This document shows, in pieces, positions 1-64,000 of a DNA stretch of 64,000 nt (the stretch's first letter is position 1; each line of letters begins with the position of its first letter). The stretch is from an uncultured Spirochaetota bacterium (lineage in GTDB: Bacteria; Spirochaetota; Brevinematia; Brevinematales; JAOACQ01). The translations under genes and the position numbers were made by a program. The DNA is taken from contig CAWIGG010000003.1 in NCBI GenBank assembly GCA_963835575.1, positions 64,001-128,000 of the forward strand, given 5' to 3'. The notes under the pieces were generated by a model that was given only the letters and a program-made list of their open reading frames with translations, made no database searches and was not told where the DNA came from.

Positions 1-34
1 GCAATAAAGAAATCGTCGACGGATAAAACCGGCC

Positions 35-148
35 GCTCGCAATGACGGCTTTTGTGCTGAAATTCCGTGGCAGTAATCCCGTTCCCCCGTCCCCTCTCCA
101 GACTTGGAGAGGGGGGCCGAGCCCTGCGAGGCGGAGTGAGGCCTTCTC
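35..148. repeat. Cluster of palindromic repeat remnants
   Basis: GCTCGCAATGACGGC at 35-49 equals the right end of the 30710-30856 element. TTCCGTGGC at 63-71 matches the right-arm end at 55771-55779. Hairpin CCCCTCTCCA-gact-TGGAGAGGGG at 91-114 matches the core of the 24106-24185 element. Confidence 0.75.
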
Positions 149-251
149 TACTTTACTTTTCTCCAATCTTTCCTTAAAATAACTTATCCATTAAAAATTT
201 AATGACTAATGTCATTGGGGCTCAGTTAATAAGCTATATCGGGAGAACGGG

Positions 252-1100
252 ATGAATAAAAAAGACAGGCAGTATTTAGAAAGCGAAGCGGCCAAGCTCC
301 GGAGGGACATCATTCTGATGCTGGCCGAATCGAACAGCGGCCATCCGGGCGGTTCCCTGTCGGCCATCGATGTGATCGCCTATCTGTTTTTAAAGGTCAT
401 GAAATTCGACCCCGCCAACCCTTTATGGGAGGAACGGGACCGTTTCATCCTGTCCAAAGGCCACGCGGCCCCGGCGCTTTACGCGGTCCTGGCCGACGCC
501 GGCTATTTTTCCCGCAAGCTCCTTAAAACGCTCCGTAAGCTTGGCAGCCCCCTTCAGGGCCATCCGGACTCCAGGAAGCTCCCGGGAGTTGAAAGCTCCA
601 CAGGCTCCCTCGGCCAGGGCTTGTCCGTTGCCGGGGGCATAGCGCTCGCCGGGAAACTGGACAAGAAAAGCTATCATGTCTTTGTGCTCGCCGGGGACGG
701 GGAAATACAGGAGGGGCAGATCTGGGAAGCCGCTATGGCCATTCCCCATTACAAGCTGGACAACCTCTGCCTCTTTATCGATAATAACGGACTTCAGATA
801 GACGGCCTTGTCAGCGACGTGATGAATGTCGAACCTATTATCGATAAATTCAAGGCTTTTAACTGGAACACAATTGAGATCGACGGGCATAATTTCGAGG
901 AGATAGAAAAAGCAGTGGATTTTTTCCATTCTAATAATGAAAGCGGCAAACCCACCGCCGTTATATCCCATACGGTCAAGGGCAAATGCGTGTCCTTTAT
1001 GGAGCACAAAGCCGAATGGCATGGCGTCGCGCCTACAATGGAAGAGGCAAAAAAGGCTATTGAAGAACTGGGGTGCGTTGAGACCCTGGAAGACTGGTAG
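252..1100 (+). CDS. Transketolase, N-terminal (TPP-binding) subunit
   Basis: SGHPGGSLS, DRFILSKGH, LQGHP, GSLGQG and GDGE..EGQIWEA motifs; RBS GGGAG. Confidence 0.95.
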   Translation: MNKKDRQYLESEAAKLRRDIILMLAESNSGHPGGSLSAIDVIAYLFLKVMKFDPANPLWEERDRFILSKGHAAPALYAVLADAGYFSRKLLKTLRKLGSPLQGHPDSRKLPGVESSTGSLGQGLSVAGGIALAGKLDKKSYHVFVLAGDGEIQEGQIWEAAMAIPHYKLDNLCLFIDNNGLQIDGLVSDVMNVEPIIDKFKAFNWNTIEIDGHNFEEIEKAVDFFHSNNESGKPTAVISHTVKGKCVSFMEHKAEWHGVAPTMEEAKKAIEELGCVETLEDW

Positions 1101-1113
1101 GAGGAAATAAGCC

Positions 1114-2061
1114 ATGGCCAAAACAGAAATGCTCGCTTCACGCGATCTTTACGGCAAGACGCTTGTCGAACTGGGAAGGGAAAATAAAAACATCGTTGTT
1201 CTGGACGCCGATCTGTCCCAATCGACGAAGACCAATCTTTTCCAGAAGGAATTCCCGGACCGTTTTTTTAATATGGGCATAGCCGAGGCGAATATGATGG
1301 GCTTCGCGGCGGGCCTCGCCCTTTCGGGCAAGATCGTCTTTGCCAGCAGTTTCGCGATGTTCGCGACGCTCCGGCCGTACGAACAGATCCGCAACTCCAT
1401 CGCGGCGCAGAACCTGAACGTCAAGATCGTTGCCACCCATGCCGGGATATCCGTCGGGGAAGACGGCATGTCGCACCAGACGGTCGAGGATATCGCAGCC
1501 ATCAGGGCCATTCCCAACATGCAGATCTTTGTCCCGGCCGACGCCGTCTCCACCGTGCAGATCGTAAAAGAGGCCGTCCGTATAAACGGCCCTGTTTATA
1601 TCAGGCTGAACAGGCCGAAAACCCCTGTGATTTATGATGATAAATATTCTTTCCAGAAAGGAAAAGCCACGATCATCAAAGACGCCCCAAAGGCGGACGT
1701 CGCGTTAATCGCGGCGGGGCTGATGGTCAATGAGGCCATAAAAGCTTCCGAAATGCTCGAGGCCGAAGGTATTTCCACCATTGTCGCCGATTTCGCTTCC
1801 ATTAAACCCATTGACAGGGACGCGCTCATTAAGATCGCGAAGCTGTCGCGCCTGATCGTAACTGTCGAGGAGCATTCCATAATCGGCGGTCTGGGCGGGG
1901 CCGTCTGCGAGGTTTTATCGGAGGAATACCCGGTAAAGGTCCTCAGGATCGGCATTATGGACGTTTTCGGGGAATCGGGGACGCCCGCGGCCCTCTTTAA
2001 GCACTTCGGCCTTACCGCGGAGGATATCTGCAGAAAAATCCATAAGGAAAAACTATTATAA
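1114..2061 (+). CDS. Transketolase, C-terminal subunit
   Basis: LDADL, GIAEANM, GEDGMSHQ, GPVYIRL and VEEH motifs; RBS GGAGG; adjacent to the N-terminal subunit. Confidence 0.95.
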   Translation: MAKTEMLASRDLYGKTLVELGRENKNIVVLDADLSQSTKTNLFQKEFPDRFFNMGIAEANMMGFAAGLALSGKIVFASSFAMFATLRPYEQIRNSIAAQNLNVKIVATHAGISVGEDGMSHQTVEDIAAIRAIPNMQIFVPADAVSTVQIVKEAVRINGPVYIRLNRPKTPVIYDDKYSFQKGKATIIKDAPKADVALIAAGLMVNEAIKASEMLEAEGISTIVADFASIKPIDRDALIKIAKLSRLIVTVEEHSIIGGLGGAVCEVLSEEYPVKVLRIGIMDVFGESGTPAALFKHFGLTAEDICRKIHKEKLL

Positions 2062-2145
2062 AAATTAATAAACCGGTTCATTTTTATTCAGGACGGTCCC
2101 GGTAATAACCGTAATTAAGTTAATTCCATAAAAACAGGGGGGATT

Positions 2146-3708
2146 ATGGCTAAAGGTCGGAATAAGTTTTTTCTCATCAGGATTCTTGAGCTTCTCACCC
2201 GGAGGATCAAGACCAAGGTCATCTTTTTCGAAGTGTTCATTATACTGTTCATTTCCGTTTTAATCGGGGTGATCATCACTTTTTATATGAGCCAGACGCT
2301 GACGGAAAAAGCGCACCAATTTTCCGAAAGGATCGTGCGCGATCTCGCCAAGTCAATCGAGTATAATTATGATTCCATGCCGGCTGTCGGCGAAGACGTG
2401 AATTCGTACAACGGCAGCGAAGGGATCATGTACCTGGGCTACCATGGGTATATTCTTTCGAAAAAAGTGGCCAAACCTTCAAAAGTCCATATCTTCATCG
2501 GCCAGGATATTCAGGACAAATCGGCCCAGGAACTCGATCCCATTTTTAAGGAATTGAGCGGGTTTCAGATGAGTAAAGAAACAGCGGCTTACAGCAGGGA
2601 ATTCGGGACAGTCGTCGCGGATTTCGCCGTGAATACATGGAATAATATTGTTTTCAATGTCAGAAAAAATATATTGAAGGAAAAAATTCCCGGGCAGTCC
2701 GCCCAGGTCAGGAAAGAACTGCAGTATTTCGAGTATTATATGCCCGTTGTCGTGAAAACCGGCGCCACAACCAATAAAAAGATCGGCAATATTGTCATGC
2801 GCTATTCCGTTTCGATCATAAAAAGCGAGATCGAACGGATGGCCCTTTTGATAGAGATCATTACCGGCGTGTTCATCATAATCGGGGTTTATCTCTCCGT
2901 CAGGGGCGCAAACGGTATAGTCAGGCCCATTACAAGGCTGACGGATATCGTAAAAAAATTCGGCGAAGGCGATCTGACGGTCCGCGCCAATATGCCTGTC
3001 AAGGACGAGATCGGCACTCTTGCCAAAACATTTGACGAAATGATGGTCTCGATACGGGAAAAGCTGGAAATGCAGAAATTTGTTTCGGATTCAACCGTTA
3101 AAATGATTAAAAAGAGCGTAAACGAGAACCAGCCCAGCCATGATAAGGAAAAGCATACCGAAAGAAAGCAGGTTACGCTTTTCTTCTCTGATATCCGCGG
3201 CTTTACCGCCATGAGCGAGAAAATGGACCCTCAGGACGTTGTCAACATCCTGAATGAGTATCTTGACGTTCAAAGCAATATCATCAAAGTATTCAAGGGA
3301 GATATCGATAAATTTGTCGGGGATGAAATAGTCGCCATATTTGAATCCGGCACAATGTGCGTCGACGCGGTCAGCGCCGCCATTGAGGCGCAGAGGAAGA
3401 TCGCCGGGCTGAACCGCGACAGGATACAAAAAGGTCTGGCCCCCGTTCAAATAGGCATCGGGATCAACACGGGCGAAGTCGTTATGGGAAGCATCGGCTC
3501 TCACGAAAGGATGGACTTTACCGTTATCGGCGATAACGTCAATCTTGCCGCGCGGCTCTGCGGAGCGGCCATACCCGGGGAAATCATCATTTCAAAAAGA
3601 GTTTATGACAAGCTCGATAAAAACACTCAAAAGCTGATCCGGCCCTTAAGGCCGATCCATGTAAAGGGAAAAGTGAAACCCATTGAGGTGTACCGAGTTG
3701 AGTACTGA
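2146..3708 (+). CDS. Membrane-bound class III adenylate/guanylate cyclase with HAMP domain
   Basis: Two TM segments; HAMP (DEIGTLAKTFDEM); FSDIRGFT, IDKFVGDEI, GIGINTG and GDNVNLAARL catalytic motifs. Confidence 0.93.
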   Translation: MAKGRNKFFLIRILELLTRRIKTKVIFFEVFIILFISVLIGVIITFYMSQTLTEKAHQFSERIVRDLAKSIEYNYDSMPAVGEDVNSYNGSEGIMYLGYHGYILSKKVAKPSKVHIFIGQDIQDKSAQELDPIFKELSGFQMSKETAAYSREFGTVVADFAVNTWNNIVFNVRKNILKEKIPGQSAQVRKELQYFEYYMPVVVKTGATTNKKIGNIVMRYSVSIIKSEIERMALLIEIITGVFIIIGVYLSVRGANGIVRPITRLTDIVKKFGEGDLTVRANMPVKDEIGTLAKTFDEMMVSIREKLEMQKFVSDSTVKMIKKSVNENQPSHDKEKHTERKQVTLFFSDIRGFTAMSEKMDPQDVVNILNEYLDVQSNIIKVFKGDIDKFVGDEIVAIFESGTMCVDAVSAAIEAQRKIAGLNRDRIQKGLAPVQIGIGINTGEVVMGSIGSHERMDFTVIGDNVNLAARLCGAAIPGEIIISKRVYDKLDKNTQKLIRPLRPIHVKGKVKPIEVYRVEY

Positions 3709-4127
3709 TTTTCTCTCTCATAATGTTGAGGAGACTTTGTCCTTCGCCCGGCGTCTGGCGGAAAAAGAGTTTGAAAAAGGAAGCGTTATTCTACTGAAGG
3801 GAAGCGTCGGCGCCGGTAAAACGTCTTTTGTACGGGGCTTTGTCTCGGGCATGGGACCTGGAAGGCCTTGTCACCAGTCCGACTTTCACGCTGATGAATG
3901 AATATAGAAACGAGAGGGTCTGGGTCTGCCATTTTGATTTTTACAGGCTGTCCGGCCCGGATGAGATCAGACAGCTCGGGATTGAAGATTATCTTTCACA
4001 ATGTGATTATTCTCTTATTGAATGGCCGGACCTGGGAGAACCCCTTTTTAATTTTAAAACAATCAAAATCAGTATAACGATGAGGAATAATGAAAATGAA
4101 AGGCGCTTTAAAATCATCCGGCCGTAA
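3698..4127 (+). CDS. tsaE: tRNA threonylcarbamoyladenosine biosynthesis ATPase TsaE, split by an apparent 1-nt insertion at about 3853-3855
   Basis: GSVGAGKTSFVRG in the 3683 frame; VTSPTF, HFDFYRL and LIEWP in the 3828 frame. Removing one G from ATGGGAC joins the frames. Likely TTG start at 3698. Confidence 0.88.
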
Positions 4128-4225
4128 GGATTGATTTTTTAAAAAGGAAGAATTTTTCTGAAATAAAGATTCATTGATAACCCGATGTTCCACACGGGTA
4201 ATCACGGACAGGCTTACTTGTGCTG

Positions 4226-4384
4226 ATCCGATGCTTCACACGGATAACGCAGATTTTACGGATTAACACGGATATTTCAGGAAAGGTTTAACGAGGATAG
4301 GAAACGGAAACCGTGAAGCAAAACATTTATAAAAAAATCCGTGAGAATCCGTGTCATCCGCGTAATCCGTGTGATGAATCGGAT
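4226..4384. repeat. Tandem-inverted-repeat element (CACGGAT type)
   Basis: Left arm 4226-4273 atccgatgcttcacacggataacgcagattttacggattaacacggat. Right arm 4337-4384 reverse-complements to atccgattcatcacacggattacgcggatgacacggattctcacggat. Confidence 0.9.
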
Positions 4385-4433
4385 ATTATAAAAAAGACTG
4401 TAGAATTAAAAACTTTTCGATGAGGAGGAGTGT

Positions 4434-5315
4434 ATGGAAAAAATTCAGCTGGGCGTCATCGGCGGAACCGGGGTTTATGAGCTCAAAAATATCAAGGTCC
4501 TGGAAGAAAGGACAATGGAAACCCCTTTCGGTAAGCCTTCGGATAAAATAACAATAGCCCTTGTCGGACAGAGAAAAGCCGCTTTTATCCCCCGCCATGG
4601 CAAAGGCCACCGGTTTATGCCGACGGAAGTGCCGGTCAAAGCCAATATCTATGCCCTTAAATCGCTGGGAGTTGAGAAAGTGATATCCATCAGCGCCGTG
4701 GGAAGCCTGAAAGAGGAAATCCGCCCGACCGATATCGTCCTGCCTGCACAAATCATCGATAAAACCAAATCAAGGGACCTGACGTATTTCGGGAACGGCG
4801 TTGTCGGCCATATTTCATTTGCCGATCCCTACTGCAATAATTTCCGTTCTGAAATAAAAATAATTATTGAAAAATTCTTGAAGGAAAAAAAGCTCGATAA
4901 AAAGCTCTTCACGGAGGAAACCTATGTCTGCATGGAAGGGCCGCAGTTTTCCACCCGCGCGGAATCCAACCTTCACAGGAGCTGGGGCGCCGGCGTCATC
5001 GGCATGACAGCCCTGCCGGAGGCCAAACTCGCCCGCGAGGCGGAAATGTGCTACGCGATGATCGCCCTCTCTACGGACTACGACTGCTGGAGGGAAAACG
5101 AGGAAGCGGTGGGCATTTCCATGGTCCTGGAATATATGAAAGAGAATAACAAGACGGTCAATGACCTTCTGCCGCTGATACTGGAGAATGTCCCCCTGGG
5201 CGATGAGTGCTCATGCCGGACGGCCGCGCAGTATGCGATCATGACCCCGAAGGAAATAATACCGGAGGAGACAAAGAAGAGGCTTGACCTTTTTTACGGG
5301 AAATACTGGAAATAG
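4434..5315 (+). CDS. mtnP: S-methyl-5'-thioadenosine phosphorylase
   Basis: GVIGGTG, PRHG, SAVGSL, EGPQFSTRAES, GMT..PEAKLARE and TDYDCW motifs; RBS GAGGAG. Confidence 0.93.
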   Translation: MEKIQLGVIGGTGVYELKNIKVLEERTMETPFGKPSDKITIALVGQRKAAFIPRHGKGHRFMPTEVPVKANIYALKSLGVEKVISISAVGSLKEEIRPTDIVLPAQIIDKTKSRDLTYFGNGVVGHISFADPYCNNFRSEIKIIIEKFLKEKKLDKKLFTEETYVCMEGPQFSTRAESNLHRSWGAGVIGMTALPEAKLAREAEMCYAMIALSTDYDCWRENEEAVGISMVLEYMKENNKTVNDLLPLILENVPLGDECSCRTAAQYAIMTPKEIIPEETKKRLDLFYGKYWK

Positions 5316-5392
5316 TAATATATTGAATATGGTAAAAGAGATAAAGAATAATTTGCAAACATATGTTTCGATTGGTTGGCTGCGAGAAAATC

Positions 5393-5555
5393 ACCACGAA
5401 GGCCACGAAGTACACGAAGTTTTTTACTAATAATAATTAATTTTTATAAATACGATTAGAAAAATTAATTATTAAAAACATTTAAAAAGGAGTGTTAACT
5501 CAAAATTTAAAAATATTTCAATTTATTTCTTCGTGTTCTTCGTGCACTTCGTGGT
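5393..5555. repeat. Tandem-inverted-repeat element (CACGAAG 9-mer type)
   Basis: Left accacgaaggccacgaagtacacgaag (5393-5419); right cttcgtgttcttcgtgcacttcgtggt (5529-5555); AT-rich spacer. Confidence 0.9.
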
Positions 5556-5615
5556 TTAAAACATAGCCTGAAAGGCAAATCCATCGATACAAATAGTTCC
5601 AAATCATAAGATTGA

Positions 5616-8757
<3,142 letters not shown>

Positions 8758-8758
<1 letters not shown>

Positions 8759-8830
8759 TCAGCTATCAGCTATCAGCTATTAGCTATTGGCTAACGGCTA
8801 ACGGCTAACGGCTAACGGCTAACGGCTGAT
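8758..8830. repeat. Heptamer tandem array with two inverted halves
   Basis: (ATCAGCT)x3, ATTAGCT, ATTGGCT, (AACGGCT)x5, GAT; outer ends gatataatcagc and gctgatatatc are nearly complementary. Confidence 0.9.
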
Positions 8831-8866
8831 ATATCAAGTGAGAAGCGGCAAAAATAAGATTCGGGC

Positions 8867-8899
8867 ATAAATAAAGGGGCGGCAGGAATGCCGCCCCTT
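8867..8899 (-). terminator. Rho-independent terminator of the ECF operon
   Basis: 11-bp stem AAGGGGCGGCA/TGCCGCCCCTT (8874-8899) followed by a T-rich tail on the minus strand. Confidence 0.75.
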
Positions 8900-8930
8900 C
8901 TGGATGGGAGGGTATCGTATCGTAAGGAGT

Positions 8931-9275
8931 TTACTTTTTAACTTTTACCGGTGCAGCAGCAATATTGATGCTTAATGCAAGTTTCTTGCTGTCAGCATTT
9001 TTATACTTGATAACTGCCGTGTCTCCGGCTTTAATATCAGCCAGGGTTTTTACATCCTTGCCGATCTTGATCTTTGTGTTGGTGTCTGTGTCTACTACTG
9101 TGTCCGTTTTCTTTACACTGACGGTAATGGTGTTCGCTGTTGTGTCAACAGAAACAACCTTTCCCTGCAATTTAAAAACGGATTCCTTGACTACTTTCTT
9201 TGTTGCGCTGAATCCCGCAGCTGTTACTGCCGCAACGAGAAACAGAGCAGTAATAAGAGCTAAACTTCTTTTCAT
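8931..9275 (-). CDS. Small exported Lys/Thr-rich beta protein (DUF5666-like OB fold)
   Basis: Signal peptide; GKVVSVD...TITV...TKI...LADIKAGD.A.IKY pattern; RBS AGGAGG. Confidence 0.65.
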   Translation of the reverse strand: MKRSLALITALFLVAAVTAAGFSATKKVVKESVFKLQGKVVSVDTTANTITVSVKKTDTVVDTDTNTKIKIGKDVKTLADIKAGDTAVIKYKNADSKKLALSINIAAAPVKVKK

Positions 9276-9360
9276 ATTCTTCCTCCTTTAAAATTCAATG
9301 AAAAAATATCCCCCTTTACTAATACCCTTACCCTCCGGGAAATACCCATATTATTTATCT

Positions 9361-9822
9361 TTATAAAGTTGATCCATTATCATCATTAATCCCATCATCA
9401 CTCGAATTCATGTCTTCTTCCGGAAGTTCCTCAACAACAAATTCATAATCCGATATATCCCTCTGGCTGGCATGGACTGTCGCTTTCCATAATCCTTTTT
9501 CCTCATCCAGAACCATTGGTATCCTTTCTTTATCTTTATTGAAAGTACCGACAACATGGACTGTTTTTTCTGTCCCTGAATCCGGATAGACAAAAACCAT
9601 CTTGATGGGTTTATTCTGTACCGCGGTAAATAAAACAATAAATCCCGCCAATAAACAAACAGACACTGCGCTTATCATTTTAAACCATTTCAGCATGATA
9701 AAGCTTTTGTATATTCTATTTTCTATACCGGCAATAATTTTGTCTTTCAAACGCTCAGGCGCTTTAATGGAAAACCATTCCCTGTCTTTTTCCATCAGCC
9801 TGAATAAACTGCTTCTCATCAT
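9361..9822 (-). CDS. Putative anti-sigma factor with one TM helix and a CBM48-like (glycogen-binding type) domain
   Basis: Overlaps the stop of the ECF sigma gene; single TM; V.VVGTFN...IPM...GLW.ATV...YEFVV pattern. Confidence 0.65.
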   Translation of the reverse strand: MMRSSLFRLMEKDREWFSIKAPERLKDKIIAGIENRIYKSFIMLKWFKMISAVSVCLLAGFIVLFTAVQNKPIKMVFVYPDSGTEKTVHVVGTFNKDKERIPMVLDEEKGLWKATVHASQRDISDYEFVVEELPEEDMNSSDDGINDDNGSTL

Positions 9823-10358
9823 ATGAGAGCCTCCTTTCCCAGCAATCCCGAAAGCTTTTCCTTTGCCCTGAAAAGCCTGATCTTCACATTTTCCTCGCTG
9901 AGCTGAAAAGTTTCCGCTATTTCCTTAATACTCCAGTCTTCATTATATTTTAAAAAAACAAGACTCTTATCAGGTTCATTCAATTGCTCGATTGCCTCAA
10001 AAAGGACCACCTTTTCCTCGGTCCTGATATGATCTTTCTTATCAAACGCGATATTTTGAACGAATTCCTCGTCAATCCCGACTTTACTGTACTTCTTTTT
10101 TTTTCTTAAAAAAGTCATTATTAAATTCATTTCAATGGTATAAAGCCAGCTGAAAAACTTCCTTTTTTCATCAAACTTTTTAATATAAGTAAAAACTCTC
10201 CAGAAAACTTCCTGCGTGATATCCTCGGCGTCAGCCCTGTTTCTTAAATGATAATAAGCGAAAGAGAAAATCTTTCTATTGTAAAGCTCTACCAGTTCGC
10301 TGAAAGCCTCAAAATCACCCTTTTTCACTAAGCCTATCAATTCCTTTTCATCCATCAC
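9819..10358 (-). CDS. ECF-type RNA polymerase sigma factor
   Basis: GDFEAFSELV, DAEDITQEVF and FFSWLY (region 2); SIKEIAE...VKIRLFRAK (region 4). Confidence 0.93.
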   Translation of the reverse strand: MMDEKELIGLVKKGDFEAFSELVELYNRKIFSFAYYHLRNRADAEDITQEVFWRVFTYIKKFDEKRKFFSWLYTIEMNLIMTFLRKKKKYSKVGIDEEFVQNIAFDKKDHIRTEEKVVLFEAIEQLNEPDKSLVFLKYNEDWSIKEIAETFQLSEENVKIRLFRAKEKLSGLLGKEALI

Positions 10359-10513
10359 TGCTCCCTTAAACTATAAGTACAATCTACGATACCTTACTAC
10401 ATCTTATATATAATATACTAATGATTTCCCGAAAAGGTTACAAAAAATCAATTATTTTTTTGTGAATATTTCATATTATCATTATAATAATTGCCCGAAA
10501 AAAAGAGGTTTAA

Positions 10514-11485
10514 ATGAAGTTAGAAATAAACTCTTATGTTCATCCCGTTAAAATAGACGGCATAACAATACCAAATAACCTCTGGCTGGCCCCGCTCGCG
10601 GGATATTCCAGCAAGGCGCTCCGCCTGATTGCCGGGCAATTCGGCGCCGGATACGCCGAAACAGAGATGATCAGCGTAGAAGGCCTTTTCCGTAAGAATA
10701 AGAGAACCTGGCAATATCTGGATATAAAAGATGAACCCTTTACAACCGTACAGCTTTTCGGGAAAAATGAGCCCAAGAAATTTTATGAAGTATCCCGGCT
10801 CCTTCAGGAAAGGCTGAATGTAAAGATAATCGATATTAATTTCGGCTGCCCGGTCAGGAAGGTGGTCAGGTCCGAAGCGGGGTCTTTCCTGTTAAAAACC
10901 CCGCAATTGATGTCTGATATTGTAAAATCGCTTAAAGACAGCGGCGTTATTGTATCGGCCAAGATCCGCTCGGGTTTTGACAGGATAAATCTGGATGAAA
11001 CAATTCCTGTTCTGGAAAAGGCCGGCGCGGATATCATCATTCTTCATCCCAGGCTCGCGATCCAGTTTTATAATGGAAAGGCAGACTGGGACCAGATACG
11101 GAACGCCAGGCAGATGACAGATAAAATACTGATAGCCAGCGGAGACATTACCACGCCTGAACTGGCAAAAGAAGCGCTGGACCGGACAAAAGCCGACGGC
11201 ATCATGATCGGGCGGCAGGCAGTCGGTTCCCCTTATATTTTTAAACAGATTATTGATTATTTTAATAACGGGAAATATGACTCTTATACCCTTAAGGATA
11301 TTAAGGATATTATGCTGAAGTTTGCCGGAATTTTCAATCAAATCCAGAAGAAAGATAACATTACCGCGATCAGGGCGGCTTTAATACAGTATGTTAAAAA
11401 TTATAAAAATTCAAAAGAAATCCGGCACAGGATTTCTCAGATTTCTTCCTATAAAGAATTAAATGAAGTCCTGAAAGACTGGTGA
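10514..11485 (+). CDS. dusB: tRNA-dihydrouridine synthase (DusB-like)
   Basis: LAPLAG, ETEMIS, VQLFG, IDINFGCP, KIRSG, GKADW and GIMIGR motifs. Confidence 0.88.
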   Translation: MKLEINSYVHPVKIDGITIPNNLWLAPLAGYSSKALRLIAGQFGAGYAETEMISVEGLFRKNKRTWQYLDIKDEPFTTVQLFGKNEPKKFYEVSRLLQERLNVKIIDINFGCPVRKVVRSEAGSFLLKTPQLMSDIVKSLKDSGVIVSAKIRSGFDRINLDETIPVLEKAGADIIILHPRLAIQFYNGKADWDQIRNARQMTDKILIASGDITTPELAKEALDRTKADGIMIGRQAVGSPYIFKQIIDYFNNGKYDSYTLKDIKDIMLKFAGIFNQIQKKDNITAIRAALIQYVKNYKNSKEIRHRISQISSYKELNEVLKDW

Positions 11486-11568
11486 ATGCTCATAATTGAA
11501 TAATTTGATAATTTTCCCAATATAATTTATATTAATTGTTCAAATATTAATGAGGAGGATCATTTATC

Positions 11569-13131
11569 ATGAAAAAATTATATTTAATAGGATTACTGGC
11601 TATTGCCGCAGCTTTGTTTCTTAACGCGTGCTCCAAAGACGGTTCAGTCGTTGCCACATACAGCGATGGAATAAAAACATATTCCATAAAAGTGGGAGAC
11701 ATTAAAAAAGATCTGCTTTCCTATGTCAGTTATAACCCATCAATCATTTCAAATAGCGACTGGCATAAAGACTTTGTTTTTGACAGATATATCGCGCGGG
11801 AAATTGTTTATCAGGAAAAAATCAAAACAGATTATACAAATTCACAGGATTTTAAAAAAGATTTTGATTCTGAATATCAAAAAAACCTTCTTGTGCTCCA
11901 ATTCCGTAAAGGACAGGAAATTCTCAATAATCAGGCTAAAAACGGTAAATATGAGGTCGTTAATCCGGCCCATATTCTTATTTTGACAAGCCAGTTCACA
12001 AACATCAGCCGCGCTGTCGTCAGTTATACAAATATAAACGGCAAAAAGCAGGCGCTGACAAACTGGCAGCAGGAACAGCAGAAAATTTCCGACAAGGATT
12101 TTGCCGCTATTCTTAAAACAAAAGAACTTGTCGCACTTAATATCATCGAAAATATTAAAAAAGCGAATGATAAAGAAAAAGAATTTATAAAGATCGCTTC
12201 AAATATGTCCGAGGATTATGCCACATCCCGCGTCGGCGGCGATATCGGCTTTATCCCGAAAGGCTATATGATCAAAGAATATGAGGACGCTGCGTTCGCG
12301 GCAAAAACCAAAGGTTTAATGGAAAAACCTGTTTTAACCAGTTACGGCTATTATATCATTTATATCAAATCGCCCGTTCAGCAGAAAAGCCTTGGAGAAA
12401 TTGAAAGCGCAAGCGGCAAGGAAAGTTTTAAAAGAATGGAATCGTTTTTCAATAATTCTTTCCAGGATAAGATAAAAAAAGAAAATATTAAAGAAGACTT
12501 TACCGTTGACTATACAAATAAAATGGTTACGGTAAACGGGAAGTTATATAAGCCGGCTAACCTGACGGATGATCTGGTTTTATTTGAAATGTTCGGACAG
12601 AAAAAAAACTGGAAAGACTGCAAAGATATTATATTACTCTATGTCCCTGATTTTAATACCAATCTTACAATCGAAAGTTTCATGCTCCAGATGCAGAATT
12701 ATAAGAATTTTGTGTTCATGATGGAAATTGCAAAAAAGAACAACGCCGAAAAAACCAAATCCTTTGCGGATGACCTCCAGCAAGCGAAGGAAAGTTTAAC
12801 AAAGAAACTTGTTGTACAGACTTTTGAAAAAGAACTGCAGGCGCAGGTTAATGCGGCTTTAACGCCTCAAGTTATAAAGGAATTTTATGATAAGAATAAA
12901 GCCAATTACTTCAATAATGTTAACGGGAAAAAAGTCCAGTTGAGTTTTAAAGATGCGCAATCCAGGATTTCCGATGAGTTAAAGGGACAGTATTTCAGGG
13001 AATTTTATAATCAATGGAAGGATGGGGCCAGGACAAGGACCAAAGTTTCTTTCAATGACAACGGTCTGAAGGATCTTTACGGCCTTGAAACAGCGGAATA
13101 TCAAAAGGTAAAAGGACCTCAGAAAAAATAA
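11569..13131 (+). CDS. Parvulin-type peptidyl-prolyl isomerase lipoprotein (PrsA/SurA-like)
   Basis: Lipobox LNA-C; AHILI, SED..T...GGDIGF, EYEDAAF and PVLTSYGYYII rotamase motifs. Confidence 0.85.
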   Translation: MKKLYLIGLLAIAAALFLNACSKDGSVVATYSDGIKTYSIKVGDIKKDLLSYVSYNPSIISNSDWHKDFVFDRYIAREIVYQEKIKTDYTNSQDFKKDFDSEYQKNLLVLQFRKGQEILNNQAKNGKYEVVNPAHILILTSQFTNISRAVVSYTNINGKKQALTNWQQEQQKISDKDFAAILKTKELVALNIIENIKKANDKEKEFIKIASNMSEDYATSRVGGDIGFIPKGYMIKEYEDAAFAAKTKGLMEKPVLTSYGYYIIYIKSPVQQKSLGEIESASGKESFKRMESFFNNSFQDKIKKENIKEDFTVDYTNKMVTVNGKLYKPANLTDDLVLFEMFGQKKNWKDCKDIILLYVPDFNTNLTIESFMLQMQNYKNFVFMMEIAKKNNAEKTKSFADDLQQAKESLTKKLVVQTFEKELQAQVNAALTPQVIKEFYDKNKANYFNNVNGKKVQLSFKDAQSRISDELKGQYFREFYNQWKDGARTRTKVSFNDNGLKDLYGLETAEYQKVKGPQKK

Positions 13132-13160
13132 TTCCAGTTATGATTAGAAAATATGAATTA

Positions 13161-13193
13161 AGGGGCTTTTTCAATAGAAAAAGCCCTTTTTTT
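13161..13193. terminator. Terminator between convergent genes
   Basis: GGGCTTTTTC-aata-GAAAAAGCCC stem followed by a T run. Confidence 0.8.
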
Positions 13194-13194
13194 A

Positions 13195-14817
13195 TTACTT
13201 GAGTTTCTTTTTTATATAATCTTTATAATAATTTAACTTATTATCCTTGGGAAAAGATTTAAGGGCTTCCCTGACCACATCCTGAGCTTTCCTGTAATTC
13301 TTCTTTTCTATTTCCTTAGAACAAAGCAGACGGTAAACCGTCAGAAGATTGGATAAAAGCGTTTCGCTTTTCGGGTCCGCCTGCAGGCCGATTTTGGTAT
13401 ATTTAATACCTTCTTCATACTCTTCCTTTTTAAAAAAGGCATTGGCCGTGTTTCCGGTAATATATATCATATTATTTTTTAAAAGCCTTGATTGAGGGAA
13501 AAAAGAGAGCCCTTTCCAGATTATTTCAATACCTTTATCCGGATTTCCGTAATCATAAAATTTCAGCCCGAGCTGATTATAATAATTCTCAAGTAATTCA
13601 TCAAAATAATCATTTTTCATCAGCTGATACCACTCCAGAATAAAATCCTCGCCTTCCGGATAAGTCTGCCAGTCATTAATGAGCTTTTTACTCAGAAGGT
13701 TCAGTCCGTTAATCATCAGGCTTGTAATGTTTTGATACTGCGGTTTCTCAGCAAGCGCTTTTTTACCGAATTCATATGCCTTCCGGAAATCCCCCTCTTT
13801 ATTGATCATTCTGTAAAGAACTCTTGTGTAAAGATTGTTTTCAATGGAATCATTGGTACCCGCGATCTCTCTCGATCTATCAAGTTCCTCAAAAGCCTTA
13901 TCATAAAGAGAGGAATCCACCAGACTGTTCAAATATTTATCCAGGACATAAAAGTAGTTTGTCAAAAACAGGCTTTTTTGGGGAAGATGCGAAATGGCCT
14001 CTTCCAGAATTGAAAGGGACTGAGTAAAGTCTTTTTTTGAATCGGCCAGATAGAGAACATAGAGACTATAAGCGGCCGCGACATTGGTATAAACATATTT
14101 CCCGTCCGGATAAATAGCCCAGGATTTCAAGGCATTTTGAAAAGCGGAATAAACCTGGCCGGTCTTCGAGGCAAAATAGGCTATATTGGCATAGGTATAA
14201 GCCAGCAAGCCTTTTTTATCAACTAATTCCATTATCTCCGGGTCCCGTGAATAGGAAAAACCGGTCAGCTTCTTGAAGTTTTCCTGAGCTTCCTCATTCG
14301 TGCCGATATCAAAACCAAAAGGGCTTGTGTTTTCAACATCAATTTCCCTCCCTTCAATTAACAGCATTGTATAGGCATGAGTAGGCAGCACAACCGCCTT
14401 ATAAGCGATACCCTGATCTTCCAGAAGGCTGTTATAGAGGAGCGTGGAGGACAGGCAGTTAAAACTGCCTTCTCTCAATAAAACATCCAGCGTCGTATCC
14501 GGTTCATGATAATTTTTTAATATTTTCTTATGCATTTGAGTGAATATATATCTGGCCTGTTCAATATTGCTTTTTGCAGGCGGACTTTCTGCGGCCATTT
14601 CCGCCTCAAAATTTGAAATCTGGACCAGATAATTTTCAAGAAATTCTTCTTTAACGCCGGCCGCTATAAGCGCTCCTTTTTTCAGGGAGAAAGAATCCGG
14701 ATTGAGAATCATTTGATATTCCAGGGAATTCGTATCAATGACAAGGAATTTTGATACATAAGAAAATATATATGAATAAAATAACAGTAAAACGCCGATA
14801 AAAAATAATTTTCTCAA
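13195..14817 (-). CDS. Exported TPR protein with N-terminal transglutaminase-like domain
   Basis: Likely TTG start at 14817 after AAAGGAG; signal-like N-terminus; FNCLSST...PTHAY...IDVENT (Cys-His-Asp/Glu pattern); C-terminal TPRs. Confidence 0.7.
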   Translation of the reverse strand: MRKLFFIGVLLLFYSYIFSYVSKFLVIDTNSLEYQMILNPDSFSLKKGALIAAGVKEEFLENYLVQISNFEAEMAAESPPAKSNIEQARYIFTQMHKKILKNYHEPDTTLDVLLREGSFNCLSSTLLYNSLLEDQGIAYKAVVLPTHAYTMLLIEGREIDVENTSPFGFDIGTNEEAQENFKKLTGFSYSRDPEIMELVDKKGLLAYTYANIAYFASKTGQVYSAFQNALKSWAIYPDGKYVYTNVAAAYSLYVLYLADSKKDFTQSLSILEEAISHLPQKSLFLTNYFYVLDKYLNSLVDSSLYDKAFEELDRSREIAGTNDSIENNLYTRVLYRMINKEGDFRKAYEFGKKALAEKPQYQNITSLMINGLNLLSKKLINDWQTYPEGEDFILEWYQLMKNDYFDELLENYYNQLGLKFYDYGNPDKGIEIIWKGLSFFPQSRLLKNNMIYITGNTANAFFKKEEYEEGIKYTKIGLQADPKSETLLSNLLTVYRLLCSKEIEKKNYRKAQDVVREALKSFPKDNKLNYYKDYIKKKLK

Positions 14818-14848
14818 ATGTTTCTCCTTTTGAATAATAAGGCCGGGA

Positions 14849-16210
14849 TTATCTGGCCTTTTTTTTAGAATTTTTATAGAAAAACAGCACAAATTGATCT
14901 CCGCAGATTTCCTGGATTTTTTTATAGAAATTGTATCCTTTACATTCTGTGGTCGTTCCAAAAAGCGTATAAAGCGAAAAAGAAAAATTGCCCAGGTATT
15001 CCTGCCTCATCGCATTTTCCATACTCTTAAGGTCCGACAGATTCATGATGAAAGGCTGGCGGTAAAAGATCAAACACCGGTTGTTTGAACCTTTGAATAT
15101 TTTATAAGCTCTTGTGGAAGAAACCGGCTGGACCGGGCGGAACTGTAAATTGCCCAATATAAATTCATCAAAGACTTTTTCATCTTTTGAATAATAATAT
15201 TCCAGAAACTTGTTATCGACCATTACCTTATACTTATGCATAAGATCTCTCAGGTCAGCGTAATCCGGATTAATTTGATAAGCCTTGGACCAGCTGTCAA
15301 TCGCCATAAAATACTCGCCCTGATCGAAATAGGCGCTGCCCAGAAGATAAAGCGCCTGGTATTTATAACGCGGTGTGAGTTTGCCGATATAAGTCAGGCC
15401 CATTTCAATGGCCTTGACCATTTGATTATCGGAGACAAGGTTCTTCATTATTCTTAAAAAGGCCTCTTCAAAATAATCAGCCTGATTCAGCAGAGGTTTC
15501 AACAGATTTATGGATTCCCTGTGGCTTTTTGCGATTGTGTAAGCATCCGAGAGCAGAATGGCGATATTGTATTTATCTTGAACATCGGGGATCTTCAGCT
15601 TCAGGGCGTTCTCAAAAGCCATGATTGCCTTGCGGTTGCTTCCCATCTTATTATGCGTATTTCCCAAAAGATAATAGGCTTTCCAATCTCCAGGATTCAC
15701 TTTTATTAATTTATCCAGGTAAAACACCGCTTTCTGGAAATTCCTGGCCCTGTAATTGATATTGGCCAATTCGAAGAGGGCCTTCTCATCATCCGGATTT
15801 TCCTCCAATGCCATCAGATAGTTTCCTGAAGCTTTTAGAATATCATTCCTTTTAGAGTACATGTTGCCGATTTTAATCAGCGTATTAATTTTAACGCTTT
15901 TTTTTACCTCGCTTGAAAATAAGGCAAGAGCATCTTCATAGTAATGAATAGCCTGCGGAATATCCGAAAGGCCTTCATATGCCTGCGCTATATCATTATA
16001 AACAGCAAAAGAACGTTTTTCTTTCGCCTGTTCCAGAGAAAGCTTGAGGGCTTTCATATAATCATTTTTTTTCAGCGCCTGATCGATAATAACGGCGCTC
16101 CGCTGTGATCTGAAATACTTCAGAACATATGAAATGCTTAAAATGATAAGAAAAATAGCTATTGAAAGCAAAAACAATAAAAAAACATTCATGGTTTGCT
16201 CTTTTTTCAT
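14849..16210 (-). CDS. Membrane-anchored TPR protein
   Basis: N-terminal TM helix; multiple TPRs (e.g. AYYLLGNTHNKMG, ALYLLGSAYFDQGEY); start may be 16192. Confidence 0.8.
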   Translation of the reverse strand: MKKEQTMNVFLLFLLSIAIFLIILSISYVLKYFRSQRSAVIIDQALKKNDYMKALKLSLEQAKEKRSFAVYNDIAQAYEGLSDIPQAIHYYEDALALFSSEVKKSVKINTLIKIGNMYSKRNDILKASGNYLMALEENPDDEKALFELANINYRARNFQKAVFYLDKLIKVNPGDWKAYYLLGNTHNKMGSNRKAIMAFENALKLKIPDVQDKYNIAILLSDAYTIAKSHRESINLLKPLLNQADYFEEAFLRIMKNLVSDNQMVKAIEMGLTYIGKLTPRYKYQALYLLGSAYFDQGEYFMAIDSWSKAYQINPDYADLRDLMHKYKVMVDNKFLEYYYSKDEKVFDEFILGNLQFRPVQPVSSTRAYKIFKGSNNRCLIFYRQPFIMNLSDLKSMENAMRQEYLGNFSFSLYTLFGTTTECKGYNFYKKIQEICGDQFVLFFYKNSKKKAR

Positions 16211-16277
16211 TTTTTATCGGTGTCAGACTTTTATAAATTAATGACGAATGACCGCAATCTGAGCGGTTTTATATATA

Positions 16278-16314
16278 GGGCAGTTCCAAAAACCTGTGAT
16301 TTTTGGAACTGCCC
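16278..16314. mobile_element. IS5-like miniature inverted-repeat element (MITE)
   Basis: GGGCAGTTCCAAAAA-cctgtga-TTTTTGGAACTGCCC, 15-bp perfect IR; resembles the IS ends at 39770 and 41053. Confidence 0.7.
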
Positions 16315-16569
16315 AAAACAGAGCGCCCCCGAAATGCCATGCAATGGAAAAATGGACTCAAAGCATTGCCAGGGTGCCGGGCGTAGAATTAAAAAACACA
16401 TGAAAACTTCAATTAACAAGGGGGAAAACCGCCCAGTTATGAATTATAACATAAAATGCGGTTAATATTTATTTTTTTAAATATTTATTTTATAATATTG
16501 GGCTTTAATTATTTTTTATTCTTTAATTATGATATACTATAGTATCATTTAACTCAAACCGAGTCATTT

Positions 16570-16607
16570 ATTTTGTAGAGACGCACGGCCGTGCGTCTCT
16601 ACAAAAT
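16570..16607. repeat. Perfect 38-bp palindrome, GTAG-type REP
   Basis: attttGTAGagacgcacgg|ccgtgcgtctCTACaaaat. Confidence 0.9.
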
Positions 16608-16713
16608 GGCGAGGGAAAACCTAAATCCTATTGATAAATAAGAAAAACCGCTCAGTTTAGATTTTATTAATGCAATTTTATCTTTTTTATAGAATTTCTA
16701 GATAATAACATAC

Positions 16714-16751
16714 AGGCAGTTCCACAAACAATGGTTTTTGGAACGGGGCCT
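16714..16751. mobile_element. Degenerate IS5-like MITE
   Basis: aggcagttccacaaac...gtttttggaacggggcct. Confidence 0.55.
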
Positions 16752-16840
16752 ATAATATAAAATAAAAAAAATAAAGAAGAAAAGACCGAATGAAAATCTT
16801 ATTCCCCGGGAATTAAGAATTTCAAAAGGAGTCATGATTT

Positions 16841-18676
16841 ATGAAAAGATTTTTATTAGCCGGCATCTTCTCTTATTTTTTTCTCATCGGTACAGCCTAT
16901 TCAATTAACGAGCTGCGCAGCCTTGATTTTCTTCCCAGATATTCCGTCATTAATTCTTCGTGTTTCGGAGGAGACAGCGGGGCTTTGCTGATCAATCCAG
17001 CCGGGCTTTACTCAGCGGACAGAATGACAGCGGAAATCTCGTCGGGAAATCTTCTTAATATTAACTTTATCGGTCTAACAGCAATGGTCCCCGGCATTGG
17101 CGGAGCTTTAAGCCTTGATCTTTTTAACACTTACAGCGATAACATGTCTCTTAAAAGAGGTCTTGCCCTGGGATGGGGACGGGATATTTTCGGCTGTTTC
17201 GCGATCGGGGCCGCTGTAAAAACCGTGTCTCATAATATTTTTGATACTTCAGACGGCGTTTTATTTGATGTCGGCCTGATTTTCTTCCCGAATGAATCGC
17301 TGAAGCTTGATTTCTTTAAAAATAGTTTTATCAATAATAAGATATTTTTTAGTTTTGTCGCACAGAATATAGGAAAAGAGCCTTTAACAACTAGCGACGA
17401 AGAGTTGAATCTACGCGTCGGGTTCGGCTATAATCTTGATGCTCTATGGACCAGGATTTTTGTGGAAAAAATGTTCTTAAGCCGGAATGAGCCTCTCATC
17501 ATAGGCGCGGAAATGAACCCCACAGTCGATTTTCTAAAATTATTTGTCCTGAGAGCTTCCTATGACATGCATGACGTAAAACTGGGTTTCGGGATCCATG
17601 GCGATGACGCTATGCTCGATTTTTCATATTCTCCGAATAAAAACGAATATTATTTCTCATTTAATGTCTCTTTTGAAAAAGGCAAGCAGGAAATGTCAAA
17701 GCTGTATTATGACGAAGGCCTTGTCTACTACAATCAGGCTGTCGATCTGGAAAAATCCGGCGAAGACGCGTTTGATGAATACCATCTTGCCTATGATAAA
17801 TTCTCAGCGGCGGTCTCTTACGATAAAAACAATAAAAAGGCGGACCTGCTCAAGACAAAAATCGCCAATAAAATCAATGATTATAAGAACCAGTTTTTAA
17901 CAAATGCCCAGTATTTTGAAAATAAAAATGACCCCGTCAGCGCTCTTATTTATTATAATAAGGCATCCCAGATAGAAAGCAGTTCATATTCAACCGAGAA
18001 AATAAACAGCCTTTCAACCAATGATACTGTTGTCAATTATATAAAAAATAAAAAGGCGGGAATAAATACCTCACTAAAGAACAAAAAATACTTCGCCGCG
18101 AAGAAAGAATCTACAAAGCTTCTGCTTGTCATGCCCAGGGATAAAGAAACGCTTGACATGCAGAGCACGGCTGTCGCCAAGCTAAAAGTGTTTGCGCTGG
18201 CCCACTATCAAAAGGCCCAGAATCTTTATGACCGCGAACTTTATGATGACTGCATCACGGAAGCAAAAACTGCCCTGGCTTATGATCCCGATCTGGAAAA
18301 AGCGAAAGATCTGCTCAGCCTTGCTTCCTCTGACCTTCTGGAAAAACAGGGCATCCAGAGGGCTTATGAGCTCTATAAAAATAAAAATTATTTAGGCGCA
18401 TATAAAATGGCAAATTACATTCTTTCAAAATCCCCCGACAATAAAGATGCCTCGGACCTTAAAGCGCGGATATTACGCGTCTTTAAGGAAAATTCAAAGA
18501 CTTATCTGAACACCGGTATCAACTATTATAATAATTCGGAATACGATAAGGCAGTTGAAGAATTTGATAAAGTGCTTTTTGCCGATCCCGGCAACAGCAT
18601 CGCTTCAGATTATAAAAACAGGGCTGTTTCCAAACAAAAAGCCATAGAAAAGCTGGATGAAATTCAGGAGGAATAA
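16841..18676 (+). CDS. Exported protein: putative outer-membrane beta-barrel (PorV/UPF0164-like) fused to TPR repeats
   Basis: Signal peptide; INPAGL motif; alternating beta-strand pattern over about the first 280 aa; helical TPR C-terminus; RBS AAAGGAG. Confidence 0.65.
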   Translation: MKRFLLAGIFSYFFLIGTAYSINELRSLDFLPRYSVINSSCFGGDSGALLINPAGLYSADRMTAEISSGNLLNINFIGLTAMVPGIGGALSLDLFNTYSDNMSLKRGLALGWGRDIFGCFAIGAAVKTVSHNIFDTSDGVLFDVGLIFFPNESLKLDFFKNSFINNKIFFSFVAQNIGKEPLTTSDEELNLRVGFGYNLDALWTRIFVEKMFLSRNEPLIIGAEMNPTVDFLKLFVLRASYDMHDVKLGFGIHGDDAMLDFSYSPNKNEYYFSFNVSFEKGKQEMSKLYYDEGLVYYNQAVDLEKSGEDAFDEYHLAYDKFSAAVSYDKNNKKADLLKTKIANKINDYKNQFLTNAQYFENKNDPVSALIYYNKASQIESSSYSTEKINSLSTNDTVVNYIKNKKAGINTSLKNKKYFAAKKESTKLLLVMPRDKETLDMQSTAVAKLKVFALAHYQKAQNLYDRELYDDCITEAKTALAYDPDLEKAKDLLSLASSDLLEKQGIQRAYELYKNKNYLGAYKMANYILSKSPDNKDASDLKARILRVFKENSKTYLNTGINYYNNSEYDKAVEEFDKVLFADPGNSIASDYKNRAVSKQKAIEKLDEIQEE

Positions 18677-18679
18677 ATA

Positions 18680-19450
18680 ATGAGAAAAAGGCTCGGGCTT
18701 AATATTGATCATGTTGCCACTCTCCGCGAAGCGCGTAAAGCCGTTTACCCGGACCCTGTCGAAGCGGCGGTCCTTGCCGAACTCTCCGGCGTTGACAGTA
18801 TCACTGTTCATCTGCGGGAGGACCGCCGCCATATTCAGGACAGGGACGTTATACTTCTGCGGCAGACCGTCAAAACGAAATTGAACCTTGAAATGGCCCT
18901 TAACCCGGATATTATTGAGGCGGCCCTCAAAATAATACCCGACGATGTCTGTATTGTTCCTGAAAAACGGGAGGAAATAACCACCGAAGGCGGCCTTGAC
19001 GTAATCAAAAACAGGAAAAATCTTCTGGGAACCATACCCCGACTCCATGAAAAGGGCATTGTCGTGAGCCTTTTTATCGATCCGGACAAGGCGCAGATTG
19101 AGGCGTCCAGGGAAACCGGCGCCGATTATATAGAAATTCACACCGGGAAATACGCGGAAGCAAAGGGCATAAAAGCGGTGAACCATGAGCTGAGCCAGGT
19201 TATCGAAAGCGCCCGCTATGCTTTTTCACTCGGGCTGAGGGTTAACGCGGGCCATGGTTTGAGTTACGCAAATGTCTACCCTATCGCGCTGATCGAGGAA
19301 ATCGAGACGCTTAATATAGGCCATTCCATAATTTCAAGGGCAGTCCTGACCGGCCTGGAGAAGGCTGTTTTAGATATGCTCTCTATTCTTGAGAAGGCGC
19401 ATACCGAGTCTCAGCACAAGGGCTCTCCATCGGACTCATCCCCTGTATAG
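18680..19450 (+). CDS. pdxJ: Pyridoxine 5'-phosphate synthase
   Basis: [42 protein letters not shown] and LNIGHSII motifs. Confidence 0.97.
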
Positions 19451-20369
19451 TGTTCCGCTCATTCAAAAGCCTGTCCAGAAAAGAGATATTATTCGGTTTT
19501 TCAAGCGTCCAGAGAGGGGCTAAAAGCCTGTCTTTGTCGCATTCCCCGAAAAGCCTGTGAAGTACAATATTCCGGGGAAGGATGGGAATGATTTTCAGCA
19601 GCAGGTTTAAGTATTCGTCGCGCTTCAGAAGCGTCAGTTTATTTTCTTTTAAGTCTTTTTCAAAGAAAGAGTTTTTTTCCACATAAAGATGATGGAATTT
19701 AAAACCGTCAACTCCCAGGCAGACCAGCCCCCTGACGCTATCAAGCATATCCTGTTCAGTTTCCCCGGGAAGACCTAAAATGAGATGGGCAACAACATGG
19801 ATATTGCCTTTCTTTTTTGTTTGCGCGACAGCCCATGCCGTATCGGCGGCTTTATGCCCGCGGTTAATTTTATCAAGGGTCGCGTCATTCATGGACTGGG
19901 CCCCGTATTCCATAATGAGGAATGTTTCCCCAGCCAATTCAGAAAGCATTGAGAGCTTTTCCTCATCAACACAGTCAGGCCTTGTGCCGACCGCTATGCC
20001 GCAGATTTCCTGAAATGCAAGCGCGCTTTTATAGAGGGAATAAAGTTCCTCTGTTTTTCCGTAGGTATTGGTATAGGCCTGAAAATAGGCAAGAAATTTT
20101 TTAGCGCCGTACTTCCTTCCGATGATTTCTTTGCCCATAAGGATCTGACCGGGAATGGAGAGGGCAGGTTTGACATATTCGGCCCTCGAGCCCGAATCGC
20201 CGCAGTAATAACAGCCGCCGGCACCTTTGGTCCCGTCCCTATTCGGGCAAGTAAAACCGGCATCCAGCGATATTCTGTAAACGGCTTCGCCGAATTTCTT
20301 TTTTAAAAAGGAATTCAAACTATTGTATCTTTTGCCGGAGAGTTCCCAGGGTTCTTTATTTTCAATCAT
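19383..20369 (-). CDS. Radical SAM protein, YhcC/TIGR01212-like
   Basis: [36 protein letters not shown] and HLILGLPGE motifs; likely ATG at 20369. Confidence 0.9.
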
Positions 20370-20406
20370 TTTTTCCCCTGAAATGCATTTTTGTAAAGAA
20401 AGATTA

Positions 20407-20541
20407 TTCACCGCAAAGCGATGCGCCGAGCCTGCCGAGGTGACGCTGAGGACGCAAAGAAGGTTCCTGGAATTATAATAATAAATATTTAAATAATAAA
20501 AATCTTTGCGATCTTTGCGATCTTTGCGGCTCTGCGGTGAA
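20407..20541. repeat. Tandem-inverted-repeat element (CGCAAAGA 9-mer type) with a REP in the left arm
   Basis: Left ttcaccgcaaag[cgatgcgccgagcctgccgaggt]gacgctgaggacgcaaaga; right tctttgcgatctttgcgatctttgcggctctgcggtgaa (20503-20541). Confidence 0.85.
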
Positions 20542-20549
20542 ATTCAATT

Positions 20550-21665
20550 CTAAACTGTTTTAACTAATTCCATGATCAACCGGACCAGGTTCTCCAGATC
20601 GTCGCAATCGATATATTCCTCCGTCGAATGGACATTCATCATTCCAACGGCAAGGTTAAGGCAGGCTATATGGTTCTGGTTATAAAGGTTGGTATTGCTG
20701 CCGCCTCCCGACCGTTCAAACCGCGGCTTCAGCCCGATGGATTCTATGGCTTTGCGGACTATCTGAATTATCGGGTCCCTTTTATTAAAACGGAAACCTT
20801 TATACATTTCAGTAAACGAAAGCCCTATATCAACGGCCAGTTTTTTATTTTTTTCAATTAGCCGCGTAATTTCCTCCTTCAGGCGGATGATTTCTTTCAT
20901 ATCATGAGACCTGAATTCTCCTTTAATAATACATTCATCGGGTATGATATTGGTAGCCTTTCCGCCCTCTATTAAACCCACATTGGCCACTGTGTCCTTA
21001 TTGAGCTTCCCCTGCGGGAGGCTTTCGATAATCTGCGCGGCTATCTTAATGGCATTGATACCCTGCTCCGGCGCGATGCCGGCGTGGCTTGCCTTCCCTT
21101 TCACCCTGATCTCATAACCGTAATGATGCGGCGCCGCCACATTCACGCCGCCGATTTTTCCATGGGAATCAAGAACAAAACCGTAATCGGCTTTTAATTT
21201 AGAAAAATCCAGGTGATGCACGCCGGTCAGGCCGATTTCCTCGGCGGACGTGAATAAAAAACTGATGTCGCCATGCCTGACGCCGGATGATAGCAATTCT
21301 TCAAGAGCGATAATCATTGCCGCCGCGCCTGCTTTGTCGTCAGCCCCGAGGATTGTACTCCCGTCGCTTCTTATTCTGTTATTTTCCACAACAGGCTTTA
21401 TGCCGATACCGGGCTCGACCGTATCGACATGGGCGTCAAAAAAAAGCGCCGGTTTATTATTTTCATTGGCCGGCAGTCTGACGATCAGATTGCCGGAAGC
21501 GGCGCCGGTATTTTCCATGGTATAAGGCAGGAATTCCATTGTGACAGGCAGATGCCCCAGCCTTGTTTTAATATAATCAAACATCTTCTCTTCTTTTAAG
21601 GAAAGGCTGTCAATCCGGACTATTTTTACAAATTCGTCAATGACCCGCTGAAGAATATTTTCCAT
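20550..21665 (-). CDS. M20 family metallopeptidase (peptidase T-like)
   Basis: AHVDTV, LGADDKAG, EEIGL, HAG..PE.GINAI, SGGGS and HSTEE motifs. Confidence 0.9.
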   Translation of the reverse strand: MENILQRVIDEFVKIVRIDSLSLKEEKMFDYIKTRLGHLPVTMEFLPYTMENTGAASGNLIVRLPANENNKPALFFDAHVDTVEPGIGIKPVVENNRIRSDGSTILGADDKAGAAAMIIALEELLSSGVRHGDISFLFTSAEEIGLTGVHHLDFSKLKADYGFVLDSHGKIGGVNVAAPHHYGYEIRVKGKASHAGIAPEQGINAIKIAAQIIESLPQGKLNKDTVANVGLIEGGKATNIIPDECIIKGEFRSHDMKEIIRLKEEITRLIEKNKKLAVDIGLSFTEMYKGFRFNKRDPIIQIVRKAIESIGLKPRFERSGGGSNTNLYNQNHIACLNLAVGMMNVHSTEEYIDCDDLENLVRLIMELVKTV

Positions 21666-21667
21666 TA

Positions 21668-22213
21668 TTATTCCTTAACCCTCTTCCATTCTTCATCCAT
21701 GACAAGTTCTTCAATATTCTGTACAGTTATGCCGTTATAATAAACCTGCCAGGCATGGGAAACGCCTGTAAGAGTGTCGTCATCTATGATCCTCAGAATG
21801 GAATAAGTTTTTGTAAGAATTTCATTCAAATATACCTGCCGGGCAATTTCCTCAGGCAGCCAATTGGATAAATATTTCGGATTATACTCATATTCCAGTA
21901 TCTTGACCGTTTTATCATCCAGATATTTGACCAGGACCGGTATCTCGCCGCCGTTCTTTCCGATAATTTTTCCCTTTTTCCCTTCAATAATTATAACCGC
22001 TTTTGATCCCGCGCTTTTCTTTTTCCAGGTCCCGTCAAAATTAATGGATAAACGGACTTTTTTCTCCTCTTCAGGGCTTAACTCTTTTAGCAAATTCAAA
22101 TCAACAGCGCTTTTTTTTTCAGGGACCGGGGGCTCTTTTACTTCTTTAGCGCAGGATGCTGTTAATACCACTAAGGAGATAAAAATGAAATATTTTAATT
22201 TTACTTCCATCAT
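21668..22213 (-). CDS. Hypothetical lipoprotein
   Basis: Lipobox LTAS-C after a hydrophobic stretch; lies within the secG-ispD-peptidase run; start 22213 or 22210. Confidence 0.7.
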   Translation of the reverse strand: MMEVKLKYFIFISLVVLTASCAKEVKEPPVPEKKSAVDLNLLKELSPEEEKKVRLSINFDGTWKKKSAGSKAVIIIEGKKGKIIGKNGGEIPVLVKYLDDKTVKILEYEYNPKYLSNWLPEEIARQVYLNEILTKTYSILRIIDDDTLTGVSHAWQVYYNGITVQNIEELVMDEEWKRVKE

Positions 22214-22224
22214 TCCCCCGCTTC

Positions 22225-22899
22225 TCATACATTTTTTAAAATCTGCTCCGCCATCAATAAATCCGGAGGTGTCGTAATCTTTATGTTATGTTCTTCCCCC
22301 GCTATAATATCGGCTTTGAGTTTCAGCATCTCAAACACGCTGGAATCGTCCGTAAAATCAGTCCTGTCCTTTTTATGGGCAAGGATATGGGCTTTATAAA
22401 TCAGATCGAAATGAAAAAACTGCGGCGTCTGGATCTGATAGACCGTATCCCGGTCAAGGTAATTTTTTATTTTGCGCCCGTCTTTTGAGATAATAAGAGA
22501 ATCTTTTACCGGAATCACAGGCACGGCCGAGCCATTTTTTTTAGCCGAGGCTATCCCCTTTTTAAGAAGATCAAGCGAAAAGAGCGGCCTTACACCGTCA
22601 TGGATTACGGCAATATCCGCGCTTTTCTCCGAAAGCCGCCTCAGGCCGTTCAAGACGGAAAGCTGCCTTGTCTTTCCGCCTTTTACAACTTCAATTGCAG
22701 GATCATTTTTAATAATTTTTTTTGTTTTTTGTATCCAGTCCGGATGAGAAACAATGATGATATGATCAACACACTGCCTGAACTTTTCTATGCTGTATTC
22801 CAGTATGGTTTTATTGCCCAGCCTTAAAAACTGCTTCGGGATTTTAGAGCCGTACCTTGAACCCGTCCCGCCGGCCAATATAATACCGCCGACTATCAT
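22225..22899 (-). CDS. ispD: 2-C-methyl-D-erythritol 4-phosphate cytidylyltransferase (IspD/TarI family)
   Basis: ILAGGTGSR, PKQF, GG.TRQ.SV.NGL, IHDGVRP, QTPQ, FTDD and NIKITT motifs. Confidence 0.9.
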   Translation of the reverse strand: MIVGGIILAGGTGSRYGSKIPKQFLRLGNKTILEYSIEKFRQCVDHIIIVSHPDWIQKTKKIIKNDPAIEVVKGGKTRQLSVLNGLRRLSEKSADIAVIHDGVRPLFSLDLLKKGIASAKKNGSAVPVIPVKDSLIISKDGRKIKNYLDRDTVYQIQTPQFFHFDLIYKAHILAHKKDRTDFTDDSSVFEMLKLKADIIAGEEHNIKITTPPDLLMAEQILKNV

Positions 22900-22923
22900 A
22901 ATCCTAATTCACTTAACCCGCAT

Positions 22924-23274
22924 TTATTTATTAGTGCCGAGAGGAATTTTGATTATGGCGTTAGTTCCGGTATTGACTGTAGAATTCGTCTGTACAGTTG
23001 CTTCCTCTGTCTGCTGCTGGGTGGGATGCTTGCGCGCATAATTCTGCATTTCTTTTATTTTAATATATCCCATTAAAAAAGCAGAGACTATAAAAATACC
23101 CACAAGCCACTGTGTAAATTTAACCAGGACCTCGCTTGTTTTAGCGCCGAAGGCCCCCATCGTCAGGTCGCTGCCGAATACTCCGGACTGGGCCCCGCTG
23201 CCTGACTGCATCAGAATAACCGGAACAAGCAGGATAATATCCAAAATGAATATAATCATCAGGAATGTAAACAT
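22924..23274 (-). CDS. secG: Preprotein translocase subunit SecG
   Basis: Two TM helices flanking ILMQSGSG..SGVFG...FG; polar tail. Confidence 0.85.
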   Translation of the reverse strand: MFTFLMIIFILDIILLVPVILMQSGSGAQSGVFGSDLTMGAFGAKTSEVLVKFTQWLVGIFIVSAFLMGYIKIKEMQNYARKHPTQQQTEEATVQTNSTVNTGTNAIIKIPLGTNK

Positions 23275-23308
23275 AAATCCTCCATCTTGAGTAACGAAAT
23301 ATTTTATT

Positions 23309-23467
23309 CTTAACTGAGTGCTTTGTTTTAGATTTAGCTACAGCTTATATATTTGCAGTTTTCCACCCCGCGTCCCTCGATACGCCCTAACAGGCTACTC
23401 GGGAACCGGCGCGGGGTGGAAAACTGCCTATTATTAAGCTTTTTCTAAAAAAAATCACTCGGTTAAG
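23309..23467. repeat. Three-layer nested palindrome
   Basis: Outer IR cttaactgagtg/cactcggttaag; inner perfect 18-bp IR gcagttttccaccccgcg (23355-23372)/cgcggggtggaaaactgc (23410-23427); REP-like core. Confidence 0.85.
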
Positions 23468-23521
23468 GCTAATCCTTTATTACCTGAAATCACCAATTTA
23501 TCAGGGGATAAAATAACTATC

Positions 23522-24031
23522 TTAAAATTTAACCAGAGAAAAAACAGGATAATGAATGTTTTTTCTCCCGTTTAGAAATTCCAGTTCCGCTATATAAACA
23601 CACTCGTCGATAACCGCGCCAAGGGTTTCAATCAGCTCAAGGATGGCCGCTGTTGTCCCTCCCGTAGCCAGAAGATCATCAACAAAAAGCACATTCTCGC
23701 CTCTGGAGATCGAATCCTGGTGGATTTCGATTGAAGCCTCGCCGTACTCAAGAGCATAGCTCTTGGAGATCGTCACTGCCGGAAGCTTTGAAGGCTTGCG
23801 GGCCGGCACAAATCCTGCGCCGAGAAGATAAGCCAGAGGCGCTCCGACAATAAAGCCCCTTGATTCCGCGCCGACAACCTTTTGGATATTTTTGCCTTTA
23901 CAATGTTCATACAAATCGTCGATACTGCTTTTAAAAGCCCGCGGGTCTTTCCATAGAGTGGTAATATCCTTAAAAATAATACCCTTTTTCGGAAAATCCG
24001 GCACATCACGGATTATCGAGGCATAATCCAT
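23522..24031 (-). CDS. apt: Adenine phosphoribosyltransferase
   Basis: PDFPKKGI.FKDITT, ESRGF, RK..KLP, YALEYG and VDDLLATGGT motifs; ATG at 24031 after GAGGAGG. Confidence 0.97.
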   Translation of the reverse strand: MDYASIIRDVPDFPKKGIIFKDITTLWKDPRAFKSSIDDLYEHCKGKNIQKVVGAESRGFIVGAPLAYLLGAGFVPARKPSKLPAVTISKSYALEYGEASIEIHQDSISRGENVLFVDDLLATGGTTAAILELIETLGAVIDECVYIAELEFLNGRKNIHYPVFSLVKF

Positions 24032-24105
24032 AATCAGCCTCCTCAATAAAAAGACAGCAGATTATTTTACAATATTTTATAACTTCTGTAAATTTAATGA
24101 GAAGC

Positions 24106-24185
24106 AAAATTATTGCCTCACCCCGCCTCTCCTCCCCCATCCCCTCTCCAAATATGGAGAGGGGATGGGGTGAGGCAATAATTTT
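24106..24185. repeat. GC-rich CCCCTCTCC/GGAGAGGGG palindromic element
   Basis: Outer 19-bp IR aaaattattgcctcacccc/ggggtgaggcaataatttt; inner IR ccccatcccctctcca/tggagaggggatgggg. Confidence 0.9.
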
Positions 24186-24238
24186 TTAGATTTTTTAAAG
24201 CTCAAGCCTTTATTTGACGAAATAAATACATTGGAGAG

Positions 24239-25285
24239 GTGTTTAACATGTCCGTAAAGCACATTATCAATTTTTTTATCCTGATATTAACCGTCATTCC
24301 GTTTCAAAGCGGCTGTGCCGCCCGCATAAATAAACCGGATGTTGACCCGCCTCTTCAAATCATCAATTATTCGCCGGAAATACTGAGGGGCGGAAGCGCC
24401 GTTGTCATATTTAAAGCTCAGGATATTAATCCGGATACACTTTATATTCAGCTGAAATATGAAAAGAAAATCTATCCTTCGCCTTTCATAAAGAAAGATT
24501 TTTATATAGCGCTCCTTCCCTGGCCTCCTTATGATAAGGATTTTAAGGCTTTTATCATCTATAATGACGCGGCAGGCAATGCCCTGTCGAACCAGATACC
24601 GATTCAGACAAAAAAAGCTTATTATCCTGAAACAAGAATTAAAATAGGCAATTATTTTTCTACTAATAAAATAGAAGAGCTGAATTTAAGCAAAGACACA
24701 TTCCCGGATAATAAAATGGACCAATATAAGCTCATCATGAAAAATTTTGATGAAAAAAAAGTCCTTAATATAGCGGACGCCACATCCTCAAAATCCACTA
24801 ATTGTTTTTCGAGCCTGGATCTCTATCCCTTCAACCCGATGAAAAACACCCATATCTCCTCTCCGTTCGGAGAGCACCGGATTTTTACGCTTCATAAACA
24901 CGCTGTCAGGGATTCATATCATTTAGGACTGGATCTTGCCGGTACGGAAAACGAAGCCATCTATGCCTCAAATCCGGGCATAGTGGAGTTTGCCGGTTAT
25001 AACGGCGCCAACGGCAATATGATACTGATAAACCATGGCTACGGCCTCTACTCGCTTTACTGCCATTGTTCAGAGCTCTTTGTCCAGAAAGGTCAGAATA
25101 TCATACCGGGCATGAACATCGCCAAATCCGGGCAGACCGGCTACGCCCTGGGCGATCATCTTCATTTCAGTATTCTGATATCCGGCATCTATGTCAACCC
25201 TAACGAATGGATGAACGGGGAGTGGCTCCAAAAGAATATATTGGAAATTATGAAAAATTCTTTGAAAACCATACAGGAGAAATGA
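24239..25285 (+). CDS. M23 family metallopeptidase, probable lipoprotein
   Basis: HLGLD, HG.G..SLY.H and GDHLHF zinc motifs; FQSG-C lipobox-like site. Confidence 0.9.
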   Translation: MFNMSVKHIINFFILILTVIPFQSGCAARINKPDVDPPLQIINYSPEILRGGSAVVIFKAQDINPDTLYIQLKYEKKIYPSPFIKKDFYIALLPWPPYDKDFKAFIIYNDAAGNALSNQIPIQTKKAYYPETRIKIGNYFSTNKIEELNLSKDTFPDNKMDQYKLIMKNFDEKKVLNIADATSSKSTNCFSSLDLYPFNPMKNTHISSPFGEHRIFTLHKHAVRDSYHLGLDLAGTENEAIYASNPGIVEFAGYNGANGNMILINHGYGLYSLYCHCSELFVQKGQNIIPGMNIAKSGQTGYALGDHLHFSILISGIYVNPNEWMNGEWLQKNILEIMKNSLKTIQEK

Positions 25286-25354
25286 TGCTGGGTCTGATTA
25301 AATTTAAGAAGGAAACATTAAATTAGCATTCCTTATTATTGATTTCAGATAACG

Positions 25355-25481
25355 GCCACAGAATTTCACAGAAAACCACGGAATCATTTTATCATTTTTT
25401 TGTGCAGAAACAAAGCTTCCACTTTTAAAAGCTCATAATGTTAATTTTTCGTTTCTGTGTTCTTCAGTGAAGTTCTGTGGC
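25355..25481. repeat. Tandem-inverted-repeat element (CACAGAA 10-mer type)
   Basis: Left gccacagaatttcacagaaaaccacggaa (25355-25383); right ttctgtgttcttcagtgaagttctgtggc (25453-25481). Confidence 0.9.
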
Positions 25482-25495
25482 AGCATTTAAATATT

Positions 25496-26224
25496 TTATT
25501 CAAAGGCAAAGTAAATATTGCTGACGGCCGCGATTGCGGCGGTCTCTGTTTTAAGGATCATATTTCCCAGGCTGACGCTCTTAAAGCCTATGGCCTTCAA
25601 TTCCCGAACTTCCTTATGGGAAAACCCGCCTTCCGGACCGATAAATAATTCCACGGTCTTAGCCTCCTTGTTTTCCAGAAGCAGCTCTTTTAAACTCAAC
25701 TCCTCTTCCAGTTCCCAGGGAACGATTTTAAGCGATCCCTCAGTTACGATTCCTCCGATTTTTTCTATGAGAATCATTTGATGAATGAGAATTTCTGTAT
25801 TGCGTCCGGTTTGCTTGATTGTCTCGCGGGCTATCCTTTCCCAGCGCGCTATTTTTTTTATAGAGCCTTCTTTATCCGCCTTAAATACCGTCCGCTCTGT
25901 TATGACCGGAACGATCTCATTTACGCCGAGCTCGCTTGCTTTTTCCACAATAAGGTCAAACTTACTTCCCTTCGGCAGGGCCTGATACAGCCGGACAAAG
26001 ATTTTTCTTCCCCTGCCCTCTGTAATTTCTTTTATAGCCAGACTGATTTGAAGAGGCTTGATTTCAATGATTTCGGCCCTGATGATATGGCCTTGCCCGT
26101 CTGTCGCCTCTATGATATCGCCGGGCTTTTTCCTCAAAACATGGGCCAGATGATGCGCGTCGCTGCCGCTGATGAATGCCTTCTGCCCCTCAATACTGCC
26201 GGTTGGGATGAAAAATTTCCGCAT
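25496..26224 (-). CDS. rsmE: 16S rRNA m3U1498 methyltransferase
   Basis: HHL.HVLR, KASELGV, IGPEGGFS and SLG..ILKTETA motifs. Confidence 0.95.
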   Translation of the reverse strand: MRKFFIPTGSIEGQKAFISGSDAHHLAHVLRKKPGDIIEATDGQGHIIRAEIIEIKPLQISLAIKEITEGRGRKIFVRLYQALPKGSKFDLIVEKASELGVNEIVPVITERTVFKADKEGSIKKIARWERIARETIKQTGRNTEILIHQMILIEKIGGIVTEGSLKIVPWELEEELSLKELLLENKEAKTVELFIGPEGGFSHKEVRELKAIGFKSVSLGNMILKTETAAIAAVSNIYFAFE

Positions 26225-26232
26225 ACAGGATT

Positions 26233-26544
26233 TTACTTCCTTCTTGAAATAAGGTTGTCATAAACAATATCGGGTGAAAGGTCCAGATATCCCAGGACGA
26301 GCCAGAGGTGAAATATCAGGTCCGCCATTTCCCAGCCGATCTCGCCGGCTTTTCCATTCTTGGCGGCAATGATCACTTCTCCGGCTTCCTCGCCGACCTT
26401 TTTGAGGATCCTGTCCAGGCCCTCATTCATTTTCTTGGCGACATATGAATCTTCAGGTTTTGTTTTTTTCCTCTCCAAGATAACTTCATAAAGCTGATCC
26501 AGTATGGCGGACTTACCTGAATTTTGATCTTTTTCTATTTCCAT
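26233..26544 (-). CDS. hisE: Phosphoribosyl-ATP diphosphatase
   Basis: SYV, ILKKVGEEAGEVIIAAKN and EMADL.FH motifs. Confidence 0.93.
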   Translation of the reverse strand: MEIEKDQNSGKSAILDQLYEVILERKKTKPEDSYVAKKMNEGLDRILKKVGEEAGEVIIAAKNGKAGEIGWEMADLIFHLWLVLGYLDLSPDIVYDNLISRRK

Positions 26545-26644
26545 CTTCCATGACCTCTTTTAAAATCTTAGTTTCCTGTATTGTATAGAATAAAAGCGAC
26601 AATGGCCATTGTCGCTTTTATTTATAATTTCAATTTGTTTTACC

Positions 26645-27235
26645 TTAATAATTCTCCACAAATACCTCAAAATAAGCCTGCGGATGCTGGCAGACGGGAC
26701 ATTTTTGAGGCGCTTCGGCCGATTCGATGATATGGCCGCAGTTCCTGCACTTCCAGAACGTCTTGCCGCTCTTTTTGAACACCTGTCCTTTCTTGATATT
26801 TTCCGCCAATTTGCGGTAGCGCGCTTCATGCCGCGTTTCAACAAGGGCTATGGCCCGGAATGTCTTTGCCGCTTCCGGAAAGCCTTCCTCATCGGCTGTT
26901 TTCGCGAACGACGGATAGAGGTTTGTCCATTCCTCATGCTCGCCCATCGCGGCGCTTTCCAGGTTCTTGAGCGTTTCAGTGGAAAGAGCGACAGGGTAAT
27001 CCGCCTCTATCACCTGCATAAAATCGGGCTCAAGATTTTGAAGAAGATGATTATAAAATAATTTGGCATGCTCTTTTTCATTCTCCGCCGTTTCCAGAAA
27101 AAGCTCGGCGATTTGCTGATAATTTTCTTTCCTCGCCTGCGAGGCGTAAAATGTGTATCTGTTCCTGGCCTGCGATTCCCCCGCGAAGGCCTTCATTAAA
27201 TTCTGCGCTGTTTTTGATCCTTTAAATACCGGCAT
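26645..27235 (-). CDS. rbr: Rubrerythrin
   Basis: [25 protein letters not shown] and E..HE.RY diiron motifs; C-terminal CRNCG...CPVCQHP. Confidence 0.96.
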
Positions 27236-27274
27236 AAATCCCTCCTTTTTTTATTAAAGCCGTTTTTTTCTGAT

Positions 27275-27655
27275 TTATATACTGCTCTTCCACAGGCCAT
27301 GTAGATTGCAGTACTCCTTCGCGGTAACCTGTTTTGCCTCAATACAGAACTCGGCCTCCGGTTTCCCGCCGGGTTTGAGGAATTCCCTGTATTCCTTCCC
27401 ATCTGCAATAAGCGCAATCCACATGATATAATGCTTTTCCTCCATCGGGTGCTCGATACTGCCGACTTTGACTTTATATCCCCCTGCTGTTTTCTCGATC
27501 ACGGGGACATGCTTTTCTTTTGAAGCGTCAACCGTATTGTCTTTCATCAATTCCATCGGCTGTCCGCAGCATATCAGATCGCTGCCGCCGGCAGAAAGCA
27601 CTTCCACAATATTCCCGCATAACGCGCATTTGTAAATACCTTTTTCAATGGCCAT
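27275..27655 (-). CDS. dfx: Desulfoferrodoxin (superoxide reductase)
   Basis: YKC.LCGN, CCG.PM, EKHVP, HPM...HYI.WI and CNLHGLW motifs. Confidence 0.96.
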
Positions 27656-27679
27656 AAATACCTCCGTTTACAATATTAA

Positions 27680-27708
27680 ATTCTAATCATATAAATGCAA
27701 TTAGTCAA
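27680..27708 (-). promoter_or_regulatory. Sigma70-type promoter for dfx-rbr
   Basis: TTGACT-17 nt-TAGAAT on the minus strand. Confidence 0.65.
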
Positions 27709-27768
27709 GGGAAGTTCAAAAAACCTGAGATTGGTTCGATAAACTCACCACAGGTTTTGGAATTGCCC
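27709..27768. mobile_element. IS5-like MITE containing a micro-REP
   Basis: gggaagttcaaaaaacctg...caggttttggaattgccc with tggttcgataaactcacca (27732-27750) inside. Confidence 0.7.
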
Positions 27769-27790
27769 TTAATCATGTCTTCTAAAACTA

Positions 27791-27819
27791 TTGACAGAAT
27801 ATTAAACATTTATTATCCT
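27791..27819 (+). promoter_or_regulatory. Sigma70-type promoter
   Basis: TTGACA-17 nt-TATCCT upstream of 27885. Confidence 0.6.
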
Positions 27820-27884
27820 TAAAAATATAAATATTTTTTTAGTCCATGAAAACATTTATAAATTAAAAAATTAAAGAGATAATT

Positions 27885-28481
27885 ATGCTTACAGGGAAAG
27901 AATTAAATCAATTCGAATCAAATCATGCCAGATACTTTCTTTATGATGTTTATGCGAAAGAAATGAACTGGACCCCGCCCTTTCCGAATCCCTCCGAATG
28001 GGTAATAAAAGAGAACCATAATGGAAAATTCTTTTCCGACAGATTTGATTTTGATTCGCAATGGTTCGGCGTATATGACGGTTTTACACTCATCGCCTGC
28101 GGCCGGGTACTATATCCGCTGGAAAATAAACTGGAAGTGGAACTCTATCATCCGATCCCGGACTGGTATAAAATAAGATATTATAAACTGACGGAAATCA
28201 ACAGGATAGCCGTTAAAAAAGAATTCCTGGCCTCAGGGGCCTTGAATGTTCTTTCACTTGAATTCATTAAATTTTTTATCAAACAAAAAACAGATTATGC
28301 TTTCGCCTCCGCTTATAACGCGGAAATGATTGATTTCTTGAGGTCCATCGGCTTTAAAACAATGAACCCGCCGGTAAAATTCAAGTATTTCAAAAGCGAC
28401 GCAAATGCCGTCAATCTGATGTGCCTTGACTGCACTGACCAGAAAAAAATTAAAAACATCATCGATTCGCTTCAAAAATAA
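27885..28481 (+). CDS. GNAT-fold acyltransferase (FeeM / autoinducer-synthase-like)
   Basis: R.F.Y.VY..E, D.FD, LIACGRV, EINRIAV..EF and F.RSIGFK pattern. Confidence 0.6.
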   Translation: MLTGKELNQFESNHARYFLYDVYAKEMNWTPPFPNPSEWVIKENHNGKFFSDRFDFDSQWFGVYDGFTLIACGRVLYPLENKLEVELYHPIPDWYKIRYYKLTEINRIAVKKEFLASGALNVLSLEFIKFFIKQKTDYAFASAYNAEMIDFLRSIGFKTMNPPVKFKYFKSDANAVNLMCLDCTDQKKIKNIIDSLQK

Positions 28482-28504
28482 AATACGGATTGATAATTGT
28501 GCTG

Positions 28505-28757
28505 ATCCGATTCGGCACACGGATTTTATTTTTATTTCGACTTTGCGAGAGGTATTAATTCACGTCCTTCGGCAAGTTCAGGACAGGCGCCGACGCAGAG
28601 ACCGCAAAGAACATGAGATTTGATACTGAAACTTTTATACCCCATCCTTCATACCTCTGCACTGAAATAAATACTTTTACTAACCAAATGTCTTAAGTGA
28701 AAAATAAATCCTCAAAAATCCGACTTCATCCGTGAAAATCAGTGTGAATAATCGGAT
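28505..28757. repeat. Composite tandem-inverted-repeat element (CACGGAT type outside; CGCAAAGA-type arms and REP inside)
   Basis: Shares ttgtgctgATCCGAT...cacacggat and ...gtgtga..aATCGGATatta ends with 4226-4384; REP gtccttcggcaagttcaggac at 28564-28584. Confidence 0.75.
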
Positions 28758-29017
28758 ATTACGAAAAAGAATTTTTATTTAAAATCCATAATCGTACAAA
28801 AAGCTATAGTATTAAATCACCTTTATCCCCGTTACCCGGGAAACGCCTTTATTTTGAGATTTTTCCCGCCATAAGTTATAATATTCCCGGAATGGATTTT
28901 ATTGTTCCCATCGGACATTTTTACCCGCATTGCCGAGTTTAAACATCCGCATCTTTTTATTCTTTTTATTGCGCTCAATCACAAATTTCCAGTCCTATTT
29001 TATAAATGCAGGAAATC

Positions 29018-30655
29018 ATGATTAATATCAGCAGCCTCACTCTGGCTTTCGGAAAGAAAACCCTTTTCAAGAATGTGACCCTCCGCTTCAACCCGGGGAA
29101 TACCTATGGATTGATAGGCGCGAACGGTTCGGGAAAATCGACGTTCCTCAAGGTATTATCGGGCGAGATCGAACCGAATGAGGGTATTGTATTGTTCGGC
29201 AGGAACCAGCGTATCGCGATGCTTGAGCAAAACCAGTTCAAGTATGACGAATTCCCCGTTCTGGACACCGTGATCATGGGTTATAAAAACCTTTATGATG
29301 TATTGAAAGAAAGGAATACACTTTACGCGAAACCGGATTTTTCGGAAGTGGACGGGCACAAGGCTTCCGATCTGGAAGAAGCATTCGGCAGAATGAACGG
29401 TTATGAGGCCGAGACGGATGCCGCGGTCCTCCTCAGCGGCCTGGGTATCGGCGAGGAATTCCACTCCAAGAAAATGAAGGAACTGGAAGGCGGTGAAAAG
29501 GTCCGCGTACTGCTGGCCCAGGTATTGTTCGGAAACCCGGAGATCCTTCTGCTCGATGAGCCGACAAACCACCTCGACATCGAATCCATCACATGGCTCG
29601 AGAATTTTCTTTATAATTTCAACAACACCGTGATTGTGGTTTCACATGACCGGCATTTTATCAATAAAGTCTGTACCCACATCGCGGACATCGATTTCGG
29701 AACGATTAAGATCTATACCGGGAACTATGATTTCTGGGCCCAGGCCAGCCAGCTTTCCCTGCAGCAGAAAAAAGAAGAGAATAAAAAGAAAGAAGAGATC
29801 GCGAAAGACCTTCAGGCTTTCATAGCCCGCTTCAGCGCGAACGCTTCCAAGTCCAAACAGGCCACTTCAAGGAAAAAACTCCTGGAAAAGCTCACTATCG
29901 ATGAGATCCCGGTTTCATCACGGCGTTTTCCTTATGTCGCTTTTAAGCCGGAGCGCGAATGCGGAGCGAAGGTCCTTTCACTCAGCGGCCTCTGCAAAAC
30001 CATCGACGGGACATTGCTTCTCAAAGATTTCAGCCTTACCGTGAACCGGGGCGATAAAATCGCCTTTTTCGGCCAGAATAACCTTGTTAAAACAACCCTT
30101 TTCCGGATCATCATGGAAGAGTTAAAACCGGACGGCGGAACGGTCAAATGGGGCGAGACCATCAAACCCGCCTATTTCCCGAAGGAAAACAGCGCCTATT
30201 TCACGGACGAGGTCAACCTGATCGAATGGCTCCGCCAGAACACAAAAGTCAGGGATGAAAGCTCCATCCGCGGATTCCTCGGGCGCATGCTTTTTTCCGG
30301 GGATGAATCGCTCAAGAAGGTGACGGCGCTCTCCGGAGGCGAAAAGGTCCGCTGCATGCTCGCCAAAATGATGCTTCACAATCCCAATGCGCTGGTGATG
30401 GACGAACCGACCAGCCACCTCGACCTCGAGTCCATTACCGCTCTCAATAACGGGCTGACCGGTTTTTCCGGCGTTATCCTGCTTTCTTCGCATGACCATG
30501 AACTCCTCTCATCGGTCGCCAACCGGATTATCGAGATCACGCCGTCGGGAGTCATCGACCGTGTTATGCCGTTCGAAGAGTATATTGAAAACAAGGATGT
30601 CCTGACGCTCCGGGACAAAATGTACCATGGCCACCGTAGATTGAGCCTGGATTGA
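29018..30655 (+). CDS. ABC-F family ATPase (YbiT-like)
   Basis: Two ABC cassettes (GANGSGKST, LLDEPTNHLD; LSGGEK, MDEPTSHLD), no TM domain; start 29018 or 29006. Confidence 0.92.
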   Translation: MINISSLTLAFGKKTLFKNVTLRFNPGNTYGLIGANGSGKSTFLKVLSGEIEPNEGIVLFGRNQRIAMLEQNQFKYDEFPVLDTVIMGYKNLYDVLKERNTLYAKPDFSEVDGHKASDLEEAFGRMNGYEAETDAAVLLSGLGIGEEFHSKKMKELEGGEKVRVLLAQVLFGNPEILLLDEPTNHLDIESITWLENFLYNFNNTVIVVSHDRHFINKVCTHIADIDFGTIKIYTGNYDFWAQASQLSLQQKKEENKKKEEIAKDLQAFIARFSANASKSKQATSRKKLLEKLTIDEIPVSSRRFPYVAFKPERECGAKVLSLSGLCKTIDGTLLLKDFSLTVNRGDKIAFFGQNNLVKTTLFRIIMEELKPDGGTVKWGETIKPAYFPKENSAYFTDEVNLIEWLRQNTKVRDESSIRGFLGRMLFSGDESLKKVTALSGGEKVRCMLAKMMLHNPNALVMDEPTSHLDLESITALNNGLTGFSGVILLSSHDHELLSSVANRIIEITPSGVIDRVMPFEEYIENKDVLTLRDKMYHGHRRLSLD

Positions 30656-30709
30656 CGCTGGATGTCTCCCGGCATTGATTTACTGAAACTAAGAATTTCC
30701 ACACAAAGT

Positions 30710-30856
30710 CCGTCAATTGCGAGCACCCTATTCTATCCTTCGGCGAATGCTCTCGCGCGAAGCAATCTGTCAATTCATTAAGTATCTTATTTGCAGACAG
30801 ATTGCTTTGCTTTATAGTCAGCGGCAGAGAAGATAGCATGACGCTCGCAATGACGG
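30710..30856. repeat. GTCATTGCGAG...GAAGCAATC type long palindromic repeat
   Basis: Outer ccgtcaattgcgagc/gctcgcaatgacgg; inner gcgaagcaatctgtc/gacagattgctttgc; lies between convergent genes. Confidence 0.88.
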
Positions 30857-30903
30857 CTTCAGATACAAATGTAAGAATGGTTTTAAATTGAATATAAGTT
30901 TCT

Positions 30904-32094
30904 CTAAATTATCCCAAGCGATTTATGCTTTTCAAGGATCTGTTCCGCAAGCTTGTCCAGCGCATTAAAATCGGCTTCCTTTGGATAGCCTTTAGCGATG
31001 ACAGGCGGAATGACCTCGGCTTTGAGGTTATACAGCATCGCCTGGATCTGCTCGACCATTTTTCCGCCCCAGCCGTACGAGCCGATGATGGACACGAATT
31101 TCGTTTTCGGCCTGAGAAGATTATAGAGATAAACGGCATAGGCCGCGGCCGGATGCATGCCGCCCAATACCTGCGGCGCTCCGACGACGACAGTCGCGGC
31201 GTCTGTGACGGCCATGGCCAGTCTGCCCACATCCGTTACCGTCAGGTTAAAGGGCATAACTTCAATGCCCCTTTCCATCAAAGCATCGATAAAATAATCC
31301 GCCATAGCCTGAACGCTCCCATGCATGGAAACATAGGGCAGGACAACCTTGTTGATCACTTTTTCAGATGTCCAATCCTTATAGCAGTTGATAATGAACT
31401 GAGGATTGGAATAAACGGGGCCATGGCTCGGCGCTATCATTTTAATATCAAGCGCTAGTATCTTCTCAAAATTACCGGCAATATTTGACCGGAAGGGATA
31501 CATGATCTCCGAAAAATACCGGAAAGCCGGCTCTTTTATTTCATCCTCTCTTTCCTTATTTATAAACAGCCTGCTGTCGGCCGTGTGAGAGCCGAACAGG
31601 TCGCAGCTGAAAAGTATTTTGTCTTCCCGGAGGTATGTGAACATTGTCTCCGGCCAGTGGACCCATGGGAAAATAATAAACTCAAGAGTTTTATTCCCTA
31701 GCGGCAGGGTCTGCCTGTCTTCAATAACCATAAACTTATCTTCCGGGATCAGCAGAAGGTCCATCAGAAAAGCTTTGCACTTCGCGTTTGTCACAAGCTT
31801 TGAACCGGGGAAAAGGGACAGCATCTGCGGCAGGCTTCCCGAATGGTCCTGTTCGGCATGATTGGAAATAATGTAATCAAGTTTCTCAATTTTAAGCTTT
31901 TTCAGATTCGCCGTTAATTCCTGCAGTGTTTTAGGGTCCGCCGTATCGATCAGGGCCGTCTTCTCGCTTCCTTTGATCAGATACGCGTTATAGCTTGTCC
32001 CGTCGGGAAGCGGTATCAGCTCGTCAAAAAGCCTCCGGCCCCAGTCCTTTGCCCCGACTTCAAAAACATCTTTTGTTAATTTCCTGGCTGACAT
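30904..32094 (-). CDS. fprA: Flavodiiron protein (FprA family)
   Basis: GTSYNAYL, NHAEQDHSG, VHWPETM, SCD.FG.H and PSHG motifs; flavodoxin domain YVSMHGS...GSYGWGG. Confidence 0.95.
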   Translation of the reverse strand: MSARKLTKDVFEVGAKDWGRRLFDELIPLPDGTSYNAYLIKGSEKTALIDTADPKTLQELTANLKKLKIEKLDYIISNHAEQDHSGSLPQMLSLFPGSKLVTNAKCKAFLMDLLLIPEDKFMVIEDRQTLPLGNKTLEFIIFPWVHWPETMFTYLREDKILFSCDLFGSHTADSRLFINKEREDEIKEPAFRYFSEIMYPFRSNIAGNFEKILALDIKMIAPSHGPVYSNPQFIINCYKDWTSEKVINKVVLPYVSMHGSVQAMADYFIDALMERGIEVMPFNLTVTDVGRLAMAVTDAATVVVGAPQVLGGMHPAAAYAVYLYNLLRPKTKFVSIIGSYGWGGKMVEQIQAMLYNLKAEVIPPVIAKGYPKEADFNALDKLAEQILEKHKSLGII

Positions 32095-32097
32095 ACT

Positions 32098-32790
32098 TTA
32101 CTCCTTCTTAAACTGGTCTTTGGGCGCTCCGCAGACAGGGCATACCCAGTTATTCGGTATATCTTCAAATTTTGTTCCCGGCTTTATTCCAGTATCCGTA
32201 TCCCCGGCGGCCGGGTCATAAACATATCCGCAAACCTCGCAAACGTACTTATCCATAGCTTTCTCCTCCTTACGCAAATTTTCCGGTTTTATATAAGTCG
32301 GCGCGTTGACCGATGTTTTACCTTTTTTCACATCCCTGTAATAAGCGTATGTCAGCGGAGCGGTCTCCGATAATATTTCCGCTTCAAGCAGGTTCCCGAT
32401 GAATATCGTATGGCTTCCCATATCCACTTCTTTAAACACATCGCAGACAAAATAAGCGATGGTAAAGTCCAGTATGACCGGTACGCCCCTTTCGGCCAAT
32501 CTATAATTGACGCCTTCGAACTTATCGATGTCCCTGCCTGTTTTAAAGCCGAATTTACCAAGGAAACTAAAAGGCGTTTCAACCGAAAGCGCCGAGATGC
32601 CGAAGAGCCTGCTCGCCTCGATCATGGGATACGTGAAGCTCCCTTTGTTGACAATGATCTGGAATGTCGGCGGCTCCGAATTGACCTGGCAGAAAGTATT
32701 GCCGAGGAACCCGTTATACCGCCCGTCTTTAAGCGAAGTCATGATATAAAGCCCGTAGCTTACCTTGAATAAAGCTTCCAGATCAACCAT
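32098..32790 (-). CDS. Flavin reductase-rubredoxin fusion (high-molecular-weight rubredoxin type)
   Basis: [28 protein letters not shown] and PLTYAYY; C-terminal [10 protein letters not shown]...[10 protein letters not shown] at 32790. Confidence 0.92.
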
Positions 32791-32926
32791 GCCGGCCCAG
32801 CCTCCGTTTCTTTTTTTTAAAACCTGATTCCCAGACAGGGATGATATTGTGATACGCGGAGAAAAATAAGTCAAGCTTCACACAAAGTCGGCAGTTGGTA
32901 TTGATTAATCGAGAGCCCGGGGAACT

Positions 32927-34091
32927 AACCACGAAGAACACGAAGGGCACGAAGAATCACCAAGAGAATATTTCAGATTTCTTTTAACAAGATTTATTTG
33001 TTTTCAGTTTTGTATTTCATATTCCGAAAAGGAAATCAGATCAATTATGAATTATAAATAAAAATTTATTTTTTAGATAGTAATATGGAAAAGCATTATG
33101 AAAAACAAAGAGCCTTATAAACTTGAGCAAATTTGGTGGGTTATTCTTACAATTATATTCTGCATTATATTCGTAATTCAATACATTGATTTTGAAAATT
33201 ATCGAAACATTTTTAATATAATAATTGGTATTATATTCATTTGTTTATTATTGATGCCATTAGTTAAAGAGATAAAAATATTCAATGTTAAAATAAAATG
33301 GAATCCTTTTTCAAATATAATTCCAGATTCAGATAAATATAAGCCAAAAAATGTTGAAGAACTAATAACAAAAGAACAAATATGTTATTTTCATTGTTTT
33401 GCAGATATTAAATCTGGGCATTTAGAAAAAAGTGACAATATAACTGTTTATGGACCATTTAAAGATATATTTGATACAAGTAATTGGGGAAACCCAGAAG
33501 GATGGATTTGGAGAATTTATGATTCAAATCAAGGTGGAATTTCTTTTAAATGGGGTACGATCCATTTGAATAATCCCCAAAAAGTAGAATTAGTTATTTA
33601 TCATAAAGCTCTTACAGATATAAGATTATCATTAAGGTCTAGTCTTTCAATAAATATTAATAATAAAAAAGATCTTATTAAATATTTACCTGAAGATGAC
33701 TTAACGACATCTATAATTGAAATAACTATGGATGTAAATAAAAGTGAAAATGTTATTACTCTATCATCTCTACTAGGTACTGGTCTATTGCATGGATTGC
33801 AAAAAGTAGAAATCCTTTATTATAAATAGTAATAATATTCAATCTAATATCAGTCGTTTACATAAATAAACTTAAATAATTCTTCATAATCTCTATACAT
33901 TTAATATTTTGCAACCAATTTTCTAATATCAAACATTTAAAAATATTCCATCCGAGAAAATCCAAATAATCGCATCAATCTGCGATAAATTGGATATTAT
34001 ATTGAAGGTGCGTTTATTTCAAATCTTTTATCAACAATAGATTTATTATTAAAACCATTCGTGCTCTTAGTGCTCTTTGTGTTTTGGTGTT
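32927..34091. mobile_element. Tandem-inverted-repeat arms (CACGAAG type) enclosing an AT-rich cargo gene
   Basis: Left aaccacgaagaacacgaagggcacgaagaatcaccaaga (32927-32965); degenerate right ttcgtgctcttagtgctctttgtgttttggtgtt (34058-34091). Confidence 0.65.
33098..33829 (+). CDS. Hypothetical protein, two N-terminal TM helices and a beta-rich C-terminal domain; very low GC
   Basis: 243-aa ORF; three 60-nt lines counted gave 17, 9 and 11 G+C, far lower than the flanking genes. Confidence 0.75.
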   Translation: MKNKEPYKLEQIWWVILTIIFCIIFVIQYIDFENYRNIFNIIIGIIFICLLLMPLVKEIKIFNVKIKWNPFSNIIPDSDKYKPKNVEELITKEQICYFHCFADIKSGHLEKSDNITVYGPFKDIFDTSNWGNPEGWIWRIYDSNQGGISFKWGTIHLNNPQKVELVIYHKALTDIRLSLRSSLSININNKKDLIKYLPEDDLTTSIIEITMDVNKSENVITLSSLLGTGLLHGLQKVEILYYK

Positions 34092-34126
34092 TAAATAAAG
34101 GTGTCTCAATTCAATCAGACATGTTA

Positions 34127-35392
34127 TTATTTCGAAAAGAACCTCTTCTTATTCTCCTCAAGAATCGCCATTGTTCTTTTAAAAATCTCGCCCTCCGCAA
34201 TCTGTACGCGGGCGACGCCGTCCTTAACGGCCTGTATCCCGACGGCTTCAGCCTCATGGGCGAAAACCTCAAAATCATAAACCGACGGAATGATGTTATT
34301 ATTGGAGAGGTCTTTGTCCTTCACAAAATCCGCCAGGGCAAGAGCGGCGGCCAGCTTCATGTTTTCCGTCACGCGCCGGGCGCGTACATCCAGAAGGCCG
34401 CGGAAAATGGCCGGGAACCCCAGGCAGTTATTGACCTGGTTGGGGAAATCGCTCCGGCCCGTCGCCACGATAAAAGCGCCGGCTTCAAAAGCCTCGTCGG
34501 GCAGGATTTCCGGGTCCGGGTTTGCCATGGCAAAGAGGACCGGCTTATCTGTCATGCTTCTGATCATCGGCTGGGTCAGCGCGCCTTTCGCCGAAACACC
34601 GATAAAGACATCCGCTCCTTTCATACAGTCCTCCAGCGAGCCTTTTTCGAGGGATGGATTGGTGAGAAGCGCGATTTCCTCCTTCGAGGGGTTCATATGA
34701 TTTTCCCTTCCTTTATAGATCACGCCCTTTGTATCGCACATGATGATATTCCGGGCGCCGTAAAACAAAAGAAGCTTCGCTATGGCGACGCCGGCGGCCC
34801 CGCTGCCGTTAATAACGATTTTAATGTTCTGGATGCTTTTACCGGCGAGTTTGAGCGAATTGATAAGGCCCGCTAATGTCACCACGGCGGTGCCATGCTG
34901 GTCGTCATGAAAAACAGGGATGTCCAGTTCTTTTGTCAGCCTTTCCTCAATCTCAAAACAGCGCGGCGCTGAGATGTCCTCAAGATTGATGCCGCCCGCC
35001 CCGCCGGCTATCATTTTGACCGTCCGGATGATCTCCTCAGTGTCCTGAGTATTCAGTATGATCGGATAGGCGTCCACACCCCCGAAAATCTTAAAGAGAA
35101 GGGCCTTGCCTTCCATCACGGGCAGGGAGGCCTTTTCGCCGATATTGCCAAGGCCGAGGACCGCGCTGCCGTCGCTGACCACGAAAACCGTATTTCCTTT
35201 TATCGTGTAATCATAAATTTTCGAATCATTATCAAAAATCTCAAGACATGGGACCGCCACTCCCGGCGTATAAGCGAGGGAGAGCTCCCGCCTGCTTTTG
35301 ACAGACACCTTCGGGATTGTTTCTATCTTGCCGTTGCCCACGCCGTTTTTTTGATGGTATTCAAGAGCCGCGTTTCCCGGATTTTCTTTCAT
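34127..35392 (-). CDS. NAD(P)-dependent malic enzyme
   Basis: [46 protein letters not shown] and TGRSD.PNQVNN motifs; likely ATG at 35392. Confidence 0.95.
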
Positions 35393-35481
35393 ATGACAAC
35401 CTGCCCCTTTGATCAAGCTATAGTTTAATACGGGGAAAAACTATCCGCAAGAAATGCGGAATTAAATGCTTTCTGTGTTTT

Positions 35482-35542
35482 GCTGTCCGTCACCCTTTTG
35501 TGAGCGCCACCGGTGCAGCCTGGCAAAATGGTGAGGGACAGC
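35482..35542. repeat. Imperfect palindrome (GCTGTCC/GGACAGC type)
   Basis: gctgtccgtcacccttttg...caaaatggtgagggacagc. Confidence 0.7.
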
Positions 35543-35578
35543 GGTATTTAAATTAACCAAAAAGTCTATTAAACCCGT

Positions 35579-35637
35579 GGAAGTTCCAAAACTTGTGGTG
35601 TGTTTATCGAACCGACATAAATGGTTTTGGAACTTCC
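35579..35637. mobile_element. IS5-like MITE containing a micro-REP
   Basis: ggaagttccaaaac/gttttggaacttcc, 14-bp perfect IR; tggtgtgtttatcgaacc inside (35596-35613). Confidence 0.72.
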
Positions 35638-35649
35638 CTTAAACCAATT

Positions 35650-35678
35650 TTGACAAACGTTTATCCGGCAGATATAAT
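35650..35678 (+). promoter_or_regulatory. Consensus sigma70 promoter
   Basis: TTGACA-17 nt-TATAAT, 8 nt before the ATG at 35687. Confidence 0.75.
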
Positions 35679-35686
35679 GATTCCCA

Positions 35687-36655
35687 ATGATATTATTCAT
35701 ATTCTTTATCTCCATCATGATGGTTTATTTGATTTTCGGTATTTCCATCTACCGTCTTTCTCCGAAGGAGCCTGCCAATAAAATAGTCCTGATTTTCGGT
35801 TTGTTTGTATTCATCTGGTTCTTATTATTCCTTATTTTTGTGAGAAAGGAATTATGGGGATCGCCCGACCTTGCCTGGCATTACATTTTATACGGAATCC
35901 CCATGATGTGCGCTCTTTTTTTTCACTTTTCCTTAGCCTTAACGCGCAGGGCCGAAAAGCTGAAATTCATCCGGTTTTTTATATACCTGCCCGCTTTTTT
36001 ATTTGCTCTGTATGGGGCTTTGAAAATACTTTTCAATATATTCCCGGATTCAAATAACCCCTTTTTCAGCCGTTTTTTAGACCTGGGTAATACAGAGGTT
36101 TATATTGTTATGGGTATAACGGGCTTTATCATTATTGAAACTGCCGCTGTTCTTATCGCGCTGTGGGGGATGAAGTCGCTGATTAAAAGGGAAAGAAAGC
36201 AGGCTTTCTTCTTTTCCACAGGCTTTTCCGTCAGTTTTATTGTCAGCATAGCCTCTTACCTGTCATTTCAGGTTTACGGCGGGGAAATTTTTCTTTTTAT
36301 TTATTTATCGGTAATTCTTATACTGGCGCTTTTATTCTGGATCGGCATGGCACGCTACCGTCTGCTGGTGCCGACGCCGGTCCTGGCGGTTGAGGAAATC
36401 AGGAATTCCATAGGTGAAATTGTTTTTCTAACGGACAGAAATTTGAAAATCCAGTCCGCCAACCGCCGGATGAAGGAATTCCTCTCACAGCCGGACAGCG
36501 GAATCACCGGTAAAAACATAACCGATTTCGCGGAAATTGAAAAAGAGGATTGTGAGAAAATCCGGGATATGTCAAATTCAGGCATAAATTCCTATGCCTG
36601 CCGGATCCGCTTTAAAAACGACAGCGAAGCGCAGTTTTCCTGCGCCTTTTTTTAA
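35687..36655 (+). CDS. 7TM sensor domain (HisKA_7TM-like) plus PAS, no output domain; possibly truncated
   Basis: Seven hydrophobic segments, then RYRLL...I.NSI.E.VFLTD...I..AN PAS start; stops within the PAS fold. Confidence 0.65.
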   Translation: MILFIFFISIMMVYLIFGISIYRLSPKEPANKIVLIFGLFVFIWFLLFLIFVRKELWGSPDLAWHYILYGIPMMCALFFHFSLALTRRAEKLKFIRFFIYLPAFLFALYGALKILFNIFPDSNNPFFSRFLDLGNTEVYIVMGITGFIIIETAAVLIALWGMKSLIKRERKQAFFFSTGFSVSFIVSIASYLSFQVYGGEIFLFIYLSVILILALLFWIGMARYRLLVPTPVLAVEEIRNSIGEIVFLTDRNLKIQSANRRMKEFLSQPDSGITGKNITDFAEIEKEDCEKIRDMSNSGINSYACRIRFKNDSEAQFSCAFF

Positions 36656-36777
36656 TGCCTATTCTTTATATATTAAACCCCGTCATCTAATAAGCTTTTT
36701 ATTCCGATAATAGAGGGACGGTTCCATAAATCCCCGGATTTAATAAAACAGCCGGAATTAAAAAACAGGAGATCCCA

Positions 36778-37269
36778 TTGCTTCTGCCTTCCGAAATGTT
36801 CCTGATCTATCTCTTACTGGGTTTGATCGGTTTTCTCGGCTTTGTCTCTCTTTTCTCTTTTACATTTATTTTCAGAAAAAAAAGGATTGAGAGAGACTTG
36901 CCCGTACATAAAGTAAAAACAAGAAATAAAAAGAGAAAAATGCAGATCCGGCACAGGGAATCAAACATCAGCGGAAACTTTACCGAGAAGCTTGGACAGA
37001 AGATTGTCCGCTATATGATCGAGATTGCGCAATCCGGCGAAAAGAATTATGTCAGGGAAAGGACCCTGCGGATCATTCGGGAATGCGAAAGGCTGAACGA
37101 TCTGGACCTTCCGGCCGAAAACAAAAAGATCATCTCCACTGTCCTCCTCTGGGCAAACGGCTTCGAGCCGGACAGGCATATTTCCGAGATGAAGATCTTC
37201 CAGCGTTCTTCGCAGATCATCTATGACCGTAAAAAAAGGGATTTCAAACTGCGCCTCTTCGGCAAATAA
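36778..37269 (+). CDS. Hypothetical membrane-anchored basic protein
   Basis: RBS AGGAG before TTG; N-terminal TM. Confidence 0.6.
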   Translation: MLLPSEMFLIYLLLGLIGFLGFVSLFSFTFIFRKKRIERDLPVHKVKTRNKKRKMQIRHRESNISGNFTEKLGQKIVRYMIEIAQSGEKNYVRERTLRIIRECERLNDLDLPAENKKIISTVLLWANGFEPDRHISEMKIFQRSSQIIYDRKKRDFKLRLFGK

Positions 37270-37333
37270 ATTCATAGAAAATTGATAAATCGATCTGACA
37301 ATGATTATAATTATATGTAATCCAACGGAACGA

Positions 37334-37404
37334 AACCACAGATTTCACTGATTTCACTGATTTTTTCAAAATTATAATCTGTGTCATCTGTGTAATCTGT
37401 GGTT
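37334..37404. repeat. Tandem-inverted-repeat element (CACAGAT 9-mer type), nearly empty
   Basis: aaccacagatttcactgatttcactgatt / aatctgtgtcatctgtgtaatctgtggtt with a 13-bp spacer. Confidence 0.92.
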
Positions 37405-37463
37405 CCAATTCGTAAGTTTGATGTTTTTAATACTCAAACAGTATTTCAACAGGAGGCTGGATT

Positions 37464-38828
37464 ATGGGATACAATGGATTTAAGCTGGATAAAAGCATAA
37501 AAGAACTTCAAGGGTTTGACCTGTCAATAAAAAAGCTTGGGAACAGCCGCTATCAATCCGCCATCAAATACTCAAATAATCCTGAGGAAGCCGAATCAAG
37601 CTTTGTTCCCGAAGAAGAAAGGGTACTGGCCGTCACCGACAATTCGGCCGTCAGCTATTTTATTGATAATAAGCTTGCCGTCCCCTCTTTCGAAAAAGCG
37701 GGCGCGAGAAAAAAGCTCTACTTCGAGCCCGGCAAAACCGTCTCGGCCGTTGTGACCTGCGGCGGGCTCTGTCCCGGCCTGAATTCCGTGATCCGCGAGA
37801 TCGTCATGATGAACTTTTACCGGTATAACAACCAGATCACATACGGCATAAAATACGGCTATGCCGGCTTTATAAAGGATTTTGATTATGACATCGCCCT
37901 GCTCACGCCCGAGAAAGTAGTCGATATCAATACCCAGGGAGGCACGATCCTCGGCTCATCAAGGGGCGAGCAGGATACGGTCAAGATAGTCGACCGCCTG
38001 GTGGAGCTGAATGTCAGCGTCCTCTACACGATAGGCGGCGACGGCACCCTGCGCGGCGCGCTCGACATTGTGAAGGAAGTAGAGAAGCGCGGGCTAAAAA
38101 TCGCCGTCGTCGGCATACCAAAAACGATCGATAACGATATTAATTTTATAGACAGGTCTTTCGGAATGGAAACGGCCTTCTCGGAAGCATGCCAGTCCAT
38201 TTACTCGGCCCACACGGAAGCGCGCGCGGCGATGAACGGCATCGGCATTGTCAAGGTGATGGGCAGGGAATCCGGCTTTATCGCGGCGCATGCCACGCTC
38301 GCCACAAACGAGGTGAATTTCTGTCTTGTGCCGGAGCTGGATTTTGACCTTGACGGGGAGAACGGCTTTCTGAACCAGGTGGAATCCCGGCTTCTGACAA
38401 GAAAGCACGCCGTGATAGTCGCTGCGGAAGGCTCGGGCCAGAAGTACGTCCTGGACCCGAAGCACATGCAGTACGACCCCTCCGGCAACGTCAAGCTCGG
38501 CGATATCGGGCTCTTCCTGAAGGAGAAAATAAAAGAGCACCTGAAAAAGAAGAATGTCCCCACTTCCATTAAATACCTGGACCCGAGCTACAGCATCCGC
38601 AGCCGCGCCCCCACTCCCAACGACTCGATCTTCTGCTCCCAGCTTTCGCAGATGGCCGTTCACGCGGGAATGACAGGCAGGACCGGGCTTGTCGCGGGCT
38701 ATACCAACGGGCAGTTTGTCCATCTTCCCATGGAGCTCGCGGTGCAGAAAAGAAAAAAGATCGATCTTCATTCGCAGCTCTGGTTCTCCGTCATCGAAAC
38801 GACCGGCCAGCCGGTGTCGTTTAAGTAA
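37464..38828 (+). CDS. pfkA: ATP-dependent 6-phosphofructokinase (clade X type)
   Basis: FEKAG.R, TCGGLCPGLN, GGTILGSSRG, GGDG (ATP-type), PKTIDND, MGRESGFIA and YLDPSY motifs. Confidence 0.93.
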   Translation: MGYNGFKLDKSIKELQGFDLSIKKLGNSRYQSAIKYSNNPEEAESSFVPEEERVLAVTDNSAVSYFIDNKLAVPSFEKAGARKKLYFEPGKTVSAVVTCGGLCPGLNSVIREIVMMNFYRYNNQITYGIKYGYAGFIKDFDYDIALLTPEKVVDINTQGGTILGSSRGEQDTVKIVDRLVELNVSVLYTIGGDGTLRGALDIVKEVEKRGLKIAVVGIPKTIDNDINFIDRSFGMETAFSEACQSIYSAHTEARAAMNGIGIVKVMGRESGFIAAHATLATNEVNFCLVPELDFDLDGENGFLNQVESRLLTRKHAVIVAAEGSGQKYVLDPKHMQYDPSGNVKLGDIGLFLKEKIKEHLKKKNVPTSIKYLDPSYSIRSRAPTPNDSIFCSQLSQMAVHAGMTGRTGLVAGYTNGQFVHLPMELAVQKRKKIDLHSQLWFSVIETTGQPVSFK

Positions 38829-38835
38829 TTTATAA

Positions 38836-39275
38836 TTTACAGGAAGAAAGGAAGCGATGCCCTGTGGTTCGGCAGCAGACTGTGTGAAAAGTCGGTGTTT
38901 TGCATCGTAATTCTATATTTTTCGTTCCGTAACTTCAATAAATATGTGGCGAAAAATAGTTTTCACACAGTCTGCAGGCTCACCAACCAAGCGAAGCGCA
39001 TCGAAGGGACGGGAAGGGTATTTTCATCATCAGACTCCTTATAATGCTGCTCAACTTTTCCTATTGAATTAATAAACCTGTTGGTATTTTTTAATATTTG
39101 TATTTATTAGTTCCTCATTCCCTTTCTTCTTTCAGTTCTGTTCCTGATTATGGCTTATCAATCAACAGTGTGATTCGAATTCTTTTATATGAGGCTGCTA
39201 CTGCCTCAATCCATTTTCTTTACTCTTCCCGCCGGACTTTACCCTGAGTAATGCCGAAGGGTGTCTTCCTGTAAA
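38836..39275. repeat. Multi-layer nested element (CAGGAAG type arms, REPs, MITE)
   Basis: Outer 12-bp perfect IR tttacaggaaga (38836-38847)/tcttcctgtaaa (39264-39275); REP-like inserts in both arms. Confidence 0.8.
38876..38974. mobile_element. 99-bp MITE with 15-bp perfect terminal inverted repeats
   Basis: CAGACTGTGTGAAAA...TTTTCACACAGTCTG splitting the REP tggttcggcag|gctcacca with CAG duplicated. Confidence 0.85.
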
Positions 39276-39388
39276 AAACATCCCATTCTCCCGGAAAATC
39301 CGGCGTTTTTTTTGATAATTTCATGTCTTTACAGTACGATATCCCAGGCAGTAATAATCAAATTTCTGCAATTAATAGGAAGTATGGG

Positions 39389-39643
39389 ATGGCGGAGAAT
39401 TTAAATAACGGTGAAAAAGAGTTCATGGAATTATTCAAACATTATAAAAAATACGCTGAAAATAATAAAACAAACCAATCCGCCTATTTCGCCAAGCATA
39501 TCCGCGAATATATGAGCCCCGCAAATTACAATGACCTGAAGAACATTTTAAAATCACTGGAATCAAAAGGCATGATAAGAGTGGAAAACGATAATACCGT
39601 AAACATCACACAACTGGGCGAGGATTATCTCTGGAGAAATTGA
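39389..39643 (+). CDS. Small hypothetical protein, winged-helix-like C-terminus
   Basis: ILKSLESKGMI.V....V.ITQLGEDYL pattern; start 39389 or 39323. Confidence 0.55.
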   Translation: MAENLNNGEKEFMELFKHYKKYAENNKTNQSAYFAKHIREYMSPANYNDLKNILKSLESKGMIRVENDNTVNITQLGEDYLWRN

Positions 39644-39769
39644 AATATTAATGTACGTCTATTACGGCTTTAATTCTTAAAAGTCAATTTGCATACGCCA
39701 TACAAATATCATTTATAGCGAATCGATTTAAAAAGTGTATTTTAATAAATGAATGGAATATTAATTTAT

Positions 39770-41053
39770 GGGCGGTTTGAAAAACCCACGTATCATATAC
39801 AAATAGTATATAAAAACATATAATCATAGTCAAAGAAAACAGAGGTAAGGCTATGACAAAAATTAAGCGGAAAGACCGTAACTTGTTTGAATATCAGGAG
39901 CGGATGGAAAAGCTAAGCGGCGTAAAAACACCGCCGGATAAGCTTAACAGAGTTGTAGACTTTGAGATGTTCCGGCCGCTGTTAACAGAGATTTTGGCGC
40001 CGAAAGAGCAGAAGGCGCCGGGCGGAGCGCCACATTATGACTATGTTTTCATGTTCAAGATACTGATATTCCAGAGGTATTACAATCTTTCCGATGAGCA
40101 AGCGGAATTTCAGATCAATGACAGGTTATCCGTTCAGCGATATCTTGGGATAACACTTTCGGACAAAGTTCCGGACTACAGTAAAATCTGGGAATTCAAG
40201 GAAAAACTGATGAAAGCGAAAGCAATAGAGAAACTTTTTAAAATATTCGATGAGAATCTTGAGAATAAAGGTGTGATAGGGAAAGCGGGCGTTATGGTAG
40301 ACGCAAGTTTTGTGGATGTTCCCCGGCAGAGGAACAGCCGCGAAGAAAACAAGAAAATAAAAGAAGGCGAGGTTCCGGAAGATTGGAAAGATAATACGCA
40401 TAAGCTTTCCCATAAAGACACGGATGCGCGCTGGATGACCAAGAATAAAGAGAGGCATTACGGATACAAAAACCATACAAAGGTTGATGTGAAGTCAAAA
40501 CTTATTCGTTCTTATGTCACGACAGATGCGAGCGTTCACGATTCACAGGTAGTTGAACCTCTATTGAATGAGAAAGACAAAGGGAAGCCGTTTTACGCGG
40601 ACAGCGCATATGTTGGCCCAACGGTAGCAGGAATATTAGAAAAATTTGAGATGAAAAACCGGATTCACGAAAAAGGATACAGAAATAAGCCATTGACGGA
40701 GAAGCAGAAAGAAAAAAATAGAAGAAAGAGCCGCATCCGAGTTCGTGTTGAGCATGTTTTTGGTTTTGTTGAAAATAGTATGAACGGCAGTACAATACGA
40801 TCGATAGGAAAAGAAAGGGCAGAGAGCCAAATCGGGCTGATGAATCTGGTTTATAATTTAGCACGGTATGTTGTGGTAAAAGGTCGAATTGCGTCTTGTG
40901 CGGCTTAAAATACAGAAGATATGGATAATATTGCCCGTGTTTGGCTGAATTTTGGTAATAGAAACAGTTTTTAACCTGTTGGCAGAAATATTTTGAAAAT
41001 ATTTTCTATTATCAGGGAAGTGTTGATAAATTAGACGGTTTTTAAAACCGCCC
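39770..41053 (+). mobile_element. IS5-family insertion sequence (1284 bp)
   Basis: TIRs gggcggtttgaaaaacc / ggtttttaaaaccgccc (16/17 match); 4-bp target duplication TTAT at 39766-39769 and 41054-41057. Confidence 0.95.
39853..40908 (+). CDS. IS5-family DDE transposase
   Basis: YNLSD, VPD, VDASFV, D.DARW, YGYKNH, ASVHDS, YADSAY and R.RVEHVFG motifs. Confidence 0.96.
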   Translation: MTKIKRKDRNLFEYQERMEKLSGVKTPPDKLNRVVDFEMFRPLLTEILAPKEQKAPGGAPHYDYVFMFKILIFQRYYNLSDEQAEFQINDRLSVQRYLGITLSDKVPDYSKIWEFKEKLMKAKAIEKLFKIFDENLENKGVIGKAGVMVDASFVDVPRQRNSREENKKIKEGEVPEDWKDNTHKLSHKDTDARWMTKNKERHYGYKNHTKVDVKSKLIRSYVTTDASVHDSQVVEPLLNEKDKGKPFYADSAYVGPTVAGILEKFEMKNRIHEKGYRNKPLTEKQKEKNRRKSRIRVRVEHVFGFVENSMNGSTIRSIGKERAESQIGLMNLVYNLARYVVVKGRIASCAA

Positions 41054-41082
41054 TTATTTTAATTTAACGAGAAAACTTAAAA

Positions 41083-43058
41083 ATGAAAAAGAATAATGAT
41101 TCGTTTTTTTATTCCAGCTTGTCAAATATATTGTCCCTGTCTGTAGTCATTATTCTTATTATTTTTTTTGGCATGTCAGCTCCCTTAATTCAAAAAAATT
41201 CAGGCCATACTGAAATACTGATTTTAATAGCTCTCACTCCCTGGTTTATAACCGCGTTAAAACCGGTGATTTTTCCGGATTTTTCTAAAAACATACTCCT
41301 TTCAAATCATTCCATAGTTTCTTTTAAAAACCTTATTCTTAAAATCATTCCTTCATTATTACTGAGTGTTTATGGAATAATTATTTACAGATTCATCCCT
41401 CAGTTTCAATACAGTGTGTTCTTCTTCTTTTCACTTTTCATTCTGGCTTTTTTATGGATTTCCGGTTATTTATTAAAATTTATAGTCAGGGGATTCAAAG
41501 ACCGCTGGTCTTCAAATGATTTTAGAAAAGATATGGGCTGATTAATCCTGATTTCCGGTCTGGCTGTTTTTTTGAGACTGTGGGGTATTGACCATGGTTC
41601 ACCTTTATACAATGCCTACCCTGATGAAGCTGATAATGTTGAAAGGGCCCTCCGGTTCTTTCTCCTCCAGAACAGTGATCCTGCGCCTTTCTATTATCTG
41701 GCTTCGTTCTCCTATTTATTAGCCCCTTTCTATGCTTTCCAGATATTTATTCAAACAGTAGCCGGCTCTTTTAAAGACTTTTCGGCGATTGTTCCAACCG
41801 ATTTTTCTTTCTATACAGCGCCCCGCCTGATATCCGCCGCAATGGGTGTATTGACAATCGGACTGGTTTATGAAATTGGTAAAACTTTGAAAAACTCCTT
41901 CGCCGGATTAACCGCCGCCTTCTTTTTGTCTGTTACAGACTTGCTGTCTATATGTCACATATTGCGAAAGCCGATATTCTTATTACAGCCTGCTCAACGG
42001 CTGTAATATTATTCAGTTTACGGATATATCAAAAACAGCAAACCGCGGATTTCATTATGGCCGGCATCTGCATAGCTCTTGCCGCATCAGCCAAGACGAA
42101 TAATGTCCTTTTATTCCTGCCTGTTTTTCTGGCATTATGGGCCCGTTTCGGCCGGGATCTGCCCGGGTATCATCTAAAAAATATTTTATCGTTATTTTCC
42201 ATTTTTCTTTCCTGCCTTTTGATTTTTAACCCCTACTATTTACTGGCTCCCAATGATCTCTGGTATTCTTTTTTCAGGGAAATAATCTTTGGGAATAATT
42301 ATCCAAACGATACCATACGTTATTTGAGCGGATGGTGGTTCCAGCTTTCTTATTCATTGTGGTTCGGCCTGGGTTTTTCCCTCTATTTAATTGGATTTAT
42401 TGGATTTTTGCCATGCTTTTATAAAAATAAAAAAATGTTTTTCATATTTATACTTTTCCCATTTCTCTTTTTCCTGCTTTCGGGCAGCATAGCAAGACAT
42501 GTGGCCAGGTATTCCCTCGCCTTATTGCCGTTTTTCTGCATAACTGCCGGAATGGCAGTTTCACTATTTTATGAAAAAATTAAGAAATACCTGCCTGATA
42601 AAAAAATCGCGTTTTTATCAATTGCGCTCTTTACAATCCTGATCTCCATTCCTTCTATCATCCAGACGATTGATCTGGATATATTCTTTGCCAGAAAGCA
42701 CAATTCGGCCATCGTTCGCGATTATATAGTTCAAAACATTCCGCAAGGTTCCGCAATTGCATGCAATAATATTGCATGGAAGTATTCACGGGTTACCGGT
42801 TTGACCAACTATCATGAATCAAAATATTCCCCCGGCACACCAGCTGACTATGTCATAGTTTATTATGATTTTGGGATGAATAATGAGGAAATAAATTCCA
42901 TTCAATCCAATTATCATCTGGAAAAAGCATTTATTATTTCCAAAAAAAAGGGGATGACTTACTGCGATAACGAGTCATTCCATTATTATAGAACGGACTT
43001 TTTTGAAAGGCCTCGCTGTGATATCGAATTATATGCCAAGAAAACAAGTGATCATTAA
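41083..43058 (+). pseudogene. GT-C (ArnT/PMT, GT39-like) membrane glycosyltransferase pseudogene
   Basis: ORFs 41083 and 41572 share a frame, separated by TGA at 41539-41541 (…KDMG*LILISGLAVFLRLWGIDHG..PDE). A 1-nt deletion near 41947 separates the third part (SHIAKAD...LAASAK). Confidence 0.8.
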
Positions 43059-43073
43059 TGTTTTGCTGGACGG

Positions 43074-45113
43074 TTACCAAGGCTTTTTCTGAAAAGGATC
43101 ATTATTCTTTTTTCTCTTTTTTTTCTCCAGATAAAGAAGTTTATCCGCTTCCGCGATCACCTGCTCGAAAGTGATTTCTTTCTCCGCGGCGCTGTCGTAT
43201 TCATAAACGCCGATGCTGATCGATATTTGATAAGGCTTATTGACTTCATTATTTACCATGTCGATGATCGCATGAAGATTGTTTAATATTGTTTCCGCGT
43301 ATTTTCTTAATGTATACAAAGCGATGATCGTGAATTCGTCCCCGCCGATGCGGCCGATGATATCCGAATCACGGAAAGCGCTTTTCAGGATCCGGGACAC
43401 CTGCTGGAGCGCAAAATCGCCTTCCATATGCCCGAAGGTATCGTTTATGGCTTTTAAATAATCGAGGTCGGCGAAAAACAGCAGATAGTTCTCTTTTTTC
43501 CCGGCGGCGTTTTTATGATATTCCCTGCCGGTATCTATAAAGCCCCTCCGGTTCAATAAACCGGTCAGTTCATCCCTCCGTGAAATATTTTCCAGTATGC
43601 TGTTTGTTTTTTCCAGTTCGGAAAGCGTGTATTTCAGCTTTTCCTCGGCCAGCATCCTGTTCCTCAGGAGAAAAGTGCCCATAAGAGCTATGCTCAGATT
43701 GCTCCTCAATGTGTCATAAAGAAAGCTTTTTTTAGGTTCTGAATTAAAAATGATATAACCGAAAAACTCATCGTAAAGACAGAGCGAATCAATAACAATA
43801 TTGTACTGATAGGGCTTAATCGGTTCCGGCAGAAGCCTGCCTGTCAAAAATTGGGCCTTACTTTCCTCTACGGCAAAGAGCCTGTTGTTATCATACGCCA
43901 TCATCAGGCGGGAATATTTCGGAAGTTTTTTTTTGTTTTTCCCTTCCCCGTCCTTCATATGTTTAAACAAGACCACAAAGCACTGGGAAATTTCCAGAAG
44001 GGAGAGTTCATCCTTCAAAACATTCATCATATGGCTGAGATTGAAATCGGAGATTAAATTAAAACCGACCGTCAGCAGAGACGATGTTTCATACATGATC
44101 CGGTTTTTATTGATATTCAGCTTTATTTTATTAAATTCCCCGATCATAATGTCGGCGTAATGGATAATATCAAATAAGAAAGTAATCGCTTTCCCGTCAT
44201 TGAATATTCTTGTAAAATAATCCTTTATCACTGACAGGGCGGTATACCAGTCCGTAATTTGATAAAACTGGCTGCTCTGCGAATAGAGAGTTTTTTCAAG
44301 ATTGATCAGAAACCGGGAAGGTTCCCTGGAAAGCCGGATATCCTCATCTAAATCCTGGATCAGACCTGAAAGATGCCGGGCGAAAATTTTATCCATCCTT
44401 AAAAATGAAAAAGCCTGTTTAACGATCTGGCTTATCATTACGTCCAGCGAGTTTTCCAGAGTAATTGATTTTATACCGGCCAATTGAATATCCGTTTGAG
44501 TATATTTTTTAATGGAGGCCGCATTGCAGCCGCAGGATTGCCGGACGATCAAAGAGGTCAGATTGGAGATTATTTCCGGTACTGCTTCGCCGTTGATTAT
44601 CTTGACAATGGTATCTACGGCAGTTTCCCCCAGGCTCTGAACAGGCTGCCTGACGGTGGTCAGAGAGGGGACCATGGAAACCGCGTCGATTCCCGACTGT
44701 GCGTTGAAATCCCCCTGAAAAACAAGCTTCCTTTCCATCGGGATTTTATTCAGTTCTAAAGCGTCTGAAAAAGCCTGGAAGCGGTCGTTGGCTTCCGGGA
44801 CCTCCAACTGGCCTTTAATGAACGCCAGATGTTTTAAATTATGTTCGATGATGAGATGGTTGACGGCTTTGAAAACCCCGCCGTAGTTATCAACAACAAT
44901 ACTGGTAATTCCGTCAATGGGAGTATTGATGCTGATGGTGGGCAGCGGACTGTATGACAGATGAAAAGCTTTCAGCCTCTCCTGCGTAACTTTGCTGCCG
45001 ACGCTTCCCGCGATGATCAGACCCTGTATTTTTTCCCTGTCGACAAAGTCAAAGATCTGATTTCTAAAAAAAGATGCATCTGAAACATTATCCAATGCGC
45101 CGCCGGAAAAGAG
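43074..45113 (-). pseudogene. LacI-type sugar-binding/GGDEF diguanylate cyclase, 5'-truncated with an internal deletion
   Basis: DELTGLLNRRGF, DLD.LK.INDTFGH.EGD and RIGGDEF are intact. The sensor jumps from GDF...SG directly to PSLTTVRQP. No clear start or RBS. Confidence 0.6.
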
Positions 45114-45291
45114 TCCCGCCTTGAACTGAATTTCGGGAAAAGAGGTGTTTTTTACTTCTTAGTCCGCGGTGAGTTATCCCCCCGATGGAATTTTTCAATT
45201 TTCCCTATCTATATATTCATTTTCAGGTTAGAATTGTATGGATTGAAATTATAAATTTTCCTGTCTATCGGACAGAGAAGGTAAAATCATT

Positions 45292-48200
45292 TTGAAAATG
45301 CATTTAAACCGCCGGCGGAAGGCGCTTTTCAAGGAACACACCGGGCCGGACCGTCTTACCGGGGAAAATTCCCTGGAATATCCTTTACTCGCCGACCTGT
45401 TCAGTATTGAACAGCTGGAAAAACATGGGGAGGCCATTGCCCGGCTGCATGAACTGGATTTCCGGGCAGGTAAGGATAAACTCCTGGGCAGGCTTACTGA
45501 AAATGAAAAAATCCTGAGTGAAATATATGAATTTTTAAGTACCGGAGAAGAGGCAAAACAGAGCCTGTCCACGGCCGGGGTCTGGCTCCTGGATAATTTC
45601 TTCCTGATTGAGGAACAAATCCAGATAGCGCGGAAACACCTGCCGAAAAGATACAGTCAGGAACTTCCCCGTCTCCGTTCCGGCCCATCGGCGGGCCTGC
45701 CGCGTGTTTATGATATTGTCCGCGAACTGATCTCTCATGTGGACGGTAAAGTTGATAAAGGGAATCTCGGCAGCATTACCGCTTCATATCAAAGGATAAC
45801 ACCCTTGAAATTGGGCGAATTATGGGCCATCCCCATTATGCTGCGCCTGGCCCTGATCGAAAATTTACGCCGGGTCGCTATGCGCGTCGCCGCGGGTATG
45901 AGCGACCGTAATCTGGCCGGTATCTGGGCGGACCGGCTGCTCAAAACAGCCGGGAATGACCCGAAAAATATTATCCTCGACATGGCGGATATGGTCAGGG
46001 CCGAACTCCCCATGACCAGCACTTTTGTGGCGGAATTAGTCAGGAGGCTGCAGAGCCGGAACCCGGCCCTTGTCCTGCCCCTTACCTGGATCGAACAGCG
46101 TCTTATAGAAAAAGGCCAGACGATCGAACGGCTGGTACAGCTGGACAGCCAGCATCAAGCGACCAGCCAGATCTCCATCTCGAACAGCATCAACAGTCTC
46201 AGGTTCCTGACAGCGATCAACTGGAAAAATTTTGTGGAAGCCATGAGCCGTGTGGAACAGGTTCTCCGCGGCGATCCCGCGGGTGTTTATCAAAAAATGG
46301 ATTTTACTACCCGGGATAATTACAGGCATGTTATCGAGAAGATCGCGAAGCAAAGCCGGCTGCCTGAGGACAGCGTAGCGCTTCAGGCGGTTAAACTCTC
46401 GTCGCAAAACAAGGAAAAAACAGATAAAACGGCCCACATCGGCTATTACCTGATCGGCCGGGGACGCAACCTGCTGGAACAGGCCGTTAAGATGCGGCTT
46501 ACTTTCAGGGATAAGCTGTCCGGAACCGGCAGGAAAGCGCCGTTATTCTTTTATCTGGGCTCCATCCTACTTGTTACGGCCGGCCTGACATTATCATCGC
46601 TCCGGATAATGCATCCCCCAGGTCCGGGGATAAAGCCCTGGCTGGCTTTCCTTCTTCTCCTCGGATTCAGCCAGCTGTCTATCGCGCTTGTAAACTGGGT
46701 GTCAAGCATTCTGGTTAAACCCGTGCTTCTGCCCAGAATGGATTTTTCCAAGGGAGTCCCGCAGGAATCATGCACGCTGATTACCGTACCATCCATACTT
46801 TCCAGCGCGTTTGATATCGGCGAGCTCATGAATAAAATTGAAACATGCTGCCTGGCCAACAGGGCCGATAATCTTTACTTCAGCCTTTTAACCGATTTCA
46901 AGGACGCGCCGGAAGAATCCATGCCTGATGACGGACCGCTTTTCAAGCTGGCCAGGGAAGGCATTAAACAGCTGAATAATAAATACGGCCGTAACGGCCG
47001 CGGGCCGTTCTATCTTTTTCATCGTTCCAGGCTGTGGAACCCGGGGGAAAAAGTCTGGATGGGATATGAGCGGAAACGGGGGAAACTTGAAGCCCTTAAT
47101 AAAGCCCTGCGGTCCGGTAAAACACCGGAGCTCCTCATCGAAGGCGACCCCTCGGTTTTGCCTCAGGTTAAATATGTCATAACTCTCGATACGGATACCC
47201 AGCTGCCCCGCGATGCGGCAAGACTGCTGATTGAAACCATGGCGCACCCGCTCAACGTTCCCGTCTATGATCCTGCTAAAAAGAGGGTCGTGTCGGGATA
47301 TACGATACTCCAGCCCAGGGTTGTCTCAAGCCTGCCGGCGGCGCGCAAGTCCTGGTATTCGAGAATCTTTGGAAGCGAAACAGGGATTGACCCTTATACG
47401 CGGGCGGTATCGGACGTTTACCAGGATATTTTCGGAGAAGGCTCATTCATCGGCAAGGGAATTTATGACGTGGATATGTTCATCCGGTCCCTGGCTGATC
47501 GTCTGCCTGAGAACCGGATTTTGAGCCATGATCTCCTGGAGAGCACATACGGCAGGTCGGGCATGATCAGCGACGTCCAGCTGATCGACGAGTTCCCGGA
47601 AAGCTACAGCGAGGATATTTCCAGGCGCCGCCGCTGGATCAGGGGCGATTGGCAGATCGCCGCATGGTTACTGCCCCGCGTGCCCGGGTATAAACAGAAA
47701 CCGGAGAAAAATCCCATCTCTTTATTATCGTGGTGGAAGATCTTTGATAATCTCCGGAGGAGCCTTGTCCCGGCAGGATTAATGCTTTTGATCGTTCTCA
47801 GCTGGATGTTCCTGCAGCCTTCATGGCTGGGGTTTAGTATTGCTGCGGGGATTATTTTTATTCCCATGCTGCCCGGTGTTTTTAAGCAGGCGTTCCGTAT
47901 TCCCGTTAAGTTCCCATTAACCCTGCATATGCTCTCGGTGGCCGGATACCTGGGACGCCATCTTTTCCAGGCTGTCTTTTTGTTCGCGGTCCTTCCTTAT
48001 GAGGCTTTTTTTAATCTTATCGCAATCATTATAACCTGCTCCAGGATGCTCTTTTCCAGGCGTAAACTTCTCGAATGGACCCCGTCCGGGGAAGCCAGGC
48101 ATAAACCATGCAGAAACTTGCCGGGCTATTACCGGCTGATGGCTATTGTTCCCCTGCTCATACTTGTCTTCGGAACATTTCTATTCACACAATGGCAGGA

Positions 48201-51200
48201 ATGGATATTAAATATATTGGGACTGACGCTATTCTGGTTTTTTTCTCCCTTTTTCGCGTGGTGGATCAGCAGGCCGCTGGTTAAGCGCAGTATCAGCCTG
48301 TCCCCAAAGCAGATTACATTCCTGAGGAAAATCTGCCGTAAAACCTGGAGATTTTTTGAAACCTTTGCGGGGCCTGAAGACAACTGGCTCCCGGCGGATA
48401 ATTACCAGGAAGAACCGAAAGAAGCATCTGCGCACCGGACCTCGCCCACGAATATCGGGCTGATGCTCCTTTCGAACCTGGGCGCTTATGATCTCGGATA
48501 CCAGTCCGCGGGGCAATTGATCGACAGGACCAGAAAATCATTCAGGACAATGGAAGGACTGGCCCGGTTCCATGGGCATTTCTTTAACTGGTATGATACC
48601 AGGACCCTGCAGCCCCTGCCGCCGGAGTATGTTTCAACAGTGGACAGCGGCAACCTGGCAGGCTATCTTTTGACCCTCAGACCCGGCCTTCTTGAGCTCA
48701 AGGACCGTAAAATCTTCCAACAGCAATTATATAGCGGCCTGATCGATGCGCTCTCTGTTATCAATGATCTGCTTATTCCTCCGCCGGATAAAATAACCAT
48801 GATACTGAAAAAAAAGTCCGCATTGGATAAACGGCTGAGTCAGCTTATAGAAACCATAACGGATATGCGGCTTCAGACCGGAGGACTCGGCAAGGCTCTG
48901 GAAGATTTAAACAGAATTGTCATTGAGGTCCGGGAACTGCGAATCCTGGCGGGTGAAAAGCCGGACCCGGAAGCGGATTGGTGGTTCCAGGCGCTGGAAG
49001 ATCAATGCGCCGCGGAACAGGAAGAACTGATCTTTCTGGCGCCCTGGCTTGTTTCTGAAGGACCGGGGAACACGATAAACAAAAAAATAATACAGGACCT
49101 GGATAATAACCGCACACTCTCTCAACTTGCCGGTTTGAATGAATTATCGGCTTCTATTGAAGCCGGGATAAAAAAATCAGGCCCGTCTTCAGAGGAAAAG
49201 CGGGAACCGGACCTGGAATTTTATGACAAACTTCTTTACAAGGTCAGACAGGGAAGCCATCGGGCCCAGGCGCGTATCAAACAGCTGGAACAGATGGCCC
49301 TGCAATGCCGGGACCTCTCAGACCAGGATTATGATTTCCTGTACGATGCTTCCCGCAATCTCCTCAGCATCGGATATGATGTGTCCAAACACCGGAATGA
49401 CGAAAGTTTCTATGATCTGCTCGCTTCCGAAGCCCGGTTATGCAGTTTTATCGGGATCGCCCGGGGCAAACTGCCCCTGGAACACTGGTTTTCCCTGGGC
49501 CGTCTGGTTACTATCTGGAAAGGCAGAACAATCCTGCTCTCCTGGGGCGGCTCCATGTTCGAATACCTTATGCCGCGGCTGGTGATGCCGGACTATGACA
49601 ATACCCTGCTCGGCCAATCCTGTCAAGCGGTCGTGGAAAGACAGATCGCTTACGGGCGGAAAAAAGGTGTGCCATGGGGTATTTCAGAATCTGCCGAAGC
49701 CATGACAGACGCCGGCCTGAATTATCAATACAGGTCTTTCGGAGTACCGGACATCGGATTTAAACGGGGACTATCCAATGACCTGGTGATCGCGCCCTAT
49801 GCTTCCGTCCTGGCGATGATGCTTAACCCCGGCGAGGCATGTGTGAATTTACAGAAACTTTCAGAGCGCGGTTTCGAAGGAAGATATGGATTTTATGAGG
49901 CAATCGATTTTACGCCCGGCCGTCTGCCTCATGATCAATCCGAAGTCCTGATCCGTTCGTTCATGGCCCATCATCAGGGTATGAGCTTCATTTCCTTAGT
50001 TAATTATTTTACAAATGATCTGATGATAAACCGGTTTACATCCGATCCCCTCTTTCAGACAACGGTCCTTCTCCTTCAGGAACGGGTACCTAAAGCCACC
50101 CCGTTTCAAATGCTGCCTTCGGTCCTTTCAAGGACAAGGGACATGCCGGAGAAGCAGGAAGATGCCCTGCGGGTGTTTAACACGGCCGGGACGCCTTTCC
50201 CGGAAGTTCACCTGCTCTCCAACGGCCGGTATCATGTGATGGTGACCAATGCCGGGGGAGGGTACAGCCGGTGGCGGGATATTGCCGTCACCCGCTGGAG
50301 CGAAGACGCTACCAGGGACAATTTCGGAACATTTATCTACATCAATGATATTTCCAGCGGCAGCCTCTGGTCAGCCGCTTTCCAGCCGACGCTCGCCGAG
50401 CCCAAGAATTATGAGGCGCTGTTTCCCCAGGCGCGGGCTGAGTTCCGGCGCAGGGACCAGGGCCTTGATACCTATACGGAGATTGCCGTATCACCCGAAG
50501 ACGATATCGAGCACAGGCGGATCAGCCTGAGCAATTATACAGTCAAGACACGGACCATCGAGATTACCAGTTATGCCGAAGTGGTCCTGATCAAACCTGA
50601 CGATGAAACAGCTCATCCCGCGTTCTCCAATCTGTTCATGCAAACCGGGATCATCCGGGAACACAAGGCAATTTTATGCTCCCGGCGGCCGCGATCTCCG
50701 CATGAAAAAAACCCATGGATGTTCCATCTCCTCGCTGTAAATGAAAATGAACAATTTGAAGTCTCCTATGAAACCGACCGCTTGAAGTTCATCGGCCGCG
50801 GCCGGGCCGCCTGCAACCCGCTTGCAATGGAAGAGGCAGGGCCTCTTTCCGGAACAGAGGGACCGGTTTTGGACCCAGCTGTCTCCATCCGCTGCAGGCT
50901 GACCCTGAAACCCGGCGATACGGTCACTGTCGGGTTTATTTCGGGTATGGCGGAGACACAGCAGGAAGCCATGACTTTGATTGAAAAATATCAGGACAGG
51001 CGTCTGGCGGACAGGGTTTTTGACATGGCGCTGATCCATGGAAAGGTCCTGCTTCAGCAGCTTAATGCCTCGGAATCCGACGCTCAAGTTTACGGCCGCC
51101 TGGCCAGCTCCATACTGTATTCGAACCTCAACCGCAGGGCCAATCCGGCCATCCTGATGAAAAACAAAAAGGGACAGTCCGGCTTATGGGCTTACAGCAT

Positions 51201-54024
51201 ATCCGGGGACCTGCCCATTGTCCTCCTGCGGATCAGCGATAAGACGAAGATCGAACTGGCGGCAAAAATGATACAGGCCCACACTTACTGGCATTCGAAA
51301 GGTCTGCAGGTCGACCTGGTCATATGGAATGAAGACTGGTCGGGCTACAGACAGGCGCTCAATGACCTGATCACCGGCCTGATCTCTGCCGGACCCGAAG
51401 CATCCGCCTATGACAGACCGGGCGGCATCTTCCTCCGCCATCCGGACCAGATGCCGGAAGAAGACCGGATCCTGATGCAGTCAGCCGCGCGCCTGATCAT
51501 CACAGACAGCGGCGGAACTCTGGCGGAACAAAGCCAGCGCTCTGCCTATAGCGGGATCAATATCCCGAAACTGGCCGCGTCCCGCGATAAGCGGCCTTTT
51601 ACAGGAATTGAAAACTTCAGGCAGGACAACCTGCTCTTCTTCAACGGCATCGGCGGCTTTACCCGGGATGGAAGAGAATATATAATCCAGATCAAACCCG
51701 GGGAAACGCCGCCCATGCCCTGGGTCAATATACTCTCAAATAAGAATTTCGGGTCCGTGATTTTACAAAGCGGAGGATATACATGGTATGAAAATTCCCA
51801 TAATTTCAGGCTGACCCCATGGTATAACGACCCCGTAAGCGAATCGAGCGGCGAAGCCCTGTATATCAGGGATGAAGCATCCGGCTCCTTCTGGTCGCCG
51901 ATGCCGCTGCCTGCCCCGGGTTCAAGCGATTATCTCAACCGTCATGGCTTTGGATACAGTGTTTTTGAATATTCACTCTACGATCTTAAGTCGGAACTGT
52001 GGATTTACGTGGATATAAACGCCCCGGTAAAGTTCTGGATGCTGAAAGTGCGTAATGATTCCAACGGTATACGCCGTCTGTCATCAACCATATTCCTGGA
52101 ATTGGTACTGGGAGAAATCCGGTCCAGGAACCAGATGCATATCAGGACGGAGATTGACCCCATGACCGGCGCTGTCTTCGCGGCCAATCCCTATAGTGTT
52201 GAATTCTCAGGACGCGTGATGTTTCTGGGGACCAATGAAGTCAATCGAAGCATTACAGGGGACAGGACGGAATTTATCGGCCGCAACGGCTCACTCGCCG
52301 ATCCTCAAGCCATGCATAAAGTCCGCCTCTCAGGCAGGACCGGCGGAGGCCTTGACCCCGCGGCCGCCATACAGGTATACTTTGAATTGGAACCGGGGCA
52401 GGAAAAAGAAATTGTTTTTATCCTCGGCGTCGGCAGGGATATTGAAGACGCTCAGAATCTCGTACAAAGATACAACGGCTCGCTTCCCGCGTACCAGGCC
52501 AGGGAGAGGGTCTGGGAATACTGGAAACATACCCTCGGCACAATCAATATCGAAACTCCGGACACGGCATTGAATTTGATAACCAACGGCTGGCTGATGT
52601 ACCAGATCATGGCTTCGCGTCTCTGGGCCCGCAGCGGGTTCTATCAGTCCGGAGGCGCTTTCGGGTTCCGTGATCAGCTTCAGGATGTCATGGCCCTGGT
52701 CCATGCGGAGCCGGGACTCTTCCGCGAGCACCTCCTGCTCTGCGCTTCCAGACAGTTCCGCGAGGGGGACGTACAGCACTGGTGGCATCCGCCCCAGGGC
52801 CGCGGCGTACGCACCCGGATATCCGATGATTTTCTCTGGATGCCGTTTGCCGCCGGCGCATATATTACACGGACCGGGGATACGGGGATCCTGGATGAGA
52901 TAGTTCCTTTCCTGGAGGGCCGTCCCCTTAATGCCGGGGAAGAATCGTACTATGATATGCCTCTCAGGTCAGAGGAAAACGCCCCGTTTTATGAACACTG
53001 CAAAAGAGCGGTCATGCATGCTTTCCGGTTCGGACAGCACGGATTGCCATTAATGGGCGGCGGCGATTGGAACGACGGAATGAACCTTGTCGGGGCGGAA
53101 GGCAGGGGCGAAAGCGTCTGGCTGGCTTTCTTCCTTTATCATATCCTGGAGGAATTCGGCCCGCTGGCCCGGCTGCATGGCGATGAACCCTTTGCAAAAC
53201 AATGCGCTGAAGAAGCGGGAAAGTTAATGAATAATATTGAGTCTCATGCCTGGGACGGGAAATGGTACCGCAGGGCGTATTTTGATGACGGCGCTCCGCT
53301 GGGTTCGCTGCAAAACCAGGAATGCCGGATCGACGCTGTCGCTCAAAGCTGGTCTGTGCTTTCCGGGGCATCTTCCCCCAAAAGAGCGCGGCAGGCCATG
53401 CAGTCCCTGGAGCACAGGCTGGTCCGTCCCAAAAGCGGCCTGATCCTCCTTCTGGACCCTCCGTTTGACAAATCAAACCAGGAACCGGGATATATCAAAG
53501 GATACGTTCCCGGCATCAGGGAGAACGGCGGACAGTACACGCACGCGGCGGTATGGGCCGTCATGGCTTTCGCAAAAATGGGAGAAAACGAAAAAGTAAA
53601 AAAATTACTCGCAATGATCAATCCGGTCAACCATGGTTCAACCCGTGAAAAAATTGAAATCTACAAAGTCGAACCGTATGTCATGTCAGCTGATATTTAT
53701 GGAACGGAACCCCATACCGGACGGGGAGGCTGGACATGGTATACCGGGTCCGCTTCCTGGATGTACCGTTTAATCATAGAATCTGTTTTCGGGTTGGATT
53801 TGAAGGTCAACAAACTTTATTTTAAACCATGCATTCCCGAAGACTGGGAATATTTCAAGGTCCATTACCGCTTCAGGGAAACGGTATATCACATGGACTT
53901 TCATCAAATAAAACCCGGAGGGGATATCCATGTCGCTGTGGACGGAGCGGAACAGCCGGATCCATCAATAACGCTTACTGACGACCGCCTGGAGCATTTC
54001 GCGGAAATTTTGATCGGCGGTTAA
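45292..54024 (+). CDS. Cyclic beta-1,2-glucan synthase-like protein (Cgs/NdvB: GT84 + glucoamylase-like/GH144 + GH94)
   Basis: WLLDNF, LPRVY, ERKRGKL, ITLDTDT, SHDLLE, RRWIRGDWQ, RTSPTNIG, SWGGSMFEYLMP, QSGGAFGFRDQLQD, GDWNDGMN, RENGGQYTH and GRGGWTWYTGS motifs. Confidence 0.93.
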   Translation: MKMHLNRRRKALFKEHTGPDRLTGENSLEYPLLADLFSIEQLEKHGEAIARLHELDFRAGKDKLLGRLTENEKILSEIYEFLSTGEEAKQSLSTAGVWLLDNFFLIEEQIQIARKHLPKRYSQELPRLRSGPSAGLPRVYDIVRELISHVDGKVDKGNLGSITASYQRITPLKLGELWAIPIMLRLALIENLRRVAMRVAAGMSDRNLAGIWADRLLKTAGNDPKNIILDMADMVRAELPMTSTFVAELVRRLQSRNPALVLPLTWIEQRLIEKGQTIERLVQLDSQHQATSQISISNSINSLRFLTAINWKNFVEAMSRVEQVLRGDPAGVYQKMDFTTRDNYRHVIEKIAKQSRLPEDSVALQAVKLSSQNKEKTDKTAHIGYYLIGRGRNLLEQAVKMRLTFRDKLSGTGRKAPLFFYLGSILLVTAGLTLSSLRIMHPPGPGIKPWLAFLLLLGFSQLSIALVNWVSSILVKPVLLPRMDFSKGVPQESCTLITVPSILSSAFDIGELMNKIETCCLANRADNLYFSLLTDFKDAPEESMPDDGPLFKLAREGIKQLNNKYGRNGRGPFYLFHRSRLWNPGEKVWMGYERKRGKLEALNKALRSGKTPELLIEGDPSVLPQVKYVITLDTDTQLPRDAARLLIETMAHPLNVPVYDPAKKRVVSGYTILQPRVVSSLPAARKSWYSRIFGSETGIDPYTRAVSDVYQDIFGEGSFIGKGIYDVDMFIRSLADRLPENRILSHDLLESTYGRSGMISDVQLIDEFPESYSEDISRRRRWIRGDWQIAAWLLPRVPGYKQKPEKNPISLLSWWKIFDNLRRSLVPAGLMLLIVLSWMFLQPSWLGFSIAAGIIFIPMLPGVFKQAFRIPVKFPLTLHMLSVAGYLGRHLFQAVFLFAVLPYEAFFNLIAIIITCSRMLFSRRKLLEWTPSGEARHKPCRNLPGYYRLMAIVPLLILVFGTFLFTQWQEWILNILGLTLFWFFSPFFAWWISRPLVKRSISLSPKQITFLRKICRKTWRFFETFAGPEDNWLPADNYQEEPKEASAHRTSPTNIGLMLLSNLGAYDLGYQSAGQLIDRTRKSFRTMEGLARFHGHFFNWYDTRTLQPLPPEYVSTVDSGNLAGYLLTLRPGLLELKDRKIFQQQLYSGLIDALSVINDLLIPPPDKITMILKKKSALDKRLSQLIETITDMRLQTGGLGKALEDLNRIVIEVRELRILAGEKPDPEADWWFQALEDQCAAEQEELIFLAPWLVSEGPGNTINKKIIQDLDNNRTLSQLAGLNELSASIEAGIKKSGPSSEEKREPDLEFYDKLLYKVRQGSHRAQARIKQLEQMALQCRDLSDQDYDFLYDASRNLLSIGYDVSKHRNDESFYDLLASEARLCSFIGIARGKLPLEHWFSLGRLVTIWKGRTILLSWGGSMFEYLMPRLVMPDYDNTLLGQSCQAVVERQIAYGRKKGVPWGISESAEAMTDAGLNYQYRSFGVPDIGFKRGLSNDLVIAPYASVLAMMLNPGEACVNLQKLSERGFEGRYGFYEAIDFTPGRLPHDQSEVLIRSFMAHHQGMSFISLVNYFTNDLMINRFTSDPLFQTTVLLLQERVPKATPFQMLPSVLSRTRDMPEKQEDALRVFNTAGTPFPEVHLLSNGRYHVMVTNAGGGYSRWRDIAVTRWSEDATRDNFGTFIYINDISSGSLWSAAFQPTLAEPKNYEALFPQARAEFRRRDQGLDTYTEIAVSPEDDIEHRRISLSNYTVKTRTIEITSYAEVVLIKPDDETAHPAFSNLFMQTGIIREHKAILCSRRPRSPHEKNPWMFHLLAVNENEQFEVSYETDRLKFIGRGRAACNPLAMEEAGPLSGTEGPVLDPAVSIRCRLTLKPGDTVTVGFISGMAETQQEAMTLIEKYQDRRLADRVFDMALIHGKVLLQQLNASESDAQVYGRLASSILYSNLNRRANPAILMKNKKGQSGLWAYSISGDLPIVLLRISDKTKIELAAKMIQAHTYWHSKGLQVDLVIWNEDWSGYRQALNDLITGLISAGPEASAYDRPGGIFLRHPDQMPEEDRILMQSAARLIITDSGGTLAEQSQRSAYSGINIPKLAASRDKRPFTGIENFRQDNLLFFNGIGGFTRDGREYIIQIKPGETPPMPWVNILSNKNFGSVILQSGGYTWYENSHNFRLTPWYNDPVSESSGEALYIRDEASGSFWSPMPLPAPGSSDYLNRHGFGYSVFEYSLYDLKSELWIYVDINAPVKFWMLKVRNDSNGIRRLSSTIFLELVLGEIRSRNQMHIRTEIDPMTGAVFAANPYSVEFSGRVMFLGTNEVNRSITGDRTEFIGRNGSLADPQAMHKVRLSGRTGGGLDPAAAIQVYFELEPGQEKEIVFILGVGRDIEDAQNLVQRYNGSLPAYQARERVWEYWKHTLGTINIETPDTALNLITNGWLMYQIMASRLWARSGFYQSGGAFGFRDQLQDVMALVHAEPGLFREHLLLCASRQFREGDVQHWWHPPQGRGVRTRISDDFLWMPFAAGAYITRTGDTGILDEIVPFLEGRPLNAGEESYYDMPLRSEENAPFYEHCKRAVMHAFRFGQHGLPLMGGGDWNDGMNLVGAEGRGESVWLAFFLYHILEEFGPLARLHGDEPFAKQCAEEAGKLMNNIESHAWDGKWYRRAYFDDGAPLGSLQNQECRIDAVAQSWSVLSGASSPKRARQAMQSLEHRLVRPKSGLILLLDPPFDKSNQEPGYIKGYVPGIRENGGQYTHAAVWAVMAFAKMGENEKVKKLLAMINPVNHGSTREKIEIYKVEPYVMSADIYGTEPHTGRGGWTWYTGSASWMYRLIIESVFGLDLKVNKLYFKPCIPEDWEYFKVHYRFRETVYHMDFHQIKPGGDIHVAVDGAEQPDPSITLTDDRLEHFAEILIGG

Positions 54025-54052
54025 TATTAATTCCGCTCCCTAAATTTTTATC

Positions 54053-54315
54053 GACCCCAATTCAGCAGGATTAACAGGATTGATCAGGATAGATTCGGCA
54101 AGCTCACTACAAGTTTGCAGGATTGGAATTAGCCACAGAATTTCACAGAAAAACACTGCTTTTATGCTATTTGTTTTAAAGGTTTATATTTTTTTAGTGT
54201 TTTAATTCTGTGAACTTCTGTGTTTTTCTGTGGCAGACCTCGCGTTTTTCCTAAAATTCCATAAAAATATCATGAAAATCCTTCAAAATCATGAAAATCC
54301 TGTTCTATTGGGGTC
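54053..54315. repeat. Nested tandem-inverted-repeat elements (CAGGAT type outside, CACAGAA type 54132-54234 inside, REP in the left arm)
   Basis: gaccccaat..caggattaacaggattgatcaggat / atcatgaaaatcc...aatcctgttctattggggtc; inner gccacagaatttcacagaa / ttctgtgaacttctgtgtttttctgtggc. Confidence 0.9.
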
Positions 54316-54431
54316 TATTTAAAAAAGTTAAGTTAATAAAGATTTTAAATTAAATATATATTAAAATTGTATTTAAATTTCAATTGTTCTCCAAAATCGA
54401 ATTTCAAATCACGTTATCAATCAGAAATTAG

Positions 54432-55577
<1,146 letters not shown>

Positions 55578-55588
55578 TCTTTATACCG

Positions 55589-55779
55589 GCCCCAATTTGG
55601 CAGGATCAACAGGATCAAACAGGTCCCCGACTTGATCGGGGACAGGATTTGCGGAATAAAGGATTGAGCCACAGAACTTCACAGATTAGCACTGAATATT
55701 TCATGAAAAAGCAAAGGCTTTGTAAAGGTTAACATTTTTTAATGATTTATTTCCGTGTAATTCTGTGCAATTCCGTGGC
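55589..55779. repeat. Second copy of the CAGGAT-arm plus CACAGAA element composite
   Basis: gccccaatttggcaggatcaacaggatcaaacagg[tccccgacttgatcgggg]acaggatt, then gccacagaac... (55668) / ttccgtgtaattctgtgcaattccgtggc (55751-55779). Confidence 0.88.
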
Positions 55780-55880
55780 CAATTAATTTCTGGCTTGTTT
55801 CAGAAATTTATGATATTATTTTCCTGAAAACACTTTTATGGCTCATACTGCGCATTATGAATAATTAACCGGTGGTAAAA

Positions 55881-57584
55881 ATGAAAAAAATAGCCGAAAA
55901 ATACTCTATATTGCTTATTCCTTTCTTTTCAATCCTTGCCGGCTTCACAATTTTTTTCCGGGACGGCTGGCCGGATAATCACGATGGAAATGCCATTTTT
56001 ACGAGGGGCAAAATCTTTTTTGATCTTATAGTAAATCATCATAACCTGTTCCCGATGTGGACCGTTTATGGGAATCATGGACTGGGCTCGCCTATGCCTT
56101 TTTTTTATCACCGTTTATACTATTACCTGATAAGTTTCATCAATCTGGGGTTTGATGACATCCTGCTGTCCGTTAAATTATCCATTCCATTATTGCTTTT
56201 GGCTGGAGGAACAGCTGTTTACCTGCTGATCAAGAAAATATTCGACAATAAACTGTACGGCATCATCGGAAGCGGCCTGTATATTTTTTCAAATTACCTC
56301 TATACAGACTGGCTGGTGCGCGGGGCCGCGGCCGAATTCACGGCGCTGATCATCATTCCCTGGATTCTCCTGGGCTTCCTGCAGATCGCCGGCGGCTTTA
56401 AGAAGCGCTATTTTCTTCTGCTGGGTTTTTATTTCTCATTATTGATGTACGCGCATTCCCTTATCTTTATTTTCTCTTTTTTTCTATGGATTTTCTTCTT
56501 TATCGCGTACCGGAAGGAATGGAAAAAGTTTTTCCCCGGCCTCCTGTTGTTCCTGCTGCCGGTCATTTTGATCGATCTTCCATTCATCATCCCCTATTAC
56601 CGCCTGATTGACCGGTTCAATTTAAAAATCGCGGCAACCATTTTTCAGGTAAAAAACAGTTTTGTTCAATTTTCGCGGTATCTGTTTGACGATTGGTACA
56701 TTATCGGCGCGAACCGGGAAAATTTTTCTGTCGAAATAAGCCGGTTTTATTTTATACCATTGTTTTTATTTTCCCTGTTCTGCATCATAAAATCAAAAAA
56801 AGCTTTTCCGGTTCAACTCAAAGATATTTATAAAGATCATTATATCCGGTTCACAGCTTTTGCCCTTTTATTTTATCTGGTCCTTCAAATGAATTTTTCA
56901 CTGCCCTTTTACCAATTGATCCCCTTTTTAAATTATATCCAGTTCCCATGGAGGCTTCTCAGCATTATAACGCCTTTGTCCGTGATCCTGTTTTTTTATT
57001 ATATTCCGTCGGCTGCCGGATTAATGATAAAAAATAATCGGAATTTTATCACTCTCATTGTTATGCTGTTCATACTGCTTCTTCAGATTTTCTGGGTTGG
57101 AGGAAATTCTCAATTTTACAGATATTTAACAATCCCGGGGAAGGAACTTCGTGAAAAGATGATGGATGAAAACCTGGATGAAAACAGCACTTGGGCCGAA
57201 TACCAGCCGGTCCCTTTTCATAAAAAAGATGTCAAATCCCTGATAGAAAATCATGGCTGTAAAATTTTATATATCAATACCCCGGAACTTTTAACCGGAT
57301 CAAGGGAATTTGACAAAATCATTATCAGATTGAACAAAAATCAAACAGGAACAATTGTGCTTAATCAATTAAAAAGTCCATTTCTCACGTTAAAATGCCC
57401 GCCGAATATTGATATACGCGAAGGCCCCTGCAGGGAAATTATTTTCTCCGTCAGCAGCATCAGCGATGAAAGCACTATTGAAATCGGCAAAACCAGTTTA
57501 ATAGATCTTTGTCTGAATAAAGGGCAGTTCCAAAATCTATGTTGGAAATATCTGATTGATTTTGAGTTTTTGGAACTGCCCTAA
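55881..57584 (+). CDS. Polytopic membrane protein, GT-C-like (6-pyruvoyl-tetrahydropterin synthase-related/YfhO-like)
   Basis: HD, FP.W, G.G.P..FFY, RGA.AE and IQFPWRLL motifs; many TM segments. Confidence 0.75.
   Translation: MKKIAEKYSILLIPFFSILAGFTIFFRDGWPDNHDGNAIFTRGKIFFDLIVNHHNLFPMWTVYGNHGLGSPMPFFYHRLYYYLISFINLGFDDILLSVKLSIPLLLLAGGTAVYLLIKKIFDNKLYGIIGSGLYIFSNYLYTDWLVRGAAAEFTALIIIPWILLGFLQIAGGFKKRYFLLLGFYFSLLMYAHSLIFIFSFFLWIFFFIAYRKEWKKFFPGLLLFLLPVILIDLPFIIPYYRLIDRFNLKIAATIFQVKNSFVQFSRYLFDDWYIIGANRENFSVEISRFYFIPLFLFSLFCIIKSKKAFPVQLKDIYKDHYIRFTAFALLFYLVLQMNFSLPFYQLIPFLNYIQFPWRLLSIITPLSVILFFYYIPSAAGLMIKNNRNFITLIVMLFILLLQIFWVGGNSQFYRYLTIPGKELREKMMDENLDENSTWAEYQPVPFHKKDVKSLIENHGCKILYINTPELLTGSREFDKIIIRLNKNQTGTIVLNQLKSPFLTLKCPPNIDIREGPCREIIFSVSSISDESTIEIGKTSLIDLCLNKGQFQNLCWKYLIDFEFLELP
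57522..57581. mobile_element. IS5-like MITE inserted in the 3' end of a CDS
   Basis: GGGCAGTTCCAAAA...TTTTGGAACTGCCC flanked by TAAA on both sides. Confidence 0.8.
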
Positions 57585-57689
57585 ATATTAAAAAGAGCGG
57601 CGGGCCGTCCTCATTTAAGCGGTTTATTTTTTTAATATATGCCCATTTAATCTCTCCTTGTTTTTTTCAGTTTATGGTATTATAATTAA

Positions 57690-57729
57690 GGGTAATTCTA
57701 AAAACCTATATAAGTTTTTGGAACTACCC
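57690..57729. mobile_element. Degenerate IS5-like MITE
   Basis: gggtaattctaaaaac-ctatataa-gtttttggaactaccc. Confidence 0.6.
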
Positions 57730-57763
57730 GGTTATAAATAACTTTTTGGATAATGTGAAAGAC

Positions 57764-57899
57764 GCTGCCGCAAGGAGTTAAACGCACTTTTACTCAATTC
57801 AGCAATACTTGCGGAGGCGCGCTGAATTTTTTTCCGCGCGCAGACGCTTAGTATTGCTTTGAGTAAAAGTGCGTAAAGCATAGCGAACTCAGCGGCAGC
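57764..57899. repeat. Long multi-stem hairpin (136 nt)
   Basis: gctgccgc/gcggcagc; gagtt/aactc; acgcacttttactcaa/ttgagtaaaagtgcgt; agcaatact/agtattgct; gcgcg/cgcgc. Confidence 0.88.
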
Positions 57900-58060
57900 A
57901 TGATCTAAAACAAAGTCGATAATTCTAAAAACCATAATATCAGTACGGTTTGGTACCGAAAACTCAAGTTTAACTCGCCGCTTTCAGCTTTCAGTTCCAT
58001 AAAACCGATATAAAAACAAGTTTTTAGAAACGCTAAAATATCAATAATTCGGGGACAAGC

Positions 58061-60934
58061 ATGAGAATCCGTTTGATAATTCTTTTCATATTATTTCAAT
58101 CTGCCATCATGTATTCCATGAATTCAGACGCCCAGAGGTATTTCAATTCGGGAAAGGCCTCATTCAACGACGGGGCTTACTCAATGGCGATCACCCTTTT
58201 TCAGAAAGCGGTGATGAGCGACCCTGAAGGCGAGCTCGCCGACGACGCTTCCTATTATATAGGGCTCTGTTATTATCAGGAAGGCGAATATGAACAGGCC
58301 ATCCAGACCTTCCTGAAATTTTTAAATGATTACACCGATTCGCTTTTTAAGGAAAAATCGACATTCATCATAGGCAATTCTTATTTTAAACTCAAAAGCT
58401 ATGAAAAGGCCGTGCAGAAACTCAGGCTTTTTATTAAATCCTATCCGGACTCCAGGCTCAATCCGAACGCGCATTACCTGATCGCCTACAGCCTTCTTTT
58501 AACCGGCAAGTTTGATGAGGCTGTCGATGAATACAGCCTGATCGTGAAATCCTATCCTTCTTCGGATTACACGGAGGAAAGCCTGATGCGTCTGGGCGAG
58601 GCTTATTTTTATGATAAGGACATCAATAAGGCAGTCAGCACATTAAAGAATTTCCCGCAGAAATACCCTTCTTCCCCATTCAGGGACGAAGCCGATTTCT
58701 TTCTGGCAAGAAGCCTTTATCAGAATAATGATATGGAAAACGCCGCCGTTATTTTTGCCAGGCTTTCAGCCGCGACAAATTTCAGCTTCAGGCCTGATGC
58801 CCTGTATTATGCTTCCATGATCTTTATCAAACAGGATAATTTTAATGAATCGGTAAAGTACCTGTCCGCGCTCGCCCAGATCGAAAATAGCGATTATCAT
58901 GACGAGGCGCTCTATAAGCTGGGCCTGCTCTATAAATTACAGGAAGATTATCCTTCAGCCATTAAATATTTCCTCCAGCTTACATCCGGCAATAAAAACC
59001 CGGAATACATTCAAAAAGGATACCTGGAGCTGGCATCCTGTTATATCATCCAGGAAAATTACGCGGATGCCATTAAGGTTTATGAAAAAATAGCCGCACT
59101 GGGAGGGGAAAATACCGCCCTGTCGCTTTCAAAAATGGCGGAACTGAAATTTACAAAAAAGGAATATGACGGGGCCATTGACGATTTCACAAAGCTTCAG
59201 AAACAATTCCCCGACACGGAATACGGTAAAACAGCGCTGTACTGGACCGGAAGGTGTTACCTTGAAGAAAGCAGGTATAAAGATGCCATAACTTTCTTTG
59301 AAAATTATATCCAAAGCGAGCCGCTTTCAGAGAAAAGCGATGAGATCAATCTTTTCATCGGTAATGCTTATGCCGGGATGGGAGATTATGACACGGCGCT
59401 GACCGCTTATGAAAAAGTCCTGAAAAAGCCCGATTCGCCCCAGGCAGACGAAACTCTTAACGCCGAAGCCTGGGTTTATGTAAAAAAGGATGAATACAGC
59501 CGCGCGGCCGATTTATATAAAAAGTTGATCAATACTTATCCCAAAAGCCCTCTGGTCCCTCTCGCCTATTACAGCCTGGGCATTATTAAGTATAATCTCA
59601 AGGATTACGGCCCGGCCATGGAGTATTTTAAAAAAGTGACCGCTGATTATAAAAATTCCTCCTACACAGGAGATGCTTCATTAAAGATCGGCTGGATTTA
59701 TTATAAGCAGGAAAATTTTGAGAATCTGGCAGACTATCTTTCGGCTATAGAAATTAATTCTTTTACGGCCGAACAGAAAGCGGAAGTTTTCAATCTGCTG
59801 GGATGGGCAAAATTCCGGCTGAAATTTTACAACGAGGCGGCCGGCTGCTTCAAAAATTCAATGGACCTGACGCATGATAAAACTAAAATCCTGGAAAATC
59901 AGCTTTATATCGCCAAATCCTATTATAATATGGAAGATTACACCAATTCAATCCAGAGCTATAGAAAATACATCGAAAAAGCGAACGCGTTCGGCATGAA
60001 GGATGATATACCCGCGGCCCTTTCCGATATGGCCTGGTGCTATATTAAAACCGGAGACAATCAAAATGCGGCTGATATCTTTCAGAATTTAATAAAAGCC
60101 TATCCGAAAAGCCCCTATACATCGGAAGCGTTGTTCAAACTCGCGGAATATTACTATAACCAGTCCGATTTTAAAAAAGCGATAGAAAACTATGAAAAAA
60201 TCATCTCTTTATCCAGAGAAGGGGATTTTTCCTCCTCATCCCTCTATTGGATGGCATGGTCTTATTATAATCTGAGCGATAAAATCAACGCGGTAAAAAT
60301 TTTCGAACAATATATTACTCAGTTCCCGAAAGGCGATTATGCTTCGGACTCACTGCTGCGGGCCGCCAATATATACTACGACCTCAATAATTATGACAAG
60401 GCGAAAATTTACTACCAGAAACTCCTGTCCCAGTTCCCGGATTCGCCGGACGCCGAAAAAGCCGGGATCCAGCTTTCGGAAATCAAGCTGAAGGTTGAAA
60501 GCGGCGGCAATGAGGAAAAACTTTACCAGATGCTCATCGAAAAGAGCAAAACACCGCAGGCCAAGGCATCGGCAATGTACAAACTGGCCATGGTCTATAA
60601 AAGGAACGGCAAAACCGGCGACGCGAACAAACTCTTCAATGATATTATCAAGATATCGACGGATGATGAAGCCGCGCTCGCCACATATGAGCTGGCCGAG
60701 GATAATTCCGATAAAGGCAGCTATGAAGAGGCCATCAAGCAGTATGGAAGCATTTTTTATGTCTATAAATACGCCGATATATACCCTCAAAGCCTCTATG
60801 GAATTTCCTACTGCTATTATAAGACCGGAAATAACGATGCCGCAAATCAATATCTGAAGAAGATTATTGAAAAATATCCGGCCACTCCCTGGGCTGATAA
60901 AGCGAAAGATTTACTGAAAGAAATGAGTAAATAA
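58061..60934 (+). CDS. Exported long TPR-repeat protein (CpoB/BamD-like repeats)
   Basis: Signal peptide; more than 20 TPR-like units with recurring YP.S...A.Y..G pattern. Confidence 0.88.
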   Translation: MRIRLIILFILFQSAIMYSMNSDAQRYFNSGKASFNDGAYSMAITLFQKAVMSDPEGELADDASYYIGLCYYQEGEYEQAIQTFLKFLNDYTDSLFKEKSTFIIGNSYFKLKSYEKAVQKLRLFIKSYPDSRLNPNAHYLIAYSLLLTGKFDEAVDEYSLIVKSYPSSDYTEESLMRLGEAYFYDKDINKAVSTLKNFPQKYPSSPFRDEADFFLARSLYQNNDMENAAVIFARLSAATNFSFRPDALYYASMIFIKQDNFNESVKYLSALAQIENSDYHDEALYKLGLLYKLQEDYPSAIKYFLQLTSGNKNPEYIQKGYLELASCYIIQENYADAIKVYEKIAALGGENTALSLSKMAELKFTKKEYDGAIDDFTKLQKQFPDTEYGKTALYWTGRCYLEESRYKDAITFFENYIQSEPLSEKSDEINLFIGNAYAGMGDYDTALTAYEKVLKKPDSPQADETLNAEAWVYVKKDEYSRAADLYKKLINTYPKSPLVPLAYYSLGIIKYNLKDYGPAMEYFKKVTADYKNSSYTGDASLKIGWIYYKQENFENLADYLSAIEINSFTAEQKAEVFNLLGWAKFRLKFYNEAAGCFKNSMDLTHDKTKILENQLYIAKSYYNMEDYTNSIQSYRKYIEKANAFGMKDDIPAALSDMAWCYIKTGDNQNAADIFQNLIKAYPKSPYTSEALFKLAEYYYNQSDFKKAIENYEKIISLSREGDFSSSSLYWMAWSYYNLSDKINAVKIFEQYITQFPKGDYASDSLLRAANIYYDLNNYDKAKIYYQKLLSQFPDSPDAEKAGIQLSEIKLKVESGGNEEKLYQMLIEKSKTPQAKASAMYKLAMVYKRNGKTGDANKLFNDIIKISTDDEAALATYELAEDNSDKGSYEEAIKQYGSIFYVYKYADIYPQSLYGISYCYYKTGNNDAANQYLKKIIEKYPATPWADKAKDLLKEMSK

Positions 60935-61030
60935 AGATATACCGGCGTTTTATGCAAATACTACCAACTGTAACCCTATTTTCCGGACTTTTTTTTAAAG
61001 AGTCATTCTAATATCAATCTTATGAGTTGT

Positions 61031-61316
61031 AACCACAGACGCCGTGGTGAGCTTGTCGAACCATTACACTGATTTCACAGATATTTCATATAAAATCCAT
61101 ATGGAATTATAGCAGAAATAAAATATTTCTGTTTTTTAATACTAAAAAAAACTAATTGGAAATGGCTTGCCGCGCCAATAATTTAATATGTTAGCGGATC
61201 GTTCTTCGTTTCTATTTCCATATTCATAATTATAATATGATTTCACTGGCTTGCAGAGCGCCTCCCGTTTCTATTCTTTGAAATATTAATCTGTGTATTC
61301 TGTGAAATCTGTGGTT
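61031..61316. repeat. Tandem-inverted-repeat element (CACAGAT type) with a REP in the left arm and a gene relic inside
   Basis: aaccacaga[cgccgtggtgagcttgtcgaacca]ttacactgatttcacagat / atctgtgtattctgtgaaatctgtggtt (61289-61316). Confidence 0.9.
61168..61227 (-). pseudogene. N-terminal relic of a GxxExxY (PD-(D/E)XK-type) protein gene
   Basis: Minus strand reads MNMEIETKNDPLTY*IIGAA, matching the typical GxxExxY start D.LTY.IIGAA..VH. Confidence 0.6.
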
Positions 61317-61474
61317 CCGCTCCGTCGTTCCTACTCTATCAAACAGTTAAACATAGCTATGTTAATAAAAGAATTTTTACTACGAATTATTGATAATTTT
61401 TTTTTTTGGTATATGATTATTAAAGCCTCGTCATGAGGAATAATAAAATATTACCTTTCAACCAGGAGTGATAT

Positions 61475-62944
61475 ATGGGCAAACTCTATGATTCACTGCC
61501 GGACAGTTTTATGAAGAAAGTCCTCAAGGATGAGGACCCGGAAGTAGTAGAACATTTGCTCACAGTCAAAGCGCAATTCGAAAAAGAAACCGATAAAGAC
61601 AGCAAAGTGGCCTTTAAAGAAAGGCTCACAACCTCTTTCTGGAATCTCTATACAAAAATCGGCCAGAGGCTGACTGACAAATCGCCCAAGGAAAAAAGGC
61701 TCTTTCTGCGTTTCGGCCTTCTTGATCTTAAATATCTTTCAACCGAAGAGCAGCAGCTTATCCTATCGCAGCCTTTTGAAGAGAAAGACGCGGAGAGCAC
61801 CATTTTTTATGTCGATGAATGGATCCTGGCCATATTAAAAGGCCAGATCAAACCGAGCGTCACTGACGAGGCGTCATTCAAGAAGTCCGCTAAAAATATG
61901 GATGCCGCCCAGCAGGTTAAATTCGAAAGAACGGCCGGACTGCTTGAGGCGAATAAAAAAAGCTATTTTAACGCCGTCGAGAGGCGTAAGGTTCAGGAAG
62001 ACGCCCTGCTTTCTCTTTCCAGCATGGTCTGCATGCATCAGGTCGATCCCCTTTTTAATACTTCTGAAACTTATTCCGAAGAACAGCTGAAAAAGATGGA
62101 TGAAATCGGCGATATTCTAAGAGACCTGAAAAAGATTGACAGGGAAATGAATGTCGCGAAAAAATCCTATTACGATAGTTTTGAAGATCAGAAAGAACTG
62201 GAAGCCCAGATCAGCGAAAGTAAAGGCAGGGAAACCAATACGGTCTACGCGGTGGATTCCCATACCGCCGAAAGCGAAATCGGCGCTCTCCGCCAGATGA
62301 CAAAAATGTGTATCGGCAGGCAGGGGAACCATTTTCCCATCCTTCTGGGCGCCTTTATACCCAGGGACACTCTGGAATATAATTTCAAAGGCAACGCCTA
62401 TAGAAGGCTGAAAGAAATCGATACCATGGATTATTCCATATTCGAAAGGACTTTCCGCCAGCAGACTCACCGCATACCGCCTTACATCATATTAACTCCG
62501 GGATATGGAAATTACGGGATCTGCTGGGAACCTTATGACAAATACAACAAAGCATCCAGTAAGGGGAGAATTGCAGTCCCTATTTTTTCAAAGAATCCCA
62601 AGCTCTCTTTGGTTGTCGCTCTGGGCGACTTCCGCTGGCAGGTCGCAAAAGAGATGGCCGGATACCACTGGATGGATGAAGGTTTGACCGCCAGGTATTA
62701 TACCTATCTGGACACCAATAAAATTAAAGGCGATATCAAGACCCATTTTATCAATGATTACGCCCTCTGGATCATCAAGGAAGGCGAAGGGATCCAGAAA
62801 CTTGATAACCAGGATGTCCGCTATATCTTCTGGCGCTTTGTTCCGTTTCCCGATAAATTAAAGGAAGAACTCTCCAGCCGCGGATTTTATTACAGCGATC
62901 TCTATAAGAAAGAATTAAGCTATAGAATGTCCAAAGGCTATTAA
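61475..62944 (+). CDS. Conserved hypothetical protein with a central coiled coil
   Basis: RBS AGGAG; motifs MCIGRQGNHFPIL, PYIILTPGYG..GICWEP and FINDY.LWI; immediately upstream of recG. Confidence 0.75.
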   Translation: MGKLYDSLPDSFMKKVLKDEDPEVVEHLLTVKAQFEKETDKDSKVAFKERLTTSFWNLYTKIGQRLTDKSPKEKRLFLRFGLLDLKYLSTEEQQLILSQPFEEKDAESTIFYVDEWILAILKGQIKPSVTDEASFKKSAKNMDAAQQVKFERTAGLLEANKKSYFNAVERRKVQEDALLSLSSMVCMHQVDPLFNTSETYSEEQLKKMDEIGDILRDLKKIDREMNVAKKSYYDSFEDQKELEAQISESKGRETNTVYAVDSHTAESEIGALRQMTKMCIGRQGNHFPILLGAFIPRDTLEYNFKGNAYRRLKEIDTMDYSIFERTFRQQTHRIPPYIILTPGYGNYGICWEPYDKYNKASSKGRIAVPIFSKNPKLSLVVALGDFRWQVAKEMAGYHWMDEGLTARYYTYLDTNKIKGDIKTHFINDYALWIIKEGEGIQKLDNQDVRYIFWRFVPFPDKLKEELSSRGFYYSDLYKKELSYRMSKGY

Positions 62945-62947
62945 GAG

Positions 62948-64000
62948 ATGTTTCTTAATGAGCTTAAAAAACAACCAATCGAGAATTTAAATATCCTGAC
63001 AAAACGGCAGGTTTTTCTGCTGCATAAGCTCGGGCTTTTATCGGCCTGTGATATTTTTAATTACTTTCCTTTCCGTTATGACGACCGCTCCTCCATTGAG
63101 TCGATCCAGGCCGGCATCCTCAATAATAAACCTGTCGCGATTCTGGCCACGGTGATAGAGCACAGCTTTATCTTTTTTAACAGGAGACGCCACCCGAAAA
63201 TATTGATCCAGGATGAAACAACCCGCGCCTGGCTGATAGGCTTCAACCGCGAGTATTTAAAAAAGTCCCTGAAAGTCGGCGGGAAATACTGGATTTACGC
63301 CCAGTTCGTTTATAAGTATAATGAGATCCAGAGCGCGAATTTCGATTTTGAAGAATACAGGGAAGATGAAAAGCCGAAAAATTTCGGGTTTATTCTTCCA
63401 GTTTACAAATTGACCGAAAATCTTTATCTTAAAGAACTCAGAGGGATTGTCAAAAAAATATTCGGCCAATTTATGGATAAAATAGATGATGATATTCCTG
63501 ATTATATTTTAAAAACCCACAATCTGATCACAAAAAAAGAGGCCCTTAATTCCATTCACTTTCCTCAAGACGAAGCCGTTCTTAAAAAAGCAAAGCTCAG
63601 GCTGGCTTATGAAGAGTTTTTTGCCATACAGCTCGCCGTTCTGATGAAAAAAAGAAATATTCAGGGGTCTTCCAAGCCCTTTTCATATTCCAAAAGATCA
63701 AAGCTTGAGGCTTTTATAAAAAACCTTCCCTATCAGCTCACAAATGCCCAGAAACGGGTCATCAATGAAATGATAGAAAATATGAACTCCAGAACGCCGA
63801 TGCACAGGCTCCTTCAGGGCGATGTGGGCAGCGGAAAAACGACAGCGGCCCTGGCCGGAATGATCTACGCGGCCGAGAACTCGCTTCAAAGCGCGCTTAT
63901 GGTTCCCACGGAAGTCCTGGCAATCCAGCATTATCATAACATCAAGCCTTATCTGGACAATCTGGGGATCACTTCAGTCCTTCTTACGGGCAGCATTCAG
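62948..64000 (+). CDS. recG: ATP-dependent DNA helicase RecG (partial, runs off the window)
   Basis: Hand translation from ATG 62948: YFPFRYDDRS, HFP, RLAYEEF, LPYQLTNAQ, MHRLLQGDVGSGKT, MVPTEVLA.QH. Confidence 0.96.
   Translation, partial: MFLNELKKQPIENLNILTKRQVFLLHKLGLLSACDIFNYFPFRYDDRSSIESIQAGILNNKPVAILATVIEHSFIFFNRRRHPKILIQDETTRAWLIGFNREYLKKSLKVGGKYWIYAQFVYKYNEIQSANFDFEEYREDEKPKNFGFILPVYKLTENLYLKELRGIVKKIFGQFMDKIDDDIPDYILKTHNLITKKEALNSIHFPQDEAVLKKAKLRLAYEEFFAIQLAVLMKKRNIQGSSKPFSYSKRSKLEAFIKNLPYQLTNAQKRVINEMIENMNSRTPMHRLLQGDVGSGKTTAALAGMIYAAENSLQSALMVPTEVLAIQHYHNIKPYLDNLGITSVLLTGSIQ

What the first reader, a model, noticed from the sequence alone, without database searches (positions are those of the whole stretch)
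4226..61316. Window-wide family of tandem-inverted-repeat cassettes: a candidate hairpin-bounded mobile nuclease/cargo system
Seen: about a dozen intergenic elements share one design, with 3-5 imperfect tandem copies of a 7-10 bp unit, an AT-rich spacer of 0 to about 1100 bp, then the same units inverted. Positions: 4226, 5393, 8758, 20407, 25355, 28505, 32927, 37334, 38836, 54053, 54132, 55668, 61031. The units differ in sequence (CACGGAT, CACGAAG, CGCAAAG, CACAGAA, CACAGAT, CAGGAT, CAGGAAG) but the architecture is kept. None interrupts a gene, and they occur empty, with a gene relic, or with a whole gene. Recalled, not checked: similar arms flank small GxxExxY and four-helix-bundle genes in other bacteria. 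Inference: these are stages of one cassette life cycle (insertion, nesting, internal deletion, cargo capture), with the mobiliser encoded elsewhere in the genome.
Basis: partly seen in the sequence, partly recalled or inferred. Interest (0 to 1): 0.85.

Follow-up and report, generated by a model that had tools for sequence, protein, structure and literature searches.

The report
Word-coded nuclease and cargo gene cassettes
This bacterium's gene gaps hold about 150 small mirror-image elements made of a repeated 7-letter word; their full form carries a tiny uncharacterised nuclease whose subfamily matches the word, and the same arms also enclose unrelated foreign genes, which points to a repeat-and-nuclease system that spreads itself and picks up cargo.

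Summary
The elements are real: 149 inward-facing arm pairs genome-wide, 0 in two controls. They are two systems. Twelve of 13 positions carry period-8–10 word arms; 8758 has period-7 arms like those around four-helix-bundle genes.

All 9 GxxExxY (PF13366) matches in the genome lie between word arms, as do 139 of 177 family loci. The word tracks the protein tree (47 changes versus 104 shuffled). Among five congeners the abundant word matches the resident nuclease.

35 of 36 orthologous junctions lack arms; the other holds a different-word cassette with cargo. Element 61031 is an internal-deletion relic of a GxxExxY cassette.

Against a hairpin mechanism: no complementarity beyond the words and no target duplication.

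Best reading: a REPIN/RAYT-like system run by a Cas4/RecB-type nuclease that reads word arrays; movement itself is inferred. My paper searches found no description. This scan noted the GxxExxY cassette before, in this genome and in at least 27 genomes.

The parts
4226..4384 (.). Empty element, CACGGAT words (4 per arm), ATCCGAT ends
   Evidence: 83% identical copy over 173 nt elsewhere in the genome; no arms at this junction in 4 of 4 congeners
5393..5555 (.). Empty element, CACGAAG words, period 9, between the MTAP-like gene and pgi; cognate nuclease cassette at G000:C2:137400-137842
   Evidence: G002 has a different (CACAGAT) cassette with a 274-aa cargo at the same junction, G003 and G004 are empty, G001 has another repeat
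8758..8830 (.). Zero-spacer element with period-7 units (AGCTATC/GCTAACG); second system, the type that flanks the four-helix-bundle gene at G000:C6:2181
20407..20540 (.). Empty element, CGCAAAG words, with a 22-nt REP-like hairpin inserted in the left arm (20419-20440)
   Evidence: no arms in 4 of 4 congeners
25355..25481 (.). Empty element, CACAGAA words, period 10; cognate nuclease at G000:C2:377388
28505..28757 (.). Degenerate CACGGAT element with an inner orphan CGCAGAG/CGCAAAG arm and a REP-like hairpin
   Evidence: junction not syntenic in the two congeners examined
32927..34092 (.). Cargo-bearing element: CACGAAG/CACCAAG left arm, CACCAAA/CACAAAG-type right arm, and an orphan CACGGAT-type right arm near 33950-34000
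   Evidence: junction 1371 nt versus 116-296 nt without arms in 4 congeners
33098..33829 (+). 243-aa AT-rich cargo ORF of unknown family
   Evidence: no Pfam hit, no PADLOC hit, Atlas best score 0.76, only weak N-terminal matches in 3 of 300 other genomes
37325..37413 (.). Minimal empty element, CACAGAT words, period 9; cognate nuclease at G000:C5:384649
   Evidence: no arms in 4 of 4 congeners
38836..39275 (.). CAGGAAG-type element; its left arm holds a REP-like hairpin that itself holds a MITE; spacer of unidentified origin
   Evidence: related arms flank the GxxExxY match at G000:C5:453298
38863..38991 (.). About 129-bp MITE with AGACTGTGTGAAAA-type ends, nested in the 38836 arm
   Evidence: 96-99% identical copies at four or more other sites
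54053..54315 (.). Outer CAGGAT-type element with GACCCCAAT ends, enclosing the 54130 element
   Evidence: the same two-layer layout at 4 sites aligned
54130..54235 (.). Inner empty CACAGAA element
55589..55652 (+). Orphan outer CAGGAT left arm with a 19-nt palindrome inserted between two CAGG copies (55624-55642)
55667..55780 (.). Empty CACAGAA element
61031..61316 (-). Internally deleted GxxExxY cassette, CACAGAT words; 24-nt hairpin inserted at 61040-61063, at the same point of the word as in the full cassette
   Evidence: no arms in 4 of 4 congeners
61167..61248 (-). Relic of the cassette's inverted word, TATAAT box and first codons (about 18) of the GxxExxY gene
   Evidence: local alignment score 124, z 43 against the G000:C5 cassette interior; multiple alignment

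Best explanation
The word-arm elements are the non-autonomous, relic and cargo-bearing forms of a mobile cassette whose full form is left arm, GxxExxY gene, right arm. Each arm is about three copies of a 7-nt word (consensus CRCNRAN) at 8-10 bp spacing, and the two arms are fixed, non-identical left and right ends.

SHOWN: the arm-gene linkage; word type tracking the protein clade across phyla; a catalytically complete Cas4/RecB-type PD-(D/E)XK fold under purifying selection; presence/absence at orthologous sites; deletion relics, nesting and unrelated cargo; genome-level matching of word abundance to the resident nuclease type.

INFERRED: the nuclease binds its own word arrays as phased double-stranded DNA sites, brings the ends together and cuts at or near them. 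Host repair or recombination then places the element, without a target duplication, in AT-rich DNA just past a gene's 3' end or in the spacer of an existing element. Short copies are moved in trans by the cognate nuclease. Foreign genes become cargo by replacing the interior. The period-7 arms with four-helix-bundle genes are a parallel system of similar layout.
For: Linkage: 9 of 9 genomic GxxExxY matches sit in arms. 139 of 177 loci with full flanks have paired inward arms, versus 24 of 177 outward and 163 of 879 with swapped flanks.

Word versus tree: 47 changes versus shuffled mean 104 (minimum 96) over 149 labelled rows. CACGAAG-type branches mix many phyla.

Enzyme: catalytic E, D, E, K and Q are kept in 198-201 of 201 rows. 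dN/dS median is 0.07 in 28 disjoint pairs. The model has pLDDT 91; its nearest folds are Cas4, lambda exonuclease and restriction-like nucleases, though none stands out; PADLOC Cas4 E=5e-4.

Co-occurrence in 301 genomes of the phylum: 24 of 31 with >=20 word triples carry the gene, versus 1 of 93 with none.

Congeners: CACAGAT doublets number 45 and 29 in the two genomes with that nuclease clade and 0 in the other three. Exact CCGCAGAT doublets number 11 in G004, whose nuclease has them, and 0-3 elsewhere. CCGCKAAK doublets number 157 in G000 (3 genes) and 0-8 elsewhere.

Sites: 35 of 36 window junctions and 7 of 7 printed nuclease-site junctions lack arms in congeners.

Life-cycle stages: relic, cargo, nesting.
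Against: No movement, circle or cleavage was observed.

No target duplication or sharp end was found, and congeners are too distant (about 70% DNA identity) to define an empty target.

A lone 123-aa PD-(D/E)XK domain has no known strand-joining chemistry (my own knowledge).

Word-clade tracking is also expected from plain linkage and does not prove recognition. Paralogues have dS of about 0.8-3, so the full cassettes are not recent copies of each other.

7 of 31 word-rich genomes have no GxxExxY gene, including G237 (99% complete, 192 triples). G001 has a few CCGCAGAT arms and no gene. Three window word types have no cognate gene in G000.

Several CACGAAG elements sit inside MITE ends and may have spread by hitch-hiking. 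Some long 'cargo' pairs enclose ordinary host genes or IS elements and may be mispaired arms.

The word pattern was derived from these data, and most loci came from two query proteins. Kin are not independent in the genome counts.
Confidence: 0.55

Rival explanations
1. The arms act as folded single strands. Either DNA hairpins are read by the nuclease at replication forks (IS200/REP style), or RNA stems loop the gene out of an operon transcript and are processed like 23S rRNA intervening sequences, so that insertions are tolerated.
For: The seven window elements folded have z of -3.8 to -6.0. Elements lie a median 49 nt after stop codons and are scarce in divergent gaps (11 of 108, versus 26% of gaps). 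The upstream gene is co-directional in 124 of 143 nuclease loci, and one family is oriented with transcription 22 to 7. Arms always face inward.
Against: Linker bases pair no better than in shuffled partners (0.44 versus 0.44) and G-U pairs show no strand bias (53 versus 43) in 78 gene-oriented elements. In 86 genomic elements pairing is 2079 versus 2150 +/- 15 shuffled (imperfect orientation can inflate the shuffled value). Left and right consensus arms keep fixed mismatches. No Rfam family matched. A stem with conserved internal loops is not excluded.
Confidence: 0.2
2. The nuclease does not move the elements. It is a persistent selfish or host-useful gene (addiction, defence or repair) whose words are its operator or protection sites, and the arms spread through host recombination or by riding in MITEs and IS elements.
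For: Strong purifying selection with old paralogues. An inverted word lies in the promoter-like spacer of one CACAGAT subclade. CACGAAG elements occur inside MITE ends. Word-rich genomes without the gene exist. No target duplication.
Against: Word abundance follows the resident nuclease type among congeners. Full cassettes sit at unrelated sites that are empty in congeners. Most elements printed have no IS ends around them.
Confidence: 0.2
3. The elements are chance repeats, terminators or locally evolved regulatory hairpins.
For: They lie near gene 3' ends.
Against: 0 pairs in the controls; multi-copy families; absence in congeners; the same words flank one gene family across phyla; no terminator-like site at 61031.
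Confidence: 0.02

Closest known systems
REPIN/RAYT systems (Bertels and Rainey 2011, PMC3116915; abstract and Discussion read)
   Same: Many short extragenic inverted doublets, and a few divergent enzyme genes flanked by their own repeat type. Repeat type pairs with enzyme type. The repeats are targets for IS insertion.
   Different: The enzyme is PD-(D/E)XK, not a HUH/Y1 tyrosine transposase. The units are non-palindromic 7-nt words in phased triplets, not palindromic REPs. The enzyme gene sits inside one arm pair, at sites that vary between genomes. The arms often enclose whole foreign genes.
GTAG/CGTC-tagged REPs and TIR-flanked TIRYT genes (Di Nocera et al. 2013, PMC3733652; passages read)
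   Same: Short intergenic repeat families, with CGTC types reported in Spirochaetes. The 19-24-nt hairpins found inside the arms resemble such REPs (resemblance by eye, not tested).
   Different: The word arms are not single tagged palindromes. That paper finds no dedicated enzyme for CGTC repeats, whereas here a nuclease family is tightly linked.
MITEs and insertion sequences with terminal inverted repeats (my own knowledge)
   Same: Autonomous copies and internally deleted copies share their ends.
   Different: No DDE, DEDD or HUH transposase, no target duplication, no sharp conserved end, and degenerate ends made of repeated words. The arrayed ends recall Tn7/Mu ends (recalled, not tested).
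PDDEXK_3 / GxxExxY family (PF13366; Steczkiewicz et al. 2012, PMC3424549, table row read)
   Same: The cassette gene is a member of this family. The paper lists its function as unknown, with multiple transfers and mixed clades.
   Different: The passages seen mention no flanking repeats or cassette context.
23S rRNA intervening-sequence / four-helix-bundle genes (PF05635, TIGR02436)
   Same: An ORF inside inverted arms; window element 8758 has the arm type that flanks this genome's four-helix-bundle gene.
   Different: The locus lies in intergenic DNA by the flanks seen, its arms have period 7, and RNA excision was not tested.
A report of tandem inverted repeats with a PD-(D/E)XK endonuclease in Prevotella ('TIR/TarP', 'ARIES'); recalled only, nothing read
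   Same: If my memory is right: tandem inverted repeats tied to a flanked nuclease gene, by analogy with REPIN/RAYT.
   Different: As recalled, a different nuclease family and host group. Six searches did not retrieve it, so this comparison is unverified.

Membership tests
REPIN/RAYT | Repeat-flanked gene is a HUH/Y1 tyrosine transposase | tested here: not met
   The flanked gene is PF13366 with a PD-(D/E)XK fold
REPIN/RAYT | Units are palindromic REPs | tested here: not met
   Units are non-palindromic heptamers in tandem
REPIN/RAYT | Abundant extragenic inverted doublets able to fold | tested here: met
   149 pairs versus 0; 2 of 110 inside ORFs; z -3.8 to -6.0
REPIN/RAYT | Repeat type paired with enzyme type | tested here: met
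REPIN/RAYT | Excision intermediates in population reads | tested here: inconclusive
   Only one low-coverage contig run was available; no joint across an element
MITE / classical IS | Target-site duplication and sharp terminal inverted repeats | tested here: not met
   Longest flank repeats 5.3-6.4 nt versus 5.5-5.7 swapped; conservation fades 5-8 nt outside the first word. Decay of old duplications is not excluded.
MITE / classical IS | Internally deleted derivatives of an autonomous element | tested here: met
   61031 and 10 of 17 CACAGAT spacers; only 2 of 58 in the other three families
MITE / classical IS | Cognate DDE, DEDD or HUH transposase between the ends | tested here: not met
   Four different IS transposases occur in spacers, while the gene tied to arm type is GxxExxY
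Integron cassettes | Gene lies outside a downstream attC hairpin, in arrays of direct repeats | tested here: not met
   Genes lie between inward-facing arms. attC models were not run. Tandem gene-plus-arm arrays exist in G205 and G008.
PDDEXK_3 (GxxExxY) nuclease family, for the cassette gene | PF13366 above cut-off with intact catalytic residues | tested here: met
   9 matches at 107-147 bits; catalytic columns nearly invariant
rRNA intervening sequences | Located in an rRNA gene and excised from the RNA | not testable with these tools
   No RNA holder was listed; no Rfam match in the window

The most novel reading that the evidence does not exclude
A widespread gene-capture and gene-shuffling system in which a minimal Cas4/RecB-type nuclease, with neither transposase nor integrase, recognises a clade-specific 7-letter DNA word array. 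It moves whatever lies between two such arrays, aims at the spacers of existing elements, and so builds nested stacks that carry toxin-antitoxin, defence-like and orphan genes between phyla. The word would be a specificity code that lets several orthogonal systems coexist in one genome.
Probability: 0.3. Interest if true: 0.9.

Novelty: new variant of a known kind. Interest (0 to 1): 0.74.

Why it matters
GxxExxY/PDDEXK_3 is a large nuclease family listed as of unknown function. This gives it a concrete substrate (its own word arrays), a matched set of cognate and non-cognate protein-DNA pairs from one genome for a direct specificity test, and a candidate role as the driver of an abundant repeat class. 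If the protein does move arm-bracketed DNA, it would be a very small mobiliser outside the known transposase classes and an integron-independent route for gene capture. It would also be a second, unrelated origin of the REPIN/RAYT arrangement, which bears on why such repeat-enzyme pairs persist.

Tried and rejected
Exact 5-mer triplet scan: too strict for degenerate arms.

Target-site duplication test: no excess. Hairpin covariation and G-U strand bias: no excess.

Reads: one DNA run held 6% of the words and no RNA holder was listed. Laid on 19500-39400 it gave short fragments and no joint across an element, so it is uninformative.

Viral contigs: no relative with one query.

38836 spacer as a four-helix-bundle or GxxExxY relic: no support from Pfam, a custom HMM or tblastn.

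19-kb block between pfk and the TPR gene as one arm-bounded cargo: rejected, because its right end carries a different repeat family.

AAA + PD-(D/E)XK genes of G237 as an alternative mobiliser: none of the 4 loci examined is enclosed by a pair of arms.

An internal promoter as a general feature: only 4 of 143 loci matched my pattern, and the consensus scan found none in the 61031 relic.

Nesting enrichment by census: the stack method caught only 4 of 149, so no statistic is claimed.

PDB sequence search: only T7 endonuclease I at E=1.5, not significant. Fold searches gave no match at E<=0.001 or Z>=8.

Cargo ORF 33098: unidentified.

A homodimer prediction was not obtained, so the oligomeric state is open. 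The careful tree did not finish and the quick tree was used.

Paper searches found no description of the arm-nuclease link. The library lacks most subscription papers, bioRxiv supplements were closed, and I opened no supplements.

Full report
**Observation.** The window is G000:C3:64001-128000 of a 4.39-Mb, 94% complete assembly. Earlier scan notes call it a spirochaete, and the nearest named GxxExxY relative is from a Spirochaetes MAG; I did not test the taxonomy. All 13 positions carry tandem units followed by the same units inverted. A de novo scan found hundreds of such pairs at score >=16 and none in three shuffled contigs. A census with a word pattern built on the consensus CRCNRAN found 871 arms and 149 inward pairs, against 0 in reversed and 0 in shuffled DNA. 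Short spacers are 25% GC. Of 110 short elements 2 lie in ORFs, 69 in co-directional, 28 in convergent and 11 in divergent gaps (background 58, 16 and 26%), a median 49 nt after the upstream stop codon.

**Two systems.** All 9 PF13366 (GxxExxY) matches in the genome lie between paired word arms of different words. Six have full-length open frames; three look disrupted (one TAG, two partial matches), and a further relic lies at C5:37927. The single four-helix-bundle gene lies between period-7 TTAGC/GCTAA arms, the type seen at 8758. In 20 four-helix-bundle loci from the phylum, 9 had inverted tandem arms (14 of 380 swapped pairs), 8 of them with a spacing of 7 or 14. So 8758 belongs to a parallel system. 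The window's CACGAAG, CACAGAA, CACAGAT, CAGGAAG and CACCAAG types have a matching GxxExxY locus in this genome. The CGCAAAG, CACGGAT and CAGGAT types do not, although nucleases with those words occur in other genomes.

**The link holds across phyla.** I gathered 221 loci, 208 of them distinct. Of the 177 with at least 250 nt on both sides, 139 had inward arms sharing a word; the outward control gave 24 of 177 and swapped flanks 163 of 879. A stricter, pattern-free test gave 119 of 177, with 43 of 529 swapped and 51 of 177 in direct orientation; I attribute the last figure partly to nested and tandem arms. On a quick IQ-TREE of 201 rows (7 rows under 80% coverage left out; many forks unresolved), the word changes 47 times over 149 labelled rows against a shuffled mean of 104, and the last letter 11 times against 58. 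CACGAAG-type branches mix Spirochaetota, Nitrospinota, Planctomycetota, Pseudomonadota and Bacteroidota, so arms and gene travel together. Linkage alone would give this pattern; it does not prove recognition. Most loci came from two query proteins and the word pattern came from these data.

**The protein.** It is 123 aa. The E of GxxExxY and D, E-x-K and Q are kept in 198-201 of 201 rows. dN/dS has a median of 0.07 in 28 disjoint pairs, and paralogues within a genome have dS near 0.8-3. The model (pLDDT 91; 46 rows; it includes 11 in-frame residues upstream of the start) is a PD-(D/E)XK fold. The top Foldseek rows are Cas4 SSO0001 (E=1.4e-3), Cas4 Pcal_0546 and lambda exonuclease; VIA-align gives Z 7.5 for R.SwaI and SSO0001, which does not stand out. 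PADLOC gives Cas4 at E=5e-4. Steczkiewicz et al. list the family as of unknown function with multiple transfers (PMC3424549, table row read).

**Presence and absence.** Four congeners are syntenic with the window. At nine comparable junctions, 35 of 36 show no arms by eye; one 3.6-kb G001 insert was seen only at its ends. The exception is the MTAP-pgi junction. There G000 has an empty CACGAAG element, while G002 has a CACAGAT cassette around a 274-aa methyltransferase-like ORF. The 28505 junction is not syntenic, and 54053-55780 lies in a 19-kb block absent from the congeners' site. Two full nuclease cassette sites are empty in 7 of 7 printed congener junctions.

**Word abundance follows the nuclease.** In 301 genomes of the phylum, the gene is present in 24 of 31 genomes with at least 20 word triples and in 1 of 93 with none (medians 12 versus 1; kin are not independent). 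Among the five congeners, CACAGAT doublets number 45 and 29 in the two genomes with that nuclease clade and 0 in the rest. Exact CCGCAGAT doublets number 11 in G004, whose nuclease has those arms, and 0-3 elsewhere. CCGCKAAK doublets number 157 in G000, which has three such genes, and 0-8 elsewhere. Against this, seven word-rich genomes have no gene. They include G237 (99% complete, 192 triples of mostly another word), whose AAA plus PD-(D/E)XK genes are not enclosed by arms in the 4 loci examined.

**Life-cycle stages.** Deletion: 61031, read on the minus strand, keeps both arms, the inverted word, the TATAAT box and about 18 codons of the GxxExxY gene (score 124, z 43). Ten of 17 CACAGAT spacers match the cognate interior, but only 2 of 58 in the other three families do. 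Cargo: 32927 encloses an unidentified 243-aa ORF. Of 20 ORFs from long pairs in G000, there are a nucleotidyltransferase-HEPN pair, an HTH-IrrE gene with DUF4411, a ClpP-like protease, DUF2971, four IS transposases and several orphans. Three are ordinary host genes and may reflect mispaired arms. In G002, 6 of 17 fetched CACAGAT stretches hold a non-GxxExxY ORF of 90-143 aa between both arms, all in the orientation of the nuclease gene. Nesting: five different arm types are stacked in mirror order around DUF2971 at C4:995.7-997.6 kb, and the 54053 two-layer layout recurs at four aligned sites. The arms also attract small hairpins: 30 of 61 copies of a REP-like core have two or more words within 30 nt, against 199 of 2000 intergenic positions. 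I did not find one cargo gene at two sites, so transport of cargo is inferred.

**Hairpin or binding sites?** The elements fold well, but that follows from the words alone. In 78 gene-oriented elements the linker bases pair at 0.44, the same as with shuffled partners, and G-U pairs show no strand bias. Word positions 2 and 4 do match better than shuffled, which pooled subfamilies could explain. In 86 genomic elements pairing is below the shuffled value (2079 versus 2150 +/- 15), and left and right consensus arms keep fixed differences. No target duplication or sharp end was found. This favours phased protein-binding sites at polarised ends over a selected stem, without excluding a stem with conserved internal loops.

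**Mechanism.** Most likely (0.55) the nuclease reads its own word arrays, cuts at or near the ends, and host repair completes the insertion. Short copies move in trans and cargo arrives by replacement of the interior. Binding, cutting and movement are inferred. The rivals are a folded-strand mechanism (0.2), and a non-mobilising nuclease whose sites spread by recombination or inside MITEs (0.2); several CACGAAG elements do sit within MITE ends.

**Known systems and novelty.** It works like REPIN/RAYT (PMC3116915, abstract and Discussion read) but fails membership on the enzyme and on the repeat unit. It is not a classical MITE, IS or integron cassette. Di Nocera et al. describe tagged palindromic REPs, not word arrays (PMC3733652, passages read). 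Ten searches found no description of the link (search listings seen, plus one passage of bioRxiv 10.1101/2021.01.26.428298). I recall a report of tandem inverted repeats with a different PD-(D/E)XK nuclease in Prevotella; I could not retrieve it, and if it is real this system is a further member of that kind. The scan itself reported the GxxExxY cassette earlier in this genome and in at least 27 genomes; these notes are not independent support. I took two paper leads (PMC3116915, PMC3733652) from them.

**Verdict.** Observation confirmed, interpretation partly supported; a new variant of a known kind, interest 0.74.

Noticed in passing
window 38829-58060: A 19-kb block between pfk and a TPR gene that are 61-183 nt apart (as printed, with gene margins) in four congeners. 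It holds a DDE transposase (39853), a GGDEF gene, a 2910-aa GH94/glycosyltransferase (cyclic glucan synthase-like) gene and leuB.
   Followed up: partly
window 38863-38991: A 129-bp MITE with 96-99% identical copies elsewhere. Several CACGAAG elements in the genome are nested inside the same ends.
   Followed up: partly
window 20419-20440, 55624-55642, 61040-61063, near 54096 and 38852: REP-like hairpins of 19-24 nt inserted into arms. The 24-nt type enters CACAGAT words at one fixed point in five copies, in either arm, which suggests site-directed insertion or conversion between arms.
   Followed up: partly
window 16274-16754, 35420-35690, 57515-58045: Further multi-copy intergenic repeats, several with GGCAGTTCC...GGAACTGCC motifs; 25-54 genomic matches each.
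   Followed up: no
window 23333-23449 and 24106-24185: Two more inverted-repeat families with 11-13 genomic matches each, unrelated to the word arms.
   Followed up: no
L275 (G000:C4:995.7-997.6 kb): Five concentric arm types in mirror order around a DUF2971 gene (PADLOC PDC-S31 match).
   Followed up: partly
L349 (G205:C4:248500-250700) and L347 (G008:C63): Tandem arrays: two GxxExxY genes with arms at about 530-bp period in G205, and repeated arm modules separating small ORFs in G008, which has no GxxExxY match.
   Followed up: partly
G237 (L254, L257, L258-L262): 192 word triples, many of a CGCGAAC type, with no GxxExxY gene; 10 weak PF13366 matches, 9 of them in ORFs of 516-582 aa, two scanned as AAA plus PD-(D/E)XK. 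The mobiliser is unexplained.
   Followed up: partly
L006, L009, L061 and relics (CACAGAT subclade): An inverted word sits between -35-like and TATAAT boxes upstream of the nuclease start, a possible operator for self-repression; not general to other clades.
   Followed up: partly
window 39000-39260 and G000:C3:187213-187442: The 38836 spacer has a 73% identical copy inside the same arm type; its origin is unidentified.
   Followed up: partly
window 26645-32874: Cluster of oxidative-stress genes (rubrerythrin, desulfoferrodoxin, flavodiiron protein, flavin reductase-rubredoxin); desulfoferrodoxin, a 198-aa ORF and an ABC-F gene are not at this site in congeners.
   Followed up: no

Follow-up and report, generated by a model that had tools for sequence, protein, structure and literature searches.

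A broken GxxExxY gene start between CACAGAT arms as a likely transposase-less derivative of an IS91-family element

Introduction

What is the broken start of a gene doing between two inverted repeat arms at a gene junction, and what carried it there? The question is raised by the window, by which we mean the whole stretch of 64,000 nucleotides analysed here; it belongs to G000, a genome of 4.39 Mb that is 94% complete and assembled in 7 contigs. A sequence-only reading of the window had claimed that the peptide MNMEIETKNDPLTY*IIGAA is encoded on the minus strand at 61227-61168 inside inverted arms of a CACAGAT word, that it stems from a GxxExxY (PF13366) gene destroyed by a nonsense mutation and a deletion, and that GxxExxY is the protein tied to such arms.

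In the accessible parts of the literature found, GxxExxY, although a widespread family, is mentioned just in passing, and the available portion of a superfamily review lists the function of PF13366 as 'Unknown' (PMC3424549). Subscription journals and supplements aside, GxxExxY was nowhere found described together with repeat arms or IS91, and the repeat-armed cassettes of this family have so far been without an enzyme able to move them. For IS91, the accessible parts of published accounts describe two ends that differ from each other, subterminal palindromes, insertion that leaves the target unduplicated, and an upstream gene, orf121, that is coupled to the transposase gene and governs termination (PMC13181058, PMC13023784, PMC8894482).

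A dead GxxExxY gene start

The peptide is encoded as claimed, and it does lie inside inverted arms of the CACAGAT word (Table 1). A search for the doublet pattern of the arms gave 3 occurrences in the window and none in 100 shuffles. When the peptide was checked against shuffled controls, it scored 72 to the intact paralogue at C5:385014-384637, with a shuffle maximum of 41 and none of the 10,000 shuffles as high; in a pairwise alignment, the window stub and this paralogue share 90% nucleotide identity over 82 nt, comprising the leader and codons 1-18. These two shuffle tests, on arm doublets and peptide, rule out chance or artefact as the source of stub and arms. The paralogue contains the GxxExxY motif and passes both TIGR04256 (136.5 bits versus a cut-off of 35) and PF13366 (130 bits versus a cut-off of 22). 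The stub peptide is also significantly similar to a stop-bearing full-length copy on C6 (1/10,000 shuffles as high), but not to 6 other GxxExxY frames tested in G000 (772-2660/10,000 shuffles as high); its likeness is thus subfamily-specific. The flanks of intact GxxExxY genes of this subfamily, when checked, were found to carry the same arms. Such arms flank two genes in G000, one intact and the other stop-bearing, as well as 2 genes in the congener G002 and 5 among GTDB loci of other lineages. The descent of the stub from a GxxExxY gene is borne out, and the broken gene start is confirmed as real.

The window copy is a dead pseudogene fragment, which does not reach the GxxExxY motif and is absent among the 10 PF13366 matches in G000, 9 of them over the cut-off. 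By homology, the gene starts at the second ATG (61221), 7 nt after TATAAT as in the intact copy; the leading 'MN' of the peptide is leader and lies outside the protein. The hexamer-to-ATG spacing is alike in the 12 related genes listed, with a degenerate hexamer in some, and we infer a leaderless transcript from this candidate -10 box, although a two-hexamer promoter scan did not list TATAAT at 61229..61234. An Rfam scan of the region gave 2 weak matches, both under the gathering score, a terminator scan found none in the region, and RNA folding of the + strand spacer gave nothing special (z -1.1; 14/100 shuffles). The arm-doublet hairpin, folded as single-stranded DNA, has a z of -3.4 (0/100 shuffles).

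Other parts of the window hold related structures. Another gene-start-like stub, in a more decayed state (weak profile match, E 0.99), lies on the + strand at ~5325-5635 (G000:C3:69330-69635); a nested CACGAAG hairpin accompanies it, as does the oriIS-like end with the highest score in G000. Gene-less arm pairs with related words are present at 4239-4353, 25357-25479, 37334-37404 (a 71-bp CACAGAT pair), 54134-54232 and 55670-55767.

Table 1. Features of the element and its neighbours, in window positions
Feature	Position	Strand	Remark
Whole element, ~365 bp, putative non-autonomous derivative	61000..61364	-	End points approximate; outer flanks common to paralogous and transposase-linked copies
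Perfect 14-bp palindrome, left (terIS-like) end	61350..61363	-	Boundary from L127 versus L138
Left arm, three CACAGA(T/A) words, 9-nt period	61289..61316	-	
~24 nt missing from intact paralogue	61249..61272	-	Pairwise alignment
Inner inverted word CAGTGAAATC, able to pair with left arm	61239..61248	-	Conserved in copies
TATAAT, candidate -10 box, 7 nt before ATG	61229..61234	-	Spacing as in intact and related genes
GxxExxY stub, codons 1-18; private stop at 61185-61183	61168..61221	-	
AT-rich tail common to stub family	61088..61167	-	
Right arm, three words, inverted relative to left arm	61031..61087	+	
24-nt secondary insert, splitting outer word of right arm	61040..61063	+	Separate repeat, 39 copies in G000
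Degenerate oriIS-like right end, 8/15 to ISCR27 core	61001..61017	-	13 nt from arm
Host gene outside element, TPR-repeat, YbgF/BamD-like matches	58061..60934	+	
Conserved host gene outside element, without NCBIfam match	61475..62944	+	

One deletion junction at six loci

In G000, the strict arm pattern gives 68 arms, 48 of which form 24 inward-facing pairs. Two pairs enclose full-length genes, 13 enclose partial remnants (blastn E<0.01 between the arms) and 9 enclose nothing or short weak matches. Six copies (the window, C2:1971673, C2:181285, C2:805888, C5:116821 and C5:48270) continue directly after codon 18 with one and the same AT-rich tail, while a seventh (C2:932359) breaks 4-5 nt from this shared junction. 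Over the 24 nt past codon 18, the six stubs are identical to one another at 14-17 positions, against a maximum mean of 10.8 in shuffles, and match the gene's own continuation at 5-8 positions. Among the six, TAA at codon 13 is found only in the window. Given that the junction is common to six loci and the TAA private to one, the deletion came first and the TAA later. The sequence-only reading had placed both events at the window element; as worded, that local loss is not supported. The stub appears instead to be one of a family rather than a case of one-off decay, and the window site probably never held the full gene. Its statement that similarity is lost after codon 18 is roughly right, but the next ~15 nt are loosely like codons 20-23.

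Pairwise identity among the six copies is 60-77%, and the tree of their 5' parts is star-like, with a single stub clade neither shown nor rejected (p-AU 0.30). Automated junction end points lie within nt 54-74 in 10/15 cases (largest 5-nt cluster, 4/15) and range from nt 55 to 69 for the window's junction class; their spread over nt 54-74 is due to the likeness between the start of the tail and codons 20-23. Exact microhomology at the shared junction is 1-2 nt only, in the same register in all six copies. The tail is absent from the two full-length G000 copies. Its comparison with gene 3' ends gave p<0.05 in 3/28 tests, all against a single G002 gene, its best result against post-transposase spacers was 4/500 in 57 tests, and the best match of its profile is an inverted piece of the gene (E 0.008). 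The stub-to-tail pattern had 0 matches in metagenome contigs. Among the sequencing runs listed, one DNA run contains a small share and no RNA run does; the DNA run yielded 4 short pieces and 0 joints.

An IS91-family transposase behind GxxExxY

At 8/36 metagenome loci, a long transposase reading frame lies directly downstream of GxxExxY; at a ninth, L132, both arms surround GxxExxY and the transposase's last ~57 codons, a C-terminal remnant. The frame begins 0-3 nt past the GxxExxY stop at L130, L135 and L140, and at the other linked loci the distance reaches about 60 nt or there are small interrupting inserts. Pfam gave PF14319 and PF04986 in 3/3 frames tested, which identifies an IS91-family HUH/Y2 transposase. 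The protein is ~410 aa long, has 439 relatives, mostly on 1-5-kb contigs, and is about 32-34% identical to plasmid IS91 proteins; an alignment of 65 homologues shows no variation at the HUH histidines, at either tyrosine or at the zinc cysteines. At L127, L138 and L158, both the GxxExxY gene and the transposase gene are broken up by inserts of ~30-60 nt in several positions.

The IS91 link is confined to the paralogue's GxxExxY subfamily: a transposase or remnant follows GxxExxY at 8/21 loci of at least 60% identity and at 0/25 below 60%, while 4 of the 50 loci, the transposase-linked L158 included, belong to neither class, having at least 60% identity over fewer than 55 aligned residues. Across the 57 loci and the metagenome set, L101 is the one distant locus with a transposase fragment, which lies upstream. 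Furthermore, 14/119 GxxExxY matches share contig size and source with one of 120 transposase matches (offset null 1.8±1.3, maximum 7), coincidences that lend indirect support to a wider co-location of the two genes. At 50 more distant transposase loci (30 + 20), GxxExxY was found at none and bracketing arms only at L202. This locus (G494:C5, locus positions 1035-2161), from another phylum, has both ends and the arms around a decayed transposase without GxxExxY, and it interrupts a tyrosine integrase gene with no duplication and with ~16 nt of the target missing; part of the transposase has given way to a mini arm pair of ~75 nt. At L221 both ends are kept in a copy without genes. The ORF upstream of the ISSbo1 transposase was compared as a candidate GxxExxY relative and is unrelated.

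No transposase was found in G000 (tblastn and family search; repeated elements can drop out of 7-contig assemblies), in its four congeners, or in five GTDB genomes with the closest GxxExxY genes. With no transposase found in G000, the window element would be non-autonomous. A whole autonomous element was not found in viral contigs, in 401 host-phylum genomes (best partial matches 34-42% identity), in two 151-genome phylum samples, or in 132 genomes of another class, which gave only the decayed L202; none of the records retrieved has the two genes and the two ends all intact, and the full layout is pieced from partial loci. One nt past the stop of the intact G000 gene there is a transposase-start-like frame of 16 codons, for which 1-97/5000 peptide shuffles score as high, but a DNA-level test of the same frame gave no significance (609-1451/5000). 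Elsewhere in G000 (C2:~1797500-1799400), duplicated fragments like the IS91-type zinc domain of another lineage flank one long ORF, and each is split by the 24-nt repeat that also sits in the window's right arm.

Element ends outside the arms

L127 and L138 have different flanks but one and the same sequence from AGAAC onward. In the 8 transposase-linked loci used for the end matrices, the left tetranucleotide is GAAC in 6 and GAAT in 2; the left end of IS801 is GAAC, according to the part of the source available (PMC3189936). The matrices were built only from DNA outside the arms, outer-left from these 8 loci and outer-right from 2. In G000, ranks 1-4 of the outer-left matrix are four arm flanks and 6 of the top 25 are arm flanks (chance about 1.2% each), while arm flanks take ranks 2-6 of the outer-right matrix and again 6 of the top 25. 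The right end matches the printed oriIS motifs of ISCR27 and ISCR1 as well as the ISSbo1 end, with 14/15 nt of the ISCR27 oriIS core at L137 and 12/15 at L132. At least 11/15 nt of the ori core are matched by 6/23 G000 right flanks, compared with 1/23 left flanks and 31/5000 controls, and the best ori match lies 12-13 nt from the arm in 12/23 right flanks. Against our main reading, right flanks barely exceed left flanks in mean ori score (8.8 versus 8.4). The bases beyond the ori motif are AT-rich, the canonical GAAC/CAAG target is not seen, and the exact end is not fixed.

The window element has the order ter-like end, arm, gene stub, tail, arm, ori-like end. Its arm-to-ori offset of 13 nt equals that of better-kept copies, its left end reads TAAC where transposase-linked copies begin GAAC, and its left flank, arm included, matches C2:416750 at 83% over 65 nt. 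The degeneracy of its ends counts against our main reading: 56-4752/5000 shuffles scored as high for the outer-left end versus 7 loci, the outer-right end showed no significance by shuffles against transposase-linked loci, and neither is in the top 25 of the G000 matrix scans. In addition, arms of like design bracket other GxxExxY clades without transposase, and the arm pairs of G002 gave no ori match of at least 10/15; hence, the arms may predate the IS91 link.

Insertion sites compared with congeners

The window's gene junction spans 540 nt in G000 versus about 100-120 nt in three congeners, the fourth having a different insert there; arms are present at this junction in 0/4 congeners. The gap at one stub site is 582 nt in G000 and -1 to 39 nt in 4/4 congeners, and at another 381 nt versus 45-81 nt in 4/4. 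A third additional site has 354 nt versus 63 and 73 nt, with another insert in one congener and no synteny in one, and a fourth is non-syntenic in 4/4. Arms were found in congeners at none of the 5 stub sites tested. From these comparisons, the element sites are evidently insertions with lineage-specific occupation. The congeners are too diverged for a comparison of target-site duplication at the G000 sites.

Arm pairs also occur in G002. A convergent gene junction has an arm pair both in G000 (L074, C2:932359) and in G002 (L053), with opposite polarity and different contents. At the G002 loci L041, L042, L046, L048, L052/L049 and L053, CACAGAT arm pairs 0.6-1.3 kb apart enclose frames of 90-274 aa that are unrelated; one of these frames matches a methyltransferase (PF02086).

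The GxxExxY family and its arms

At 46/57 GxxExxY loci, versus 3/30 control genes, the gene is bracketed by an inverted repeat that scores higher than any of 100 shuffles; the loci are kin rather than independent, and the control flanks are often coding. In a tree of 56 of the 57 loci (L067 dropped), the nine-member clade of the paralogue (100/99) spans several phyla and has C(A/G)CnGAT arms in 9/9; the word is also found on five tree rows outside this clade, and arm words broadly track the GxxExxY protein clades. Long tandem arrays of arm units surround GxxExxY genes of other clades at L059, L111, L115 and L117.

An AlphaFold model of the GxxExxY protein (pLDDT 93) has a PD-(D/E)XK fold, and its best Foldseek match is Cas4 SSO0001 (E 8.7e-4, TM 0.58); a wide fold search with the model gave none outstanding (best Z 7.7), and a sequence search of the PDB gave 0 relatives. 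By its modelled fold, GxxExxY is a candidate nuclease. Seven GxxExxY matches are on plasmids, none of them enterobacterial, and from this distribution the protein does not look like a homologue of Orf121. P0264 and P0265 are proteins of 320-329 aa in which GxxExxY is fused to a PF01467 domain; no GxxExxY-transposase fusion was seen among the 3 longer matches examined.

Discussion

Given the ancestry of the stub, the gene order in its relatives, the common outer ends, the junction of six copies and the lineage-specific sites, we consider it rather likely that the window element is a transposase-less, internally deleted derivative of an IS91-family element, which was copied in trans and is now a fossil. 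The full form would run from a terIS-like end through a CACAGAT arm, GxxExxY, the HUH/Y2 transposase gene (usually beginning a few bases past the GxxExxY stop), a spacer and the inverted arm to an oriIS-like end. A single deletion would have removed most of GxxExxY and all of the transposase gene. As judged from IS91 biology, the transposase would nick at ori, displace a single strand and end at ter; since it acts at these two places, any piece with both ends could move in trans, and the short form, with both ends kept, may have been copied in this way to new gene junctions. The transposase would have been lost later and the copies would have decayed, with the TAA arising solely in the window copy. 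Less firmly, GxxExxY, which occupies the position of Orf121 in IS91, may bind or trim the arms and so tune termination or insertion. The proposal that GxxExxY is the protein tied to the arms therefore survives in part: the same arms stand on intact genes, but mobility appears to be best explained by the IS91-family transposase of full-length relatives rather than by GxxExxY.

A reading with the same IS91-type ancestry, which we regard as unlikely, has a full-length element at every site and the middle lost independently at a deletion hotspot, which amounts to the local decay of the sequence-only reading, repeated. The likeness of the tail start to codons 20-23 would provide an imperfect repeat to guide slippage, the copy at C2:932359 breaks close by, other copies keep 35 to 170 nt of the gene, and the divergence of the six copies, whose monophyly is not shown, also fits; however, the six are joined in one register with next to no exact microhomology, and the tail that they share is missing from both full-length G000 copies. 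Slightly less probable again is that the arm-GxxExxY-arm unit is itself selfish, spreading by GxxExxY cutting and host repair or template switching, with the IS91 transposase as a captured passenger. The excess of repeat-bracketed GxxExxY loci (kin loci, against control flanks that are often coding), arm words that follow protein clades, distant IS91 transposases without GxxExxY or bracketing arms, the other frames between G002 arm pairs, and the missing target and mini arm pair of L202, which look like replacement rather than clean insertion, are all in its favour. Nevertheless, this subfamily has ter- and ori-like ends outside the arms, which gene-less G000 copies and L221 still keep, L202 has ends, arms and transposase without GxxExxY, and a lone 125-aa nuclease fold, as modelled, would seem to have no evident strand-transfer part.

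We also considered whether a RAYT/Y1 transposase moves the arms as REP doublets (REPINs), which would make the stub an incidental spacer. Inverted, extragenic, variably spaced doublets fit the description in the accessible part of the source (PMC3337134), and G000 has 3 Y1_Tnp matches; given that an arm doublet lies within 1.5 kb of 0/3 of them, that the spacer is a gene remnant and that the outer ends are IS91-like, this reading is very improbable. REPIN/RAYT systems share with our elements the dispersed extragenic inverted doublets and an HUH enzyme acting in trans, as far as that source goes, but the enzyme here is Y2 (IS91) and not Y1, the copies come from a gene-bearing element, and no RAYT is near the arms.

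Under the preferred reading, that of a deleted IS91-family element, the likeness is to IS91, IS801, IS1294 and ISCR as far as they are described in the parts of the sources available: the full-length relatives have an HUH/Y2 transposase with a zinc domain, unlike ends with an ori downstream of the transposase gene that ends in a TTCCTATAC-like motif, a GAAC left end with an adjacent palindrome, and a gene of ~121-125 aa coupled upstream of the transposase gene, comparable to orf121. They differ in that the upstream gene encodes a GxxExxY PD-(D/E)XK protein, that long 9-nt-periodic inverted arms lie inside both ends, and that the canonical target tetranucleotide is not seen. Miniature IS801 derivatives are likewise short transposase-less IS91-family pieces moved in trans, but in the available text they are right-end fragments from one-ended transposition, whereas the elements here keep both ends and lose the middle (PMC3189936). 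The intact paralogue, which passes both cut-offs, belongs with the GxxExxY/PDDEXK_3 proteins (TIGR04256, PF13366), for which a link to repeat arms or a transposase was not found in print. What is new is a GxxExxY-bearing variant of a known IS91-family element, the window copy being a real pseudogene stub. The locus connects an IS91-family transposase, for which ends are defined, with one GxxExxY subfamily, so that the arms and the nuclease gain a testable job, for which Orf121 is a precedent as a coupled regulator in the same position, and it hints at where dozens of intergenic hairpins in each genome may come from.

In general, GxxExxY proteins might be accessory nucleases of rolling-circle (HUH) transposons that read clade-specific arm words of 9-10 nt, with the many arm cassettes of bacteria, GxxExxY-bearing or gene-less, as the non-autonomous offspring, a tentative idea that we hold to be doubtful. 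If true, parent endonuclease-bearing IS91-type elements would be hidden by assemblies on ~2-kb contigs, some arm cassettes would carry unrelated cargo genes between their arms, and the system would be a prokaryotic counterpart of Helentrons. Helentrons/DINE-1 are, in the accessible part of the source, endonuclease-encoding rolling-circle transposons with abundant non-autonomous copies, but they are eukaryotic, and the likeness is no more than an analogy (PMC4067079).

Secondary insertions in the arms

The 24-nt repeat of the window's right arm and its copies at 38 other G000 sites sit inside several different arm words, 7 of the 39 coming after a CACAGA-type word. A 126-nt insert occurs at G000:C2:~181555-181680 and C5:~48140-48270, in two different stub elements, where it lies in the right arm of one and in the left arm of the other. 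Given that its two copies are nearly identical (125/126) and that it is nested in the 24-nt repeat both times, a recent targeted insertion is suggested.
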